This document shows, piece by piece, positions 1-64,000 of a stretch of DNA of 64,000 nucleotides. Source of the DNA: Spirochaetia bacterium (GTDB taxonomy: Bacteria; Spirochaetota; Spirochaetia; CADAEX01); assembly GCA_963662265.2 (NCBI GenBank), contig CAXXHA010000010.1, positions 64,001 through 128,000 of the forward strand, written 5' to 3'. Position 1 is the first letter of the stretch. The number at the start of each line of letters is the position of its first letter. The notes beneath the pieces were generated by a model that had not been told where the DNA came from, ran no database searches, and worked only from the letters and a program-made list of their open reading frames with translations. The position numbers and the translations under genes were made by a program.

Positions 1-885
1 CTTTCATCATCAACCTCCTACCCTGTTGTTTGTAAAGCACAAGCGGACCTCTGCAGGTTTATTGTACGCTGCGAAGAGGAAGGGGCTGACAGCTTCCTGG
101 AATCAAAGAGGATAATAAAGACTGAAGAAGAAATTGAGTGCCTGAAGAAGGCTGCTTCAATAACAGACAGGGTATTTCTCAAGCTTGAAAAATTCTTTAA
201 AGAATCTTTTTCTGAAGATTCAGAGAGAGGGGAATGTGAAAGCCCGGAAACAGCTCATGATGCTTCAGGAAATACTGGCAGAGAGGAAACCTGCCTTACA
301 GAGACAGACATAGCGCTCTTTATCGAAACCGAGGGAAGAAAAGAGGGAGCAGAAGGGACAGGATTTGAAACACTTGCAGCATCGCCTGAAAGAAGCTTTT
401 CAATACACCCTTTCCCGTCATACTCCGACAAAAAAGCTCCCGCCCCAGGGCTGACAATTATCGATTTCGGTCATAAATATGAAGGATATACTTCTGATGT
501 GACAACAACTGTTGCATACGGAAAACTCACGGAAAAGCAGGAGAAAATGATCTCGCTTGTAAAAGAGGCGACAGAAATTTTCGAAAGCATCCTCGGCCCC
601 GGAATATCAACTGTCAAGCTTACAGAAGCTGTAACTTCTCTTTTCGAAAAGAATGGATTCACAATGCCCCATGCCCTGGGCCACGGGATTGGACTTGATG
701 TTCATGAATCTCCTGTTCTTAAAAATTTAAAGAGAACAGAGACAATCCTGAAACCGGGAATGGTTCTTGCTGTTGAACCTGGAATTTACAGCCCTGAATC
801 CGGCGGCGTAAGACTTGAGAACGATTACATGATCACAGAAACAGGATTTGAGAAAATTACCAATTCCAGAATAATCCGGCTTTAG
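1..885 (+). CDS. Xaa-Pro aminopeptidase, M24 family (5' truncated by window edge)
   Basis: Frame 1 is open from base 1 and reads RIIKTEEEIECLKKAA...IDFGHKYEGYTSDVT...HALGHGIGLDVHE...AVEPGIY...GGVRLEND (M24 metal ligands). The ORF track shows only the last 128 aa. Confidence 0.92.
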   Translation, partial: LSSSTSYPVVCKAQADLCRFIVRCEEEGADSFLESKRIIKTEEEIECLKKAASITDRVFLKLEKFFKESFSEDSERGECESPETAHDASGNTGREETCLTETDIALFIETEGRKEGAEGTGFETLAASPERSFSIHPFPSYSDKKAPAPGLTIIDFGHKYEGYTSDVTTTVAYGKLTEKQEKMISLVKEATEIFESILGPGISTVKLTEAVTSLFEKNGFTMPHALGHGIGLDVHESPVLKNLKRTETILKPGMVLAVEPGIYSPESGGVRLENDYMITETGFEKITNSRIIRL

Positions 886-934
886 CAGAAAATTCAATAA
901 AGAAAAACAGATTTAATTTTATTGCCGGAAGGAA

Positions 935-962
935 GCAGGCTGAGAAATCAGCCTGTTTTTTT
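935..962 (+). terminator. Intrinsic terminator after the M24 peptidase
   Basis: CAGGCTGA-gaaa-TCAGCCTG hairpin followed by a T run. Confidence 0.8.
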
Positions 963-1090
963 CTGGAAATTCATATTTTTGCACTGCTTCTGACTATCTC
1001 TACTGCTGCGGATATCCAGCACTGCTTTACAATTTTCCAGATTATATATTATCTATTTCCTGCCAGTTCTATTTTGAACAGAATAACTTT

Positions 1091-1876
1091 TCACAAACTC
1101 CCGGAAAGCCCCCCTTCCCCGCCGCTGAAAAAAACTGTCCAGCTGTCCTTATTAATGAAAAGTTCTGCATATTTAAAACCGGGAAGATCCTTCCCCAGAA
1201 GGACAAACCTCCCGGTACAGATATTTTCAAGACTGATTTCCCCTGCAGGAGAATTGAAAGACCTGCTGTCAAGCGGCTCTGCAAGGATCCATTCATCCTT
1301 CAAAAAGATGTCGGAAAGCAGAATATCAAATGATCTTCTCAATGAAACCTGGTTTGAATTGAAAATCCCGACAGAAAGAGAATAGAGGACAGAAGTATCA
1401 GAGATTTTCCATGGATTGCAGCCGGATTTTTCCTTAAGCACCTTCTGAAAACGCCTTATATTGAAATTTGAAAAATCCACCCCTTTTTCAGAAAGGAGGA
1501 GAATTACTTCGGCAGAAAAACCGTCTTCCCATGTAAGTAACAACTCATCATCACTTAAAACAGCAGGAAAAACAGCACCTGCAGGCTTCAGCCTTATTTC
1601 ACCGGATTTTAAAACAGGGTAAGCGCAGACAGGAACAATTTCCTTTCCCGTTTCAATATCTATTTCATCCCCGAATCCCGCGCCGGTTACGACTTCTTTC
1701 CTCCCTCCTGCGTAATACTCAACACATACAGCGCAGTCTCCCTCAACAATATCCCAGCCCTGAGGTGTCTCGGGAATATGAACTGTTATTATCTGATTAT
1801 TGAAAAGAATACAGGATACATTATAAAAGGAGAGAAGAATAATCATGAGAAGAAATATAAACAAGTTATTTTTCAC
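1091..1876 (-). CDS. Hypothetical lipoprotein or exported protein
   Basis: 261 aa; hydrophobic N-terminus ending ...NVSC (possible spirochaetal lipobox); no recognised domain. Confidence 0.6.
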   Translation of the reverse strand: MKNNLFIFLLMIILLSFYNVSCILFNNQIITVHIPETPQGWDIVEGDCAVCVEYYAGGRKEVVTGAGFGDEIDIETGKEIVPVCAYPVLKSGEIRLKPAGAVFPAVLSDDELLLTWEDGFSAEVILLLSEKGVDFSNFNIRRFQKVLKEKSGCNPWKISDTSVLYSLSVGIFNSNQVSLRRSFDILLSDIFLKDEWILAEPLDSRSFNSPAGEISLENICTGRFVLLGKDLPGFKYAELFINKDSWTVFFSGGEGGLSGSL

Positions 1877-1917
1877 ATGGAATAATAACTGCGCTTAAGG
1901 AAATACTGCTTCAGATA

Positions 1918-2457
1918 CTAACCTTCTGCTATGTTTTCCCTGTATATGTCCCTGATTCTGCTGAAAATTTCCCCGTATTCAGGACTGCGGTAGTCAAGAT
2001 ATGTCCAGGGGAAAGGCTCGAATGATCCGTTTTTATACCCGAGTGTGACTTCTCCGTATATCCCCTCTTTCAGAGGTATTCTATGGACATTGTCCTTTGT
2101 AGACGCCAGAATAAGATGACTGAGATTAAGAATGCCGGGATCAAAATTCAACCGCCTTGATAATCCCTCGCCATTCTGTATAGAGAAGAATTTTTCCAGG
2201 TAATTTGTGTGGATTTTGACATCAGAAAGTTCATCAGGCAGAATAAGCCTTTCAAACGAAAGGAAAAATCGGTCTATATCCCCGCCCATCTCACGGTCGT
2301 AGTAAGATGTATAGGAAAAAGGATATATCTCACTCTTATAATCAACAGGACCGAATTCATCGGTAAGAGCCTTTATAACTTCACCTTCACGGTCTTTCAG
2401 AACAGAAAGAATACCTATGATAAGCTTATGTTTTTTAAACGGTTTTATCTCTCCCAA
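1918..2457 (-). CDS. DUF4416 family protein
   Basis: FGPVD...YPFSYTSYYDREMG, RRLNFDPG, HRIPLKEGIYGEVTL, FPWTYLDYR motifs; GGAG SD. Confidence 0.85.
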   Translation of the reverse strand: MGEIKPFKKHKLIIGILSVLKDREGEVIKALTDEFGPVDYKSEIYPFSYTSYYDREMGGDIDRFFLSFERLILPDELSDVKIHTNYLEKFFSIQNGEGLSRRLNFDPGILNLSHLILASTKDNVHRIPLKEGIYGEVTLGYKNGSFEPFPWTYLDYRSPEYGEIFSRIRDIYRENIAEG

Positions 2458-2467
2458 AACATTCTCC

Positions 2468-2496
2468 TTGTCATATAAATAATTTTACATCATAAT
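2468..2496 (+). promoter_or_regulatory. Sigma70-type promoter for the 2506 gene (near-leaderless)
   Basis: TTGTCA(2468-73)-17 bp-CATAAT(2491-96), 9 nt before the ATG at 2506; no SD. Confidence 0.55.
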
Positions 2497-2505
2497 ACAA
2501 ATATA

Positions 2506-3942
2506 ATGAAGAAGGCACTTGAATTTCATGATGAATTAAGAGACGCAATAGAATACAGGAAAGATTTTCTGGAAACAGAACTTCTTCCCAAATTAAAGGA
2601 GATGTTTGTAAACTATCACTCCTCATTTAAATCTGTTGTAAACCTGCTGCTTAACAAAGCATTAATTAAAGAAGATCCTTATAAGCATGATCAGAAAATT
2701 TCAGAAATTTCGATACCACCCTCTACACAGATCATGGAAAATGAAAAAGCTGTTCAGCTGGGAACAAGGCTTTCATTTTATGATACACAGCTTGAGCATA
2801 TAACACATTACTATGTTTTTTCAGTAGATCATATCAACACAGAAAGGATAAATCTTCTCAGGAAATTTACAAACCATATTCACTGGAAAATGGTTGCGGA
2901 AACATCCCAGAACCCGACAACAAGGGCGCTTGCCTCGCTGCTTGTAAAAATAAGAAACGGGAATGACCAGCTTTCAATATCAATAATAAATACCTCAATA
3001 AACCAGCTTGCCACTTTACAGAAGCTGATTGATGATGCATTGAAGGAAGTCGAAATATATCAGAAGGAAGCATATAAATTCAGAGTAAGGGACAGGGTAA
3101 TAATAAGTTCAGGTATATATAAATATGCCTCGGAAAACAGCTCACAGGAGACTCTTTCTGTCATAAGAAAAAAATTCAACGAAACCATGGTTGAAGAAAA
3201 ATTCATACCTGAATATATCAATGAAATACTTGAAGAGGAGTTTTCAACAGAGTATGACGAACTCAGGCAGGACCTGCTTTACAAACTGACAGCTAATTTG
3301 CAGAAAAAAGAGAAAAAAGAGGAAAAAAAGGTCAAAATAAAGCCTCCTTCACTCAACATGCTTTTAAATGCCGCGCTGACAGTTTGTTCCGCATCTTCCC
3401 AGCTCCAGTCGCTTGCAGAGAAAATAAATGAGAATGTTTCAGTTATCAGCGATATAAAAACAACCCAGCTGATAAGAATTCTGTCCAAAATCTTTAAAAT
3501 AAACAACACAAAGAATATATTATTTGAAATAGAATATATTGATGATTTAACCGGTTCAAGAAAAGTTGAAAAAATAGACAAAATTGATTTCATTAAAAAA
3601 ATACAGAAGTTACAGGCAGAACTCTCTGCGAAAAAGCTGAAAGCCGAAGTTACAGCGCTTACAACATCTGCAGGGAGAGAAAGCTACCTGCTCGATTTCA
3701 TTGACAAGGCAAATACAAGGCTGAAGATATTTACCTACCAGGCAGGCGGTATTGATAAATTCATAAAAAAATCAACTGAATCTTCTTCTTCTGCAGGCCA
3801 GCTGAAAGGGTTTGTTATAGAGAACAATGCTGTAAAAAATATAATTATAAAGTCAAAACAGCAGGCACAGGAATATAAAAACCTGAAAGAGGAATACAGG
3901 CAGTTCAGGGAACTGGGAATAGAAGAGGAAAAAGAGCAGTAA
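2506..3942 (+). CDS. Hypothetical helical cytoplasmic protein
   Basis: 478 aa open frame, Lys/Glu-rich helical composition; no motif recognised. Confidence 0.7.
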   Translation: MKKALEFHDELRDAIEYRKDFLETELLPKLKEMFVNYHSSFKSVVNLLLNKALIKEDPYKHDQKISEISIPPSTQIMENEKAVQLGTRLSFYDTQLEHITHYYVFSVDHINTERINLLRKFTNHIHWKMVAETSQNPTTRALASLLVKIRNGNDQLSISIINTSINQLATLQKLIDDALKEVEIYQKEAYKFRVRDRVIISSGIYKYASENSSQETLSVIRKKFNETMVEEKFIPEYINEILEEEFSTEYDELRQDLLYKLTANLQKKEKKEEKKVKIKPPSLNMLLNAALTVCSASSQLQSLAEKINENVSVISDIKTTQLIRILSKIFKINNTKNILFEIEYIDDLTGSRKVEKIDKIDFIKKIQKLQAELSAKKLKAEVTALTTSAGRESYLLDFIDKANTRLKIFTYQAGGIDKFIKKSTESSSSAGQLKGFVIENNAVKNIIIKSKQQAQEYKNLKEEYRQFRELGIEEEKEQ

Positions 3943-4680
3943 TCAGTTTACAAACAGAGCAACCTGGCTGTTCTGTATGCAGACTGAAATATGCTGCTTG
4001 AATCCCGACTCTATTTCCTGCTGCTTGCTAAGAATCCTTGAAATATAATCAAGCGTCATTCTCGGTGTTCCGTTTCTCTCAACCCGGGATTTTCCCGCAT
4101 TATACATTGCAAGCGCTACAACATAATTCTCGCCGTTATCAAGACACCATTTCAGGTATTTGACACCATACATTATATTTTTCTCATCGTTGAAGAAGTC
4201 AGTTTCTGTCAGTTCAGGAAAAGACTTGGAATTCAGCTGAAACAGCCCCCTGTCGATGGAATGCTTGTTATAGTTTATTGCCCTTGATTTGAATTTGCTT
4301 TCTGTCCAGACAAGCGCAAAAACAGTGCTGAAAGGCAAGTCGTAATTATCAGCATACATGAGAATAAGTTCAGCAATGTCTCTTGATCCTGCAATCTTTG
4401 CATAGTAGTCAACGACATAGTTTTTTGTATATATATTTCTGTACATCTCTTTTTCCATGACTTTATAATCAGTCAAGGTATAAAGAGGATCATTTTCACT
4501 GTTCATTTCCTGCTGCAGCTCTGTTTTTTCAACCTGCGCGATAACTGCAGATTTTTCAGTCACCTCGGTACTACCTTCCAGCATGCTTATTGACAGCAGA
4601 AGAGGTGCAGCAAGGATAATAAAAATTACCCGTTTGATATAAGGCCTCCAGTAGAATATTTGTTTACAAATAATCGCCAC
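3943..4680 (-). CDS. Lytic transglycosylase, SLT domain (start uncertain)
   Basis: ALVWTESKF (catalytic Glu), DRGLFQLN, KNIMYGVKYL, ALAMYNAG; N-terminal hydrophobic anchor. Confidence 0.9.
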   Translation of the reverse strand: MAIICKQIFYWRPYIKRVIFIILAAPLLLSISMLEGSTEVTEKSAVIAQVEKTELQQEMNSENDPLYTLTDYKVMEKEMYRNIYTKNYVVDYYAKIAGSRDIAELILMYADNYDLPFSTVFALVWTESKFKSRAINYNKHSIDRGLFQLNSKSFPELTETDFFNDEKNIMYGVKYLKWCLDNGENYVVALAMYNAGKSRVERNGTPRMTLDYISRILSKQQEIESGFKQHISVCIQNSQVALFVN

Positions 4681-4974
4681 AATATATACTTAAATACTCA
4701 AGACTAGTCAAGTTTCACACCCCTCATACCGATAAAATAAGTTATTTTTCTGCACTTTTTTACCGGTAAATACCGGAATTAAAGTCTCTAAAAGTCCCTT
4801 TTCAGCATTTTCTCCATTATGTCAAAGCCGGAAAAACACAAAAAATTACTGGAGTTTACAGCCTTAAAATAGAATTTCGGGACGATATTCTGCTGTCAGT
4901 TTTTTCAAGCGACAATGTCCTGATGCCGATAATCTCCTTAATTATCTCTTTAAATTTTATCATTCCGGAATATT

Positions 4975-5961
4975 ATGGAATTCAGAAAACAGACAGAAAA
5001 CAAGAAATTAAGCTTTATAGGTCTCGGATGCTGGCGGTTCGGAGAACCGGAAACTCAGGAAAAAACAGACAATCCGGGAAAATCATACTGGGGCAGCCAG
5101 GACAGAAAAGACTCATTAAAAACAATTGATGCGGCACTGCGGGGAGGTATCACGCACTTCGACACTGCCCAGAGCTACGGTTACGGAAGATCTGAACAGA
5201 TTACGGGGCAGAGACTCAGAAGAGTGCGGGAAAGCTGTATAATCGCCACAAAACTGATGATAAACAGGTCTGATCCTGATGACATAGAAAAAAAAGTCAA
5301 CTTAAGCCTCAAAAGGCTGAATTCCGATTATATAGATATTTTCTACCTGCACTGGCCCTCAGACACTGAACAGATAAAAAAAGCTGTAAATATACTGCAG
5401 AGGATCAGGGAATCGGGAAAAATCAGGCACATAGGAGTCAGCAATTTTTCTGTAAGTGAAATGAAAACAGCGATGAAAGAGGGGCAAATTGATTTTCACC
5501 AGACTGGATACAGCCTTCTATGGAGGGAAAGTGAAAAAGAAATAATCCCATTCTGTATTGAAAACAAAATATCAGTAATTGCCTACAGTTTTTTCGCCCA
5601 GGGGCTGCTTACAGCATCCGACCTGAACATGGTTGGACAGAAAACAAATGACAGAAGGCGAAACCTCCTGTTCTTCAAGTATAAAAACGAAGATATTCTT
5701 CACAAATTTAGAAGAACTCTGTTTAAAATATCAACAGACAGCGGTTATTCTGTCCCCCAGCTGCTTATAAGCTGGGCAAAATCCAGGAAATGGCTTGATT
5801 CTGTACTTATCGGAGCATCAAACAGAAAACAGATAGAAGATATATTAAAGAGTGAAAAAACTGCTGTGGAAGAGCAAATTATTGAAAAACTCGAAGAATT
5901 ATCATCTGAAACAGCATTTGATTTTAAGGATTCAGGAAACATTTTTGGGCATACCACATGA
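4975..5961 (+). CDS. Aldo/keto reductase
   Basis: IGLGCW, GITHFDTAQSYGYGRSE, IIATK, SLKRLNSDYIDIFYLHWP, GKIRHIGVSNF. Confidence 0.93.
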   Translation: MEFRKQTENKKLSFIGLGCWRFGEPETQEKTDNPGKSYWGSQDRKDSLKTIDAALRGGITHFDTAQSYGYGRSEQITGQRLRRVRESCIIATKLMINRSDPDDIEKKVNLSLKRLNSDYIDIFYLHWPSDTEQIKKAVNILQRIRESGKIRHIGVSNFSVSEMKTAMKEGQIDFHQTGYSLLWRESEKEIIPFCIENKISVIAYSFFAQGLLTASDLNMVGQKTNDRRRNLLFFKYKNEDILHKFRRTLFKISTDSGYSVPQLLISWAKSRKWLDSVLIGASNRKQIEDILKSEKTAVEEQIIEKLEELSSETAFDFKDSGNIFGHTT

Positions 5962-6049
5962 CGGCAAGATTGATTCCTGTAACTACTTGTAGTATTCTAT
6001 ACAGTATATACCGCAATAATAATCAGAAAAAAATACAGGGAGGTTTAAT

Positions 6050-8716
6050 ATGAAAGTCTTTAGAAAAAAGGCTTTGATATTTCTCGTTATTGTCCAGATC
6101 CTCTTAATGCCTTTATATTCCTGTTCCAAAGGTGAGGCTGAAAAGCCGAAAGATTCAGGTACAGGCGCCAAAGAAGAAATTACAATAGCAGAAAAAGATG
6201 AACAGATAAAAGAAACCGAAATTCTTACTCCGGTTAAACAGCCTGAGAAAATCGAGGGAATGATTACCTATTACTCGGGTGATGTTACTGTTTTCGAAGA
6301 GGGAGAATGGTACGATATTGAAATCGGTGATTTTGTCACAGAAAAAAATGTTCTTAAAGTTGAATCAGACTCATTCTGCGAAGTTCAGTTCGGAAATACG
6401 GCTGTTGTAAAGATTCAGGAAAATTCAGAAGTAGACCTTGCCAGGGTATCTCTTGAGCCGGGAAATGCTGAAGTTTCCCTAGATATGAAGCTTGGCAATG
6501 TTCTCTGCAAAGTCCAGAAATTAACGGGAAATGAATCATTCAAGGTAAAAACCCAGACTGCTGTCTGCGGTGTCAGGGGAACAGAATTTTCCGTATCTGC
6601 GGCAGAAAATGCCGATACAGTACTGGCTGTAAAAAAAGGTGCAGTAGCTATTCTTCCCAAATCCATGGATACAGATGAACTTGAAGAAAAAGTTTCAGGC
6701 AAAGGGGATGCTGTCAAAGAGGCAATCAGAAAAATTGAGGAGTCTGCCCCTGTTGTAAAAGCAAACGAAGAGATAAAAGTTGATACAGAAGTTGTTGAGA
6801 AATCAAAAGCTGCTGCAGAAAAAATAGAAAAAGTGGTTATCGAGGCTTCAAAAGCGGAAACAGCGGAAGAAGAGATAAAGATTGCTGAAAAACTGAATGA
6901 AGTAATAGAAGTAGAGAAAAAGGAAGTTGCAAAAACTGTTGAAAAACCAAGGGAAATCTCTGTAGAAAAAGCAGAAGACCTGAAACAGGTTGAACACATG
7001 AAAATGATTGCCATCACCCCTGTAGTTAAGGCAGAAGAGGGTGCAGAAGAAAAAGCTGCGCCTCCCGCAATTGTTCTTCACAAGGTATCAATAAACACCC
7101 TCACAGCAGGTGCTTCAATAGAAAAAGATGGAAGAATTCTTGCAACAAACAGTTATTCCGGCATCTTTGAAGAGGGGGAAGTTCTGAAATTCCATATTTC
7201 AAAAGAGGGATATGAACCCTACAATATGGAATTCAAGGTTACAAAAAACACTGCAAGGCTTTATAAAGTAGAGCTTAAAAAACTTCCTGAACCTGAAAAA
7301 GATGTACTGAAAAAAGAAATCAGCTTCAGCACAGTACCGGAAACAGCATCAATCTTCATAAATGGAGAAAACAAGGGAACAGGCAGTTTCACTGACATCT
7401 TCGAAGAAGGGTCAGAACTGAATATCAGGGCAGCAGGAGAAGGCTATGACGACAGGATTCTCGAAATAACTGTTGGTGAGAACACAGAGGAAGTTTATGA
7501 GCTCACCCTGCAGAAGGGAGTAAAGAGCTTTACAGTAAAAACAGTTCCGGATGATGCATCTATCATGTACCAGGGTAAAAAAGCCGGCACAGGAAGCGCA
7601 TCCTTTGATTTTAAATATGGAGAAAATGCTTCAATCAGTATAAGCAGGAACGGATACAAAGACAAAATACTTAAACTGACTATCGGCAAAAACACACAGC
7701 CTTCATACACAGTAAAACTTGATGCAAAACCTGTGGAACTTGTACTTTCACCATTTACAAAACCGGTAATAAAAACAATTGCGTACCAGAAGGGAAGATT
7801 TTTTACTTCTGATGCAGCAGGCAGTATTTATTCAGCACAGCTGGATGGCAAATCAAGCTGGAAATACACCACAAAAAACACACAGAATGCAAATTCTGCC
7901 CCTGTAGCTGCAGGAAAATATGTTTTCATGTCAGGTGCACGGGAAATGGTAACACTTGAAGCGGAAACAGGAAAACTGAACAACACAAAATCACTGGACC
8001 AGAATTCAGCCCACATGTTCGGAAGATCAATTATCCCGTACAAAGACAGCTATATCTATCCGAAAAATAAAATCATTACTCTGGGTACTTTTGAAAAAGG
8101 ATCTTCAGAAACAGATATAAACCTACCCTCAGATTCAGGAATGAGCCCTGCAGTCTGGAAAAACAATATCGTAATAGCAGACATGGAAGGGACAGTACAT
8201 ATAATTGATCCTTCAACAAAACTTGTAACCGGGTCAATAAAGACATCAGCATTCCAGCCTATAGCCCTGAGCATTGCAGTATCAGGAGACAAGGGGTATT
8301 TTGCAAACAGAAAAGGCAAAGTAGCAGCTGTAAACTTTGCGGCAAAACAACTTCTGTGGGAAAAAGAAATCGTTGAAGATAAAATAAACATCTTTACAGA
8401 CCTGGCAGTTCACAAAGGCAAAGTTTTTGTCTTTACAGGAAAGAATATACATATACTTAAGGCAGACACCGGGGACAAGGCGCTTGAACCGATAAGAGCA
8501 TCAACTCCTCCTCTGTGCAGCGGCAGCCTGTTTTTTGCGGGAAAAACTGACGGGGCCTTTGGAATATACAACGTACTCACAGGAAAAGAGGTCAGATCAA
8601 TACATCTTGATTACGGAATAATAAAGACAAGACCTGTGTTTGCAGACAGCTTGATTATTGCAGGAACAGACAGGGGTAAAATAATTATTATGAACCCTGA
8701 AGGATTCGGCCTTTAA
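6050..8716 (+). CDS. Lipoprotein: FecR domain, charged linker, PEGA-like repeats, PQQ-type beta-propeller
   Basis: Lipobox PLYSC; FecR motif FKVKTQTAVCGVRGTEF; repeats of T(V/L)P..ASI.....G and ..GY..; C-terminal W-containing propeller blades (SSWKY, SPAVW, LLWEK); GGAGG SD. Confidence 0.8.
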   Translation: MKVFRKKALIFLVIVQILLMPLYSCSKGEAEKPKDSGTGAKEEITIAEKDEQIKETEILTPVKQPEKIEGMITYYSGDVTVFEEGEWYDIEIGDFVTEKNVLKVESDSFCEVQFGNTAVVKIQENSEVDLARVSLEPGNAEVSLDMKLGNVLCKVQKLTGNESFKVKTQTAVCGVRGTEFSVSAAENADTVLAVKKGAVAILPKSMDTDELEEKVSGKGDAVKEAIRKIEESAPVVKANEEIKVDTEVVEKSKAAAEKIEKVVIEASKAETAEEEIKIAEKLNEVIEVEKKEVAKTVEKPREISVEKAEDLKQVEHMKMIAITPVVKAEEGAEEKAAPPAIVLHKVSINTLTAGASIEKDGRILATNSYSGIFEEGEVLKFHISKEGYEPYNMEFKVTKNTARLYKVELKKLPEPEKDVLKKEISFSTVPETASIFINGENKGTGSFTDIFEEGSELNIRAAGEGYDDRILEITVGENTEEVYELTLQKGVKSFTVKTVPDDASIMYQGKKAGTGSASFDFKYGENASISISRNGYKDKILKLTIGKNTQPSYTVKLDAKPVELVLSPFTKPVIKTIAYQKGRFFTSDAAGSIYSAQLDGKSSWKYTTKNTQNANSAPVAAGKYVFMSGAREMVTLEAETGKLNNTKSLDQNSAHMFGRSIIPYKDSYIYPKNKIITLGTFEKGSSETDINLPSDSGMSPAVWKNNIVIADMEGTVHIIDPSTKLVTGSIKTSAFQPIALSIAVSGDKGYFANRKGKVAAVNFAAKQLLWEKEIVEDKINIFTDLAVHKGKVFVFTGKNIHILKADTGDKALEPIRASTPPLCSGSLFFAGKTDGAFGIYNVLTGKEVRSIHLDYGIIKTRPVFADSLIIAGTDRGKIIIMNPEGFGL

Positions 8717-8740
8717 CCGCAGAATTACAATGAAACCTAT

Positions 8741-8769
8741 GCCGGAGAATATTTTCTCCGGCTTTTTTT
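8741..8769 (+). terminator. Intrinsic terminator
   Basis: GCCGGAGAA-tatt-TTCTCCGGC followed by T7. Confidence 0.85.
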
Positions 8770-8811
8770 ATCTTCTTGATTTTGTTAATAAATTGAATAA
8801 TAATCCTAATT

Positions 8812-10401
8812 ATGAAACAACTTAAGTGTTTTACTTTACTGTTTATACTTATTTCATTCTCATCAGTCAATTCCGATGCATCAGAAGCCAACGGCAATGA
8901 CAACAGCCAGAGACCTCTTACCATAAGTTTTTCACCGGCGAATATTGAATATAATCCGCTGCATACATTTACAGCAACAGAAGCTCAAGTTTATACAGCG
9001 ATCTACGAAGGGCTGGTAACTTACAACCCGTTTACCCTGGAACCTGTACCGGCAGCAGCCAGTACCTGGAAAATAAGCAAAGACAAAAAAGAATATATAT
9101 TTACACTCAGAAAAAATTCCTATTACTGGGACGGGGTCAATGTTACTGCAGAAGATTTCAGAGACAGCTGGCTTAAAATGCTCAATTCGGAAACAAAAGC
9201 GCAATATGCGTTTCTTCTCGATGTGATAAAAGGGGCAAAAGAATACAGGACAGGCATCAATACTGACGAGAAAAGCGTAGCCATAGAAATACTATCAAAA
9301 TACAAACTCAAAGTGACACTCGACAAACCGGCAGAACATTTTTTGAAAATACTCTGCCATCACAGCTTTGTCCCGATACACCCCTCTTTCCTGAACAAGA
9401 AAGACTGGTCAGATCTACCTTCTGCCCCGGGGAACGGTCCATACTATATTTACAAAAAGTCAGAAGAAAAAATTCAGCTTCTGAAAAATGTTCTTTACTG
9501 GGACAGTGCCAATGTGGAAATCGAGGCTATCGACCTTGTTTTCATTGATGATCCCGAGCTTACTACAGAAAAATTCAACAAAGGAGAAATTGACTGGGCA
9601 ACCGGGAATTTCATATCTTCTGTGGTCAAAAAAAGAGAAAACATAATTTTCACCCCGACATTTGCAACAAATTACTTCTTCTTCAACTGCAGGAAAAGCC
9701 CGTGGGACAATCCCGAGGCAAGAAAAGCATTTATTCTGTCATCCCCACTCGAAGGGATAAGAAACAGCCAGTACCTGTATTATCCGGCAGATACCCTTGT
9801 GCCGCTGATCCCGAATTACCCCAGAATAAACGGGTATAAGAGACAGAATAAGGCTGAAGCTAAAAAAATACTGCAGGAATCCTTTAAAGATAAAAATATG
9901 GATATTATAATCAAAATACCCAATAATCCGGAAAGCGACAGAGTAGCATCCCTTCTCAAGGAATCATGGGAGGATTTTTCAGGAAGCAAAGTTGTCATTA
10001 AAAAATCTGAATACAACAAATACTACAATGAACTTTCGGAAAACAATTATACACTGGGGACAATATCCTGGATCGGGGACTTCCCTGATCCACTGACATT
10101 CCTTCAGATGTGGACAACAGACAGCAACCTGAATGACTCGGGCTACAGCAATACAGATTTTGACAGCGATATTGAACAATCAATGACTCTCTCAGGCAAA
10201 GAGCGTTACTCATTTCTCTCAAATGCTGAAAAGAGACTTCTCTCTGATGCGGCAGTCATACCGGTCAGCAACACCCCTTCAGTCAACTTGCTGAACAGGG
10301 AGCAGCTGCAGGGCTGGTACCCGAATCCGCTCGATATTCATCCGGTCAAGTATTTTTTCTATCCAAAAGATGAGATACATCCCTACCTTGTAAAGCGCTG
10401 A
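8812..10401 (+). CDS. oppA: Oligopeptide ABC transporter substrate-binding protein (OppA family); no permease genes in the window
   Basis: IYEGLV...PAAASTW.IS.D...Y.FTLR....WDG..VTAEDF..SW, GNGPY, SWIGDFPDP.TFL; signal peptide. Confidence 0.9.
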   Translation: MKQLKCFTLLFILISFSSVNSDASEANGNDNSQRPLTISFSPANIEYNPLHTFTATEAQVYTAIYEGLVTYNPFTLEPVPAAASTWKISKDKKEYIFTLRKNSYYWDGVNVTAEDFRDSWLKMLNSETKAQYAFLLDVIKGAKEYRTGINTDEKSVAIEILSKYKLKVTLDKPAEHFLKILCHHSFVPIHPSFLNKKDWSDLPSAPGNGPYYIYKKSEEKIQLLKNVLYWDSANVEIEAIDLVFIDDPELTTEKFNKGEIDWATGNFISSVVKKRENIIFTPTFATNYFFFNCRKSPWDNPEARKAFILSSPLEGIRNSQYLYYPADTLVPLIPNYPRINGYKRQNKAEAKKILQESFKDKNMDIIIKIPNNPESDRVASLLKESWEDFSGSKVVIKKSEYNKYYNELSENNYTLGTISWIGDFPDPLTFLQMWTTDSNLNDSGYSNTDFDSDIEQSMTLSGKERYSFLSNAEKRLLSDAAVIPVSNTPSVNLLNREQLQGWYPNPLDIHPVKYFFYPKDEIHPYLVKR

Positions 10402-10520
10402 TCCACAGCCTCTCAAGGCTTTGCACCTCAGTCACCCGGTCGTATGTAATAAAATCCAAAATATTCAAAAACTTTTAATTACTTAATACATAACGGTTGG
10501 TTATATACGCTCTTCTCCCT

Positions 10521-10549
10521 TTGACGCAAACGTGTTTTTTCTTTATAAT
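10521..10549 (+). promoter_or_regulatory. Consensus sigma70 promoter of carD-ispD-ispF (leaderless)
   Basis: TTGACG(10521-26)-17 bp-TATAAT(10544-49)-7 nt-ATG(10557). Confidence 0.8.
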
Positions 10550-10556
10550 GTCCTTT

Positions 10557-11069
10557 ATGAGCAATAACACTGAATTTGACACTGTTTTTAAAGTTAATCA
10601 GCATATTGTCTACCCTATTCAGGGTGTCGGAACCATTCAGTCGATCGAAAAAAAGATGTTCAAAAACAATGAGATACTCTACTACATAATTTATTTTGAA
10701 GTATCCGACATGACAGTTATGGTGCCTGTAGATAAGGCTGATTCAATAGGAATAAGACCTATTGTTTCGAAAAAAGAATCTGAAAAAGCTCTGGTTATAG
10801 TTGCAGCACCTGATGAGCCGCTTACAACAGACTGGAAAATGAGATATCAGATGAACCTGGATCTTCTCAAGAAAGGGGATATTACTGATATCGCTGTTGT
10901 AGTCAGATCACTCTACCACAGAAGCAAACAGAAAGAACTTCCGATTCTTGAAAGAAAATTGTTTGATAATGCTATCAAACTTCTAATTGATGAGATTTCC
11001 TATTCTCTCGACAAATCAAAGGATGAAAGTGAACAGCTGATTTTCAGCAAACTGGAAACTGATACATAA
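10557..11069 (+). CDS. carD: CarD family RNA-polymerase-binding regulator
   Basis: FKVNQHIVYPIQGVGTI, MTVMVPV...IGIRP, DWKMRY; start moved to 10557 because the upstream sequence is the promoter. Confidence 0.92.
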   Translation: MSNNTEFDTVFKVNQHIVYPIQGVGTIQSIEKKMFKNNEILYYIIYFEVSDMTVMVPVDKADSIGIRPIVSKKESEKALVIVAAPDEPLTTDWKMRYQMNLDLLKKGDITDIAVVVRSLYHRSKQKELPILERKLFDNAIKLLIDEISYSLDKSKDESEQLIFSKLETDT

Positions 11070-11752
11070 TGAAGCTTAAAGTTTTTGCGCTTATTACTGC
11101 TGCGGGAATAAGTAATAGAATGGGGGGTGTGAAAAAAGAATTTATTCTAATTAAAAAGCACCCCCTTTTGCAATATACAGCAAATCCTTTTGATAAATCT
11201 GGTTTAATCAATAAAATATTTATTACATATACACCCAATAATAAAGAAATGTTCAATGATATTATTCAGGAAGCAAACTTAAAAACTCAAATAGTATTTG
11301 TTGAAGGGGGAAGCTCCAGGCAGCAGTCTGTATACAATGGATTACTGGCAATGAAGGAAGAAAACCCGGATATAGTTTTGATTCATGACGGGTCCCGTCC
11401 TGCAATCAGTAAACATCTTATAAAAAGTGTATATGAATCAACCAGAAGTCATGGCGCTGCAGCCCCTGTAATACCAATAACAGATTCCCTGAAAAAGACT
11501 GATAAACACGGGTTTTTATCAGAACATCCGGACAGGGACGAGTTCAGGGCAATACAAACTCCACAGGGATTTTTATATAAAGATATACTTGAAGCACATA
11601 TCAAGGCTTCTACAGACGGAAGGGAATATCATGATGACACAGAAATTTACTCCCATTATATAGGAAAGGTTTCAACTGTTCCCGGCTGTAAAAAAAATAT
11701 CAAAATAACATACCGCGAAGATTTAATGTTTTTTTCAGGTGAAGAACAATGA
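11069..11752 (+). CDS. ispD: 2-C-methyl-D-erythritol 4-phosphate cytidylyltransferase
   Basis: AAGISNRMGG..K, GGSSRQQSV.NGL, VLIHDGSRP, IQTPQGF, NIKIT..EDL; TAATG coupling to carD. Confidence 0.95.
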   Translation: MKLKVFALITAAGISNRMGGVKKEFILIKKHPLLQYTANPFDKSGLINKIFITYTPNNKEMFNDIIQEANLKTQIVFVEGGSSRQQSVYNGLLAMKEENPDIVLIHDGSRPAISKHLIKSVYESTRSHGAAAPVIPITDSLKKTDKHGFLSEHPDRDEFRAIQTPQGFLYKDILEAHIKASTDGREYHDDTEIYSHYIGKVSTVPGCKKNIKITYREDLMFFSGEEQ

Positions 11753-12225
11753 TAAGAATTGGTCAGGGATATGATATTCACAAACTGGCAGAGAAGAGGG
11801 ATCTGATAATTGGAGGGGTTAAAATTGACTTCGAAAAAGGATCTGTGGCACATTCAGACGGAGATGTTTTAATACATGCAGTTATAGACTCCCTTCTTGG
11901 AGCTGTTGCAGAAAATGATATTGGAACACATTTCCCCCCTTCTGACAATAAATATAAAAATATATCCAGCAGGATTCTTCTCAGGAAAATATATTCAATA
12001 ATTAAAGAAAAAGGGTATAAAATATCAAACCTTGACACTTCTGTTATACTGGAAAAACCGAAACTCAGAAGCTATATAGATCTGATCAGAAAGAACCTTG
12101 CAGATGATCTTGAAACAGAAATAGGTAATATTTCAGTCAAGGCAAAAACAAAAGAACAATGCGATGCAGCAGGAAGAGGAGAAGCTATCGAAGCATTATC
12201 CTCGGTTCTTCTGATCAGAATCTGA
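11749..12225 (+). CDS. ispF: 2-C-methyl-D-erythritol 2,4-cyclodiphosphate synthase
   Basis: MIRIGQGYDIH, AHSDGDVLIHA..D.LLGA, DIGTHFP, SVKAKT.E; ATGA overlap with ispD. Confidence 0.96.
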   Translation: MIRIGQGYDIHKLAEKRDLIIGGVKIDFEKGSVAHSDGDVLIHAVIDSLLGAVAENDIGTHFPPSDNKYKNISSRILLRKIYSIIKEKGYKISNLDTSVILEKPKLRSYIDLIRKNLADDLETEIGNISVKAKTKEQCDAAGRGEAIEALSSVLLIRI

Positions 12226-12230
12226 TTTGT

Positions 12231-13592
12231 TTAATTACTGTCTTTGAATACACAGCTTTCCCATTCCGGATTAAGACATTCATTCCACATCCCTGCTTCA
12301 AAAATAAAATCAAGAACAGTATATCTTTCCCTGAGAAACCTGGCCTTTTGAAAGCTTTCCCGAAAAGTTTTGTTATCAAGTCCAATATGGTTCGGAACAT
12401 AAGGAGCTCCTGCTTTCCTTAAGGCATTTTTCAGGTTTTCTGAGCCATACAGCTGTTTACCGAGTTTCATTTTTATTTCCGGCCATAAAAGTTTTACATA
12501 TTTCCACCGTGATATGAAATCATCCGTATCAACATATTTTTTTCTGCTCTGGTTAACTACCTGTTCCGCAAGAACACGGTCTTGAAACAATCCCCGGATT
12601 TTTTTTTCAACTTCTTTCCAGTCAGGCCTGCTTGCAGTTATTTTATCGACATCTATTTTCTCTGTTTCCATTGCCATCAGTTTTTCATATGCTGCTTCAA
12701 CAGCCACAGAACCTATCCCGACTTTTACCCCGTGAAAAGGGATATTTCCATTGTATGTGTAATTATGATTATCAAGGACATGACTGAAAATATGTTCAGC
12801 ACCGGATGCAGGCCTTGAACTCATTGCATGCTGCATTGCAAATCCGCTTATTACAAGTCCTTCCATAAGACTGGTTAAAGCATCCTGTTCTCTGTTTTTA
12901 ATCCCTTCCGGATTGCCGACCCATTTTCTTATATTATTCTGAAGCATTTCCCAGGCATTTTCATTTATATGGTCAATACCAATCGCATCTGCAATTATCC
13001 AGTCTGCCCCGGCAGGTATCTTTGCGATAAGGTCGGCATAACCTGATCCGTTCATTTCTGCCGGCGCCGAAGCAATTATATCTATATCAGCCATAACAGC
13101 AGCGGGAGCAGGACAGTCGATTGTCTGTTTATAGTTGTCTTTTGTTATTGAGGCCCCGTAAGAGGTATACCCGTCAACAGAAGCTGCTGTAGGAAATATC
13201 ATATATTCCCGGCCGCAGTTATGAGAAGCAAGCTTGACAAGATCGTTGATAGTACCGGAGCCTACAGCAATCGGGACAGCATTATTACTCCTTAAAAATT
13301 CTTCGAGTATTAATACATACTTATACTCGGCATGGATCTCTTCTTCAAAAACAAAAGGTTTAAGAACTTTTAATTCTGTATCTGAAGAAAGAATACTCAT
13401 TATAGTTTTTCCGGCAGCAATGTATGTATTCTGATCTGCAACTACAACAACTTCTTTTTCAGCAAATGACTGTTTATAGTATTTTGCAATATCTCTGATA
13501 TTCCCGCAGCCGATTACCGCTTTTCTGGTATTGCAGACCATCTCCAGTGCATTTTCGATTCTTGTGTTTATATCCTGTTCATAAGTAATCAT
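12231..13592 (-). CDS. sn-glycerol-1-phosphate dehydrogenase-like protein (AraM/EgsA family)
   Basis: AVGSGTINDLVK, PTAASVDGYTS.GASI, GYADL.AK..A.ADW, SSRPASGAEH.FSH, HG.KVG. Confidence 0.88.
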   Translation of the reverse strand: MITYEQDINTRIENALEMVCNTRKAVIGCGNIRDIAKYYKQSFAEKEVVVVADQNTYIAAGKTIMSILSSDTELKVLKPFVFEEEIHAEYKYVLILEEFLRSNNAVPIAVGSGTINDLVKLASHNCGREYMIFPTAASVDGYTSYGASITKDNYKQTIDCPAPAAVMADIDIIASAPAEMNGSGYADLIAKIPAGADWIIADAIGIDHINENAWEMLQNNIRKWVGNPEGIKNREQDALTSLMEGLVISGFAMQHAMSSRPASGAEHIFSHVLDNHNYTYNGNIPFHGVKVGIGSVAVEAAYEKLMAMETEKIDVDKITASRPDWKEVEKKIRGLFQDRVLAEQVVNQSRKKYVDTDDFISRWKYVKLLWPEIKMKLGKQLYGSENLKNALRKAGAPYVPNHIGLDNKTFRESFQKARFLRERYTVLDFIFEAGMWNECLNPEWESCVFKDSN

Positions 13593-13635
13593 TTTGATAT
13601 CTCTTTGGAATATACTGTTTTATTAACAATTAAAG

Positions 13636-13668
13636 TCAGGTTACCCATCACATTGATGGGTAACCTGA
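13636..13668 (-). terminator. Perfect 15-bp stem-loop between the DXR-II-like gene and the AraM-like gene (terminator or RNA stabiliser)
   Basis: TCAGGTTACCCATCA-cat-TGATGGGTAACCTGA; only a weak U tail on the minus strand. Confidence 0.7.
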
Positions 13669-13675
13669 TATATAT

Positions 13676-14965
13676 TTAAAAAAATCTGTCCTGAAATTTT
13701 CTCATCTGATAAATAAGTGAATCAGTATCCAGATCCACCATGTCATAGGTAAGTATTTCACCTTTTTTGACATTTCTCTTCATTTTTGTTTTTTTGGTAA
13801 CCAGGCCAAGTGGAAGAGCATTTGATTTTTTCGCATTTACAGCGCTTTCAAAACTTCCATACACGGTATACCCCCCAATTCCATCAAGAGTCTGTCCCTC
13901 TGCCAAATCTGTTTTAGCAACAGTAATTGTTTCTGAAACCGGACCGCTTATAGGAACAATTGTTGACTGGTTATCCAGAACAGCCTTTACTGCTGAAAGA
14001 GGAGTTTCAAGACTGCAAAGATGATAAGGCCTGTATAAAACATAATTGGGACCATCGCCCATCTTGAGATAATTCATTTCATGATTAACAGAAGGTAGAT
14101 CGCTTCTTATAATAATGAAGACACCCGGGGCAACACCGTTTATATAGTCAACAACCCCGTAATTATTGAGAATACCCCCTTCTTCCTTAAGCATAAACAG
14201 ACCTGGAAGATCGCTTACCTGACCAGCAGCGCCGTGCGCGCCTCTTACATCAGGAACAAATCCTGTTGAATTTGACATGGCAGTCATCTCTACCATGGTT
14301 TTTGTGCCGTCTTTGAAAGATGTAAGCATTTTAGGACTTACACCTTTTCTTGTTGCTTCCTCATACACTGTTTCAGGGTTGCAGGAATAATCAAGCTTAT
14401 TATTTTTACCCTTCCCAATTACAAGAACCTCAAATCCGAGAGCATCTGCAAAATCATACATTTCTTTTACAGCCCCAGGTTCATCTCCCGCAGACCCGGT
14501 ATAAACAACACCGGCATTATCAGCCATCTTTTTAAGTATTGGACCGATGACTACATCAGTTTCAACATTGAGCATAACAATATGTTTTTTATTGTTTATT
14601 GAATCAATTGCAACTTTTGCTCCTACTTCAGGAACACCGGTTGCATCAATATTGACATCAATGGCATCAATCTGTGCCGCAAGCTCAGCATTGTCTGTTA
14701 CAAGGTATTTCCCTTTACCTATCCAGTCATTTGCTTCCGACACTGTATTAACTATTTTATAATCATCTTCAGACATCCCCGCATCTTTGTACGCCCTGAC
14801 TGCATTTTCAATGTTTATATCAGCGACAATTGCAGGCCTGATTCCTTTCATTGCAGACATCTGGCTTACCATGCCGTTTCCCATCTGCCCTGCTCCAATT
14901 ATACCAGCCATGATATGTTCATTTTTTTCTTCAAGTTTTAAAAGTTTTTTATTTATACCCAGCAT
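13676..14965 (-). CDS. COG4091 NAD(P)-dependent oxidoreductase with SAF domain; probable DXR-II/DRL (type II DXP reductoisomerase)
   Basis: GIIGAGQMG Rossmann motif; IDATGVPEVGA, H.VMLNVE.DV.IGP, AGDEP, GKGKNN, DGTKTMVEM, GVVDY, RPYHL.SLE.PL, and C-terminal SAF (VAK.DL..G..LDGIG; VKKGEILTY). These match the Brucella DRL motifs as I recall them. Confidence 0.75.
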   Translation of the reverse strand: MLGINKKLLKLEEKNEHIMAGIIGAGQMGNGMVSQMSAMKGIRPAIVADINIENAVRAYKDAGMSEDDYKIVNTVSEANDWIGKGKYLVTDNAELAAQIDAIDVNIDATGVPEVGAKVAIDSINNKKHIVMLNVETDVVIGPILKKMADNAGVVYTGSAGDEPGAVKEMYDFADALGFEVLVIGKGKNNKLDYSCNPETVYEEATRKGVSPKMLTSFKDGTKTMVEMTAMSNSTGFVPDVRGAHGAAGQVSDLPGLFMLKEEGGILNNYGVVDYINGVAPGVFIIIRSDLPSVNHEMNYLKMGDGPNYVLYRPYHLCSLETPLSAVKAVLDNQSTIVPISGPVSETITVAKTDLAEGQTLDGIGGYTVYGSFESAVNAKKSNALPLGLVTKKTKMKRNVKKGEILTYDMVDLDTDSLIYQMRKFQDRFF

Positions 14966-14987
14966 AACTGCTCCTTATAATTTTTTT

Positions 14988-15854
14988 TTACATCAATCCT
15001 GATGTAATCATTTTATCTACAAGTCTTGCGACTCCATCTTCGGTATTTTTTTCTGTTATATATTTAGCTATTTTTTTGACGTTTTCATTTCCATTTTCCA
15101 TAGCAACGCCGTATCCTGCCCATTTAATCATCTCAATATCATTGTCATAATCACCTACAACTACCACTTCATCAGGAGTAATATCCCGTTCACTGCATAT
15201 TTCTTCCAGCGCGGATTTTTTACTGATACCTGCAGCATTTATATCAAAGCGTCTTTTACCTGTCCGTGTAATTGTAAGTTCGGGCCATTCTGACATCTCG
15301 TCATGAAGTTTCTGAACCAGGTCTGTGTCATCATCAAGAACAGTTGCCTTGATAATTTCCGCAGTGCCGCTGCAGATAAAATCCCTGATATTACCAACTG
15401 CCCTTACCTGAATATGATTTGCCTGATTTCTGTAGTTCTCAAAAGTAAGTTCCAGATCAGGATTTATAACAACATTTTTCAATGGCCACATTCTGTTTTC
15501 TTCATTGAGTTCCTCTACATAAAGAATGTTATAGCCGTAAAACTGTACATATGAATTTTTACTGTTTATATAATCAGCAATTTTCAATGAAGTTTCAGTC
15601 TTTAAATAATTAATCTTAATTGATTCTCCTGTCACTGGATCAACAATTGCCCCGCCGTTTAACGCAACAAGCGGAGTCTTTATCCCGATGCATTTTGCAT
15701 GAAGCCACAGAGAAGCCGGGAATCTGCCGGAAGCCAGTGTCACATCTCTCTTTTTATATATCAATTTTTGCAAGCCGTTTTTCACAGGTTCTGTAAGGAC
15801 TCTATTCGCATCCAAAAGTGTATCGTCCATATCAAGAGCCAATAATTTGTACAT
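14988..15854 (-). CDS. Cof-type HAD-IIB phosphatase
   Basis: LLALDMDDTLL, LASGR, ALNGG, GISK, VGDYDNDIEM...AG.GVAMENG. Confidence 0.93.
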   Translation of the reverse strand: MYKLLALDMDDTLLDANRVLTEPVKNGLQKLIYKKRDVTLASGRFPASLWLHAKCIGIKTPLVALNGGAIVDPVTGESIKINYLKTETSLKIADYINSKNSYVQFYGYNILYVEELNEENRMWPLKNVVINPDLELTFENYRNQANHIQVRAVGNIRDFICSGTAEIIKATVLDDDTDLVQKLHDEMSEWPELTITRTGKRRFDINAAGISKKSALEEICSERDITPDEVVVVGDYDNDIEMIKWAGYGVAMENGNENVKKIAKYITEKNTEDGVARLVDKMITSGLM

Positions 15855-15905
15855 ATTTTTTTAATCCTTATTTACCAAGGTGTGTTTAAGTTCATTTTCA
15901 GTTTT

Positions 15906-16646
15906 TCAATCTACTGTATAAACAGATTTCATATGGGGCATAACAACTTCGCCTCCAAAGGAATCACAGGCATTTTTCTTTAACAACTCAATATCGCAAT
16001 CATGAGATATATGTGATAGGAGAAGTTTTTTAACTTTCCCCTTTCTTGCTATCAAACCCGCTTCATGAGCATTCATATGCCCTTCCCCGGTAGTGTGCCT
16101 GCTTTCCCTGGACACAGCAGCTCCGCAAATCAGAAAGTCTGCATTCATTGCAAAATCAGCAAGAGAATCCATATAAACAGTGTCTGTTATATAGACAATT
16201 ACTTTTCCGTTCTGTTCGATTCTTATGGCATAACAGGGAATAGTATGGTTAACAGGCATAAATGTTATGTTCATACCTGAAATATTTATATTTCTGTTTT
16301 TATCCATATCATATAACTCTGCATTCTTCCCCTGTATTGTTTTCCACACATCTTCAGGTTCTGAAGGTGAATATATCTGCAGTTTATCTTTCATTTTTCC
16401 GCTTCTTATTGCATAGTTTGCAGAATACTGAAGAATACTAACATCACACATGTGATCATAGTGAAGGTGAGTAAGCAGAACAGCTGATACGTTCTCAACA
16501 TTTGCGTAAAACGGGAACCTGCTCATCACACCGCTGCCGCAATCAAGAAGAACCTGCCCGGAGTCTCCAGTTATTAAATAACCTGAAGTTGCGCCTCCGG
16601 CAGAAGGAAATGTTCCCCAAAATCCCAATACATTGACTTTAAACAC
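15906..16646 (-). CDS. MBL-fold metallohydrolase (RNase Z/YhfI/PhnP-like phosphodiesterase)
   Basis: VLGFWGTFP...GATSGYL, LLDCGSG, THLHYDHMCD (HxHxDH), H.IPC, Y.TDT, GHM...EAG, LLLSH. Confidence 0.88.
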   Translation of the reverse strand: MFKVNVLGFWGTFPSAGGATSGYLITGDSGQVLLDCGSGVMSRFPFYANVENVSAVLLTHLHYDHMCDVSILQYSANYAIRSGKMKDKLQIYSPSEPEDVWKTIQGKNAELYDMDKNRNINISGMNITFMPVNHTIPCYAIRIEQNGKVIVYITDTVYMDSLADFAMNADFLICGAAVSRESRHTTGEGHMNAHEAGLIARKGKVKKLLLSHISHDCDIELLKKNACDSFGGEVVMPHMKSVYTVD

Positions 16647-16657
16647 ATTAACCTCAA

Positions 16658-17713
16658 TTATTTATCAAGCCATACAGCATCTTTTATTCTCATGCCGACT
16701 ACATCTCCGACATCAAAATTGTTAGAGACATCAGAAAGAACCCTGAGCATTTCATTTTCAACCGATATATAGTATTCAATCGAATGGCCAAGATAAAGTT
16801 TTCTCGAGATACATCCTTTGAGAGGAGAACCCTGATCAAAATCTATCTTGTTTGGCCTTACCGCCAGCAATCCCTTGTCTGATAGTCTTTCCCTCTTTTT
16901 TACAGAAACCATTTCGCCGTACATATTCACAGTCATTTCATCCTTTGAACTGTCACCGGCCCATTCACATGGGAGAGTATTTGCCGATCCGATGAATTTA
17001 GCTACAAATGAGTTAGCTGGTTCCTGATACAATTCCTGAGGACTTCCCATCTGAATAAGTTTTCCCTTTTTCATGACAATTACCTTGTCAGACATAGACA
17101 TTGCTTCAACCTGGTCGTGTGTTACATTTATAATTGTAACTTTCATCCTCTTCTGAATTTCCTTAATCTCACTTCTCATCTGCTCTCTTAAGGCTGCATC
17201 AAGATTGGAAAGGGGTTCATCAAGCAGAAGTATTTTAGGATCCATGACAAGGGCCCTTGCAAGGGCAACTCTCTGCTGCTGACCGCCTGAAAGTTCATGA
17301 GGATATCTTGATGAAAACGGAAGAAGATCTACTATTTTCAGGACCTCTTCTGTCTTCTGCTTAATGATATTCTTATCCTCTTTCCTGATTTTTAGCGGAT
17401 ATGCAACGTTATTGAAGACGTTCATATGCGGCCAGACAGCATATGTCTGAAAAACCATTCCAATTTCTCTCTTTTCCGGCTGTAAAAAAGTGTTGTTGCT
17501 TTTATTAACAACTTCTCTTCCGTCAATCGAAATAACCCCTTCTTCCGGGACTATGAATCCGGCAATCATTCTTAATGTAGTTGTTTTTCCACAGCCGGAA
17601 GGCCCGACAATAGTTGCCAGTTCATTTTCATTTATTTCAATATTAACGTTATCAACTACTGTTATATTCCCCTGATAACGTTTTGTAAGATTTTTTATCT
17701 CAAGTTTGCCCAT
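16658..17713 (-). CDS. ABC transporter ATP-binding protein (FbpC/AfuC/PotA family)
   Basis: GPSGCGKTT, GMVFQTYAVWPHM, LSGGQQQRVALARA, LLLDEPLSNLD, VTHDQ.EA; TOBE C-terminus. Confidence 0.95.
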   Translation of the reverse strand: MGKLEIKNLTKRYQGNITVVDNVNIEINENELATIVGPSGCGKTTTLRMIAGFIVPEEGVISIDGREVVNKSNNTFLQPEKREIGMVFQTYAVWPHMNVFNNVAYPLKIRKEDKNIIKQKTEEVLKIVDLLPFSSRYPHELSGGQQQRVALARALVMDPKILLLDEPLSNLDAALREQMRSEIKEIQKRMKVTIINVTHDQVEAMSMSDKVIVMKKGKLIQMGSPQELYQEPANSFVAKFIGSANTLPCEWAGDSSKDEMTVNMYGEMVSVKKRERLSDKGLLAVRPNKIDFDQGSPLKGCISRKLYLGHSIEYYISVENEMLRVLSDVSNNFDVGDVVGMRIKDAVWLDK

Positions 17714-17757
17714 ATTCTTCTCCTTTCCAGATAATCATTTACCGTGTATTTTTAGCC

Positions 17758-19491
17758 TTATGAATATAGTTTTCTGTCGCCTATGGTATTTATCAGAACA
17801 TTCATTCCAAGAACAAACAGCATAAGCAGAGTTGCCAGAGCTGCTGTCAGTATTGTCTTTCCCTCTTCCTGGGCAGCATAGACAATAACTCCAATAGTCT
17901 CATGATTAACAGTCCAGAGCAGCGCTGACAAAGTTATTTCTGATAATGCAGGCATCATGACAAGAAAAAAAGCAGCAAACATGCTTGGTCTCAGTAATGG
18001 AAACATGATATCCCTGAAAGACCTCAACTGGCTGGCGCCGCATATACGGCTGGCCTCTTCCAGTGAAGGGTTTATCTGCCCTATTGCGCCTGTAATTGTC
18101 TGAACACCAAGGTTCATGAACTTTGCGAGATATGCGACAAGAAGTATCCATATAGTTCCGTATAATTTCAGCCCGATAACAGGCAGCCTTGTTGCAAATG
18201 CGAGTATCATTGCCAGCGCTATAATTGTTCCCGGAACTGCATATGGAATAGTAACCATTGTCTGTACATGCCTGGTCCCTTTTCTTAATTTCCGGACACT
18301 GACATATGCGATAATTGTTCCCACCATGGAAACTATGAGTCCTGCTGATATTGCCAGCATAAAACTGTTGATAAATCCTCTCTTTATATTTGCAATCTGA
18401 AAGAGCTTAATAAAATTATTCAGAGTCATATTGTCCAATGAGAAAGGCAATCCATAAATCTTTGTTAAAGCGGTTACCAGAGTAACAAGAAATGGAGCTA
18501 CAGTTGTTCCGAGAAAAATTACAGATAATATTGAAAAAGTCAGAATGTTCCATTTGCCCATGCGTGTCACTTCACTTGAACCGCTTTTACCGCTTACAAC
18601 AACATATTTATTCTTCTTGGTTAAAACAAATGACATATGGAGTCCTACAATCCCGAAAAGAGAGAGAACTATTGAGTTGGCAGCTGCTATCTGAAGGTTA
18701 TTGGGTAAATCCGGCCTTGAAATAGTCTGATATATCTGAGTAGTCATCAGCTGTATCTGCTCAGGCGCCCCAAGCACTGCTGCTACTCCAAAATCAGCAA
18801 GAGCATTCATAAACAGAAGGAGCATCCCTCCAAGTATTGAAGGTACAATAAGGGGGATTACAATATCCTTGATAGTCCTCAAGGGGGTAGCTCCTGAGAT
18901 TCTTGCAGCCTCTTCAACTGAAGCATTGATTTTTTTAATTGCAGGAAGAACGACAATATACGGTATGGTATATTTATAAATTGACATAACAAATATCATT
19001 CCGCCCTTGCTGTATATATTAAAAAAAGATTCGCTTAAATTGTATATTTTCATAAACAACTGATTTATGTATCCGACAGGTCCCAACAAATAAGTCCAGG
19101 CAATTGCTCCAATAAAGGGTGGAATTAAATATGGAATAATAAGAAGAATACTCCACATTTTTTTAAATGGTATATCTGTTCTGGCAACTATCCAGGCAAG
19201 AATAACTCCTATTGCAGTTCCAATTAAAGTAACAGGCAATACAACGATCATGCTGTTTACAATACTTTTCAGCACCATCGGATCTTTGAAAATATAGATA
19301 TAGTTAAAAAATCCAAAACCGCTATCAGTTTTAAAACTGCTTATTATGAGAACTACAGAAGGATAAAATATTGTAAAGCATAACAGGATGACAGTTCCCC
19401 ACCAGACAATGTTTGGTAAGAAATCGCCATTTGAAAGTATTTTTTCCTGCAAAAAAGTACTTTCAAGTTTCTTTTTATTTTGATGTAACAT
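17758..19491 (-). CDS. ABC transporter permease with duplicated TM halves (FbpB/AfuB family); start moved to 19491
   Basis: Two EAA loops (SVEEAARISGA, SLEEASRICGA), about 12 hydrophobic segments; AAGGA SD before ATG 19491. Confidence 0.9.
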   Translation of the reverse strand: MLHQNKKKLESTFLQEKILSNGDFLPNIVWWGTVILLCFTIFYPSVVLIISSFKTDSGFGFFNYIYIFKDPMVLKSIVNSMIVVLPVTLIGTAIGVILAWIVARTDIPFKKMWSILLIIPYLIPPFIGAIAWTYLLGPVGYINQLFMKIYNLSESFFNIYSKGGMIFVMSIYKYTIPYIVVLPAIKKINASVEEAARISGATPLRTIKDIVIPLIVPSILGGMLLLFMNALADFGVAAVLGAPEQIQLMTTQIYQTISRPDLPNNLQIAAANSIVLSLFGIVGLHMSFVLTKKNKYVVVSGKSGSSEVTRMGKWNILTFSILSVIFLGTTVAPFLVTLVTALTKIYGLPFSLDNMTLNNFIKLFQIANIKRGFINSFMLAISAGLIVSMVGTIIAYVSVRKLRKGTRHVQTMVTIPYAVPGTIIALAMILAFATRLPVIGLKLYGTIWILLVAYLAKFMNLGVQTITGAIGQINPSLEEASRICGASQLRSFRDIMFPLLRPSMFAAFFLVMMPALSEITLSALLWTVNHETIGVIVYAAQEEGKTILTAALATLLMLFVLGMNVLINTIGDRKLYS

Positions 19492-19542
19492 TAAAAATAT
19501 CCTTTTATTATCAATACGATATAACAAAAATATGTTTTAAAA

Positions 19543-19575
19543 TTGACAGGCAGCTTTTTAAAACCTGCCTGTCAA
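19543..19575 (-). other. Stem-loop between the SBP and permease genes (likely differential mRNA stability)
   Basis: TTGACAGGCAG-11 nt-CTGCCTGTCAA. Confidence 0.6.
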
Positions 19576-19612
19576 AATTAGTTTTAAAGAACGATTACTA
19601 ATCCGTTTCGGA

Positions 19613-20638
19613 TTATTTCATTTCAAAAATGTTGGAAAACTCTTCACGAAGGTATGATCTGTTTTCGCTCAGATATACAAGATCAAGGTCCAGAAGTTTA
19701 ATTTCATCAAGTGCAGGAGCTCCTTCCGGTACGCCTACACTGTTTTTCACAGGTATATAACCCTGGGCAACAAACATTTTCTGGCATTCCTCTGACAAAA
19801 GGAAATCAATGACTTTTTTAGCAGAGTCCTGAACTTTTGATGTTGAAATAATACCTACAGGAGTAGGGATCAGAGCCGCACCTTCTGAAGGCCATACAGA
19901 TTTAACAGGTGATCCTTCATTTTCAGCATTTCTTGCCATAAAATCGACAACAGAAATTGCCCAGTATTCTCCGCTTGAAACCTTGCTTGTAAGCTTTCCG
20001 TTGGAGAGTTCAAATTTACATTCATTGCCTTTAAGAGATTTGTAATAATCCCAACCCAGTCCCTGGTTATCAACAAGCTGTGAAAGTGTCAGAAATGCTG
20101 CTCCTGAGTAGTTTGGATTGGCAATTGCAGCCTTGCTTTTCAGATTTGAATTGTATAAATCATGCCATGAAACAAGAGGATCTGAAACTTTTAAAGTATT
20201 ATATGCAAGTACATTAAAAATCTGTCTTACTTCATAAAATTTCCCATCATTATATTTATAACGGGGATCAAGATCCTTAGCTTCAGGTGAATCATATTTC
20301 ACAAGAAGATTTTTTGAATCAAGCTTTGAAAAATAATCAACATCAGCAAACCAGATAAGGTCTGCCTGAGTTTCCCCGGTTTCAAGCTCTGCTTCTATCT
20401 TTGAGACAACTGCACCAGTTCCTGATCTGAAAATATTAACAGTAATATCAGGATTGCTCTTTGAAAAAACATTCATCATCTCATTTACCTTGTCCTGAGA
20501 CTCAGAAGTATAAAGATTGACAACAGTTGGTTCCGCAGAATCTGTTGATTTTTCCTCGCTGCTTCCCGCTGCTGACAGATTAATCACAGGCATCATGATT
20601 AGCACAGCAAACAAGCAAACTACAGTCACACGTTTCAT
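19613..20638 (-). CDS. ABC substrate-binding protein (AfuA/FbpA-like; phosphorylated-solute or iron class)
   Basis: Spirochaete-style signal (LSAAG), VNLYTS, FRSGTG.V..K..AE, SW.DL, IANP.YSG, WPSEGA..IP.P.GI, AK..IDFLLS. Confidence 0.88.
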   Translation of the reverse strand: MKRVTVVCLFAVLIMMPVINLSAAGSSEEKSTDSAEPTVVNLYTSESQDKVNEMMNVFSKSNPDITVNIFRSGTGAVVSKIEAELETGETQADLIWFADVDYFSKLDSKNLLVKYDSPEAKDLDPRYKYNDGKFYEVRQIFNVLAYNTLKVSDPLVSWHDLYNSNLKSKAAIANPNYSGAAFLTLSQLVDNQGLGWDYYKSLKGNECKFELSNGKLTSKVSSGEYWAISVVDFMARNAENEGSPVKSVWPSEGAALIPTPVGIISTSKVQDSAKKVIDFLLSEECQKMFVAQGYIPVKNSVGVPEGAPALDEIKLLDLDLVYLSENRSYLREEFSNIFEMK

Positions 20639-20695
20639 AAAAATTTTCTCCTTAAGTTATTTATAATTAAATCCCGATTAAACATTTTTCTGCTA

Positions 20696-21640
20696 TCAGG
20701 AATCAATTTCCATTATTTTTTCAACAGTTTCATCATCACTGATCAAAGTGTTGAACCATTCACCTTTTATCCCGGCAAGAATTGAACCGGCTTTTTCTTC
20801 TCCCCGCCCGACAGCAATTGCAGCAGGGATCTTTTTTATTTCTTCATGAGGAAGAGCAATAACCCTTTTATTAAGCGGGATATCAAGAATTCTTCCCTCT
20901 GAATCAAATTGCCATCCAAGGATGTCACCTTCAATTTTTTTATCTTCATTGTTTTTCAAATCTACAAATCCCCCTTCAACAAGGCTGGATTTTTCATTTC
21001 TGATAGTCCCTACACCGAATACAGCCATATCAAGATTGCTGCAGATATCAAAAACTTCTCGTATTGCTTTTTCATTAAAAAAGGATTCCCTTACTTCTTC
21101 ACTTCCCACAATCAGGGGTGCAGGACAATATACATAGGAACCGCCTATCTTTTCGGCCAGCTTCCTTACAAGATCTACTCCGTCATATTTGGGATCTTTA
21201 AGCGGTATATAGCCAGACATCTGCACAACTGTACTGTTTTCTAGAACAGTTTCCTGCATTATTGAAAACGCCCGGTAGAGAGTTCTTGATCTACCTATTC
21301 CGATATTTATTCCTGTTTTCAGATATGTAGTAATACACTGCGCTGCCAGATTCCCAAGCATTTTTTCTTTCAAGTCATGATGAACCATGTTTTTTGTATT
21401 AAGCAGATATACATCTTTAAGCTTATATCTGTCCTTAAATTCCCGTTCAAGCTGCCAGTTTCTCTTAAGTGCATAATTTACCCGAACATCAATAAGACCA
21501 ATATTCCTGCTTGTATCAAGCATCCGAGAAACCATTGATCTTGATTTCCCTATCATCTTTGCTATCTGGTCCTGATTCAAACCTTCTTCAAAATATAAAA
21601 CTGCTACCTGAGCCAGCAGATCCAGTCTTTCCTCTTCCAT
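20696..21640 (-). CDS. SorC/DeoR-family sugar-phosphate-binding regulator #1 (start moved to 21640)
   Basis: VAVLYFEEGLNQDQIA...GKSRSMVSRML HTH; IGIG.SRTL, PAPLIV, AVFGVG, FDSEG, K...I.A...G...N.LISD; GAGGGG SD before ATG 21640. Confidence 0.92.
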   Translation of the reverse strand: MEEERLDLLAQVAVLYFEEGLNQDQIAKMIGKSRSMVSRMLDTSRNIGLIDVRVNYALKRNWQLEREFKDRYKLKDVYLLNTKNMVHHDLKEKMLGNLAAQCITTYLKTGINIGIGRSRTLYRAFSIMQETVLENSTVVQMSGYIPLKDPKYDGVDLVRKLAEKIGGSYVYCPAPLIVGSEEVRESFFNEKAIREVFDICSNLDMAVFGVGTIRNEKSSLVEGGFVDLKNNEDKKIEGDILGWQFDSEGRILDIPLNKRVIALPHEEIKKIPAAIAVGRGEEKAGSILAGIKGEWFNTLISDDETVEKIMEIDS

Positions 21641-21655
21641 TTGCGCGCCCCTCGC

Positions 21656-21691
21656 ATTCACTATTGTGAATCTCAATTCATATATGTGAAT
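21656..21691. promoter_or_regulatory. Tandem palindromic operator, likely bound by SorC #1
   Basis: ATTCACTATTGTGAAT (21656-71) and ATTCATATATGTGAAT (21676-91), 20 bp centre to centre, lying between the promoter and the RBS. Confidence 0.75.
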
Positions 21692-21693
21692 TC

Positions 21694-21722
21694 ATGCTAA
21701 CGCATAATATTTCTGCTGTCAA
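21694..21722 (-). promoter_or_regulatory. Sigma70 promoter of the sorC#1-ABC-MBL-HAD-DXR-II operon
   Basis: Minus strand TTGACA(21722-17)-17 bp-TAGCAT(21699-94). Confidence 0.7.
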
Positions 21723-21942
21723 GTTTTTTTATTAAAATAAAAAGATTAGTTTTTCAGAATCAAGACAGTATTTTTAGAGTTTTTTTAATAGGTATAAAAA
21801 TCATTGAGACTTAAAAGACAGGTAGTTTAGTAAAAGTTTTTATATAATGAGGAGGTAATTCTATATTTTATAACAGCTTTATAAGCTTTATGGGAATCTC
21901 TGAAACCCGTTTTTGCCAGACTGAAAATTCCCCTGCAGCAGA

Positions 21943-22965
21943 TTAGTTGAAATTATCATTTACTACTGCAGTTAAAATATCACTCATACATGGGACCCAA
22001 TCAGAATTGGAATCACAAACAGATTCAACAACAGCCTCAATCGAACTTCTTTCAAAAGGAACACCTTTGATTTTCTTTACAAATTTATTGATCATTTCGG
22101 GATACAGACAGTCTGTAAATATAACAGCATCAAGTACTTCAGCATTCTTCACATCAAGATTAATTTCCACGGTACCCCATTCAAACCATTTTTCAAGCCT
22201 GTAATTAAAATCAGGACTTTTTTTATACACCCATTCCCAGCTTTTCATCAGCTCATAATAATCAATTAACCTGGGGGTTCTCTTTAAAACATTCAAATCA
22301 AGTATTTCTTTTTCACCAGAACCCCGGTATTCAAAAAATGTTTCAGTAATAACTCTTTCAAGAACTTCTGTATCGATTTCATTATTGTATTCATTAAGAT
22401 TCGCAACACGTGATTTGACAGATTTTATACCTTTTGATTCAAGCTTCTTCCTGTCGGGATTCAAATACATTGATAGCCGCTCAAGGTCAACATCAACAAG
22501 TAATGTTCCATGATGAAACGCCCTGTCTTTTGTCAATTTAAAAGCAGAACCAGAAATCTTTCTGCCTTCAACAAGAATATCATTCCTCCCCGAGACTTCC
22601 GCTTTGATTCCCAGTTTGGAAAGTGCCTGGATTATTATTTCAAAATTTCTCTCTTTGCTGTAATTGTCAACACCTGACATAAATGTGAAATTAAGATTTT
22701 TTCTGTCATGATAAACAGCGCCTCCCCCGCTCTGTCTGCGGGCAAGCTTAACATTATCTTTTTCCATAATTTCAAGCCTGCACTCTTTCCAGGGATTCTG
22801 ATAACGCCCTATTACAACAGTATCTGAATTCCTCCAGAGGTAGAGATAGTGCTTTTCAGGAGCAATATCATTAAATATCCAGTTTTCGATAGCAAGATTA
22901 AACCACGGGTTTTCTGTACCCGAATAAAATACTTTAGTTTCGATTTGTTTTTTTTCAGCTTCCAT
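21943..22965 (-). CDS. lplA: Lipoate-protein ligase A (start moved to 22965)
   Basis: NPWFNLA.E, LWRN.DTVVIGR.QNPW.EC, RRQSGGGAVYHD, GRND, RKISGSA, HHGTLL, KGIKSV.SRVANL. Confidence 0.95.
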   Translation of the reverse strand: MEAEKKQIETKVFYSGTENPWFNLAIENWIFNDIAPEKHYLYLWRNSDTVVIGRYQNPWKECRLEIMEKDNVKLARRQSGGGAVYHDRKNLNFTFMSGVDNYSKERNFEIIIQALSKLGIKAEVSGRNDILVEGRKISGSAFKLTKDRAFHHGTLLVDVDLERLSMYLNPDRKKLESKGIKSVKSRVANLNEYNNEIDTEVLERVITETFFEYRGSGEKEILDLNVLKRTPRLIDYYELMKSWEWVYKKSPDFNYRLEKWFEWGTVEINLDVKNAEVLDAVIFTDCLYPEMINKFVKKIKGVPFERSSIEAVVESVCDSNSDWVPCMSDILTAVVNDNFN

Positions 22966-22984
22966 AATTTTCAGTTCATATAAT

Positions 22985-23929
22985 TCAATCAAGTGAATTG
23001 AGTATCTTGAGCGCAGCAACTTCATCGGTTATTAATATATTTATCAATTCACCTTTAATAGCGGCATGAATAGCCGGTGCTTTATCCTTGCCGCAGGCTA
23101 CACCTATTCTCACAGGTATTTTTTTATAGTCGTCCATGCTTACACCAATAATCCGTTTATTGACAGATATATCAAGAATATTTCCCTCTTCATCAAAATG
23201 ATAACCGCAGATATGTCCCCTGGCTCCCTGCTCATATATCTCCCGTGCTTCTTCCGTAGACAGGTACCCGGCACGTACCAGAGCACTGCGCTCAGGGATA
23301 TCTGACGAAAGTCCAACAATAGCAATATCAAGCGAGGTTGTTTTTTTCACAGTATCCCTGACAGCAGGTTCTTCCATAAGCATATTTTTAAGCTCCTCTG
23401 TCTTCACCATAACAGGGGCATAGAGAGGATAATATTTCCCATTCAAACGGCGGGCAAGCGCCTGTGCCAATTCAGGACCATCATATGAAGGATCTCTGGC
23501 CCCAAGCCCTCCCATTAGCTGAACAACCTCTGCATCAACAATTTCAGATCTCTTCATCTGATTAACCATTTGATACAGTGTTGTTCCCCAGGATATACCT
23601 ATGCAAATTCGGTCCCTCAACATTGACGACAACACCGAAACAGCCTTCGCGCCTGCCTTGGCCATTGTCGTAGTAGAATCAGAGTCTGAGCGGGTCACAA
23701 AAACCTTATCAAGAGAAAACAGGTTTGCAAGCTTTTCCCCGAGAGCTGTTGAAAAATATGATTCATCCTGAATCCTTATTTCCACAATCCCCTCCTCCCT
23801 GCACTGTTTCAGCATAAGTGATACAGTCGGCCGGGAAATACTGAATTCTCTTGCTATTTCCTGTTGAGACAGCCCATCTATATAGTATCTCCGGGCAATA
23901 TCTATCAGATAATTTCGGTCCTTTTGCAT
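22985..23929 (-). CDS. SorC/DeoR-family regulator #2
   Basis: IARRYYIDGLSQQEIA..FSISRPTVS.ML HTH; IGISWGTTL, VVQLMGG, YAP, K..AI.AAIKG.LIN.LITDE. Confidence 0.93.
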   Translation of the reverse strand: MQKDRNYLIDIARRYYIDGLSQQEIAREFSISRPTVSLMLKQCREEGIVEIRIQDESYFSTALGEKLANLFSLDKVFVTRSDSDSTTTMAKAGAKAVSVLSSMLRDRICIGISWGTTLYQMVNQMKRSEIVDAEVVQLMGGLGARDPSYDGPELAQALARRLNGKYYPLYAPVMVKTEELKNMLMEEPAVRDTVKKTTSLDIAIVGLSSDIPERSALVRAGYLSTEEAREIYEQGARGHICGYHFDEEGNILDISVNKRIIGVSMDDYKKIPVRIGVACGKDKAPAIHAAIKGELINILITDEVAALKILNSLD

Positions 23930-23991
23930 ATATAATCCCTGTGAATATTTGGTATAATATTAACCTATAATAAAAACTATTCACTTACAAG

Positions 23992-25383
23992 TTATTTCTT
24001 ACCAGGAGGAAGATGTAGACAGCACCCGAGTGAATCTGCAGCAGCCTCCATAAGCGCTTCTGAAACTGTCGGATGGGCATGAACAATACCTGCCAGTTCA
24101 TTTACTGTTATCTCCATACTCATAAGAGAAGCAGCCTCATTAATTATCTCAGATGCTCCATCTCCCACAATATGAACCCCGAGTATTTCACCATAAACAG
24201 GATCGGAAATTATTTTTACAAAACCTTCACCAGCTCCCGATGCCAATGCTTTTCCATTGGCAGATAATGGGAAAAATCCAACAGAATATTTCCCCCCGGC
24301 AGCAGCTTCATCTTCTGTCAAACCAATCCCGGCAGCTTCAGGACTTGTATAAACAACAGAAGGCACATAACTGAGCGAAGAATCATCTTCAACGCGACCT
24401 TTCAATGCATGTTCTGCGGCAAACTCTCCCATCTTGAAAGCTGCATGAGCCAGCATTTTTCTGCCATTTATATCACCTGGAGCATAAACCCCCTTAATGC
24501 TGGTCTCCATATGATCATTGACAACAATCTTTCCTTTCTCAACAAGGATAGGCTGATCACCTGCGCATGAAAGATCAGCTTTTCTGCCGACAGAGAGCAG
24601 GATATTTTCATATTCCTTTTCTGTTTTATCATTAAATACAGCGCTAAGCCCCGAACCGGTCTCTTTCACTGCATCAACACTTCGTGAAGTCGCTATTCCA
24701 ATCCCGTGCTTTTCAAGCGAAGCCTTAATATGTTTCGATATATCCCGGTCCATAAAAGGAAGTATCCTGTCTCCCAGTTCAACTATATCGACATGGCATC
24801 CGAATGATGAAAATATCAGAGCCATTTCAACACCAATCACCCCGCCGCCTACAATAAGGAGTGATTCCGGAACATTATCAAGGTCAAGTATTTCATTGCT
24901 TGTTAATACCCGGCTGCTTTCAAATCCCGGAATATTCAGCCTTACAGCCTGGGAACCTCCCGCAAGGATGACAGACTTCCCTTCAATAATATCATTATTA
25001 TCGATAACAACCTTTCCATCACCTGCAAGTACCCCTGTACCCTTGAACAAAGCCACCTGGTTACTCTTGAGAAGCATTTCTACTCCGCTTGTGAGTTTTT
25101 TAACTATCTTATTTTTTTCTTTTACAGCTTTTTTCATATCAACAGAGACTTTTTTGCTTTCAAGGACTATCCCTCTTGCATCAGCCTTGCCAAGCTGGTT
25201 GATAATTTCAGCACTTTTCAGAAATGTCTTTGTGGGGATACACCCCCGGTTAAGACATGTCCCCCCCACAACATCTTTTTCCACAAGGGCAACTTTTCCC
25301 CCAATCCTGGCAGCTTTGATTGCGGAAATATATCCCGCAGGCCCGCCGCCAATTACTACAACATCGAACTTGTTTTTTTCCAC
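23992..25383 (-). CDS. lpdA: Dihydrolipoyl dehydrogenase, E3 (probable GTG start 25383)
   Basis: IGGGPAGY, GGTCLNRGCIPTK redox disulfide, GGGVIGVE, MLAHAA, HAHPTVSE. Confidence 0.95.
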   Translation of the reverse strand: MEKNKFDVVVIGGGPAGYISAIKAARIGGKVALVEKDVVGGTCLNRGCIPTKTFLKSAEIINQLGKADARGIVLESKKVSVDMKKAVKEKNKIVKKLTSGVEMLLKSNQVALFKGTGVLAGDGKVVIDNNDIIEGKSVILAGGSQAVRLNIPGFESSRVLTSNEILDLDNVPESLLIVGGGVIGVEMALIFSSFGCHVDIVELGDRILPFMDRDISKHIKASLEKHGIGIATSRSVDAVKETGSGLSAVFNDKTEKEYENILLSVGRKADLSCAGDQPILVEKGKIVVNDHMETSIKGVYAPGDINGRKMLAHAAFKMGEFAAEHALKGRVEDDSSLSYVPSVVYTSPEAAGIGLTEDEAAAGGKYSVGFFPLSANGKALASGAGEGFVKIISDPVYGEILGVHIVGDGASEIINEAASLMSMEITVNELAGIVHAHPTVSEALMEAAADSLGCCLHLPPGKK

Positions 25384-25397
25384 ACTGCTACCTCTTC

Positions 25398-26690
25398 TCA
25401 CAACATCATAAGAGGCAGTTCGAGATAGTCTTTTAAATGTTTCATAAAGACTGCCGCCTCTGCACCGTCAACAATTCTGTGATCATAAGTCAGACACAGC
25501 TGCATGACTTTTCGGCTTTCAACTTCACCATTTTCTTTAAGCTTAAGTGAGTCCTCTATCGCACAAACACCAAGTATTCCTGCTTCAGGAGGGTTAATTA
25601 TCGGGGTGAAAGATGTAATTCCAAACATACCCAAATTGGAAACTGTAAAGCTGCCGCCGCTCATTTCATCAGGAGACAATTTTCCATCTCTCCCTTTCCC
25701 GGCAATGTTTTTTGCACAGGCAGACAGTTCTGTAAGAGAATACTTTTCCGCTTCTCTGATTACAGGGACAACAAGCCCTCTTTCTGTAGCAACTGCCACG
25801 CCGAGATTTACACTGTCCTTCAATATCAGTTCTGTATTATTAAAAACAGAATTCAGCTTGGGATATTTTTTCAATGCCTTTACAACAGCAAAAAGAATGA
25901 AATCATTAACAGAAAGCTTCATATTCAGCCGCCTGTTCAATTCACTTCTTGCTGTCAGCAGATCTGTTAAATCAGCCTTTATATTCTGTGTAACCGGGGG
26001 AATAGTCAGATGGCTCTCAAGCATACGCTTCCCGGTTATTTTCTGTATTCCGGTCAGAGGCATATGTGAATTAAATTCATCTGAAACCTTTTCAAGGCTG
26101 TTGCCCCTGCTTCCTGTATCAAGGTCTCTTGCAAATATTTTCCCGGAATATCCGCTTCCGCTAATATCCCCGGGTGATATATTATTAGCTTCCATTATTT
26201 TTTTGGCTAAAGGTGTAGACTTCAGAGAAACAGCAGTAACATCCTTTTTCAGTATTTCACCCCATTTACCTGTTCCTTCTATATTATTAAGCTCTATTCC
26301 TTTTTCTTCTGCCGCCTTACGGGCTGCCGGTGTTGCCTTTATCCTGCAAGTTTTATCAGTCATCCTGCTTTCAGAAGAGATCACCTTTTTTACAGGCTCT
26401 TCATTCTTTTCCTCATCAGCTGCATCATCACTTTTTTCCGGTATTTTTTCCCCGGCTTCTCCAATCCAGGCAATTACTTCTGTTACCGGGACAACAGCTC
26501 CTTCATCAGAAAGTATTTTCAGAATTGTCCCGTCATAATCAGCCTCTAATTCCATTACAGACTTATCAGTCTCAATCTCAGCAACTGCTTCGCCCTTATC
26601 AACAGTATCTCCTTCATTTTTCAGCCACTTGATAAGAGTTCCCTCTTCCATAGCCATACCTGTCTTGGGCATAATAATAGGTTTTGCCAT
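25398..26690 (-). CDS. Dihydrolipoamide acyltransferase, E2 (AcoC/PdhC-like)
   Basis: Lipoyl domain ETDKS, two subunit-binding repeats (ATPAARK, STPLAKK), catalytic DHRIVDGA. Confidence 0.95.
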   Translation of the reverse strand: MAKPIIMPKTGMAMEEGTLIKWLKNEGDTVDKGEAVAEIETDKSVMELEADYDGTILKILSDEGAVVPVTEVIAWIGEAGEKIPEKSDDAADEEKNEEPVKKVISSESRMTDKTCRIKATPAARKAAEEKGIELNNIEGTGKWGEILKKDVTAVSLKSTPLAKKIMEANNISPGDISGSGYSGKIFARDLDTGSRGNSLEKVSDEFNSHMPLTGIQKITGKRMLESHLTIPPVTQNIKADLTDLLTARSELNRRLNMKLSVNDFILFAVVKALKKYPKLNSVFNNTELILKDSVNLGVAVATERGLVVPVIREAEKYSLTELSACAKNIAGKGRDGKLSPDEMSGGSFTVSNLGMFGITSFTPIINPPEAGILGVCAIEDSLKLKENGEVESRKVMQLCLTYDHRIVDGAEAAVFMKHLKDYLELPLMML

Positions 26691-26704
26691 TATTCCTGTA
26701 TCTC

Positions 26705-27685
26705 CTATAATATACTGTTGATTTCTTCTTTGATTTTATCCTCTGTGGGAACAACCTGGGCTTCCAGATTGGGGTTGTAGGGAATAGGAACGTCCAGCCC
26801 CCCCAGCCTTTTCACAGGAGCATCCAGATAAAAAAATGCATCGCTTTCCGCAACAACACTGGCAAGTTCCGCTCCATACCCGCATGTCTGGCAAGCTTCA
26901 TAGACAACAAGGACTTTACCTGTTTTTTTCACAGACTCAATTATTGCTTCCTTATCAAGAGGAACAAGCGTTCTGATATCTATAACCTCAATTTCAGTGC
27001 CATTTGCAGCAAACTCTTCAGCAATTGAAAGACATCTGGGAACCATCCGTCCATAAGTTACTATAGTAAGGTCTGAACCAGCTCTCTTCACATCCGCCTT
27101 TCCAAGCGGTACTACATAATCATCATCCTCTTCTGGAACCTCCCCCTTTGTCCTGTACAACAGCTTCTGTTCGAGAAACACTACAGGATTATTGTCTCGG
27201 ATTGCTGATTTAAGAAGTCCTTTTGCGTCATAAGGAGTAGAGGGGATTACAACTTTAAGTCCCGGAACATGAGAAACCCAGGCTTCAAGACTCTGGCTGT
27301 GCTGCTCGGCTGCCCCTGTACCGGATCCTCCCGGAGCCCTGAGAACCATGGGAACAGCGCCCTGACCTCCAAACTGGAACCTGTTTTTTGCTGCCTGGTT
27401 TGCAAGCTGTTCAAGAGCCAGCGTAATAAAATCGCTGAACATGATCTCGACAATTGGTCTCATTCCAGTCATTGCAGCTCCTGCCGCGCAACCTGTTATT
27501 GCAAGTTCGGATATAGGTGTATCAATAATTCTTTCATCGCCGAATTCCTCGAACATTCCTCTGGAAACACCGAATGCTCCCCCGTAAATCCCTACATCTT
27601 CCCCCATAAGAACAATATTATTATCTTTTCTCATTTCTTCGCTCATTGCTTCGTTTACAGCCTGAGCATATGTTATCTCTCTCAT
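26705..27685 (-). CDS. TPP-dependent dehydrogenase E1 beta (AcoB/PdhB-like)
   Basis: [42 protein letters not shown]. Confidence 0.95.
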
Positions 27686-27695
27686 CTATATCTCC

Positions 27696-28655
27696 TTAAT
27701 CTGCAAAAACATCATCAAAAATATTTTCTATTTTTGGCTCAGGACTTTTTTCTGCATACTCGACAGCATCTTCAACATCTTTTGCAGCTTTCTTATCAAG
27801 CTCATCCAGTTCCTTATCAGTCAGAATTTTCCCGGAAACAAGATATTTCCTGTACCGTTTTATCGGACATTTCTTCTTCCATTCATTAACTTCTTCTTTT
27901 GTTCTGTAAAGCTGGGAATCACTTTTTGAATGCCCCATCCAGCGGTAAGTATTGAGAACCATCAGCATCGGTCCGTTTTCAAGAACATATTCCCGGCCTT
28001 TCTTTGTTTCTTCATATATAGTCATGATATCGTTTCCATCAAGGGAAACACCTTTCATCCCATAGGAAGAAGCCCTTACAGCTATATCCTTTATATTCAT
28101 TGATTTTGAAATGCTGGTCGACATTCCATAATAGTTATTTGTACATACAAAAATCACAGGCAATTTCCAGACTGATGCCAGATTCAGTGATTCATGAAAA
28201 GCCCCTTCATTGGTTGCTCCGTCGCCGAAAAAAGAAACTGTAATATTTTTTGTTTTTCGATACTTCTGTGAAAAAGCAGATCCTGTAGCTATCGGGATTC
28301 CCCCTCCGACTACTCCGTTGGCGCCAAGAGATCCTACAGAGAAATCAGCAATATGCATGCATCCCCCTTTCCCTTTGCAGTAGCCAGTTTCCTTTCCAAG
28401 AAATTCCGCCATCATCCTTTTGATATCCATCCCCTTTCCAATTCCCTGATTATGTCCTCTGTGGGTCTGAGTTATCAAATCTTCTTTTTCAAGAGCTGAA
28501 CACACTCCTACACCGGTTGCTTCCTCTCCTATGCAAAAATGAGCAGTCCCATGTACTTTGCCCTGAACAAATAAACGGGCAGCTGTTTCCTCAAATTCCC
28601 TGGTCTGCATCATTTTTAAATATAATTCTTTATGTTTTTCAACAGGAAGATCCAT
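27696..28655 (-). CDS. TPP-dependent dehydrogenase E1 alpha (AcoA-like)
   Basis: HGTAHFCIGEEA, THRGH, GKGGCMH, TPP motif GDGATNEG.FHESLN...W.LP..F...NN, TYRWMGHSKSD; AGGAG SD. Confidence 0.93.
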   Translation of the reverse strand: MDLPVEKHKELYLKMMQTREFEETAARLFVQGKVHGTAHFCIGEEATGVGVCSALEKEDLITQTHRGHNQGIGKGMDIKRMMAEFLGKETGYCKGKGGCMHIADFSVGSLGANGVVGGGIPIATGSAFSQKYRKTKNITVSFFGDGATNEGAFHESLNLASVWKLPVIFVCTNNYYGMSTSISKSMNIKDIAVRASSYGMKGVSLDGNDIMTIYEETKKGREYVLENGPMLMVLNTYRWMGHSKSDSQLYRTKEEVNEWKKKCPIKRYRKYLVSGKILTDKELDELDKKAAKDVEDAVEYAEKSPEPKIENIFDDVFAD

Positions 28656-28692
28656 TTTATTCTCCTTTACATGTGTGTTACGTTATATCCAT

Positions 28693-28720
28693 ATATTACC
28701 ATTTTCTTTTTATTTGTCAA
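28693..28720 (-). promoter_or_regulatory. Promoter of the TPP-dehydrogenase operon
   Basis: Minus strand TTGACA(28720-15)-16 bp-TAATAT(28698-93) with a TG extension; palindrome TAACATATGTTA at 28744-55 upstream. Confidence 0.55.
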
Positions 28721-29068
28721 TTGCTAATTTATCATTATATATTTAACATATGTTATTTTTACAGCTAATTTTCCAGCTTCTATTGAAAATATGAAATTGA
28801 GAACAATTATTTACTATATTATTGATAAATATCAGCATTTCCGACTGAGGAATTCATAATCATGAACAGACTAAGGAATAGAATAACCCTGCAGCACCCG
28901 AAAGAAATGCAGAAAGAAGGGGATACCCGTGTATCAGTAAAGTATTACACTGTAAAACAGAGTATACTGAGATACGAGTTATGAATTGGTGACTTTCTTT
29001 GTAGATAACAAATTGAGGCAGTAAAACAATATCTCACAGAGAATACTGAATACCCGGCTTCAGCAGGA

Positions 29069-32000
29069 CTATGCTTCACTTACAGTCTTTGAATTCATAT
29101 ATTTTTCGACATCAACCTCGTCAAGCTGCTCCGGTTTCAGATACTTTCTCCCGTATTCCAGGTATACACCTGATTTAAGAAGCAGATTGAATATTTCAGG
29201 ATCAATATGACCGGTCTGTGTCATCTTATACATGATACTGATAATCTCTGAAAGGGTCTTGTCTTTCTTGTATGGCCTGTCAACAGAAGTAAGAGCTTCG
29301 AAAATATCTGCAACTGCAAGAATTCGTTCCGGGATTGACAATTCGCTCAGTGTAACCTTTCTCGGGTAGCCTGTACCGTCAACTGTTTCATGATGACTGC
29401 CCGCATATTTGGGGACATTTTTAAGATCTTCCGAAAAGGGAAGTTTTTCAAGCATTATTATTGTCTGGGCCACATGCTCGTCAATCTTGAACCTTTCCTC
29501 CTCGGTAAGCGTTCCTTTCCTTACCGAGAGGTTGTAGAGTTCTCCCCTGTTATAAAGATGCTCTGGTACCCTGAATTTAAAATCATATAAATCATAGCAG
29601 TCCTGACCAAAATTCTCCCTCTCAATAATAAGTTCCCTTCTGTCGCTGATAAGGTGTTCAAGGGCAGGAAGATCAGCACGGCTGTCATATTCAAGCTTCT
29701 CATGCCTCTGAGCCTCTGACCAGCTTAAACCGAGCCTGTTGTCAAAAAACCTGAGCCATTCAGTTGATGCTATTCGGTCAAGTTTTTCAAGGCTCTCATC
29801 GCTCATATACTCAGTGCCAATATTGCATTCTGCTATAAAAGCGAAATCTTCATAAAGCTGTTTTTCCCTTTCCCTGAGAACAGCATCTTCTTTTTCAGGA
29901 TCAGCGCCTCCCAGGACTGCTTCATGACGCTTAATTACAGCATCACGCAGCAGCACTTCGAATCTTGTCCTGATTTCATGTATCCTGTTGTATATTGTTT
30001 CAAGCTTGGTAGCCTTATCTATGACATATTCAGGTGTTGTTACCTTGCCGCAGTCATGAAGCCATGCAGCAGTTTCAAATTCCCTCTTCTGAAAAACATC
30101 CAGATTGTATGATTCAAACGGTTTTTCATCAGATTTTTCAGCTGCCAGGGAAAGCATTTTTGCAATTACCGGAACCCTTGCACAGTGTCTTGCTGTATAA
30201 GGGCTCTTGGCATCAATTGCAGATGCAATAAATTTCACAAGGTCATCAAACAGCTTCTTCTGCCGCTCAAGAAGGTTCCAGTTCTGGATTGCTACAGATG
30301 CGGCAGAGGCAAGAGCTTCCACAAATCCGTGAATATCTTCATGAAAAGGGATTATTTCACCGGTTAACAGGTCCTTGGAATTAATAAGCTGCAGTGCACC
30401 CAGCACCTTGTTGCTTCCCCTGAGTTTCAAAGGTACAGTCAGAAAGGAAACTGACTTGTAGTTATTGAATTTATCAAACTCCCTTGTTCCGGAGAAGTCA
30501 TATTTATCATTATGATACGCATCAGGGATATTTTCTGTTTTCTTGCTGAAAAAAGTATTTGTAACAACATTAAAGTGATTCTCACTCCCGTCTTCGTTAT
30601 AAAGCTGAACAGGGTGCATTGTTATGGGATTGCCGCTTGTTCCCCCCTGGCTGAAGCCCAGCCTGTCATTCAGAACAATAGTAAATTCAAGAAACCTTTC
30701 ACTCTCATCAAGCAGGTAAAGACTTCCCCCTTCGGCATGAGACAGCTGCTTCGCCCCAGACAGAATCATTTCAGAAAGTTTCTTGATATCAAATTCAGCC
30801 GACATGGCTATTCCCATATCCACAAGCATTTCAAGCTTTTTAAGTGTTTCATGAAGCCGGGCTGTTCTTTCAGCGATTGTAGCCTTCATTACTGTAAACC
30901 CGGAAGCAAGCTTGTTAAACTCATAAATCGGGGTCGTTACCTTGAGCTCCCCGTCAAATTTCATCTGCCCGACAAGCTCTGCATCTGCTGTCAGCTCAAT
31001 AAGGGCAAGTGCCAGTCTTTTCGACAGAAATATAACGACAGGGACTGTTATTATCAGGATAGTCAGGGCAAATATAATAATTTTGTTCTGCATTGCAACC
31101 GCCCCCCGCATGAAATCATCAATTGGAGCAACAGACATAAACACAAGCTTTCTATTAATTGCGATGTCCCATATTTCTGACTGGAAAAGAACATTGTTAT
31201 CAACTATTTCAACAGGTTCTGTAAATATTTTTTCCGATTCAGGATTAATTTCATCTGCAATTTTAAAAAATCTTTTTATCTCTTCCGAAGAGGCAATTTC
31301 CTTCCTGTCATCTGTAAAAAGAGCTATTCCTCCGTTTTCTGATATTTTCTGATCCGCTACAAATAAGGAAAGATGTGATATGGTAAGATCAACTCCAACA
31401 ACCCCGCTCCCCCCCGGAATCCGGCTGGAAACAGTGATTCCCGGCTGTTTAAGAGAATTAAATACATAAGGACTTGAAAGTACAGGTTCATCATATTCAA
31501 GTGCCTCAATATACCATCCCCGCTCCCGGTGTTCATAATTGAAATCATCAGATGTCCCGCCCCTGGTTATCTCCCCTCCTGAATTAACAAAAGAAAAGGT
31601 CTGAATCCTGTATTTCCCCTGAGCATATACAGTCCTCACAATAAGTTCTGTATCATCAGGCGCATCATGTGCTTTTTTGACAAGAGGGCGGTCCTTTGCG
31701 TTTATTACCTGGAAAAAACTTCCGTCTTCAAGGCCGATATAAACGGAATAAAATGCGCTGTATTCATGAAGCATTCTGGAGAAAAAGAGAAAAGCAGGGT
31801 GTTCTATACCACTTTCCGAGACCGGAGGGACATCTATATCAGGGATTCTTGCAGTCATTGATGATAAATGAAGCGCAGGCTGAAGAAGAGTCTCTGTCCT
31901 TTCAAGAGCTGTGAGACTTGAGACTTTGAAATTATTAGCAGCTGATTCATTTGCAGAATCACGTGCAACTGAAAGTATCATTGATACAGTTGTAAGCGCC

Positions 32001-32086
32001 ATTACAGAAATAATAACTAGAACACCTGTAACAACTGTTATATGATACCGCACTTTTTTACCAATAATATACTGTATTAATTTCAT
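29069..32086 (-). CDS. Membrane HD-GYP c-di-GMP phosphodiesterase (TM-Cache-TM-HAMP-GAF-HD-GYP)
   Basis: Cache (RERGWY.EA, SPYVF...QPGITVS), GAF (FSGTREFD....YKS.S.LTVPL), AIDAKSPYT..HC.RV, WLHDCGK, HHET.DGTGYP, VADIFEALT..DRPYK. Confidence 0.93.
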   Translation of the reverse strand: MKLIQYIIGKKVRYHITVVTGVLVIISVMALTTVSMILSVARDSANESAANNFKVSSLTALERTETLLQPALHLSSMTARIPDIDVPPVSESGIEHPAFLFFSRMLHEYSAFYSVYIGLEDGSFFQVINAKDRPLVKKAHDAPDDTELIVRTVYAQGKYRIQTFSFVNSGGEITRGGTSDDFNYEHRERGWYIEALEYDEPVLSSPYVFNSLKQPGITVSSRIPGGSGVVGVDLTISHLSLFVADQKISENGGIALFTDDRKEIASSEEIKRFFKIADEINPESEKIFTEPVEIVDNNVLFQSEIWDIAINRKLVFMSVAPIDDFMRGAVAMQNKIIIFALTILIITVPVVIFLSKRLALALIELTADAELVGQMKFDGELKVTTPIYEFNKLASGFTVMKATIAERTARLHETLKKLEMLVDMGIAMSAEFDIKKLSEMILSGAKQLSHAEGGSLYLLDESERFLEFTIVLNDRLGFSQGGTSGNPITMHPVQLYNEDGSENHFNVVTNTFFSKKTENIPDAYHNDKYDFSGTREFDKFNNYKSVSFLTVPLKLRGSNKVLGALQLINSKDLLTGEIIPFHEDIHGFVEALASAASVAIQNWNLLERQKKLFDDLVKFIASAIDAKSPYTARHCARVPVIAKMLSLAAEKSDEKPFESYNLDVFQKREFETAAWLHDCGKVTTPEYVIDKATKLETIYNRIHEIRTRFEVLLRDAVIKRHEAVLGGADPEKEDAVLREREKQLYEDFAFIAECNIGTEYMSDESLEKLDRIASTEWLRFFDNRLGLSWSEAQRHEKLEYDSRADLPALEHLISDRRELIIERENFGQDCYDLYDFKFRVPEHLYNRGELYNLSVRKGTLTEEERFKIDEHVAQTIIMLEKLPFSEDLKNVPKYAGSHHETVDGTGYPRKVTLSELSIPERILAVADIFEALTSVDRPYKKDKTLSEIISIMYKMTQTGHIDPEIFNLLLKSGVYLEYGRKYLKPEQLDEVDVEKYMNSKTVSEA

Positions 32087-32094
32087 TACCTAAA

Positions 32095-32123
32095 ATTATA
32101 GAATTTAAAAAATCAGTATGCAA
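32095..32123 (-). promoter_or_regulatory. Sigma70 promoter of the HD-GYP gene (leaderless or near-leaderless)
   Basis: Minus strand TTGCAT(32123-18)-17 bp-TATAAT(32100-095)-8 nt-ATG(32086). Confidence 0.7.
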
Positions 32124-32144
32124 ATTTTTATAATGCAGAGTGTA

Positions 32145-32297
32145 GCAGGTATTATTATGCCCTTTAGGGTACAGATGAGTTTCATCCATGAAACGCACCG
32201 GGCTTATCAGATATCCATGTCTGCCCGGTGTACACCTGCGCCGTACCGCAGGTATTATTATGCCCTGTAAGGTACAGGTGAGTTTCATCCATGAAAC
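32145..32297. repeat. Two 50-bp direct repeats (47/50 identical) flanking a 53-bp hairpin spacer; REP/MITE-like
   Basis: 32145-194 and 32248-297: GCAGGTATTATTATGCCCT.TA.GGTACAG.TGAGTTTCATCCATGAAAC; internal hairpin GTTTCAT-cc-ATGAAAC; spacer stem CACCGGGC...GCCCGGTG. Confidence 0.85.
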
Positions 32298-32298
32298 T

Positions 32299-32330
32299 AA
32301 AAAAGGCTGAAGCAGTATGCCTCAGCCTTT
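32299..32330 (-). terminator. Intrinsic terminator of the fusA-ATPase operon
   Basis: Minus strand AAAGGCTGAGGCA-tac-TGCTTCAGCCTTTTTT. Confidence 0.85.
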
Positions 32331-32355
32331 AATATTAAATTAAAATGATATTCTG

Positions 32356-33060
32356 TTATTCTTCGATAATAAGAAGAGTTTTAGGATCAAGCATGAGATG
32401 TAGCTCATCTTTAATTTCACTGTCATGATCTTTTACAATATCCATCCTGATGCTCTGATCTTCATATTTCAATGTAAGTACAACATCAAGTTTTGATACA
32501 AGACCTTTGATTTCCACAGGAAAATTTTCTTCATCAAAAATCGGCTCTTCTCCTTTGAGAGAAACACTGAACCAGATTTCAAGATCAAGTTTTTTTGCAA
32601 AATCCTTAATCTTTCCAAGACCTTCGTCTGAAATATTATCGAAATCAAATCCGTCAACTACAACTGAATTTGCCTTGAAATTACCGCCTACAATCATAGC
32701 TTCAAGACTCTTGAGAATCTGGGATATTTCAACACCATCCTGGCTGAAATTCATGATTACTCTGTTCTTGATAATTTCATCATGAACTTCCACTGCATTC
32801 TCAAGTTCTCTTTTCTTTGATATTTCATTGAAAATATCTTCATACCAGCTGATTATATGATCTGTTCTTTTAGAAAAAGATACATGAATCACATGTCTTT
32901 CTCTTAAAAGCTTATCAGTCGCAATATGTACAAGACATGCTGTTTTACCAACACCTTTTCTTGACGCAATTACACCGATATTTCCTTTGCCTACACCGCC
33001 CTGTATGGATCTTTCAAGAATCCTCAAGGGACTTCTGTTTATCAACTCTGATTTAACCAT
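32356..33060 (-). CDS. Single-domain RecA/KaiC-like P-loop ATPase
   Basis: L...IQGGVGKGNIGVI, Walker A ASRKGVGKT, HVSF, Walker B VVVDG, DVVLTL, IVKDH. Confidence 0.75.
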   Translation of the reverse strand: MVKSELINRSPLRILERSIQGGVGKGNIGVIASRKGVGKTACLVHIATDKLLRERHVIHVSFSKRTDHIISWYEDIFNEISKKRELENAVEVHDEIIKNRVIMNFSQDGVEISQILKSLEAMIVGGNFKANSVVVDGFDFDNISDEGLGKIKDFAKKLDLEIWFSVSLKGEEPIFDEENFPVEIKGLVSKLDVVLTLKYEDQSIRMDIVKDHDSEIKDELHLMLDPKTLLIIEE

Positions 33061-33110
33061 TCTTTGATCTCCTCATCATAATTTTACTACACTATATTGT
33101 AGCTGACCAG

Positions 33111-35192
33111 TTATTTCTTGTTCTTCTCCTGGAACTCCTTGATCAGTTCCTCCTGGATACCTTTCGGAACTTTACCGTGTTTGTGGAACTCCATTGTGAA
33201 CTCAGCTTTACCCTGTGTAAGAGACCGGAGTGTAGTTGAGTAACCGAACATCTCACTTAAAGGGACTTCAGCTTCTACTGATGAGTAGTTTCCGTCTTCT
33301 ACAGAACTTATAATAACACCTCTTCTCTGGTTGATACTTCCGAAGATGTTACCCTGGAATTCTGTAGGACCTTCTACAGTAACTTTCATGATAGGTTCAA
33401 GGATTTCAGGTTTGGCTTTTTCATAAGCCTGTTTGAAAGCACCGATTGCTGCTGACTGGAAAGCCATATCTGATGAGTCAACAGAGTGTGACTGACCATC
33501 ATTGATTGTACATTTAACTCCGACAACAGGAAAACCGATTAGTCTTCCCTTCTTGAGAGAAGCCTGAAATCCCTTGTCACATGCAGGAATATATTCAGTC
33601 GGGATTTTACCACCCTTAATCTCATTGACAAATTCGTAGTGTCCCTCTGTAAGAGGTTCCATAAAACCTACAACCTTACCGTACTGACCTGAACCACCTG
33701 TCTGTTTCTTGTGAGTATAATCAAAATCTGCTCTCCTGCTGATTGTCTCTCTGTAAGCTACCTGAGGCATACCTGTTTCAACTTCAGCCTTGTACTCTCT
33801 CTTCATTCTTTCGATATAAACTTCGAGGTGAAGCTCACCCATACCCTGGATAATTGTCTGATTTGACTCATCATCCACATATGTCCTGAATGTAGGGTCC
33901 TCTTTTGTAAATCTGTTGAGAGCTTTTGCCATGTTGTCAGCAGCCTTCTTATCAACAGGATTGATTGCAAGAGTAATTACAGGCTCAGGAACAAACATTG
34001 ATGTCATAGAAAGGTTGAGACCTGTCTTACAGAATGTATCGCCTGATGCACAGTCAATACCGAAGAGAGCAACAATATCGCCGCATCCTGCTTCTGTGAT
34101 ATCTTCTGTCTTGTCGGCATGCATTCTGATAAGCCGTCCGATTTTGAATTTTTTCTTGTTTCTTACGTTGTAAAGTTCATCACCTTTCTTCAATGTACCC
34201 TGGTAAACTCTTACATATGTGAGCTGACCGTACTGACCGTCTTCAAGCTTGAATGCGAGAGCAACAGTCGGAAGTGTAGGGTCTGATTTAAGATATACTT
34301 CTTCCTCATCGTTATCGAGGTCAAGTGCAATATTTTCAATATCCTTAGGTGCTGGAAGGTATGAGTTAACAGCATCGAGAAGAGGCTGAACACCTTTGTT
34401 TTTATATGCTGATCCGAGGAATACAGGAACAAATTCCCTGGAAAGAGTCCCTTTCCTTACAGCTTCATGTATCATTTCCTCAGGAAGATCCTCACCTTCA
34501 AGGAAAAGCTCTGCAAGCTCATCAGAGAACATTGAAAGAGCATCAATAAGCTCTTCTCTTTTTTCTTCTGCTTCTGCCATCAGTTCAGCTGGTATTTCCT
34601 TTTCAACCTTACTGATTCCGTCTTCTCCGCCGTCAAAGTAAAGAGCTTTCATTGTTACAAGGTCGATCATACCTTCATGCTTCTCTTCAAGCCCTATCGG
34701 GACCTGCATCATTACAGCATTAAGACCAAGCTTGTCTTTAAGCTGTTCCTTTACTTTGTAGGGGTTGGCACCTGTTCTGTCACACTTGTTTACAAATGCG
34801 AGTCTTGGAACATTGTATCTCTTGAGCTGTCTGTCTACAGTAATTGACTGTGACTGAACCCCGCCAACAGAACAGAGTACAAGAACTGCACCGTCAAGTA
34901 CACGGAGTGATCTTTCTACTTCAACTGTAAAGTCAACGTGACCGGGAGTGTCAATAATATTTATCGGTGTGCCTTTCCATTCAACATTGGTAGCGGCTGA
35001 TGCAATAGTAATTCCTCTTTCTTTTTCGAGTTCCATGGAATCCATAGTTGCACCCACGCCATCCTTACCTCTTACTTCGTGGATAGCATGAATTTTGTTG
35101 CAGAAATAAAGAATTCTTTCAGTCAGAGTGGTCTTACCGGAGTCGATATGAGCGCTGATACCAATATTTCTCAATTTGTTTTCTAAACTCAT
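33111..35192 (-). CDS. fusA: Elongation factor G (mtEFG1-like spd type), outside the str operon
   Basis: [58 protein letters not shown]. Confidence 0.97.
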
Positions 35193-35359
35193 TGTTTAAC
35201 CTCATTTCCTATTCTATATATTCCCTGTCCCGGGCCTTTTCACGGTTCAGACCACTTACAGGGTAAAAATCGCGCGTCTGCTTTGATGCATAAGCTAATT
35301 TATAATTAATTGCTGCAGGACTCAGCAGCACAAGATCGAAAAACACTTTATGGAGTGCT

Positions 35360-35388
35360 ATATTACAGATTTTGCAGGTAAATTTCAA
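35360..35388 (-). promoter_or_regulatory. Sigma70 promoter of fusA (about 160-nt leader)
   Basis: Minus strand TTGAAA(35388-83)-17 bp-TAATAT(35365-60). Confidence 0.6.
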
Positions 35389-35496
35389 GAGTCAAACACT
35401 TTTTTTAACATCTCAGAGGAATTTAATTATTGACAAATCAAATATTTGACCCTTTCGTATGAAAATAAGGGTAAAATTACTGCACTATCAGAATAT

Positions 35497-36378
35497 TTAA
35501 AAATCCCCCAGATAAGTATTCAGGATAAGAGCAACCTTGCCTTTGCTGATCTTTATTCCCTGGGATTTCAGTTCTGTATAAATTTCAGCATAAGTATATG
35601 ATGGATTTGTTTTCTTTATAGAAAGAACCTTGTCTATTGTCTCCTGCGCTACCGGTTTCTTTGACCCGTAAATACCCTTCCTGACTGCTGCAATAAACGC
35701 AAATTTCAGTTTGTCGTAATCCTCCATAAGATTTTCATGCTGCTCCATCAGGTTTTTATGTGATTCGGAAAGAGACTCAAGATCTTTCTGGAGTTTATCA
35801 ATACTGCTGTCCCTGCTGGAATTTTCAATATCAATCTTTCCCAGCTGGTTTACTATATATTCAGGGTTATGTGAGACAATATACTTAACAGGATCATCAT
35901 AGGCAGCCTTCATCTTTCCGAAAAGATCTTCAGGGCTGAAATACTCTCCCCGTATCCTTACAAAAAAACGGTCTTTAAGCATTCTGAAATCATACATTGT
36001 AAATGTTCTGTGGATAAAAGAAAGCCCTGCCGGAAGATAAGGCGCGTAATCTGTTTCATCAATAATAAATTTCTCAGGAACAAGAACAGCTTCAAAACCT
36101 GTTTCGTTAAAAATAATGGAAGCATGTTTAACTTCCAGCCCTTCTATGAGTGAAAGTTCATTATAAAAACGGGCTATCACTGTTTTCTCATTCCTGCCCG
36201 GTTCTGATGCGCTTTTAAGGACAGCATTATCCATTCCCGGAATAATAATCCTGTAAAGCCCTAGTTCATCCTCGCTGATAAATTCAAATTCAATATCACC
36301 TTCTGTTATTTCCTGAGCAGGTATAAAAGCTGCGGAAAATAAAGTAAATACTATCAGTAATATTGTTATTCTTTTCAT
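35497..36378 (-). CDS. Exported hypothetical protein with coiled coil and HTH-like C-terminus
   Basis: Signal peptide (AFIPA-QE), heptad stretch, C-terminal IDKVLSIKKTNPSYTYAEIYTELKSQGIKIS; GGAG SD. Confidence 0.7.
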   Translation of the reverse strand: MKRITILLIVFTLFSAAFIPAQEITEGDIEFEFISEDELGLYRIIIPGMDNAVLKSASEPGRNEKTVIARFYNELSLIEGLEVKHASIIFNETGFEAVLVPEKFIIDETDYAPYLPAGLSFIHRTFTMYDFRMLKDRFFVRIRGEYFSPEDLFGKMKAAYDDPVKYIVSHNPEYIVNQLGKIDIENSSRDSSIDKLQKDLESLSESHKNLMEQHENLMEDYDKLKFAFIAAVRKGIYGSKKPVAQETIDKVLSIKKTNPSYTYAEIYTELKSQGIKISKGKVALILNTYLGDF

Positions 36379-36422
36379 TTTTAACTCCTATAACATGATA
36401 AAAACAAGTTTTTATCATTCTC

Positions 36423-37835
36423 CTATTCTGCCTGAACCAGAATTCTGTCAAACGGTTTTAATTCTTTACCCGACACATCAGTTCCGGGCTCACCGCCGTT
36501 GAAATGCAGAAGTCTTGCCAATATGACATTTTCTTCCCTGTAGAATTCTATTTCACCTACAAGCTCACTGTCTGTCCGGAATACATATCCCCTGTCGCCT
36601 TCATTTACTTCAAGGACCCGGTTCATATAAACAGATATCCGGTCATTGTTTTCAACAAACAGGATATAGCCGCTTACACCTGTTTCGCTGATATAGTAAT
36701 CAAATGCTGATGAAAATGATGATATAAACTCATTCCTGAGCTTCAGCGATTCAGCACTTCTTTTCCATCCTTTTTCATAGCTGTTGATTATACTGCTGCC
36801 TCTCTCATAAAGCCGGTCAAGAGCTTCAGGTACTGAATTTTCATACTCAACCCTTTTCAGCCTTTCTATGATAATTTCAATATCTGAAGCATCATTCCTC
36901 ACCCCGTTTATTTCATCAGCTGACAGTATTTTATTTTTATCAAGGATAAGAACATTCGCATCATCTGCCAGTTCAGGGAAGACAGCTTCTCTCCTGTCAG
37001 AAAGAATGGAATTATATTCCTCTTCAAAAACAGGGTTGTATTTCTGATACATCTCATCCAGCTCGTTCTTGTGGCGGTTTTTAAGAACAGATACAAGCCG
37101 CCTGTTATCTCTTTTCAATGTTGAGATTTCCCTGTCATACCGGCTTTCCATATCATCCATCCGGGTCTCGTACATGTTTACAGTATTTTCCATTTCAAGT
37201 TCAGCTTTTTTCTGCTGATTGTTGAGAAGTTCCTCCTGTTTTCTGGCCTGTTCAAGAACTGTGGCATCATAGGAGGCTATTGCCTTTTCAATTTCACTTA
37301 TTTCCTTTTCCTTCTCTTCAATCTTTTTGCTGTATTCCTTATCAAATGAAGCAACAGTCCGCGATTCCCGCCGCCTTAAAACAGCAAGCTCTTTGTTTTT
37401 TTCCTCATCACTCTTATTGCTTTCCCGCACAATCAAAGAATCTCTTTCCCTCTGGCTTTTTGCTTCTGAAACTGAAGCGCTGTATTCTTCCTTTAAAGCC
37501 TTCAGCTCGTTACGCGCTCTTTCCAGCTTCTGTTCATAGTTTTTTGCTACATCAAGAATATCCTTGAGGTTAACATCTTCAAAATCCTTTATTTCAATAG
37601 GAACAATTCTTCCTGATGCCTGAATATACCTGGTTACAGCATAGGCTGTACCGACAAATACAATTAAAAAAACGAGTATTGTAATTATTACAAGGTAGTT
37701 CCTGTTTTTTTTGGTGGCAGCAAACTCTTTCTCAAGGTCATAAAGGTCTTTGCTCCCTATTTCCAGGTTTTTCCAATCAAGAAATGTTTTTCTGCTCTGA
37801 CTTACTATATCTTTTACTTTTCTGTCATTGTCCAT
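36423..37835 (-). CDS. Single-TM coiled-coil hypothetical protein (start 37835 or 37847)
   Basis: One TM helix (YLVIITILVFLIVFVGTAYAV), long E/K heptad region, beta-rich C-terminus; overlaps the cyclase stop. Confidence 0.75.
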   Translation of the reverse strand: MDNDRKVKDIVSQSRKTFLDWKNLEIGSKDLYDLEKEFAATKKNRNYLVIITILVFLIVFVGTAYAVTRYIQASGRIVPIEIKDFEDVNLKDILDVAKNYEQKLERARNELKALKEEYSASVSEAKSQRERDSLIVRESNKSDEEKNKELAVLRRRESRTVASFDKEYSKKIEEKEKEISEIEKAIASYDATVLEQARKQEELLNNQQKKAELEMENTVNMYETRMDDMESRYDREISTLKRDNRRLVSVLKNRHKNELDEMYQKYNPVFEEEYNSILSDRREAVFPELADDANVLILDKNKILSADEINGVRNDASDIEIIIERLKRVEYENSVPEALDRLYERGSSIINSYEKGWKRSAESLKLRNEFISSFSSAFDYYISETGVSGYILFVENNDRISVYMNRVLEVNEGDRGYVFRTDSELVGEIEFYREENVILARLLHFNGGEPGTDVSGKELKPFDRILVQAE

Positions 37836-39514
37836 ATTCCATTCCATCCTTCCGGCGGAGTCCTGCCGGAAATTCTTTCTATGAATACGTCAGCGGCAGG
37901 AAGACGTGAAATTGAAAAATTCTTTTCCGCGCTTCTCCAGTCACCTCTATAATATTCTTTAAGTGCTGTGTTGTATGTTTTAAGTTTCGCTTCAAGTTCA
38001 TCATCAAGTGTATCCACCTGAACAGGCCAGAATATTTTCTTGCCTGTGTTTTTCCCTTTTACCTTAACTATATCGAGTTCCTGAAAATAGTAGTCTTCAG
38101 TATACTCCGAAGCATCATCCCTGATATATTCCGAACATATTACAGGGACCTTATATATCCTGGTAAGTCCTTCCAGACGGGAAGCAGAGTTTACATTATC
38201 TCCGATAACTGTGTTTGTCATACGCTCATTGGAGCCGATATTTCCGTAGAAAACCTCTCCTCCGTCAATCCCGACTCCGACTTCAATGAGAACTGCCTTG
38301 TATACAATTTCCTCAGCCCTGGTAAGAGCGCCTCTTCTCCTTACAATCTCTTCCCTTTTTTCAATCATCTTTTTCCTGAGATCCGCAGCTACTTCCTGGA
38401 TCCTGTATGATGACTGTAGAGCTTCAACCGACTTGTTTTCCGCAAGATCGTCAAATGTTCCGAAGATTGCAAGAAGAGCATCCCCGATAATTGATCCTAC
38501 AATACCCTCTTTCCTGTGGACTTCTTTTATTGCATTCTGATAATGCATATTAATGAGATTGATAATATCTGTCCCAAGAACTTCTGTCATATTTGTAAAC
38601 TGCTTGATATCGGAAAAAATAATTGTCAGTTCCTTGGAAGAACCTTCAAGACGGATTTGTTTTTCCCGGTATGCCTTTTTAACAACATCAGCAGTTACAA
38701 ATTTCCTGAATATTGTCATAAGGTTATCTATATTGCTGGAAAGTGAATTAAATGACATTCCCAGCAGGGTAATATCATCATTGGGAGCATCGCCAAGATC
38801 AACAAGGCCGAATTTCTGCTCTTCCCTCATCTTCATTATCTGGTCAGTCATGCGCGGGACAAACCTCAGGATATGGCTGACAAGATAGATTCCCAGGGCG
38901 CTGCATATTATTGTAATGAAAATAATTATTATTGATATCCTGATAAAGACAACCCTGGTCTGGTGGTAGAATTCATTAACTTCTTCAGCCCTTACAAGAT
39001 AAGCATCCCACTTCCGGTTGTATTTTGTGACTCCGAAAAATTCACTGCTGCCTATCATGAAGTTAAGAGAATCTTCCTCTTTATTTTCTTTTTTCAGCTG
39101 ACTGATTTTCGCATCCAGACCGGCAAGATCTTTTTTTACCGGGGCTTTACCGGGTGATTTACTGAAAAGGATTTCCCCGTTCTGTGAAAGGCCAAGAAAG
39201 ACAGATCTCTCACCTTTCAGCTCCTTGAGAGCCCTTTCCCCGATATACCCCAGAGCTTCTTCTCTGTTCTGATTATAGGTGAAAATTTCATACTGGTTAT
39301 TGCAGAAAGTATGAAGATCTTTGAGGTCCCGGACCAGAAGCTGATTCATAAGCTTTATCTGGACACCGCGGTTGAGAACGAGATTGATATAATTTGTAGT
39401 AAAATTTGAAAGCAGAAGCAATATTATGAACAATCCGGTAATTTTGATAGTTATCGGGACTACTCGTGTCCCCCTGATGCTGTAACCGATCAGGCGTTTT
39501 AGTTTATTACCCAT
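37814..39514 (-). CDS. Membrane class III nucleotidyl (adenylate/guanylate) cyclase, TM-periplasmic-TM-HAMP-CYC
   Basis: TIIFSDI..FT, IIGDA, VGVGIDGG.V.YGNIGS..R, TVIGDNVNSASRLE, VKVKGK. Confidence 0.9.
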   Translation of the reverse strand: MGNKLKRLIGYSIRGTRVVPITIKITGLFIILLLLSNFTTNYINLVLNRGVQIKLMNQLLVRDLKDLHTFCNNQYEIFTYNQNREEALGYIGERALKELKGERSVFLGLSQNGEILFSKSPGKAPVKKDLAGLDAKISQLKKENKEEDSLNFMIGSSEFFGVTKYNRKWDAYLVRAEEVNEFYHQTRVVFIRISIIIIFITIICSALGIYLVSHILRFVPRMTDQIMKMREEQKFGLVDLGDAPNDDITLLGMSFNSLSSNIDNLMTIFRKFVTADVVKKAYREKQIRLEGSSKELTIIFSDIKQFTNMTEVLGTDIINLINMHYQNAIKEVHRKEGIVGSIIGDALLAIFGTFDDLAENKSVEALQSSYRIQEVAADLRKKMIEKREEIVRRRGALTRAEEIVYKAVLIEVGVGIDGGEVFYGNIGSNERMTNTVIGDNVNSASRLEGLTRIYKVPVICSEYIRDDASEYTEDYYFQELDIVKVKGKNTGKKIFWPVQVDTLDDELEAKLKTYNTALKEYYRGDWRSAEKNFSISRLPAADVFIERISGRTPPEGWNGIWTMTEK

Positions 39515-39845
39515 TATATTATCCGATTACAACCATTTTATGGTACTTCTGCTGTAAAAGCAATTAAATAAATTCTGCAGCAATTACTCAAAATATAACC
39601 AGACATGGTTTCAGCCTTATAAACGGCATATGCCTCTTTATCTATAGCATATAAGGAAATATTTCCGGCTCAAACAGAAAAAATCTGCGGATTCTGCTTA
39701 TTCATCACCGATACAATTAAAAACATAAAAACAATAACCTGATGTTATCAAACCTTTGACAGCTGTTGTATAAATCCTCTTTTTTTGGTTATATAGCTGT
39801 GAAAGCAGTGACTGTTTTTTTATTTTATTTTACTGGAGAAATACT

Positions 39846-40451
39846 ATGTATGTCGTATGTCTTGATCTTGAAGGGGTTCTGGTCCCTGAAATCTGGATCA
39901 ATGTTGCCCTGAAAACAGGAATTGAAGAACTCAAACTTACTACAAGAGATATTTCAGACTATGATGTTCTTATGAAGAAAAGAATCGGTATTCTTGATGA
40001 GCACAACCTGAAACTCAAAGATATCCAGGATGTAATTACTACAATGGATCCTCTTGTGGGAGCATTTGATTTTATTGAAAAACTCAGGGAAAACACACAG
40101 GTTGTAATACTTTCAGATACATTCCGACAGTTTGCAAAACCTCTCATGAAAAAGCTTGCATGGCCGACTCTTTTCTGCAACGATCTTATTGTCAACAGCG
40201 ATGATCAGATTACCGGTTACAAACTCAGGCAGAAAGACGGTAAAAAGTTTGCTGTACAGGGATTTCATTCAATGGGCCTCAAGGTCGCGGCATCAGGAGA
40301 TTCCTATAACGATCTTTCAATGATAAAAGAAGCTGACGGGGGAGTTCTGTTCTGCCCGCCTGAACAGATTGTTCTTGATAATCCGAATCTGCCTGTTGCT
40401 CATAATTATGAAGAGCTCTTCAGACATATATCCAATATAATTGCTGAATAG
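39846..40451 (+). CDS. thrH: Phosphoserine phosphatase / homoserine phosphotransferase
   Basis: CLDLEGVLVPEIW, TTRDI.DYDVLM, ILSDTF.QFA.PLM..L.WPTLFC, GDSYND.SM. Confidence 0.93.
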   Translation: MYVVCLDLEGVLVPEIWINVALKTGIEELKLTTRDISDYDVLMKKRIGILDEHNLKLKDIQDVITTMDPLVGAFDFIEKLRENTQVVILSDTFRQFAKPLMKKLAWPTLFCNDLIVNSDDQITGYKLRQKDGKKFAVQGFHSMGLKVAASGDSYNDLSMIKEADGGVLFCPPEQIVLDNPNLPVAHNYEELFRHISNIIAE

Positions 40452-40483
40452 CCTTTAAAAACAGAGTAATTCAGTCAATTCAG

Positions 40484-40530
40484 GCCCGGCCGCTTCTGAG
40501 GGGAACCCTTAAAAACGGCCGGGTTTTATT
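40484..40530. terminator. Stem-loop between the convergent thrH and histidine kinase genes
   Basis: CCCGGCCG...GAGGG-gaa-CCCTT...CGGCCGGG followed by TTTT. Confidence 0.6.
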
Positions 40531-42971
40531 TAGTCCTGTTTTTTCAGAAAATCAAGCAGAATATTAAATTCTGACTCAACTACCGGGATAAGGCTTCCTG
40601 ATTCTTCTTTGTTTTTTTCTTTTGCACTTTTTTCAAGCAAGGCTGCTGCATCTCCAAGACGTTCCATAGAAAGGTTGAGCCCGCCCCCCTTGATGGAATG
40701 GGCTTCCCTGGTAAGATCCTCATATTTTTCCGATTCGAGAAGCTCCTTCATTATTGCAAGCTGCCCGGTTACCCTGTCCCTGAATTCTGCAAGAACCTCA
40801 TCAAGGACCTCTTTTTCTCCCATGAAAGTTTCAAGCGCTGCATTGTAATCAAAGACAACCCTGCCTGTGTCAGCGGCAATCTCATCAGTTTCCTCAGAAA
40901 TACCAAGATCAGATATTTTCGGATCATCAACTATAATCTCATCAAGCTCTTCAGAATCATCTGCAATTTCAAGTTCTTCGAGCTCTGCAACTTCTTCATC
41001 TCTGAGAAGCCACTTGTTTATTACAGGGAAGAGATCTCCCTTCTTAAACGGCTTGGTCAGGAAATCATCCATCCCGGCATCTATACACTTGTTTTTTTCA
41101 CCGGCAACAGCATTGGCTGTCACCGCAATTACAGGAGTCTTCACCCCTTTTTCCCTGATTTTCTCAGTTGCCTGAAAACCGTTCATCACAGGCATCTGTA
41201 TATCCATGAATATCAGGTCAAAATCATCTGAATCAACAGCATCGGAGGCTTCCTTCCCGTTGTTGGCAACTACAACATCGATATTCAGGTTATTGAGAAT
41301 CGTCTTGAAAAGCTTCTGATTGACATAATAATCTTCCGCCAGGAGAACTTTTTTCCTGTTTGAAGCAAGGAGTTCACTTATAATTTTCTGTTCAGCCTCG
41401 GTATCATCACTCTGGGGAGTATCAAGATCAACCACAATGTCGAGTGCCTTGAAAATAGCCTTGTAAAGCTCCCACTTTTTAACCGGCTTGTTAAGATACT
41501 CATTGAACCAGTTCAGAAGCTTCATTTTAGCCTCATCGCCGCTCTTTCCCACAGGAGTCATCAGTATTTTATTAATATCACTGAAATTTTCATCAGCATT
41601 AAGCTCTCCTGCAAGCTGCCATCCGTCCATTCCAGGCATTTTTTTGTCAATTATTATAAGGTCAATTTTTTCATAGGTTTTATTCTCTTTCATTTTAAGA
41701 AAATCAAGAGCTGCCCGGCCTGAGACTGCTTCATATACTGTCGCACCAAGTTCCTCAACATATTTCCTTATCTGCTTCCTGCTCCTTGTATTGTCATCAA
41801 CAATAAGAACTTCAAAATTATCAGGGAGCTTGTCAGGGGGAAAATACTTCTTAGTAGTACTCTCAACCTCTTTTACCGGAAAGGCAAACCAGAAAACAGA
41901 ACCCTTACCCTCAATACTGTCTACACCTATCTTACCTTTGAAGAGGTGGACAAGATTCTTGCATATTGAAAGCCCGAGGCCTGTTCCTCCGTATTTCCTG
42001 GTTACAGATGAATCAACCTGGGAGAAAGACCTGAAAAGCTTGTCCTTCCTGTCTTCAGGTATACCTATTCCTGTATCACGAATGGAAAACTGCAGAACAG
42101 CACGGCCTGATACCCTTTTTGCAACAGAGCAGCTTATAGCGATTTCCCCTTTTGAAGTAAATTTAATCGCATTGTTAAGGAGATTTATTATTATCTGCCT
42201 CAGCCTTACAGGGTCTCCTGTTACTATTTCAGGGACATCAGGTGCAATGGATAATATAACTTCAAGATCCTTTTTATGGGCTTCCATAGATATCAGTGAT
42301 ACTGCCGCTTCAAGAGTTTCATAAAGATCAAATGCAATTTTTTCAACAACAAGCTTGCCTGCTTCAATCTTTGAAAAATCGAGAATATCATTTATCAGAT
42401 TAAGAAGCACCTCGGCTGAAAAGAAAATCTGCTGACCGTATTCCTCCTGCTCGACATCAAGAGCTGTCTCGAGGAGAAGTTCTGTCATACCCATGATTGT
42501 ATGGAGCGGAGTCCTTATCTCATGGCTCATGTTTGCAAGAAATTCAGATTTTGTTTTTGTAGCCTGTTCTGCAAGCTGTTTTGCCGCTTCAAGCTTGCCG
42601 TGGTCCTCTTTCAGTTCAGTAATATCTTCGAAATAAGCTATGAAAAGCTTTTTCCCTTCATATTCAGAACCTGATGAGAGCCTTATCTTGACCCATTTTT
42701 CAACAGGTCCGGAAGAACTGTACAGATATTCGAATTTGCTCTTAAACAGAGAATCATTTTTTACTTTTTCGAATTCAGCAGAAAAGGCCTGGTAAAATTC
42801 CTTCTGAAAACATCCGGATACAGAAGAACCTGAAAGATCCTCTGTATCACAGAAAATATAATTAAGCAGAGATTTATTATGGACAATAATTTTCTCTTCT
42901 TCATCAAAAATAATAATTCCGTAGCTGGAATTTAGAAAAAAATCAAAAAGACTTTTATCAAGCGCTTTCAT
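40530..42971 (-). CDS. Cytoplasmic hybrid histidine kinase (PAS-HisKA-HATPase-REC-REC-HPt)
   Basis: FLANMSHEIRTP, NLLNNAIKFT, DTGIGI, GGTGLGL, two REC domains (IIDKKMP; FMDIQMP), HPt REAHSIKG. Confidence 0.95.
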   Translation of the reverse strand: MKALDKSLFDFFLNSSYGIIIFDEEEKIIVHNKSLLNYIFCDTEDLSGSSVSGCFQKEFYQAFSAEFEKVKNDSLFKSKFEYLYSSSGPVEKWVKIRLSSGSEYEGKKLFIAYFEDITELKEDHGKLEAAKQLAEQATKTKSEFLANMSHEIRTPLHTIMGMTELLLETALDVEQEEYGQQIFFSAEVLLNLINDILDFSKIEAGKLVVEKIAFDLYETLEAAVSLISMEAHKKDLEVILSIAPDVPEIVTGDPVRLRQIIINLLNNAIKFTSKGEIAISCSVAKRVSGRAVLQFSIRDTGIGIPEDRKDKLFRSFSQVDSSVTRKYGGTGLGLSICKNLVHLFKGKIGVDSIEGKGSVFWFAFPVKEVESTTKKYFPPDKLPDNFEVLIVDDNTRSRKQIRKYVEELGATVYEAVSGRAALDFLKMKENKTYEKIDLIIIDKKMPGMDGWQLAGELNADENFSDINKILMTPVGKSGDEAKMKLLNWFNEYLNKPVKKWELYKAIFKALDIVVDLDTPQSDDTEAEQKIISELLASNRKKVLLAEDYYVNQKLFKTILNNLNIDVVVANNGKEASDAVDSDDFDLIFMDIQMPVMNGFQATEKIREKGVKTPVIAVTANAVAGEKNKCIDAGMDDFLTKPFKKGDLFPVINKWLLRDEEVAELEELEIADDSEELDEIIVDDPKISDLGISEETDEIAADTGRVVFDYNAALETFMGEKEVLDEVLAEFRDRVTGQLAIMKELLESEKYEDLTREAHSIKGGGLNLSMERLGDAAALLEKSAKEKNKEESGSLIPVVESEFNILLDFLKKQD

Positions 42972-42991
42972 CTAACCTGCCTTAATAATGA

Positions 42992-44239
42992 TTAAATACC
43001 AAGACTCAGTACTTCTGCTGTTTTTCTCTGGATTGCATCCGGTTTAAGAGGTTTTATCATATAGCTTTTTACACCCAGGTTTACAGCTTTGAGAACTGTC
43101 TCCTTTCTTGAAAGTGCGGACAGAACAATTACAGGATTTACTATATTATTTTCCCTCAGATAATTAAGCACAGTAAAACCATCCATTTCCGGCATCATAA
43201 GATCGAGAAATACAAGGTCATATTTATTGTCAGCAACTGTATCGACAAATTCTTTCCCGTTTTCAAAAAGAGATATATCCCATTTCAGGTTCCTGAAAAC
43301 TGTCTTGACCAGCTGCCTGATAACAAGGTCATCATCAACAATTGCAATACGGATATCATCTCCGAATGTCTCAAGCTCCATGAAAGTTTTTTCATTGTCA
43401 AACCGCATCTGAAAATTATCGCTGTCTGCACTGCCATGTTCATTGGCAAGAAGTGCTTCACCGACAATCTTGTCCTGCGCAAAACTGTCCCCCTTGATTC
43501 CTATCAGATCATCAAGCGCCTGGCTCAGATTTGCAGTCAGCCCGATTTTCCTGAATTCGGGAGTTGACTTTACATATTCCTTTACAACATCAGAATTTGT
43601 AAGGATCCTGATATGCTCCGGTTTATCTCGGCTTTTTTCCAGTATTGTATCAAGCAGTGCCCTGAGCTTGTAAATCTGCTTGTCATCAATATCAAGACCG
43701 CTCATCATCAGAAGGAATTTGGGAACTGCAGCCTGATAAAGCTTGATAAGCTCATCAATTTTATATCTCAGGAGTTCGATCTTTTCTGTATTAAGCCCTT
43801 TTGCAACTTCAAGAAACAGTATTTCATCATTGTAATGGGCCTCGATTATACATGGTGTGTCATCAACTTCTATTGTTACACCTGTCACTTCTGTTATCCC
43901 CTTGAAAAGTAGATCCATCTTCACAGGCTTGGGAAATATTTTTTTCACACCGAATTTTGCGAATTCAGCAATTTTTCTCTTATCTATTTTATTAGATATA
44001 AGGATAACATCTGTATCTTTGGTATTTGGATTTGAATGCTTCTCTGTGAGTATCTCCTGGCAGCTCTTTCTTGAAAGCAGGTGGTCCATGATTATAAGGT
44101 CAGGAAGAACTTTCCTGAGCTTGAGAGACCCGTCAAGACCGTTAACCCCATATTCGACTTCAAAATTATGTTCAGTAAATTTTTTCCCGAGATACTCCCT
44201 GAACATCTCGGATTCATCAATTATCAGTACTTTTTTCAA
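42992..44239 (-). CDS. Response regulator, REC - STAS-like - REC (probable TTG start 44239)
   Basis: GGAGG SD before TTG; REC1 VLIIDE...LIIMD...PKP; REC2 AIVDDD...FLDLMMP.MDG...IKP; middle ILFLEVAKGLN...LRYKIDEL...LLMMSGL. Confidence 0.85.
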   Translation of the reverse strand: MKKVLIIDESEMFREYLGKKFTEHNFEVEYGVNGLDGSLKLRKVLPDLIIMDHLLSRKSCQEILTEKHSNPNTKDTDVILISNKIDKRKIAEFAKFGVKKIFPKPVKMDLLFKGITEVTGVTIEVDDTPCIIEAHYNDEILFLEVAKGLNTEKIELLRYKIDELIKLYQAAVPKFLLMMSGLDIDDKQIYKLRALLDTILEKSRDKPEHIRILTNSDVVKEYVKSTPEFRKIGLTANLSQALDDLIGIKGDSFAQDKIVGEALLANEHGSADSDNFQMRFDNEKTFMELETFGDDIRIAIVDDDLVIRQLVKTVFRNLKWDISLFENGKEFVDTVADNKYDLVFLDLMMPEMDGFTVLNYLRENNIVNPVIVLSALSRKETVLKAVNLGVKSYMIKPLKPDAIQRKTAEVLSLGI

Positions 44240-46379
44240 CTTTTTCCTCCGTCTCAATTTTAAATATGTCTGAAAGGACCTCCCTCGTAACTGCATAAAG
44301 AGGAGGAATTCCCTCTGAAAGCTCCATTTTCATAGACAGCTGATTTCCTTCCGCGGCAGGAAGATCAGACACATAATAATAAAAATTCATAGGTATCTTA
44401 TCAGGAATCAGACCATACTGCCGGGCTTCGACAATCTGGCGCAGATAAAAAACACCTTCCATCTCAAGACCAATGCTTCCCCACATATGCCTGTAAAATG
44501 AAAGCATCATCCTGTTCTGAAACAATGTCCCTGCAACTGTCAGCATGGGCCCCTTATATATTTTACGGCCGGGCAGTCTTTTTTGTAAATCATTTATTCT
44601 GTCAATCGCCCTGTTTTCCACCGGGAGGAATAAATCTTCAGACTGCTCCACAAACGCTGTGGGAAGAAGAATATCCCCCCTGCTTCCTACAAGGGAACCG
44701 GTTTTTCCCAGAATATTTATACTGCCGATATTTTTTCCGAAAAGGAGAAGCAGGTTCCGCATTATCTCCCCGGCCTGCTCGCCGAATGCATAGTCAATAT
44801 TAAGAATAATTGATTCTGAATCTGATGGGATCTGCCCCACTCCCGGATCAATTTTCTTGTCCTTGAGCTTTTTAAGGCTGAAAAGCTGAACCTTGATGCC
44901 TGTGGAGGCTGTCCTGTCCAGAGTAACTATCCCTTCAGGAAAATTTACTTTTGATTTTTTCTTGATATTTTTTTCAGGACTTCGTTCGCCTTTCCTGTCT
45001 GTATTATCATACTCATCTCCCACCTGCTCCGGCTGGTTCTCTTCTTCATCTTCCGGTTCATAATCCTTGAGAAGAGCATAAAGGGTATCAAACCTGTTGT
45101 CCCATTCCTCATTAAGCGCTGGATGCCCCGACTCTCTTCCCCATTCAATTATTGTATCAATGCTTTCAGAGAGATCAGGATTCAGGCAGTTAAGCACAGA
45201 ATGTGTATTGCTGCTGATAATATGGATCTTTATATTTTCCGGAAGTTCGGTGGGATTGAACCCTGTCAGTTTTCTTGCAGCATCACCGATCTGGGAAAGC
45301 CACATTTCAGAACGCCTGGTATTATAGAGATCCACCTGTTTTTTAATTATCAGGCTGAATATTCCGCTGTGTGTCAGGACTTTGAAAACCTGTTCCAGTG
45401 TATCGTCCGGCCATATTATTTTAAGCCCCTCAACTTCATCATTATTAAAGGGAAGATAATTATAAAGCTTTTTCTCCTCTTTAGGCGATTTATTATCTGA
45501 GTTGAGATACTTCTTAAGCATGAGTATAAGCTTGTAGTCAGACAGCCTTCTTCTGATCTTTTCCGATTCAACAGTAAAGACACATAGACAGGTTATAAGG
45601 TCGAGAATATCTGATATACCGGGCCTGTAAAGCATCATTGTCTGGCCGGGAAGCATTTTCCATCCCCGCCTTCTCCGTGCCTGGGCAGGAACAGGGCTGA
45701 AAAGCTTCCATGGTTCGGAATAGTGCTCGTAAAGCTCATCTATGAGAATATATATGAAGTTTTCCGTTACATTGCAGGGAAGCCGTTTTACAGCATAGTC
45801 AAGGGCCTGAAAATCAATTACTTCAGTATCAAGCACTTTTGAATGAAGAGCAGGCTCCATTGCCTTGTAAAAAGGGATCAGGTCCTGAATTTCAATATGC
45901 TCTCTTGTAAGCCCCTGCACAACTTCAGCCTTGAACCTGTCAAAAGCTGCAAAAATCCCCTGCTTGTCTCTCAGGATGTTGCTCATTGTTTTTGAGAACT
46001 GCTTTGATGTGTGAAGAAGGTTTCTGAATTTCTTTCCCGACAGGCTGTAGCACTTTATGTCTGAAAGAGCCCTGACTGTCGAGAGACGCTTCTGATTGAA
46101 AATAGCAGACCGTTCACCGAAATAGTGCCCCCCTGTTATTACATTAATCCTGTTTTCTGTACCATCCTCTTTCTCATCTACAGTTTCGACAACACCTCTG
46201 CTGAGAATATAGACAACATCATCAGAATCCCCTTTCCGGTAAATTATATCGCCTTTGTGATATTTATTTTCCTTCAGTTCTGATACCAGTCTGTCTTTTT
46301 CCCTTGCAGAAAGAAACCTGAAAGGCATTATCCTGTCAAGGAGATTAAACAATATGGTTCTGTCTTCAATTTTATTCAA
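44217..46379 (-). CDS. cNMP-binding domain fused to a C-terminal nucleoside phosphorylase/AMP-nucleosidase-like (DUF6909-like) region
   Basis: CAP-like G..IYRKGD....VY....G.V...G.YFGE...F...RLSTVRA; C-terminal GKTGSL.G..GDILLP, G.MLTV, GLEMEG, YYVSD.P. Confidence 0.75.
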   Translation of the reverse strand: MNKIEDRTILFNLLDRIMPFRFLSAREKDRLVSELKENKYHKGDIIYRKGDSDDVVYILSRGVVETVDEKEDGTENRINVITGGHYFGERSAIFNQKRLSTVRALSDIKCYSLSGKKFRNLLHTSKQFSKTMSNILRDKQGIFAAFDRFKAEVVQGLTREHIEIQDLIPFYKAMEPALHSKVLDTEVIDFQALDYAVKRLPCNVTENFIYILIDELYEHYSEPWKLFSPVPAQARRRRGWKMLPGQTMMLYRPGISDILDLITCLCVFTVESEKIRRRLSDYKLILMLKKYLNSDNKSPKEEKKLYNYLPFNNDEVEGLKIIWPDDTLEQVFKVLTHSGIFSLIIKKQVDLYNTRRSEMWLSQIGDAARKLTGFNPTELPENIKIHIISSNTHSVLNCLNPDLSESIDTIIEWGRESGHPALNEEWDNRFDTLYALLKDYEPEDEEENQPEQVGDEYDNTDRKGERSPEKNIKKKSKVNFPEGIVTLDRTASTGIKVQLFSLKKLKDKKIDPGVGQIPSDSESIILNIDYAFGEQAGEIMRNLLLLFGKNIGSINILGKTGSLVGSRGDILLPTAFVEQSEDLFLPVENRAIDRINDLQKRLPGRKIYKGPMLTVAGTLFQNRMMLSFYRHMWGSIGLEMEGVFYLRQIVEARQYGLIPDKIPMNFYYYVSDLPAAEGNQLSMKMELSEGIPPLYAVTREVLSDIFKIETEEKVEKSTDN

Positions 46380-46468
46380 TTCTGTTTTTCCTGGTTTTAA
46401 TTATACTACAGAAATATAATATCCTGTAATCAGGCAGAGACTGAAAAACAGCCTCTGCATTTTTTTAT

Positions 46469-46957
46469 CTAGAATTTATAGCTGAATTTTCTCAAGAGAG
46501 ATTTTCTGTCTTCCTTGTCCTTGTCAGTTTCAATACCTTTTGGAGAAAATCCGTCTATAACACCTGCAACGCCTCTTCCCTGCTCCGATTCAGCAATAAT
46601 TGCCTGAAGAGGATTGGCTGTTGCGGCAAATATTCCCACTATTTCCTGGCAGTTCTGAATCTGCGTCAGAACATTTATTGGAAATGCATTTCTAATATAC
46701 AGAATAAATGTATGGCCGGCAGCAACTTTTTCCGCATTGCCGGCAGCTGCCTTGACAAGCTCATCAGAATTCCCCTCAGTTCTTATCAGGCAGGGACCTG
46801 ATGCTTCACAGAAAGCAAGTCCGAATTCAATTCCCGGAACTGAACCGATAAGAATTTCAGAGACATCTTCGACTGTCTTGATAAAATGAGACTGTCCGAA
46901 TATAACATTACAGTTTTCCGGAATATCAATCTGTACTGTACTTAATTTTAAATCCAT
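46469..46957 (-). CDS. Adenosine-specific kinase family (adenosine/AMP-binding) protein
   Basis: [56 protein letters not shown]. Confidence 0.9.
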
Positions 46958-47325
46958 AAATTATTCTCCGTTTTTTTTACTATACTCCCCTTATACAACG
47001 GGGTAAATGTTTTTTTTCGCATCTCCGCATGTCGTGTTTTATATGCAGGGTAAAAAGCTGCTGCTGCACCGGAATTAACCGGAACCAGCTTCTGAAGCAA
47101 AGACTGGATATTCCTGTCCTCTTGTTTTCAGGAATACTGATCCTTCAGAGAACACGGTATACTCTGAGGAGCTGCTCTTTAATCAACAATCCCTTTGTCA
47201 CCGGTTCCGGCGGGTACTGTTTTTTTGCAGGCAGCGGGGGATCAGACCCGGCCTGCGAATAAAAGCTCTCTAATCTGAATAATTCCGCCATATCGAGGCT
47301 GCAAATCAGCCGAACAGGGTAATGC

Positions 47326-47377
47326 AAAAAAACTCCCCGGATATAGCTGTCAGGCCTTGCATCAGGGGAGTTTTTTT
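47326..47377 (-). terminator. Intrinsic terminator after pheT (bidirectional form)
   Basis: AAAAAAACTCCCC...GGGGAGTTTTTTT. Confidence 0.8.
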
Positions 47378-47405
47378 ACTGATATTATTACTGCATGTAA
47401 ACTGT

Positions 47406-49094
47406 TTACATAATCAGGTCAAGATTAACTTCTGATGCAGTACATGGAACACCAATACCCCAGTTTTCAAGCACTGCAGGATGAACCTCGCCCATAATAC
47501 CTACAACTTTGCCGTCTGACACTATGTTTGCACATCTTCCCGGTATAAACCTGGGGTCTTCAGCCTCTTCCAGCTTGTAATCTTTGGAAAGATAGAAAAA
47601 GAGAGCTGAAACCTGTGAACTTACACTGTTGAAGTTGGCACTTCTGTCGGCAGAGAGAAATCCGAGTGAGTTTATTGTACTCACACCGTAGTTTTCCTCA
47701 TCGTTGATAAGAGCAATCTTTCCGGTTTCAAAAATATTGTGAGGATACACAGCATTACCGGAAACAGACTCGGAATTGAGAAGGCACGGTATTACAGAAG
47801 GTCTCACATATTCAAAATTCTCACTCATCGGGTTTGAAATCTGAACAGTATCCTTCCCTTCAATATTCATCTTTGCAATATAGTCCTTACCTGATCCGAG
47901 GTAGTTGTAGACCATTTCCTGGAATCCCAGGCCAACAAGAATATTCTTTACTTCCCTTGCAAAAAGAGATTCAGGAGTAAGAGCACCCTTTGTAAAATCG
48001 TCAGGCATTATCTGGTTGAAGTTAGCCATACCCTTGCCGATCATGATGTCTTCAATAATATCCACAGGGTGGAGAAAGTCGTTTCTGTATTCTGCAGGGT
48101 AGAGCTTAAGAATATCTCCCTTTACTTCTATCTTGCATCCCAGCTTTTCACCGAGATCAGCTGCCTGCCGGGGAGTGAAATTCTCACCGAGGAGCTTGTT
48201 GACATATGCTATTTCAACTTCAACCGGCTCCTGGAAATAGAAAGGTACAGTTACCTCTTTTCCGAGAGGAGTGTCATAGGGATAGACTGTTTTTACAGGG
48301 AGTATTTCATATCCTGCATCTGCAAGGTCGCATGCAACAATTGATGCTGCAAGCACGAGAGAATACTGCTCTGTTCCTGTCATCTCAATGAAAAGCTCTT
48401 TATCTCCGACTTCTACAGCTCCGAGATCGTTGCTGTTGATAATTGGAGGAAAGCTTAATGTGGCACCTTCTGATCCTGTTATATGGGGATATTTTTCAAA
48501 ACCTTCAACAATATGTCCATATTCCTGCCCCTTTGGATGATCTTTAAGAATTTCCTTCAATGACATTTCCCTGTCAAATGTAAGGGGAACAAATTTAGTC
48601 GCATCAGGATCAGCTGCATTGTATTTTACAGGGTATGAGAAGAGGTCACTTCTATAGACACCCATTGCAATTGCTTTTCTCTTCTGGCCGAAGTTCCAGC
48701 AGAGCTTCTCCTGTGTCTGTATAATATCCTTGAGTGAGGAATCATCAATCCCTTTCCCCCGGATCGCAAACGCGGCAATATAGGGTCTTATGTTTTCAAG
48801 ACCGGGATCAACTTCAATTGTTCTGCCGCCGCAGTCTTTCACATCACCTTCTTTTGAGAAGAAAGGATATTCAGGTCTCATCCCCCCGAGGTAAACTCTG
48901 AGCTGACGTCCGAGTCCTGCTGTAGACCAGAGGTCAGGCCTGTTTGTATCGTTAAGCTCGATTTTAAGGATATCATCATCCTTTCCATCAAGCTCTGCTT
49001 TTGCAGATGAAAGTAGTGTTATGAAGTCATCACCTTCCACCTTTTTTCCCATATATCTGTAAAGAGTATCTTCATATACTTCAATTTTAGGCAT
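47406..49094 (-). CDS. pheT: Phenylalanine-tRNA ligase beta subunit, archaeal/eukaryal type
   Basis: 562 aa, starts MPKIEV; NRPDLWS, IRPYI, QEKL, PPIINS, YRND.LH.VD..ED, FIPGR, GEVHP.VL; no OB-fold or anticodon-binding domain. Confidence 0.95.
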   Translation of the reverse strand: MPKIEVYEDTLYRYMGKKVEGDDFITLLSSAKAELDGKDDDILKIELNDTNRPDLWSTAGLGRQLRVYLGGMRPEYPFFSKEGDVKDCGGRTIEVDPGLENIRPYIAAFAIRGKGIDDSSLKDIIQTQEKLCWNFGQKRKAIAMGVYRSDLFSYPVKYNAADPDATKFVPLTFDREMSLKEILKDHPKGQEYGHIVEGFEKYPHITGSEGATLSFPPIINSNDLGAVEVGDKELFIEMTGTEQYSLVLAASIVACDLADAGYEILPVKTVYPYDTPLGKEVTVPFYFQEPVEVEIAYVNKLLGENFTPRQAADLGEKLGCKIEVKGDILKLYPAEYRNDFLHPVDIIEDIMIGKGMANFNQIMPDDFTKGALTPESLFAREVKNILVGLGFQEMVYNYLGSGKDYIAKMNIEGKDTVQISNPMSENFEYVRPSVIPCLLNSESVSGNAVYPHNIFETGKIALINDEENYGVSTINSLGFLSADRSANFNSVSSQVSALFFYLSKDYKLEEAEDPRFIPGRCANIVSDGKVVGIMGEVHPAVLENWGIGVPCTASEVNLDLIM

Positions 49095-49095
49095 T

Positions 49096-50640
49096 CTATT
49101 TACTCCTTCTTAACCGGATGTGTTCAATATCGCTTGAAAAAAGCTCTCTAAGGTCATTGAGGCCCAGTGACATCAGGGCCATCCTGTCGATTCCGAGTCC
49201 CCATGCAAGAACAGGAACGCTTACACCCATTGCTTCTGTTACCTCGGGTCTGAAAATTCCAGCCCCGCCAAGCTCAAACCATCCCAGTACAGGATGCTTG
49301 ATATGAACCTCGACAGAAGGTTCTGTAAAAGGGAAGTAGCCGGGAACATACATGACTTCTGTAGCACCTGCAACTTCCTCTGCAAACATCTTGAGGAGTC
49401 CCAGAAGTGTCTGAAGGTTTACATCCTCGCCGAGAACTATACCTTCAGTCTGGTAGAAGTCTGAAAGGTGGGTCGCATCAACCTTGTCGTATCTGAAGCA
49501 TCTTGCTGTACCGAAGTATTTGCCCGGGATCTTTGCGTCTTTAAGCTGTTTTGCGGAAAGAACTGTTCCCTGGCTTCTCAGGATAAGTCTTTTTGTAAAA
49601 TCACGGTCAAAGTCGTAACCCCAGCCCCGGCTTCCAGTTTTCCAGCCGTTCTTGTGTGTTTCAGCAACCTGGTCAAGGTAGGGCTGCTCTATCTCTTTTG
49701 CACGGGTCGGAGATTTAACATGGTATACATCATGAATATCCCTTGCTGAGTGGAACTGAGGCATGAAAAGAGCATCGCAGTTCCAGAATTCTGTCTCTAC
49801 AAGAGGTCCGTCGAATTCCTCAAAACCGAGAGAAACAAGCTTGTCTTTTACACTGTCAAGAAAGAGTGAGTAGGGGTTGTGTCTTCCGAGGAGTACACGG
49901 GACGGAGGAGTGTTAACATTATAGCTTCTGAAAGACTTGTTTTTCCAGCTTCCGTCTGCAAGCATCTCAGGTGTGAGGGAACCTACTTCCTCGCCTGTAA
50001 CACCTTTCTCAACAAGTACTTTTGCCGCTTCCTTTCCTGCTGCAGTCACTTCATAGACAACATCTTCTCTCTCAACCATCTTGAAAGGGGAAGAGGATGC
50101 TCCCCTCTTCTTGCTGATTCCGCCTATTACTTTCTTTTCATCATCTGTAAGATCAGCTTCCGCTATTTCGCCGGATTCTGAAGAAACAGCCTTGTCAAGA
50201 ATAGATCTTACAGCTTTCATTGAAGGAGAAATTTCACCGCTCTTCATTGAAGCTTTCTTTTCACCATCCATTGCAAGGAGGCCTTCCTTAGACATTGATC
50301 CGAATGCTGTTCCTGTATCTTTGTTTTCAAGGCCGAGCTCTTTTGTAATTTCAGGAAGAGTCATTGCCCCTTTTTCCTTTATAAGTGCAAAGATTCTTTC
50401 CCTGTGAGTCCCGTTTTTCTGAAAGTCACGTCCAAAATCTGTAATTTCAAAAAATATTTTAAGAGTTCTGTTTTTTTCCTCAATAAGTTCTTTTGCAGCA
50501 AGCCAGCTGAATGCCTGGTTGCACTGTCCGAGTTTGAAGCCGAGTTCACTGATCAGCCTGTCTGATGTCAAAGCGCCTTCTCTGCAGTTAAGCAGAACCT
50601 TGACTTCCAGTGGATGCAGGTTTTTGATGTCCAGATCCAT
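49096..50640 (-). CDS. pheS: Phenylalanine-tRNA ligase alpha subunit, archaeal/eukaryal type
   Basis: 514 aa with long N-terminal domains; FWNCDALFMPQFH.ARD, FRYD.VDATH, YFPFTEPS, G.FRPE, AWGLGIDR. Confidence 0.96.
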   Translation of the reverse strand: MDLDIKNLHPLEVKVLLNCREGALTSDRLISELGFKLGQCNQAFSWLAAKELIEEKNRTLKIFFEITDFGRDFQKNGTHRERIFALIKEKGAMTLPEITKELGLENKDTGTAFGSMSKEGLLAMDGEKKASMKSGEISPSMKAVRSILDKAVSSESGEIAEADLTDDEKKVIGGISKKRGASSSPFKMVEREDVVYEVTAAGKEAAKVLVEKGVTGEEVGSLTPEMLADGSWKNKSFRSYNVNTPPSRVLLGRHNPYSLFLDSVKDKLVSLGFEEFDGPLVETEFWNCDALFMPQFHSARDIHDVYHVKSPTRAKEIEQPYLDQVAETHKNGWKTGSRGWGYDFDRDFTKRLILRSQGTVLSAKQLKDAKIPGKYFGTARCFRYDKVDATHLSDFYQTEGIVLGEDVNLQTLLGLLKMFAEEVAGATEVMYVPGYFPFTEPSVEVHIKHPVLGWFELGGAGIFRPEVTEAMGVSVPVLAWGLGIDRMALMSLGLNDLRELFSSDIEHIRLRRSK

Positions 50641-50906
50641 GTCTATCTCCTATTTAATTGTATTGCTCCGGTAAATAACCGGAATGCTCCTGGAGCTTAA
50701 GAAACCGCTGAAAAATAATATCAGAGGAATATTGCACATCAGGGGCAGAAAACCTTGCCAGGGACAGGCCTGTTTGCTGCGATGCATCTGCACCGCAGGG
50801 CACCCGGCACCCGAAGGGCACGGTACACCTGAAAAGACATATCCTGTTGCAGGTTATGGAAGTATGTGTCCGTTTCCCGGACAACTAAAAAACTTCCTGT
50901 AAATAT

Positions 50907-50931
50907 GAAAAACAGGGACTCTGCCCTGTTT
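50907..50931 (-). terminator. Stem-loop with U tail between the TIGR00300 gene and pheS
   Basis: Minus strand AAACAGGG-cagagt-CCCTGTTTTT. Confidence 0.55.
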
Positions 50932-51147
50932 ATAATCTAAATCAAAGTTATTACATGCAGTATATATAGATGATATTTATTCATTCTCCGCATCTACAAC
51001 ACGCATAAACATACTAAATATGGCGGAAACTGTATATCTCTGCAAAGAAACATATAATATCTGATGCTAATATTTATACATTTTTTTCAGATAAAATCCA
51101 GTTGCAGATCTTATACCGAAAAACAGTTTTAACAGAAAAACATCATA

Positions 51148-52368
51148 TTATTCTGAAAATCCCGGAACACACCTTCGCGCCACAGCTCTCAGGAAAAGTC
51201 CCACATCGCTTACAATACCGACAGCCTGGCTTGATCCCCTGTCTGCCAGTTTTGTAACAACAGCAGGATTGATATCTATACATACTGTCTTGACATGGGA
51301 AGGCATCATATTGCCTGTACCTATCGCGTGAAGCATTGTTGAAAGCATGATAATCATGGAAGCATCCTTGATAATATCTGCATACTGCTTCTGAGCTTCA
51401 ATCATATCTGTAACTGTTTCAGGGAGAGGGCCGTCATCCCTTATTGAACCTGCAAGGCAGTAGGGAATACCGGATTTTACAACTTCGTACATTACACCGC
51501 GGTCAAGTCCCCCCTCTTCGACAGCATCTTTAATAGAACCGTATGTATTAATCCTGTTTATAGTTCTCATATGGTTTTTATGACCTTCCCTGGTAGGTTT
51601 TCCAGACTTCTGACAAACACCGAGAGAAGTACCGAAGAAAACAGATTCCATGTCATGGACAGCTATCGCGTTTCCTGCCAGAAAACCGTTTATAAAGCCA
51701 GATTTAACAAGCGAAGCAAGCGCTGAAGCGCCGCCTGAATGTATAACAACAGGACCTGCAACAACAACAACCTTTTCCCCGTTTTCCTTCATCTTCATTA
51801 TTTCTTCAGCGATCTTGGTGACTGTGCAGTCAGCTGATCTCTCAGAAGATACATCGCCGGACATAAAACCGAAATCCTCCCCTTCCCTGTCTCTTGCAGG
51901 GGGAAAAACACGGACAGAATCAGACTGGCAGAGTACCATGTCGCCCTTTTTGACATCCCTGAGTTTAATACATTCAAACCCGCTGTCTCTGAGCACAATA
52001 ACAGCATCCATCCTCTGATTTGTTACAGAATGCCATTTTTTATCATGATAAACCTCTGTTCTGTGGTTTGTAGTTGAGTAAAAATCTTCAGGAACACATT
52101 TATCCTTCTCTGTCTCTTTAAGAACTGCTTCAGGAGTATTTTTCTCATAACAGCCGAGAGGTATGAGCTTTGAAGTTATTTCTGCAATTTTTTCTTCATT
52201 TTCAGCAATCAGATCGATATCAAGGTGGGACTCACGCGCATTTGTCTTGCCCACTTTAAAACTGATAATTTCATAATCAGCACCTTCTTCAACAATCATA
52301 TTGAGAATCTGTGCAAGCATTCCTGAATCTATCAGATGTCCATCAGAAATAAATCTTCTTTTCTTCAT
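51148..52368 (-). CDS. TIGR00300 / LOR-SDH family protein (ArgZ/AgrE C-terminal-type ornithine cyclodeaminase); start moved to 52368
   Basis: GHLIDSG, P.DFYSTTNH.T, QRMD, F.FM...VSSER, GPVVIH.G, GNA.AVHD.E...GTSLG, LAGSIRDDGPLP, MLH.IG.GNM, DINP..VTKL.DRGS. Confidence 0.88.
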   Translation of the reverse strand: MKKRRFISDGHLIDSGMLAQILNMIVEEGADYEIISFKVGKTNARESHLDIDLIAENEEKIAEITSKLIPLGCYEKNTPEAVLKETEKDKCVPEDFYSTTNHRTEVYHDKKWHSVTNQRMDAVIVLRDSGFECIKLRDVKKGDMVLCQSDSVRVFPPARDREGEDFGFMSGDVSSERSADCTVTKIAEEIMKMKENGEKVVVVAGPVVIHSGGASALASLVKSGFINGFLAGNAIAVHDMESVFFGTSLGVCQKSGKPTREGHKNHMRTINRINTYGSIKDAVEEGGLDRGVMYEVVKSGIPYCLAGSIRDDGPLPETVTDMIEAQKQYADIIKDASMIIMLSTMLHAIGTGNMMPSHVKTVCIDINPAVVTKLADRGSSQAVGIVSDVGLFLRAVARRCVPGFSE

Positions 52369-52415
52369 ACTTTTCCCCTGTATTGTTCCGGTTCGATAGA
52401 CTGTAGAAAACCGGG

Positions 52416-54554
52416 CTATTTTTTTCTCATTATCCAGCATCTGTGGATAGTTTTATTGCGGCTGAAATCAGCAGAAAAACTTTTTTCAGTAATATCTTCT
52501 ATTAAAAATTCCTCATCAAGCACGCTGTCCAGTTTAAACTTTTTATAATTATTAGAAAATATTATTTCCCCGTTATTTGCAAGTCTTTTTCCCGCCTGTA
52601 TAAGCATTTCAGCATGGTCCCTCTGGATATCAAAATCGTTTTCTCTGCTCTTGGAGTTTGAAAATGTCGGAGGATCTATAAAAATAAGATCAAATTTCTC
52701 TTTTCCCTTTTCAAGGTATTCTATTGAATCCTGTTTCTGGAAATAGGTCTTGTCGAGAGGAATACTGTTCAGCTGGAAATTTTTTATACCCCATTCAAGG
52801 TAATTGGCAGATGTATCAACATTTACAGTTCTCTTCGCCCCCCCTGCTGCTGCATAAACCGAGGCTGTACAGGTATAGGCAAAGAGATTCAGAAAGGATT
52901 TTCCCGATGCTTTTTCCCGGATCATGTTTCTCACAACCCTGTGGTCAAGAAATATTCCGGTATCAAGATAATCTTTGAAATTCACATAAAAAGAGAGTCC
53001 CCCCTCATTCATAACCTCATATTCCCCGGAACTGTCAAGCCTTGTGTACTGGGAGGATGATTTCTGCCTCTTTCTCTGCCTTATGAATATTCTATCCCTT
53101 TCAATTTCAAGAACAGAAGAGAGTTTTTTAACCATATCCATGAGCCGCTTCTCAGCTTTCCCGGCAGGTATTTCCCTGGGCGGCTGATATTCCTGAAGAT
53201 ATACAAACGCATTCTCATAAAGGTCTACAGCTGCAGAATACTCGGGGATATCAGCATCGTAAATCCGGTAGCTTGTCACACCCTCTTTCTTAGCCCATTT
53301 TCTTATATTTTTAAGATTCTTCCTTAGCCGGTTCTCAAAGACTACAGCACCTTTTGTATTGTCTTTTTCACCCTTACTCGCTTTCCTGTAGCTGCTGTCA
53401 AGCTCGAAAACAGATGCTGTACATTTGATAGGCCCGTTGTAAACAGTGTTTACCCTGACAGGCTTTAGGCCGAATTTTCTCGAAAGTTCACCTTCGCCTG
53501 TTATAATACATGCTTTCCACCCGTCAAATGATGATTTAAGAATTTCTCCGGTTTCCCTGTAGAGATTTTTAAGAGCCTCGACTTCACCGAGCCTTTCTCC
53601 GTATGGGGGATTGAATGCAATAAGCCCTTTCTTGCTCCTGTTCCTGTAGTTTTCAGGAAGTTTAAGAATATCGCCCTGCTTTACAGTTATCCACCTTGTC
53701 AGGGAGAGGTTTTCAACATTTGCTCTTGCAGCATTGACAGCTTTCATGCTCAGGTCAAAGCCGGTGAATCGGCATTTTGACAGGTGTTCGGGAGATGCTG
53801 CTTTTTCAGCTGTTTTTTTAAGATTTTCCAATACATCAGGTTTAAAAACAGAATAATTTTTAAAACAGAAATATTCCCTGTTAATAGAAGGGGATATATT
53901 TGCAGCAATAAGAGCAGCTTCAATAAGAAAAGTCCCGCTTCCGCACATTGGATCAAGAAAAGCAGCCCCTTTTAGAGACATTTCATCCCATCCGCTTCTA
54001 AGAAGCAGCCCTGCTGCAACATTTTCCTTGATGGGAGCTTCTGTCTTCTCTATCCTGTAGCCTCTCTGGTGAAGGGAATTACCCGACATATCAAGACTTA
54101 TAACAGCATTATTCCTGTCAGCAAACAGATTTAACCTTATATCAGGATGATCCTTGCTTACAGAGGGACGGAGGTTTGTTTTTTTTCTGAAATAATCAGC
54201 TATGCCGTCTTTTACAACAAGAGAAAGATATGATGAGTTTTTGAATTTAGCCCCTATGGTAGTTGAATCTATAAAAATACTCTTATCAGGAGAAAACCAC
54301 TCATCCCATTCTATGCCGAGGACTGCGTTGTAGATATCTTTCTCAGTTTCAGCTTCAAAAGATTCAAGCTGAAGAAGCAGCCGCCCCCCGATCCTTGTCC
54401 AGAGGCATATATTCATCCCCTCCTCAAACGAAGCGTTAAAATATACACCGCCCCTGCTTTCTGTTGCGGTAAATATACCAAGAGTCTCAAGTTCTTTAAC
54501 CAGGAGATTTTCAAATCCGCCCGGACATGTAAGAAAATACTTATATTCAGCCAT
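52416..54554 (-). CDS. rlmKL: Bifunctional 23S rRNA methyltransferase RlmKL
   Basis: THUMP, LHQRGYR, APIKE, DPMCGSG, NPPYGER, NRLRKN, YR.YDAD.PEY, DYLDTG.FLDHR, LNLFAYT, FIDPPTFSNSK. Confidence 0.95.
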   Translation of the reverse strand: MAEYKYFLTCPGGFENLLVKELETLGIFTATESRGGVYFNASFEEGMNICLWTRIGGRLLLQLESFEAETEKDIYNAVLGIEWDEWFSPDKSIFIDSTTIGAKFKNSSYLSLVVKDGIADYFRKKTNLRPSVSKDHPDIRLNLFADRNNAVISLDMSGNSLHQRGYRIEKTEAPIKENVAAGLLLRSGWDEMSLKGAAFLDPMCGSGTFLIEAALIAANISPSINREYFCFKNYSVFKPDVLENLKKTAEKAASPEHLSKCRFTGFDLSMKAVNAARANVENLSLTRWITVKQGDILKLPENYRNRSKKGLIAFNPPYGERLGEVEALKNLYRETGEILKSSFDGWKACIITGEGELSRKFGLKPVRVNTVYNGPIKCTASVFELDSSYRKASKGEKDNTKGAVVFENRLRKNLKNIRKWAKKEGVTSYRIYDADIPEYSAAVDLYENAFVYLQEYQPPREIPAGKAEKRLMDMVKKLSSVLEIERDRIFIRQRKRQKSSSQYTRLDSSGEYEVMNEGGLSFYVNFKDYLDTGIFLDHRVVRNMIREKASGKSFLNLFAYTCTASVYAAAGGAKRTVNVDTSANYLEWGIKNFQLNSIPLDKTYFQKQDSIEYLEKGKEKFDLIFIDPPTFSNSKSRENDFDIQRDHAEMLIQAGKRLANNGEIIFSNNYKKFKLDSVLDEEFLIEDITEKSFSADFSRNKTIHRCWIMRKK

Positions 54555-54684
54555 TATCCCTGTTCTTTTATCTATTACCTGATATATGTTTTTAAAAGCA
54601 TGCTGTTATCCATACAAAGCAGCTTATCAGAAAAATCCCTTATCTATGCCTGTATTTATCTTTACAGTTTATTTTACAGGCAGA

Positions 54685-55794
54685 TCAGACATTAAAACGA
54701 AAATGCATGATATCCCCGTCTTTAACAATATATTCCTTCCCTTCAATCCTGAGCTTGCCTGCGCTTTTAACACTCTGCTCAGTTCCATATTCAACAAGAT
54801 CATCATAGTGAAATACTTCCGCCTTGATAAATCCCTTTTCAAAGTCTGTATGAATAACACCTGCTGCCTGGGGAGCCTTATCACCGTTATGAAATGTCCA
54901 GGCTCTTACTTCCTGCTCCCCTGCTGTAAAATATGTTCTTAAGCCTAAAAGCTCATACCCGGCATGAATCAGCTTTACAAGACCTGATTCCTGAAGCCCA
55001 ACATCTGCAAGGAATTCATCCTTCTCCTCCTGTGTTTCAAGAGATGCAATCTCAGCTTCAAGCTTTCCGCATATTACAATTGCTTCAGAACCTTCAGATT
55101 CAGCAAGTTTTTTTACATCGTCAACATAGGAATTCCCGGAAACAACGCTGTCCTCATCTACATTGCATACATAGAGCTGTTTTTTCAGAGTTATAAGATG
55201 AAGATCCCGGAGCAGCAGAAGCTGCTCATCTGTAAAATCAATTGATCTTGCAGGTTTTCCCTCGGAAAGAACTTCAATTAACTGGTCAAGAAGCCCCTTG
55301 ATCTGGTTGGCTTCCTTTGCAGCCTCCTTACTCAGGCTTTTTGACTGTTTTTCATTCTTTACTTTTCTCTTCTCGACAGTTTCAAGATCTGCGAGAGCAA
55401 GCTCTATATTGATTGTTTCAATATCAGAAAGAGGATCAATATTTCCGCTTACATGGGTAATATCATCATCTTCAAAACACCTGACAACCTGGACAATAAC
55501 TCCAACCTGCCTGATATGGGAAAGAAACTTGTTTCCAAGTCCTTCACCCTGTGATGCCCCCTTTACAAGCCCTGCAATATCTACAAATTCAACAATTGCC
55601 GGAATAGTTTTCTTTGGTACGATTAATTCGGTAATTTTATTAAGCCTGGCATCGGGAATACTTACAATTCCCACATTAGGCTCTATTGTACAAAAAGGAT
55701 AATTGGCTGCCTCTGCAGGTGCAGAAGTAATAGCCTGAAAAATTGTGGATTTCCCTACATTGGGAAGACCTACTATACCGCAGTTAAGACCCAT
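54685..55794 (-). CDS. ychF: Ribosome-associated ATPase YchF
   Basis: GIVGLPNVGKST, ANYPFCTIEPN, DIAGLV.GAS.GEGLGN.FL, AP.AAG.IH.DF..GFI.AE, FRFNV. Confidence 0.97.
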   Translation of the reverse strand: MGLNCGIVGLPNVGKSTIFQAITSAPAEAANYPFCTIEPNVGIVSIPDARLNKITELIVPKKTIPAIVEFVDIAGLVKGASQGEGLGNKFLSHIRQVGVIVQVVRCFEDDDITHVSGNIDPLSDIETINIELALADLETVEKRKVKNEKQSKSLSKEAAKEANQIKGLLDQLIEVLSEGKPARSIDFTDEQLLLLRDLHLITLKKQLYVCNVDEDSVVSGNSYVDDVKKLAESEGSEAIVICGKLEAEIASLETQEEKDEFLADVGLQESGLVKLIHAGYELLGLRTYFTAGEQEVRAWTFHNGDKAPQAAGVIHTDFEKGFIKAEVFHYDDLVEYGTEQSVKSAGKLRIEGKEYIVKDGDIMHFRFNV

Positions 55795-56121
55795 TTATTT
55801 TCTCCAGTAATTAAAATCAGGGATGTTTTCAGATTATTTTAAAAGACAGAAATACGGCTGACAACTCAGACATAATTCCCGGAATTTTGAATCCCCGTTA
55901 AATTATTCAGTTTTAAAGTTATTTTTAATGTTTTTAATCATAAAACATTTCAAAAAATGAAAAATATTCAGGACAGAAAAAGTTCTGCAGACCTGCCGGA
56001 GGCATAAAGTTTCATTATCAATTAAAAATAAGTTTCGATACTGCATAGATTTGCCTGAAATCTGAACATAGAGGACATTATAACTGTTATTGCAATGAGT
56101 TTCTATCTGTCTTGCTGTGAT

Positions 56122-56634
56122 TTATTCCGTATTTTTTATAACCATGACCTCGGAAAAGCCTTCCCGGGTTTCAGGATATGCTATTCTGGCAGAAAGATTG
56201 GCAATGAGACTCTCGGGAACAATATCATCCTTATCCTGAGATCTGTTCCTCTCCATACATAAAGACAGTTCAGTATCAAGAAACACGGCTGATATCTTTT
56301 TCTTCATCTTTCTAGCAATGCTTATATAGTCGGTTCTTGATTTTTCTGAGACACTAATATTATCAATAAGAACTTTTTCATTATTGAAAAGTATATGTTC
56401 GATAATTTTCTTTTCAATGAATTTTACAAGAAGTTCCTCATTTTCGCAGAACATGTCAGCAGTCCATTTATCATTGAAGCTGAACATTTCATAGAGATGT
56501 TTCCTGATTTCTTTGCGGTTCACCCTTTTCCTGCCTGATTTTCTGAAATATTTTCTGGCAAAATGGGATTTACCCGCACCGGGCAAGCCGCATAAAAGTA
56601 TTATATCGCTCTTCCTGAGCTGTTCCAGAGTCAT
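56122..56634 (-). CDS. AAA_33 / polynucleotide-kinase-like P-loop kinase
   Basis: LLCGLPGAGKS, VLIDN, C.ERN..., VPE, P...EGF; GGAGG SD. Confidence 0.8.
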   Translation of the reverse strand: MTLEQLRKSDIILLCGLPGAGKSHFARKYFRKSGRKRVNRKEIRKHLYEMFSFNDKWTADMFCENEELLVKFIEKKIIEHILFNNEKVLIDNISVSEKSRTDYISIARKMKKKISAVFLDTELSLCMERNRSQDKDDIVPESLIANLSARIAYPETREGFSEVMVIKNTE

Positions 56635-56806
56635 TTAACAGCCTCCATATTTTAACTCTATGAATTAAATACAGCAGCAACTGTGTTGCTGATTAAATTA
56701 TATATCGGCAGATAACAATATTATCTGAAACAGCCTGAAAATTATCTGGAACAGTCCTGCTGAAAAACATCAGCACTGATCCTTTTAATATAAAAACAAT
56801 AGATAC

Positions 56807-57934
56807 CTACACAGGAACAAGGGAAACTTTCCTGCCGTTGTCCCTGAGACAGTTCTGCATATAGCTGTTATCAAGTTCGAGTCGGGATGAAAGTTCCCTG
56901 AGCTGCTCCTCTGTAATCAGGTTCTGCTCCGCAAAAAGATACATGAGTGCTTTTTCCGCAATATAATCAACATTGAGGGCATTCATGTTTATTACATCCC
57001 CTTCAACATCATCCACATATTTTTTATGGAAAAGGTTAAAAAGTTCCGACTTTTTGATATTATTGCGGATACAGTAAAGCTCATTCTGAAGCGGTTCAAT
57101 ATCGCCTTCGCCAGCTTTCTGCCCCATCGGTTTAAGAATCAGATAGGTATATTCCTTCCCCGGAAGATAATGATGCTCATCGCATCTTGTACAGTAGTTG
57201 GGTTCAGTTGATCCCTCCCCTTCCTTATCACCCCCGATAACTATCAGAGGATCAAAATAGAGAGCCGGGCACTCCTTTCCGTCAATTTTGTAGTATCGGT
57301 ATGTATAAAAAGAATCTATCATACAGTCGGGATGTTCGCAGTATGCTGTAAGAGGGAACAGGTTTGTGCTGTTTTCAAGCAGCAGCTGGGCAGTGGAGTT
57401 GAAAATATCCTTCCTGAAATTAAGGATCAGTGAGGGAAAAATAAAAACCAGACCCCTCTCCTCAGACTCCCTTTTAATCACATATGCAAGTCTTTCATCG
57501 TAAAAAGTCGCTTCATCTATAATCCATGTTCCGCATTCAGGATTTTCCCGGATGATTTTTTCAAGATCGAATGAATCTGCTATAACTGCAATGTTTTTTC
57601 CGCACCTTTCATAACCGCCTCTGAATGCAAGTGCATCATCCGGATAATCGGGAAAACGCTGCTTATCCAGCATGGTTCTTACAAAAAAGACATTACGCCT
57701 GTCAGCGCCGAATGTGGTTGTCATTGATCCCACCTGGTAGGATTTTTTCCTGATTACAGTGGAATCCCGCCACACCCTGGATGAGTATTCAGTTTTTCCC
57801 GATCCCATCGGGCCGATAACAAGGATACGCCTTCCCGGTTTGGAAAAATCAAAGTGATTGAATGAATGATGTATTTTAAGCTGGGGATATCCCAGACTTT
57901 TCATGAAACTGATATTCTCATTACTGCTAGCCAT
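56807..57934 (-). CDS. tdk: Thymidine kinase, long spirochaete type (start moved to 57934)
   Basis: GPMGSGKTE, WIIDEA.F, LNFR...F, L.AYCEHPDC and Y..RC..HH zinc ligands. Confidence 0.8.
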   Translation of the reverse strand: MASSNENISFMKSLGYPQLKIHHSFNHFDFSKPGRRILVIGPMGSGKTEYSSRVWRDSTVIRKKSYQVGSMTTTFGADRRNVFFVRTMLDKQRFPDYPDDALAFRGGYERCGKNIAVIADSFDLEKIIRENPECGTWIIDEATFYDERLAYVIKRESEERGLVFIFPSLILNFRKDIFNSTAQLLLENSTNLFPLTAYCEHPDCMIDSFYTYRYYKIDGKECPALYFDPLIVIGGDKEGEGSTEPNYCTRCDEHHYLPGKEYTYLILKPMGQKAGEGDIEPLQNELYCIRNNIKKSELFNLFHKKYVDDVEGDVINMNALNVDYIAEKALMYLFAEQNLITEEQLRELSSRLELDNSYMQNCLRDNGRKVSLVPV

Positions 57935-57941
57935 GAGAAAC

Positions 57942-57950
57942 ATTATAACA
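57942..57950 (-). promoter_or_regulatory. Extended -10 promoter of tdk (leaderless)
   Basis: Minus strand TG-T-TATAAT, then 7 nt, then ATG 57934. Confidence 0.65.
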
Positions 57951-58186
57951 AAACATTTTTATTTTTACCTGTTGTTTTTAAATTATTTTTCAGGGGAAAT
58001 TCCTGAATTCCCAATATGATTTCAGGAGTTCTGTTCTTTTTTCACCCCTGTACCTGCAGCAGGAAAATATTAACAAAAGAAAGACAATATATTACAATAA
58101 GCAGGTTGCAGTCTTTTTAAACTGCCGCAGAATACCTGATGCTGTTTGTTCAACACTCAGTACAACTTACCGGAGCTGATACTTAT

Positions 58187-58699
58187 ATGAATGAAATACC
58201 TGACAATGTGCATGAAATTGACTGGAACAACTGGGAACCTGAGGAAAAGGCTGTAATAGTCTATATTGTGGTAAAAGACAAGGTACTCCTGATACACAAA
58301 AAAACCGGGCTTGGCGCCGGGAAAATAAATGCTCCGGGAGGAAGAATTGAGAAAGGGGAAAGCCCTGAAGAAGCAGCTGTAAGGGAATGCATAGAGGAGA
58401 CAGGGGTTACTCCGCTGAATATAAAGAAAGGGGCTGAACTTTCTTTTATCTTCAAAGACGGGTATTCACTTTTCGGCCATGTTTTCATTGCCGACAGTTA
58501 CGAGGGGGAGCTGACAGAAACAGAAGAAGCTGATCCGTTCTTCTGCCTGCTTGATGAAATTCCCTATGACAGGATGTGGGAAGATGATATTTACTGGCTT
58601 CCTGATGCACTGAAAGGCAATTTTGCACAGGGCTGGTTCATATTTGATTCAGACAGAATGATAAGTAAAAAAATCGATTTACAAATTAGAAATCTGTAA
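58187..58699 (+). CDS. NUDIX hydrolase, MTH1-like 8-oxo-dGTP diphosphatase (start moved to 58187)
   Basis: LLIHKKTGLG.GK.N.PGG.IE.GE....AA.RE..EETG Nudix box; ETEEA.P; IPYDRMW.DD..WL; GGAG SD. Confidence 0.88.
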   Translation: MNEIPDNVHEIDWNNWEPEEKAVIVYIVVKDKVLLIHKKTGLGAGKINAPGGRIEKGESPEEAAVRECIEETGVTPLNIKKGAELSFIFKDGYSLFGHVFIADSYEGELTETEEADPFFCLLDEIPYDRMWEDDIYWLPDALKGNFAQGWFIFDSDRMISKKIDLQIRNL

Positions 58700-58717
58700 T
58701 TATATTATCTAAAGCCG

Positions 58718-58726
58718 TGCTATAAT
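58718..58726 (+). promoter_or_regulatory. Extended -10 promoter of the REC-HD-GYP gene
   Basis: TG-C-TATAAT about 20 nt before the start. Confidence 0.5.
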
Positions 58727-58744
58727 TTCTGCACCGAAAAAGAA

Positions 58745-59737
58745 GTGATGAAGTATAAAGTATTAATAGCTGACGACAGCGCGACAGTAAGACTTGTTCT
58801 CGAAAAAGCACTGACTCAATGGGGTTTTGAAGTAATATCCTGCAAGGATGGAGAAACAGCCCTTAAATATCTTTTATCTGAAAACGCCCCGAGACTGGCA
58901 GTCCTTGACTGGGTAATGCCGGGCCTGAGCGGAATAGATGTCTGCAAGCAGCTCACAGGCTGCGGTAAATTCATATATACCATCCTCCTGACTTCAAAAA
59001 CAGAAAGAGATGATCTAGAACTTGCAATAGACTCGGGAGCATACAACTTCCTTTCAAAACCTGTCCCTCTCGGTGTGCTGAAACGCTTCATTGATGTAGG
59101 CATTAGAATAATCGGTGATGAAGAAAAGCTCAGAAAGCATGAAAGAAATATCAGAATCAAATGCTACAAAGCAATAGCTGACCTTGCCGAAACAAGAGAC
59201 AATGAAACAGGAATGCACCTGAACAGGATAAGCAGATATTCATCGCTTCTTGCAAGCAAAATCGGTGCAGATGCTGAATTTGTTGAAAATATTGCTATAT
59301 TCTCGCCGCTCCATGATATTGGAAAGGTGGGAATACCTGACGGAATACTGCTTGCCCAGAGAAATATAAGCAGCACAGAATTTGAACTGATCAAAAACCA
59401 TACTGTCCTTGGAGATAAAATACTCAGGCCTGTTCCTACAATGGAAATGGCAGCAGATATTGCAAGGTATCACCATGAAAAATGGGACGGCACAGGATAC
59501 CCTGACAGGCTGAAAGGGGAAGATATACCGCTTGCCGCAAGAATTGTAGGTCTTGTAGATGTTTTTGACGCACTGAGGAGCCACAGGCCGTATAAAGCTG
59601 CATGGCCCTATGAAAAAGCACGGGACCATATAATCAAAAACAGGGGAACTCATTTCGACCCGAACCTGATAGATGTCTTTATAAAGAATGAAGCAGAGAT
59701 AGCTGAAATCAGCGAAAAATACCTGGAACTCTATTAA
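58745..59737 (+). CDS. RpfG-type response regulator (REC + HD-GYP c-di-GMP phosphodiesterase)
   Basis: LIADDS, VLDWVMPG, RDNETG.HL.R, PLHDIGKVGIPD, HHEKWDGTGYP, DVFDAL...RPYK. Confidence 0.93.
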   Translation: MMKYKVLIADDSATVRLVLEKALTQWGFEVISCKDGETALKYLLSENAPRLAVLDWVMPGLSGIDVCKQLTGCGKFIYTILLTSKTERDDLELAIDSGAYNFLSKPVPLGVLKRFIDVGIRIIGDEEKLRKHERNIRIKCYKAIADLAETRDNETGMHLNRISRYSSLLASKIGADAEFVENIAIFSPLHDIGKVGIPDGILLAQRNISSTEFELIKNHTVLGDKILRPVPTMEMAADIARYHHEKWDGTGYPDRLKGEDIPLAARIVGLVDVFDALRSHRPYKAAWPYEKARDHIIKNRGTHFDPNLIDVFIKNEAEIAEISEKYLELY

Positions 59738-59762
59738 TAAGAAGAGAAAAATGAAAAAAAGA

Positions 59763-59791
59763 TTGACTAACTCACTGATGCGTAATATATT
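59763..59791 (+). promoter_or_regulatory. Sigma70 promoter of the symporter operon
   Basis: TTGACT(59763-68)-17 bp-TATATT(59786-91). Confidence 0.65.
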
Positions 59792-59799
59792 GCATTATT

Positions 59800-59817
59800 A
59801 CCGACCTTACGGTCGGT
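59800..59817. promoter_or_regulatory. TetR-type operator O1
   Basis: Palindrome ACCGACC-ttac-GGTCGGT just after the predicted TSS. Confidence 0.75.
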
Positions 59818-60064
59818 TTTAAAACAGTGTAAAATCAGTTGCCGAGAACTTCTGGAAATCTCTTTCTCATTAATTCTGTATATATATTTTCAGAATTGGA
59901 ACAATTCAGCAAATACTAATGAATTCCGGCATAAAAACAGTCAGAATTGCGGCGAAAACTGCATATTTCTGCTCAGCAGCCAGATATTAACACCTGGACA
60001 GGAAAAACAAGCTGCTTGTTTTTCTATGCCAGAGGCATTGTTTTATTTATTTACTGAGGCTTTT

Positions 60065-60082
60065 ACCGACCATACAGTCGGT
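60065..60082. promoter_or_regulatory. TetR-type operator O2
   Basis: ACCGACC-atac-AGTCGGT, 16/18 identical to O1, just upstream of the RBS. Confidence 0.72.
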
Positions 60083-60107
60083 TATTTATAAAAAGAGAGG
60101 TAGAAAA

Positions 60108-60287
60108 ATGCTCGGATTAACAAATTTTTCAGTATTTCTGTCATACATTCTGGTCTTTCTCCTCGCACTTACCTGCATTCTTTACGGAATCATTAACTGG
60201 AATAAAGAAGGTGAGTTAAGCGAAGAGGAAATACTTGAAGAACAGACATGGCTCAGGGAAGAGCTTGAACTCAAGGAACAGAGATAG
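60108..60287 (+). CDS. Small sodium:solute symporter accessory protein, 59 aa (absent from the ORF track)
   Basis: GAGG SD; MLGLTNFSVFLSYILVFLLALTCILYGIINWNKEGE... plus acidic tail; C..YG..NWN motif; stop overlaps the symporter SD. Confidence 0.85.
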   Translation: MLGLTNFSVFLSYILVFLLALTCILYGIINWNKEGELSEEEILEEQTWLREELELKEQR

Positions 60288-60298
60288 GAGAAAACAAC

Positions 60299-61876
60299 AT
60301 GAATATGATACTGCTTTCAGCGCTTATAATTATCTATCTTTCAATAATATCCTATCTCGGATACAGGGGATATATTGAAACAAAAAATGCGGCTGATTAC
60401 ATGGTCGGCGGGAGGAATATCCATCCTTATATAATGGCAATGTCCTACGGCGCAACATTTATTTCAACATCAGCAATTGTAGGGTTCGGCGGTATAGCCG
60501 CGCTTTTCGGAATGAGCCTGCTGTGGCTCACAGTCTTCAACATAGGAATAGGAATTTTCATCGCGTTTGTTTTTTACGGAAAGAAAACAAGAAGAATGGG
60601 ATTGAATCTTGATGCCCATACTTTTCCGGAATTTCTCGGGAAAAGGCTGAACAGCAGGTTTATTCAGAAATTCGCAGGTATAATTATCTTTGTCTTCATG
60701 CCTCTTTATGCGGCAGCAGTTCTCATAGGAGCCTCGAGAATAATCGAAGGGCTGCTTGGAGTACCTTATATCTACTCTCTCTCAATATTCTCCATACTTG
60801 TTGCAGTTTATGTAATCATGGGGGGACTGAAAGGGGTAATGTACACCGATGCACTTCAGGGAAGCCTGATGTTTTTCGGAATGATTTTCCTCCTGTTTAT
60901 AATCTACTCAAAACTGGGAGGAGTAATAGAGGCTCATGTATCTCTGTCTGCAATGACAGACAAAGTACCTGATTCGCTGAAAGCCATAGGGCACCAGGGA
61001 TGGACAGCTTCCCCTGCTTCGGGAACACCGCTATGGTGGATAGTTTATTCATCGCTTGTACTGGGAGTCGGAATAGGAGTACTTGCACAGCCGCAGCTTG
61101 TTGTAAGATACATGACAGTAAAAAGCAACAAGGAACTGAACAGGGCTGTTGCAATAGGGGGGCTCTTTATTCTGATGTGTACAGGAACTGCTTTTATAGT
61201 AGGATCTCTTTCAAATGTATATTTCTTCAAAAATTTCAGCCAGATAGCTATCCAGTTTGCAAAAGGGAATTCAGATAAAATAATTCCGCTCTTCATAAAA
61301 GAGGCAATGCCTTCATGGTTCGGTTATGTTTTCATGCTGGTAATACTTTCCGCGGGAATGTCTACCTTAAGTTCCCAGTTCCACACTATAGGAACAGCGG
61401 CAGGAAGAGATATAATACACGGGAAAAGCAGGAATAAAAACAGGGATGTAATTGTGACAAAAGCTGCAATTCTTGTAAGCATACTGTTTACTGTCCTTCT
61501 TGCAATAAAAATGGAGCCTGGTATTATTGCAAGGGCAACTGCAATATTTTTCGGTCTCATGGCATCCAGTTTTCTTGCCCCGTACACAGCTGCAATTTAC
61601 TGGAAAAAGCTTACAAGAAAGGGAGCTATTGCAGGTATAATTTCTGGGGTATCAACAGCAGTTCTCATGTTCCTTTTTATGCATGGAAAAGAAGCAGCCG
61701 TATTCGGTTTATCAAAAATGATGTTCGGAAAGACAACTATTCTCGGGGGTATCTGGCCTTTTGTCGATCCTCTGGTAATAGCTCTTCCTGTTTCTGCAAT
61801 TTTCACGGTAGTTGTAAGCCTCTATACAGAGGTTGAGAATCCGGAAACAGTGGAAATATCATTTAAAGGTGTCTGA
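60299..61876 (+). CDS. Sodium:solute symporter (SSS/SLC5)
   Basis: DYMVGGR, ATFISTSAIVGFGG, GGLKGVMYTDALQG, AQPQL..R, SAGMSTLSS; about 13 TM helices. Confidence 0.95.
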   Translation: MNMILLSALIIIYLSIISYLGYRGYIETKNAADYMVGGRNIHPYIMAMSYGATFISTSAIVGFGGIAALFGMSLLWLTVFNIGIGIFIAFVFYGKKTRRMGLNLDAHTFPEFLGKRLNSRFIQKFAGIIIFVFMPLYAAAVLIGASRIIEGLLGVPYIYSLSIFSILVAVYVIMGGLKGVMYTDALQGSLMFFGMIFLLFIIYSKLGGVIEAHVSLSAMTDKVPDSLKAIGHQGWTASPASGTPLWWIVYSSLVLGVGIGVLAQPQLVVRYMTVKSNKELNRAVAIGGLFILMCTGTAFIVGSLSNVYFFKNFSQIAIQFAKGNSDKIIPLFIKEAMPSWFGYVFMLVILSAGMSTLSSQFHTIGTAAGRDIIHGKSRNKNRDVIVTKAAILVSILFTVLLAIKMEPGIIARATAIFFGLMASSFLAPYTAAIYWKKLTRKGAIAGIISGVSTAVLMFLFMHGKEAAVFGLSKMMFGKTTILGGIWPFVDPLVIALPVSAIFTVVVSLYTEVENPETVEISFKGV

Positions 61877-61914
61877 TAATTATCAATAACATATTTTCAG
61901 CCCAGGCTGATATC

Positions 61915-61951
61915 AGCACAGCAGGATACAATTATCCTGCTGTGCTTTTTT
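61915..61951 (+). terminator. Intrinsic terminator of the symporter operon
   Basis: AGCACAGCAGGATA-caat-TATCCTGCTGTGCT followed by a T run. Confidence 0.9.
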
Positions 61952-62202
61952 ATATATTTGAAATCAGCTGTATAATTATTTAAACTTTCCAATAAATCTG
62001 TATTAACTTTCAAGAATCTGTTATTATTCATAAACTGTTATAACGCATCATACTTGAAACCGGGATCTGACTTCGTATATTCGAAATAAATATTTATTCA
62101 GAATCTGGAATTATTATAAGGGCAAAAATCTAAGGAAAAAACTCGCAAAAGCGAGTTTTCAGAGGTGCCCATAAATATGATTTCCGCAGATTGGAGGTAA
62201 TT

Positions 62203-62820
62203 ATGAAACAGACATTTAATAATCTTCCAGAAGCAAAAAAAAACAGGATAATAAAAGCCTGTGTCGATGAATTCTGTGAAAATGGATATGATAAAAGTTC
62301 AACTGAACATATAATAAAACGTGCAGGAATCTCAAAAGGGGGGCTTTATGAATATATCAATTCCAAAAAAGACCTCTATCTTTATATTGTAAATTTCACA
62401 TATGAAAAACTATACAGCTATCTCAGGGAAAAAATAAACCTGGAACATTCTCCCCTCCCGTCAGATATACTTGAGAGGTTTAAAATTGTTTCAGATATTG
62501 CCATAGATTTCTATATCGAGCATCCGGAATATGTAAAGCTTATTGTAAAAACCTACAAAATTCATGATGTAGAGATTGAGGAAAAAGTAAGAAATATTTT
62601 CACATCTGAATTCATGTCAATCTTCGGAACTATCGAGGATGATTCTATAAAATATGATAAAGATAAAATATTCGATCTTCTCATGTGGCTGCTTCTGAAG
62701 ACCAGATATGATTTTCTCATAGAACTTGATGAGGCTGCAGATGCTGTTGAACTCAAGAAGGATTATCAGGAAAACTGGGATTTCTTTTTTTCAGTTCTCA
62801 AAAACGGGATTTATAAGTAA
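62203..62820 (+). CDS. TetR/AcrR-family regulator (start moved to 62203)
   Basis: TFNNLPE.KK.RI......EF...GY...S...I...AGISKG.LY.Y..SK.DLY; GGAGG SD. Confidence 0.92.
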   Translation: MKQTFNNLPEAKKNRIIKACVDEFCENGYDKSSTEHIIKRAGISKGGLYEYINSKKDLYLYIVNFTYEKLYSYLREKINLEHSPLPSDILERFKIVSDIAIDFYIEHPEYVKLIVKTYKIHDVEIEEKVRNIFTSEFMSIFGTIEDDSIKYDKDKIFDLLMWLLLKTRYDFLIELDEAADAVELKKDYQENWDFFFSVLKNGIYK

Positions 62821-62856
62821 ACTTTTTATGCCTGCAGAGGAAAAAACACATAAAAA

Positions 62857-62883
62857 TTGAGCCTGAAGATTCCCCAGGCTCAA
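62857..62883 (-). terminator. Terminator between the convergent TetR and HAD genes
   Basis: TTGAGCCTG-9 nt-CAGGCTCAA with a U tail on the minus strand. Confidence 0.65.
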
Positions 62884-62927
62884 AATAATTTAAATAAAAA
62901 ACAGAGATTACTACTCTTTATTAATTC

Positions 62928-63686
62928 TTATTTTTTTTCAGAGGCAGTTACCTCTTCAATCACAGGTAGCAGTTCCCTCAGATCTGATATTGTATAATCA
63001 GCTTCCGGGCCTTTGTCTGAGGGAGAATTATGTTCATACTCTATCAGCACAGTACAGCCGATTCCTGAATCCTTTGCTCCCTTGATATCTTTAGACGGAC
63101 TGTTCCCGATATAAAGAACATTCTCAGGTTCAACACCAGCCTTTCGGCACGCGTAGTGGAATATTTCAGGATGAGGCTTTCTTCTTCCGAATTCAGCAGA
63201 TAGTATTACTGTATCAAAATAATCTGTAATACCATACTCATTCATGGAGTAGGCGACCTGCCCCCTTGAAAGAACATTGCTGATAATTCCCATCCTGATT
63301 TTCTTATTCTTAATCATTTCCAGGACTTCCGCAGTCTCAACTCTCGCACTCCTCTTAACAAAACCTGTATCAATCAGGAATGTAAGATCCTCAGCTATAT
63401 CATCGAGAATATCCTGGCTGACTTTGATATCATCAAGTATAAAATCCTTCCAAAGTTCCTCGGGACTGAGCTCAATAAAACCATCAAGACGCCATTTCCT
63501 GTATCTTTTTATTCCGTCAAGCACCTTTTCCCTGAAAGCTTCTGCAGAATATCCTGCAATTTCAGACACTCCATTATTAATAAGAATATCTGCCATTTTC
63601 CTGCATGATAAATCTGTTGCCTCACTGTCTCCGGGATAGATATCCAGAGTACCTCCCATATCGAAAAAAACCATATCAAGTTTCAT
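62928..63686 (-). CDS. HAD-IA family hydrolase (start moved to 63686)
   Basis: VFFDMGGTL, GIISN, RKPHPEIF, YIGNS..KDI.GA...G; GGAG SD before ATG 63686. Confidence 0.9.
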   Translation of the reverse strand: MKLDMVFFDMGGTLDIYPGDSEATDLSCRKMADILINNGVSEIAGYSAEAFREKVLDGIKRYRKWRLDGFIELSPEELWKDFILDDIKVSQDILDDIAEDLTFLIDTGFVKRSARVETAEVLEMIKNKKIRMGIISNVLSRGQVAYSMNEYGITDYFDTVILSAEFGRRKPHPEIFHYACRKAGVEPENVLYIGNSPSKDIKGAKDSGIGCTVLIEYEHNSPSDKGPEADYTISDLRELLPVIEEVTASEKK

Positions 63687-64000
63687 TGTTATCATCTCCG
63701 CAATAGTTGAAATAATAATCCTGCCTGTACTGTTCCAGGAGATCCAGCGTCTGATATGCATCAGCATCAAGTTTCTTGGCAACCCCTATGAGAAGGGCAT
63801 TGGTTATTGCCATCGGAACAAGGGGAGAATGAAATGCGCCGTGAGGGCCTCTTTCCCCGAACAGGACATACTCACAGTCCCTTATTATTCCCGGCGTCAT
63901 CATATCTGTTATAAGGACAACAGGAACTTTGTTTTTCTTCATTATTCCGGTAAACATCTTCTGATCATCAGAGATCCTGTTGAAATTATAGGCAATAGCA
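63676..64000 (-). CDS. MurR/RpiR-family regulator, SIS-domain C-terminus (5' part outside the window)
   Basis: Frame open to the window edge: AIAYNFNR...VPVVLITD......D..L...RG....FHS...PMAI.NAL. Confidence 0.75.
   Translation of the reverse strand, partial: AIAYNFNRISDDQKMFTGIMKKNKVPVVLITDMMTPGIIRDCEYVLFGERGPHGAFHSPLVPMAITNALLIGVAKKLDADAYQTLDLLEQYRQDYYFNYCGDDNNET

Follow-up and report, generated by a model that had tools for sequence, protein, structure and literature searches.

Oxidoreductases of the DXR-II (DRL) clade have been characterized by complementation: 11 tested members of the clade complemented a dxr mutant, and 4 proteins from sister clades did not (PMC3847144). Some Firmicutes have DXR-II alongside DXR-I, and two species have it without any other MEP gene (PMC3847144). 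Methylerythritol (ME) is described as entering Salmonella via the sorbitol PTS (Testa 2004), and a further account describes MEcDP as a stable compound exported by plants and bacteria, and ME and ME glucosides as accumulating in plants (PMC11192765). The formation of 1-deoxyketoses by pyruvate and acetoin dehydrogenases has been reported (Yokota and Sasajima 1986), and a preprint describes an aco-like operon of C. difficile, with a DeoR-type regulator, as giving no growth on acetoin (bioRxiv 10.1101/2023.07.28.551048).

We analysed a 64,000-nucleotide stretch of DNA from a Spirochaetia bacterium (the window), in which 14 co-oriented minus-strand genes span positions 12231 to 28655 (Table 1); the 14 open reading frames (ORFs) were assigned to families with Pfam and NCBIfam models. 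Gene order, shared orientation, and convergence on ispF, with a gap of 5 bp (12226 to 12230) between the ispF stop and that of the last minus-strand gene, are in the ORF list just as the initial annotation had given them. Catalytic motifs are intact in all genes checked (MBL, Cof HAD, E1 alpha, E2, and E3). The CarD-IspD-IspF genes (10497 to 12225, plus strand) form a housekeeping cluster that faces the island.

Table 1. Features of the island and of the adjoining CarD-IspD-IspF cluster, in window coordinates
Feature	Position	Strand	Evidence
CarD	10497-11069	+	PF02559/PF21095
IspD	11069-11752	+	TIGR00453, 189 bits (cut-off 181)
IspF	11749-12225	+	TIGR00151, 196 bits (cut-off 116)
AraM-like/G1PDH-like protein, ~150 extra C-terminal residues	12231-13592	-	Fe-ADH_2
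Perfect hairpin, stem 15-16 bp (7 G-C pairs), loop of 3	13635-13669	-	between DXR-II and AraM-like genes
DXR-II (DRL) clade oxidoreductase (DRL_cat)	13676-14965	-	PF21135, 2.7e-68
Cof-type HAD-IIB phosphatase	14988-15854	-	TIGR00099, 168 bits (above cut-off 137); DxD motif
MBL-fold phosphodiesterase-like hydrolase, 1ZKP/6KNS class	15906-16646	-	Lactamase_B_2
ABC ATPase with TOBE domain	16658-17713	-	PF00005, PF08402
Fused two-domain ABC permease	17758-19527	-	two BPD_transp_1 stretches
Secreted SBP, AfuA/PhnS organophosphate-binding class	19613-20638	-	SBP_bac_6
SorC1, SorC-type regulator	20696-21676	-	PF04198, 2.5e-51
Promoter region of transporter-DXR-II operon, 266-bp gap	21677-21942	-	TTGACA box and palindromic operator-like site at 21677-21690
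LplA lipoate-protein ligase	21943-23025	-	TIGR00545, 357 bits (above cut-off 280)
SorC2, SorC/DeoR(Bacillus)-type phosphosugar regulator inside E1 operon	22985-23929	-	PF04198, 3.5e-67
E3 dihydrolipoyl dehydrogenase	23992-25401	-	TIGR01350, 495.7 bits (above cut-off 408.8)
E2 dihydrolipoyl acyltransferase (lipoyl, E3-binding, and catalytic domains)	25398-26690	-	PF00364, PF02817, PF00198
E1 beta	26705-27685	-	Transket_pyr and Transketolase_C domains
E1 alpha, TPP-dependent acetoin/pyruvate-dehydrogenase type (E1_dh)	27696-28655	-	PF00676, 3e-86
Upstream region of E1 operon, 413 bp, intergenic	28656-29068	-	promoter-like hexamers

In BLASTN alignments with one synteny-aligned genome of the same genus (G001), synteny reaches window position 12197 and resumes at 29090 after only 35 bp in G001, so that the block is a single indel. 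The 16.9-kb island (12198 to 29089) is thus accessory, being absent as a unit from G001, which has the CarD-IspD-IspF cluster without it; neither of two same-genus genomes yielded a DRL or an E1 alpha. The grouping of the genes is beyond chance.

The oxidoreductase, initially annotated as a COG4091 protein, can now be narrowed to a member of the DXR-II clade. It matches the Brucella DRL structures 3UPY/3UPL over residues 2 to 427 (1.8e-102) and keeps all 10 diagnostic positions named in the family paper (G121, E174, F178, K191, K193, T229, H250, R320, Y322, and V351), each of which is kept in 63 to 84 of 84 homologues. The enzyme is dispensable for biosynthesis, because the genome has a canonical dxr and two dxs genes and both same-genus genomes are without DRL and E1. 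A second DXR-II of this genome lies in a glucitol-type PTS operon (IIC-IIBC-IIA-GutM) on contig C1. The hairpin that follows the window DXR-II gene has a weak T-tail and may be an attenuator, a stabilizer, or an operator.

To place the enzyme in context, flanking genes were counted in the 80 closest DXR-II loci. The initial annotation had asked whether DXR-II genes are repeatedly accompanied by complexes of the AcoABCL type, by SorC, and by either a glucitol-type PTS or an ABC-plus-MBL system; the complex (15 of 80), SorC (52), and the PTS (59) do recur, and the ABC-plus-MBL combination does not (0 of 80). Where E1-E2-E3 genes adjoin DXR-II, they usually lie directly after DRL and before HPr/EI, within the PTS operon. 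The DXR-II and E1 units also occur together in a second spirochaete genome (G421), where a PTS-DRL locus is divergent from the adjoining E1ab-E2 genes, and one locus (L086) combines HAD, AraM-like, DRL, SorC, and E1-E3 genes with a PTS. A sample of 401 genomes of the phylum contained 22 DRL-positive genomes, 18 of which were also E1 alpha positive; 16 of the 22 belong to a single family, which dominates the count. In G009, the DRL that adjoins E1 keeps just 4 of the 10 diagnostic residues and differs at the other 6, and this locus therefore gives family-level support only. Cof-like genes (25 to 33% identical) adjoin DXR-II in 13 of the 80 loci, AraM-like genes lie near it in 6, and a NagD-type HAD and AraM-like pair is found 3' of it in 5.

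The position next to ispDF, which the initial annotation had feared to be a coincidence, is not one, since the link recurs in four arrangements. At least 9 of the 80 loci lie beside or inside CarD-ispD-ispF: between ispD and ispF (L030, L031, L032, L052, and L056), just 5' of CarD-PIN-IspDF (L037), or divergent from CarD-IspD-IspF (L055, L064, and L072), the fourth arrangement being the convergence on ispF in this window.

The E1 alpha gene is present in a single copy in the genome, and its product has the TPP motif GDG...NN at residues 144 to 174. With 362.5 bits, E1 alpha scores under the TIGR03182 cut-off of 393.85, and E1 beta exceeds that of NF006667 (390 bits; cut-off, 321). E2 has a lipoyl-lysine site (DKS) at residue 42 and DHRIVDG (DHRxxDG motif) at residue 403, and E3 has the redox disulfide motif CLNRGC (CxxxxC). 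Pyruvate may be the substrate of the complex, because the cut-off that E1 beta exceeds is that of a PDH subfamily in NCBIfam and because PDH models are the nearest ones to E1 alpha. A tree was built from 36 E1 alpha sequences; in it the window protein falls, with a support of 1.0, in a clade of 19 together with every clostridial DRL-linked sequence included (14), those of G421 and G031, and two from genomes with a PTS-DRL locus elsewhere; PDH-like E1 alphas lie outside this clade. LplA has no second copy in the genome (self-hit alone), and an LplA gene is also last in the operon of L067.

The SBP, with an N-terminal hydrophobic stretch read by eye as a predicted signal peptide, is of the AfuA/PhnS class, its closest solved relatives being organophosphate binders and not iron binders: AfuA 4R72 (4.8e-16) and the structures 6WCE, which binds PLP, and 4R6Y, which binds AEP. 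Scores of the SBP with the PhnS2 model (138 bits) and of the permease with PhnU2 (165 bits) are below cut-off. The MBL protein, with an HLHYDH (HxHxDH) motif, matches PDB 1ZKP (9.2e-42) and 6KNS (2.5e-40) and reaches 129 bits with the cyclic-nucleotide phosphodiesterase model NF041851 (cut-off, 400); no paralogue was found in the genome. The proposal that this front end imports MEcPP found no parallel: ABC, MBL, and Cof genes together were absent from all 80 DXR-II loci, no MBL, Cof, or DRL gene stood beside the nearest SBP homologues (38 to 43% identical) in the five loci examined, and the metagenome scan returned a single distant relative of the MBL protein. The AraM-like protein matches PDB 9H4X (4.1e-39) over residues 7 to 306 only and scores 192 bits with the G1PDH model NF002022 (cut-off, 413); its role had been left unexplained by the scheme in the initial annotation.

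The PTS-DXR-II operon on contig C1 encodes a SorC with 47.8% identity to SorC1, and the promoters of that operon and of the window transporter-DXR-II operon have in common a TTGACA box together with a palindrome of the TTCAyATATGTGAA type. At no more than one mismatch, the palindrome has four sites in the 3.77-Mb genome, two being these promoters and two lying within ORFs. SorC2 has an orthologue in G031 (49% identical) that follows E3 in the same order, and SorC2-like genes lie 5' of E1 alpha in L050, L053, and L086. A TTGACA-16-TAATAT site at 28720 to 28693, 5' of the E1 operon, is a weak promoter candidate, because such sites are no commoner in the whole region than in shuffles; this upstream region gave no match to an Rfam family.

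We propose, tentatively and with a probability of about 0.45, that the island is a self-contained catabolic and salvage module for phosphorylated 2-C-methyl-D-erythritol compounds. The ABC importer would take up an organophosphate, either MEP or a precursor such as MEcPP, which the MBL phosphodiesterase and the Cof phosphatase might, if needed, trim to MEP, this being the weakest step. DXR-II, whose family is known for the forward activity, would then run backwards (MEP + NADP+ to DXP), and the E1-E2-E3 complex, putatively lipoylated by the island's own LplA, would cleave the acyloin DXP, as acetoin dehydrogenase does acetoin, to acetyl-CoA, glyceraldehyde-3-phosphate, and NADH. Part of the MEP could be used directly by IspD and IspF, encoded alongside the island, and both SorC regulators would sense phosphorylated intermediates. 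The AraM-like enzyme, at a guess, probably reduces DHAP or oxidizes a polyol phosphate for redox balance, and the second DXR-II, in the glucitol-type PTS operon, would supply the same route from free methylerythritol. We found no published description of such a route. Of the reverse-MEP reading as first drawn up, the DXR-II assignment, the linkage to E1, SorC, and PTS, the ispDF link, and the organophosphate class of the SBP are supported, and the ABC-plus-MBL front end stands alone. Against the MEP route, the DXR equilibrium favours MEP, and no E1 gene was found within the flanks of 65 of the 80 loci. In place of the complex, DRL is followed in six loci by UPF0047, a TIM-like protein, and a class II aldolase (a search of two genomes of this type at E<=1e-40 gave no E1 alpha) and in two others by transketolase and PFK. 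These modules are more simply matched with the phosphate of a hexose, pentose, or tetrose as product than with DXP.

Such products would be expected if the locus served ordinary polyol-phosphate catabolism, with DXR-II as a sugar-alcohol-phosphate dehydrogenase that replaces SrlD (sorbitol-6-phosphate, pentitol-5-phosphate, or erythritol-4-phosphate to fructose-6-phosphate, pentulose-5-phosphate, or erythrose-4-phosphate) and E1-E2-E3 as a pyruvate or acetoin dehydrogenase merely travelling along. The GutM-containing PTS of the 59 loci, most of which need no further enzyme, the aldolase, TIM-like, RpiB, transketolase, and PFK neighbours, and the PDH models as best scores of the E1 subunits all agree with this explanation, which we nevertheless consider unlikely. 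Tested DXR-II members, but not sister clades, carry out the DXP-to-MEP rearrangement (PMC3847144), and the diagnostic residues are kept here; a characterized clostridial sorbitol operon is described as having an annotated sorbitol-6-phosphate dehydrogenase and a LicR regulator (PMC7702098). Polyol catabolism also leaves the recurrent ispD/ispF link unexplained and sits poorly with a complex whose genes are embedded in the PTS operon, with DRL on one side and HPr/EI on the other, and whose E1 alpha forms a clade of its own. Moreover, the window importer comes without a kinase, and its substrate must therefore arrive phosphorylated.

Another alternative is the scavenging of phosphodiesters or cyclic phosphates (cyclic glycerophosphate, glycerophosphodiesters, or fragments of teichoic acids or lipid head groups), the E1 operon being a separate unit: the ABC system would import the ester for opening and trimming by MBL and HAD, glycerol-1-phosphate would be oxidized to DHAP by the AraM-like enzyme, and DRL would oxidize a second polyol phosphate. 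The match of the AraM-like protein to G1PDH (4.1e-39), the resemblance of MBL to phosphodiesterases, and the strong hairpin between the DRL and AraM-like genes accord with this, as does the presence on contig C1 of a paralogous operon with five genes (DeoR, permease, ATPase, SBP, and AraM-like), which suggests that importer and AraM-like enzyme are a working pair by themselves. However, the AraM-like score is less than half of the G1PDH cut-off, the entire block is one indel, the PTS-DRL locus has counterparts of SorC1 and of its operator, and L086, which combines the AraM-like gene with HAD, DRL, SorC, E1-E3, and a PTS, places it with the DRL system and not with the ABC importer; we regard scavenging as improbable. 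Another 1-deoxy-pentulose-5-phosphate-type substrate, such as phosphorylated AI-2 (P-DPD) or 1-deoxy-D-xylulose, seems highly improbable. P-DPD and DXP are one oxidation step apart; DRL would interconvert the compound with DXP, and the complex would yield acetyl-CoA and triose phosphate, the identical output that LsrG/LsrF reach by other chemistry. The LsrR model is the second-best match of both SorC proteins (1e-40 to 1e-47, below cut-off), but no LsrK, LsrG, or LsrF homologue was noticed in the block, DXP to MEP is the sole known DRL reaction, and AI-2 uptake is not known for a glucitol-type PTS. That two or three unrelated operons were united by chance in one island, with a coincidental ispDF adjacency, would agree with the uniqueness of the ABC-plus-MBL part and with the 266-bp gap and its own promoter-like site between the sub-operons. 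This very unlikely explanation is already disfavoured by the locus surveys, given that DRL and E1 are linked in G421 as well as in 15 of the 80 loci, and given the fully supported E1 alpha clade, the four arrangements of the ispD/ispF linkage, and the absence of the block from G001 as one indel.

AraL of Bacillus subtilis is a HAD phosphatase and AraM a glycerol-1-phosphate dehydrogenase, and in the window, likewise, one sugar operon combines genes for a HAD phosphatase and a G1PDH-like protein; its AraM-like protein differs from AraM in the C-terminal extension and in a G1PDH score of 192 against the cut-off of 413. With AfuABC, PhnS2T2U2, and the P5PA PLP binder, the window importer shares the SBP class, a TOBE-domain ATPase, and, like PhnU2, a fused double permease. 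It is only distantly similar to AfuA, however, and all of its NCBIfam scores are well under cut-offs. The genome's second DXR-II and 59 of the 80 relatives lie in IIC-IIBC-IIA-GutM operons like the glucitol/sorbitol PTS operon (srlAEB-gutM-srlD), whereas the window has an ABC importer, a DXR-II in place of the SDR-type sorbitol-6-phosphate dehydrogenase, and a SorC-type regulator. The window protein resembles Brucella abortus DRL (PDB 3UPL/3UPY) over its full length, and all substrate-binding, dimer-interface, and clade-diagnostic residues named for the family (PMC3847144) are conserved. In contrast to the Brucella enzyme, to which the biosynthetic DXR role in the MEP pathway is ascribed, the DXR-IIs of this genome are redundant with DXR-I, are present in two copies, and are encoded in transporter operons, with a proposed catabolic direction. 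The C. difficile operon that reportedly gives no growth on acetoin (bioRxiv 10.1101/2023.07.28.551048) is similar in design. With AcoABCL and the PDH complex (heterotetrameric E1), the window complex shares the order E1 alpha, E1 beta, E2, E3 and intact cofactor motifs. Aco cleaves a methyl acyloin oxidatively to acetyl-CoA and an aldehyde, and the same chemistry is proposed here, although the window E1 alpha belongs to a separate clade tied to DXR-II genomes and its proposed substrate is DXP.

Pfam and NCBIfam matches agree with the initial annotation for all 14 co-oriented genes of the block. One sub-operon encodes E1 alpha, E1 beta, E2, and E3 of an acetoin-dehydrogenase-like TPP/lipoyl complex, the regulator SorC2, and LplA; across a 266-bp gap, the other opens with SorC1 and continues with an ABC importer (secreted SBP, fused double permease, and ATPase), an MBL-fold hydrolase, a Cof-type HAD phosphatase, the DRL_cat oxidoreductase, and a 453-residue G1PDH-like (AraM-like) protein. 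Both lie on the minus strand and converge on plus-strand CarD, IspD, and IspF, with 5 bp separating the stop codons of ispF and of the final minus-strand gene, as had been stated. The MBL, the HAD, the oxidoreductase, E1 alpha, E2, and E3 all retain their cofactor and catalytic motifs.

In a BLASTN comparison with a same-genus genome (G001), synteny extends to window position 12197 and resumes at 29090, the intervening G001 DNA being 35 bp long, and the block is thus an accessory island. Neither of two same-genus genomes contains the oxidoreductase gene or E1 alpha, for which just weak matches to other TPP enzymes were found (E values of 2.5e-7 and 7.5e-8), and E1 alpha, LplA, and MBL have no paralogues in the window's own genome. 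Therefore, the complex is not a housekeeping pyruvate dehydrogenase (PDH), and the island supplies its own lipoylation enzyme, LplA. The island borders in the window showed neither an integrase nor a tRNA, Rfam gave no match at an E value of ≤1 within window positions 10000 to 30000, and promoter (64 versus 55.9 ± 7.7) and terminator (17 versus 13.1 ± 3.7) scans did not rise above shuffled sequences.

Several features of the island and its surroundings were recorded alongside (see the table). A perfect hairpin of 15 to 16 bp, with 7 G-C pairs and a loop of 3, is located between the stop of the oxidoreductase gene and the AraM-like start; because its T-tail is weak, it could be an attenuator, an mRNA stabilizer, or a protein-binding palindrome. 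The signaling gene that adjoins the island lies directly beside ispF in G001, where it is conserved at 88% DNA identity. IspD and IspF, separate genes in the window, form one fused open frame in G001 and likewise in an Anaerovoracaceae metagenome-assembled genome (MAG) (420 aa).

Coordinates of features in the window, in other parts of its genome, and in related loci
Feature	Sequence	Position	Strand
Block of 14 co-oriented genes	window	12231-28655	minus
IspD and IspF, separate genes with a 4-bp overlap	window	11069-12225	plus
Hairpin	window	13635-13669	
dCache-GAF-HD/HD-GYP signaling protein, 1005 aa	window	29069-32086	
Fused IspD-IspF (391-aa ORF call; 408 codons of open frame)	G001, L026	6778-7953	
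First dxs gene	own genome, C9	9212-10873	
Second dxs gene	own genome, C14	63202-65040	
Paralogous importer operon (L134)	own genome, C1	148770-155353	
Locus with a DRL-like protein (L025)	G009, C1	472000-491900	
Small ORF at block end	L030	17394-17759	
Small ORF at block end	L037/L146	2284-2649	

The oxidoreductase matches PF21135 (2.7e-68) and, over nearly its full length (residues 2-427 on 8-434), the Brucella DRL structures 3UPY/3UPL (1.8e-102). In the accessible part of a study of this type-II DXP reductoisomerase-like family (DXR-II, or DRL), K191, K193, and T229 are fosmidomycin/substrate anchors, E174, F178, R320, and Y322 line the dimer cavity, and G121, T229, H250, and V351 set DXR-II apart from two inactive sister clades, DLO1 and DLO2 (PMC3847144). 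Counted by hand on the alignment with the Brucella structure, the window protein has the identical residue at all 10 positions named there; across 84 aligned homologues, V351 is kept in 63 sequences and the other nine in 78 to 84. Homology to Brucella DRL and the diagnostic residues together point to membership of the window oxidoreductase in the DXR-II clade, and this part of the initial annotation is supported. To our knowledge, interconversion of DXP and methylerythritol phosphate (MEP) is the sole activity known for this clade.

The window's own genome also contains a canonical dxr above the TIGR00243 cutoff, a second DXR-II gene whose product is 59.6% identical to the window copy, and two dxs genes above the TIGR00204 cutoff. 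With a canonical dxr and two dxs genes present, the window DXR-II is dispensable for biosynthesis. The family has no name of its own in databases; among the matches listed, its labels include "NAD(P)H-dependent oxidoreductase" and "homoserine dehydrogenase-like." The genes lmo0542-0544, which we take to adjoin the Listeria DXR-II gene, are annotated as sorbitol PTS subunits. Four DRL-family paralogues (L007, L013, L014, and L015), 36 to 45% identical to the window protein, were found in G031, a genome of the window's phylum.

A scan of one genome per species yielded 279 DRL relatives, of which the best 80 (L030 to L109, 57 to 74% identical) were surveyed; flanks of up to 10 kb were annotated by BLASTP against the window proteins and reference proteins of two other loci, and two loci without a clean DRL ORF by the ORF filter were retained in the denominators. 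The neighborhood recurrence proposed for DXR-II was found in part. Among these best 80 of 279, a glucitol-type PTS lies near DRL in 59, a SorC-type regulator in 52, an acetoin-type, AcoABCL-like E1 in 15, a Cof-like HAD in 13, a BLAST match to IspD or IspF in 9 (2 of them doubtful), CarD in 7, an AraM-like gene in 6, and LplA in 1, whereas neither the window-type SBP nor the window-type MBL was found in any flank (0/80 each), so that the ABC-plus-MBL module is the part of the proposal that did not recur. The usual order in the E1-bearing loci is SorC-GutM-IIC-IIBC-IIA-DRL-(Cof)-E1a-E1b-E2-E3-(EI)-HPr, which embeds the complex in the PTS operon, one enzyme past the transporter. Save for the transporter type, the closest parallel to the window among the best 80 of 279 is L086, in which PTS, HAD, AraM-like, DRL, SorC, E1a, E1b, E2, and E3 genes all occur together. 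Within the window's phylum, genome G421 has EI<HPr<DRL<PTS<GutM<SorC<SorC2 divergent from E1a>E1b>E2, and in G031 an E1 alpha with 79% identity precedes E2, E3, and SorC2, arranged as in the window. In L030, L031, L056, and L037/L146, the last gene of the PTS-DRL-E1 block, just before IspF or the next gene, is a conserved small ORF (110 to 121 aa) that matches no Pfam family.

The linkage to ispD and ispF recurs as well. In two Geosporobacter species, Anaerosolibacter, Maledivibacter, and one MAG (L030, L031, L032, L056, and L052), the block lies inside the gene pair (CarD-PIN-IspD-[block]-IspF-ProRS); in an Anaerovoracaceae MAG (L037), it lies one gene upstream of CarD-PIN-IspDF; in three termite-gut spirochaete MAGs (L064, L072, and L055), IspF<IspD<CarD is divergent from SorC>PTS>DRL; and in the window, the island is convergent with ispF. 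These relatives make at least nine linked loci, L055 being counted through CarD only and L037 being visible only with an extended flank. The IspD matches of L036 and L062, doubtful and distant from IspF and CarD, were not counted. Since there are four arrangements across at least two phyla, chance is a poor explanation of the link, and the earlier caveat that the adjacency could be coincidence no longer applies. The association of DXR-II with an acetoin-type complex, SorC, a glucitol-type PTS or organophosphate ABC importer, and ispD/ispF is robust.

A second DXR-II operon, SorC-GutM-IIC-IIBC(split)-IIA(glucitol type)-HPr-DRL-EI, was found on contig C1 of the window's genome, and its SorC is 47.8% identical to window SorC1. 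The promoters of the two DXR-II operons have in common a -35 box and a TTCAyATATGTGAA-type palindrome, of which four sites with at most 1 mismatch exist in the 3.77-Mb genome; two are the DXR-II promoters, and in a regulon search with the palindrome the remaining two near-perfect sites lay inside ORFs. Given the SorC identity and the rarity of the palindrome, the ABC and PTS loci probably respond to one phosphorylated effector or to two similar ones. A 10/14 look-alike of the palindrome, noticed only on visual inspection 5' of the ribosome-binding site of E1 alpha, is given no weight. SorC1 and SorC2 combine an N-terminal HTH with a Sugar-bind domain (PF04198), which places them among the SorC/DeoR(Bacillus)/LsrR/CggR phosphosugar regulators, and both score under the equivalog cutoffs of DeoR and LsrR.

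A FastTree phylogeny of 36 E1 alpha sequences, drawn from the DRL-survey loci and from PDH-like and other genomes of the phylum, contains one clade of 19 (support, 1.0) which, the sampling being DRL driven, is evidence of coherence and not of exclusivity. Its members are the E1 alpha of the window, each of the 14 clostridial DRL-linked E1 alphas that the tree includes, the G421 and G031 proteins, and two whose genomes carry a PTS-DRL operon elsewhere; PDH-like sequences and numerous paralogues from a single spirochaete family lie outside it. Of 401 sampled genomes of the phylum, 115 have E1 alpha (E ≤ 1e-60), 75 of them from one family that groups with PDH-like sequences in the tree, and 23 have DRL (E ≤ 1e-80). 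With the window's genome left out, 18 of the 22 DRL-positive genomes are E1 alpha positive, a co-occurrence that overstates independence because 16 of the 22 come from one family.

Other arrangements of such complexes were also seen. Directly upstream of its PTS-DRL-E1 operon, Acetobacterium carbinolicum (L045) carries another E1 beta gene (56% identical) together with an E2-like gene (28%), and two distinct acetoin-type complexes seem to adjoin each other in this genome. The E3 proteins of L037, L067, and L086 are 576 to 586 aa long, about 110 residues beyond the window E3, and the added stretch may represent a lipoyl domain at the N terminus. In genome G009, locus L025 encodes, in this order, an FGGY kinase, sugar SBP, ABC ATPase, permease, SDR, TIM, a DRL-like protein (K193D, R320E, and four more changes), E1a, E1b, a free lipoyl protein (80 aa), an E2 catalytic domain (212 aa), a sigma-54 response regulator, and a kinase. 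G009 was downgraded as direct support, its DRL differing at 6 of the 10 diagnostic positions and its E1 alpha lying outside the 19-member clade; L025 probably represents a related pathway with another substrate.

The SBP_bac_6-type SBP, the fused PhnU2-like permease, and the ATPase point to an organophosphate ABC importer of the AfuA/PhnS class, the SBP being closest to AfuA and to binders of PLP and AEP, all of which bind organophosphates. An HxHxDH metal motif and homology to the 1ZKP/6KNS class make the MBL a putative MBL-fold phosphodiesterase, at 129 versus 400 for the NCBIfam equivalog. Of 400 further genomes of the phylum, 8 encode SBP homologues (38 to 43% identical), with nothing but a permease and an ATPase adjoining in 5 of 5 loci examined, and the MBL had a single relative, 22% identical, in a scan of metagenomes. 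The AraM-like protein misses the G1PDH (AraM/EgsA) cutoff (NF002022, 192 versus 413), and its PDB match spans only residues 7-306 of 453. A paralogous operon in the same genome (L134), with DeoR (DeoRC type), a fused permease, an ATPase, an SBP_bac_6 SBP, and an AraM-like protein (492 aa), seems to couple organophosphate import directly to a G1PDH-like enzyme, perhaps as a route for glycerol-1-phosphate, and hints that the AraM-like enzyme acts on an imported polyol phosphate, e.g., glycerol-1-P.

Since the window has neither a PTS nor a kinase and its SBP is nearest to organophosphate binders, the imported compound should already carry phosphate. MEP would be the simplest candidate. MEcPP (or MEcDP), the IspF product, is a bolder candidate, possible but unsupported, that would give the MBL and HAD enzymes a task; the accessible part of one report describes it as exported by bacteria and plants, stable, and resistant to alkaline phosphatase (PMC11192765).

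The best-supported reading, to which we assign a probability of roughly 0.45, is conversion of MEP via DXP to acetyl-CoA and glyceraldehyde-3-phosphate (GAP). Methylerythritol would enter by the glucitol-type PTS, or its phosphates by the ABC importer; DXR-II, working in reverse, would convert MEP to DXP; and the TPP/lipoyl complex would cleave DXP to acetyl-CoA and GAP. DXR-II is the sole enzyme between the transporter and the TPP/lipoyl complex in these operons. The Salmonella sorbitol PTS reportedly transports methylerythritol (Testa et al. 2004), which a PTS would hand over as the phosphate. DXP is a methyl acyloin, as acetoin is, and acetoin-type E1 enzymes are said to handle 1-deoxyketoses, in the synthetic direction (Yokota and Sasajima 1986). 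Because acetyl-CoA and GAP are both central metabolites, DXP cleavage would need no extra enzyme, and it would account for a phosphosugar-type SorC regulator in place of AcoR. [quoted passage not shown] The accessible part of a preprint on the C. difficile "aco" operon, which has a DeoR-type regulator, reports that it supported no growth on acetoin (bioRxiv 10.1101/2023.07.28.551048), which would fit this reading should that operon belong to the E1 clade. More tentative is the generalization that DXR-II beside DXR-I or without an MEP pathway is mostly catabolic, feeding methylerythritol from the PTS or its phosphates from ABC importers through DXP to a dedicated lipoamide-dependent "DXP dehydrogenase" complex, with the window's MBL and HAD enabling the scavenging of exported MEcPP. 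The initial annotation knew of no described pathway of this kind, and in the literature searched, largely at title level, we likewise found no published description of a DXR-II/acetoin-type linkage or of methylerythritol catabolism.

Other explanations have to be weighed against cleavage of DXP. Use of the complex for PTS-made pyruvate was rejected, as the window and G009 tie such complexes to ABC importers. The ispD/ispF link could formally also reflect an insertion hot spot; if MEP is the compound metabolized, the position of the operon would follow from MEP being the substrate of IspD too. A different product is suggested by six of the best 80 of 279 relatives (L036, L033, L034, L089, L090, and L097, all without an E1 complex), in which DRL is followed by the conserved trio of a class-II FBA-type aldolase (~283 aa), a divergent TIM-like protein (~230 aa, only 69 bits to PF00121), and UPF0047 (~173 aa), and by two others in which transketolase and PFK follow, with RpiB additionally in one. 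These modules suit a hexose, pentose, or tetrose phosphate more than DXP. Two aldolase-type genomes gave no E1 alpha match at E ≤ 1e-40, so that the aldolase module replaces the complex; that DXP would there be isomerized to 5-deoxypentulose-1-phosphate and cleaved to DHAP and acetaldehyde is purely speculative. Also against DXP, the majority of PTS-DRL loci have no downstream module in view and are complete for a sorbitol-like or pure salvage route, and the AraM-like enzyme is left unexplained.

According to the accessible part of PMC3847144, DXR-II is scattered, redundant with DXR-I in Firmicutes, and found in species without any other MEP gene; a 2026 review, in the part available, sees no defining pattern in its distribution except overrepresentation among certain pathogens (PMC13001223). 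The conserved linkage offers a concrete, testable physiological role. Degradation of MEP through DXP, if true, would represent the first route by which intermediates of the MEP pathway are catabolized, would add a catabolic and salvage branch to that pathway, and would give 2-oxoacid-dehydrogenase-type complexes a new substrate class. It would identify consumers of the methylerythritol/MEcDP released by plants and bacteria, the enzymes that open and dephosphorylate MEcDP being stated to be unknown in the accessible part of PMC11192765. The "acetoin dehydrogenase" annotation would be reassigned in many anaerobes, and the enzymes would be of interest to isoprenoid engineering.

Compared with known systems, the window importer differs from the PhnS2T2U2 2-aminoethylphosphonate transporter in failing the NCBIfam equivalog cutoffs (138 versus 392.75, 165 versus 593, and 335 versus 458). 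The complex is likewise set apart from PDH by its scores: E1 alpha reaches 362.5 against a cutoff of 393.85 for TIGR03182 and 252 against 411 for TIGR03181, E2 reaches 333 against 445 with its best NCBIfam model, and E1 beta passes a subfamily model only. With AcoABCL it has the same gene set in common, E1 alpha, E1 beta, lipoyl-E2, and E3, with TPP, lipoyl, acyltransferase, and disulfide motifs all intact. In contrast to AcoABCL, its regulator is of the SorC type rather than the sigma-54 activator AcoR, and no sigma-54 activator lies within the block; we would therefore class the complex not as Aco but only as one that would work in the manner of Aco.
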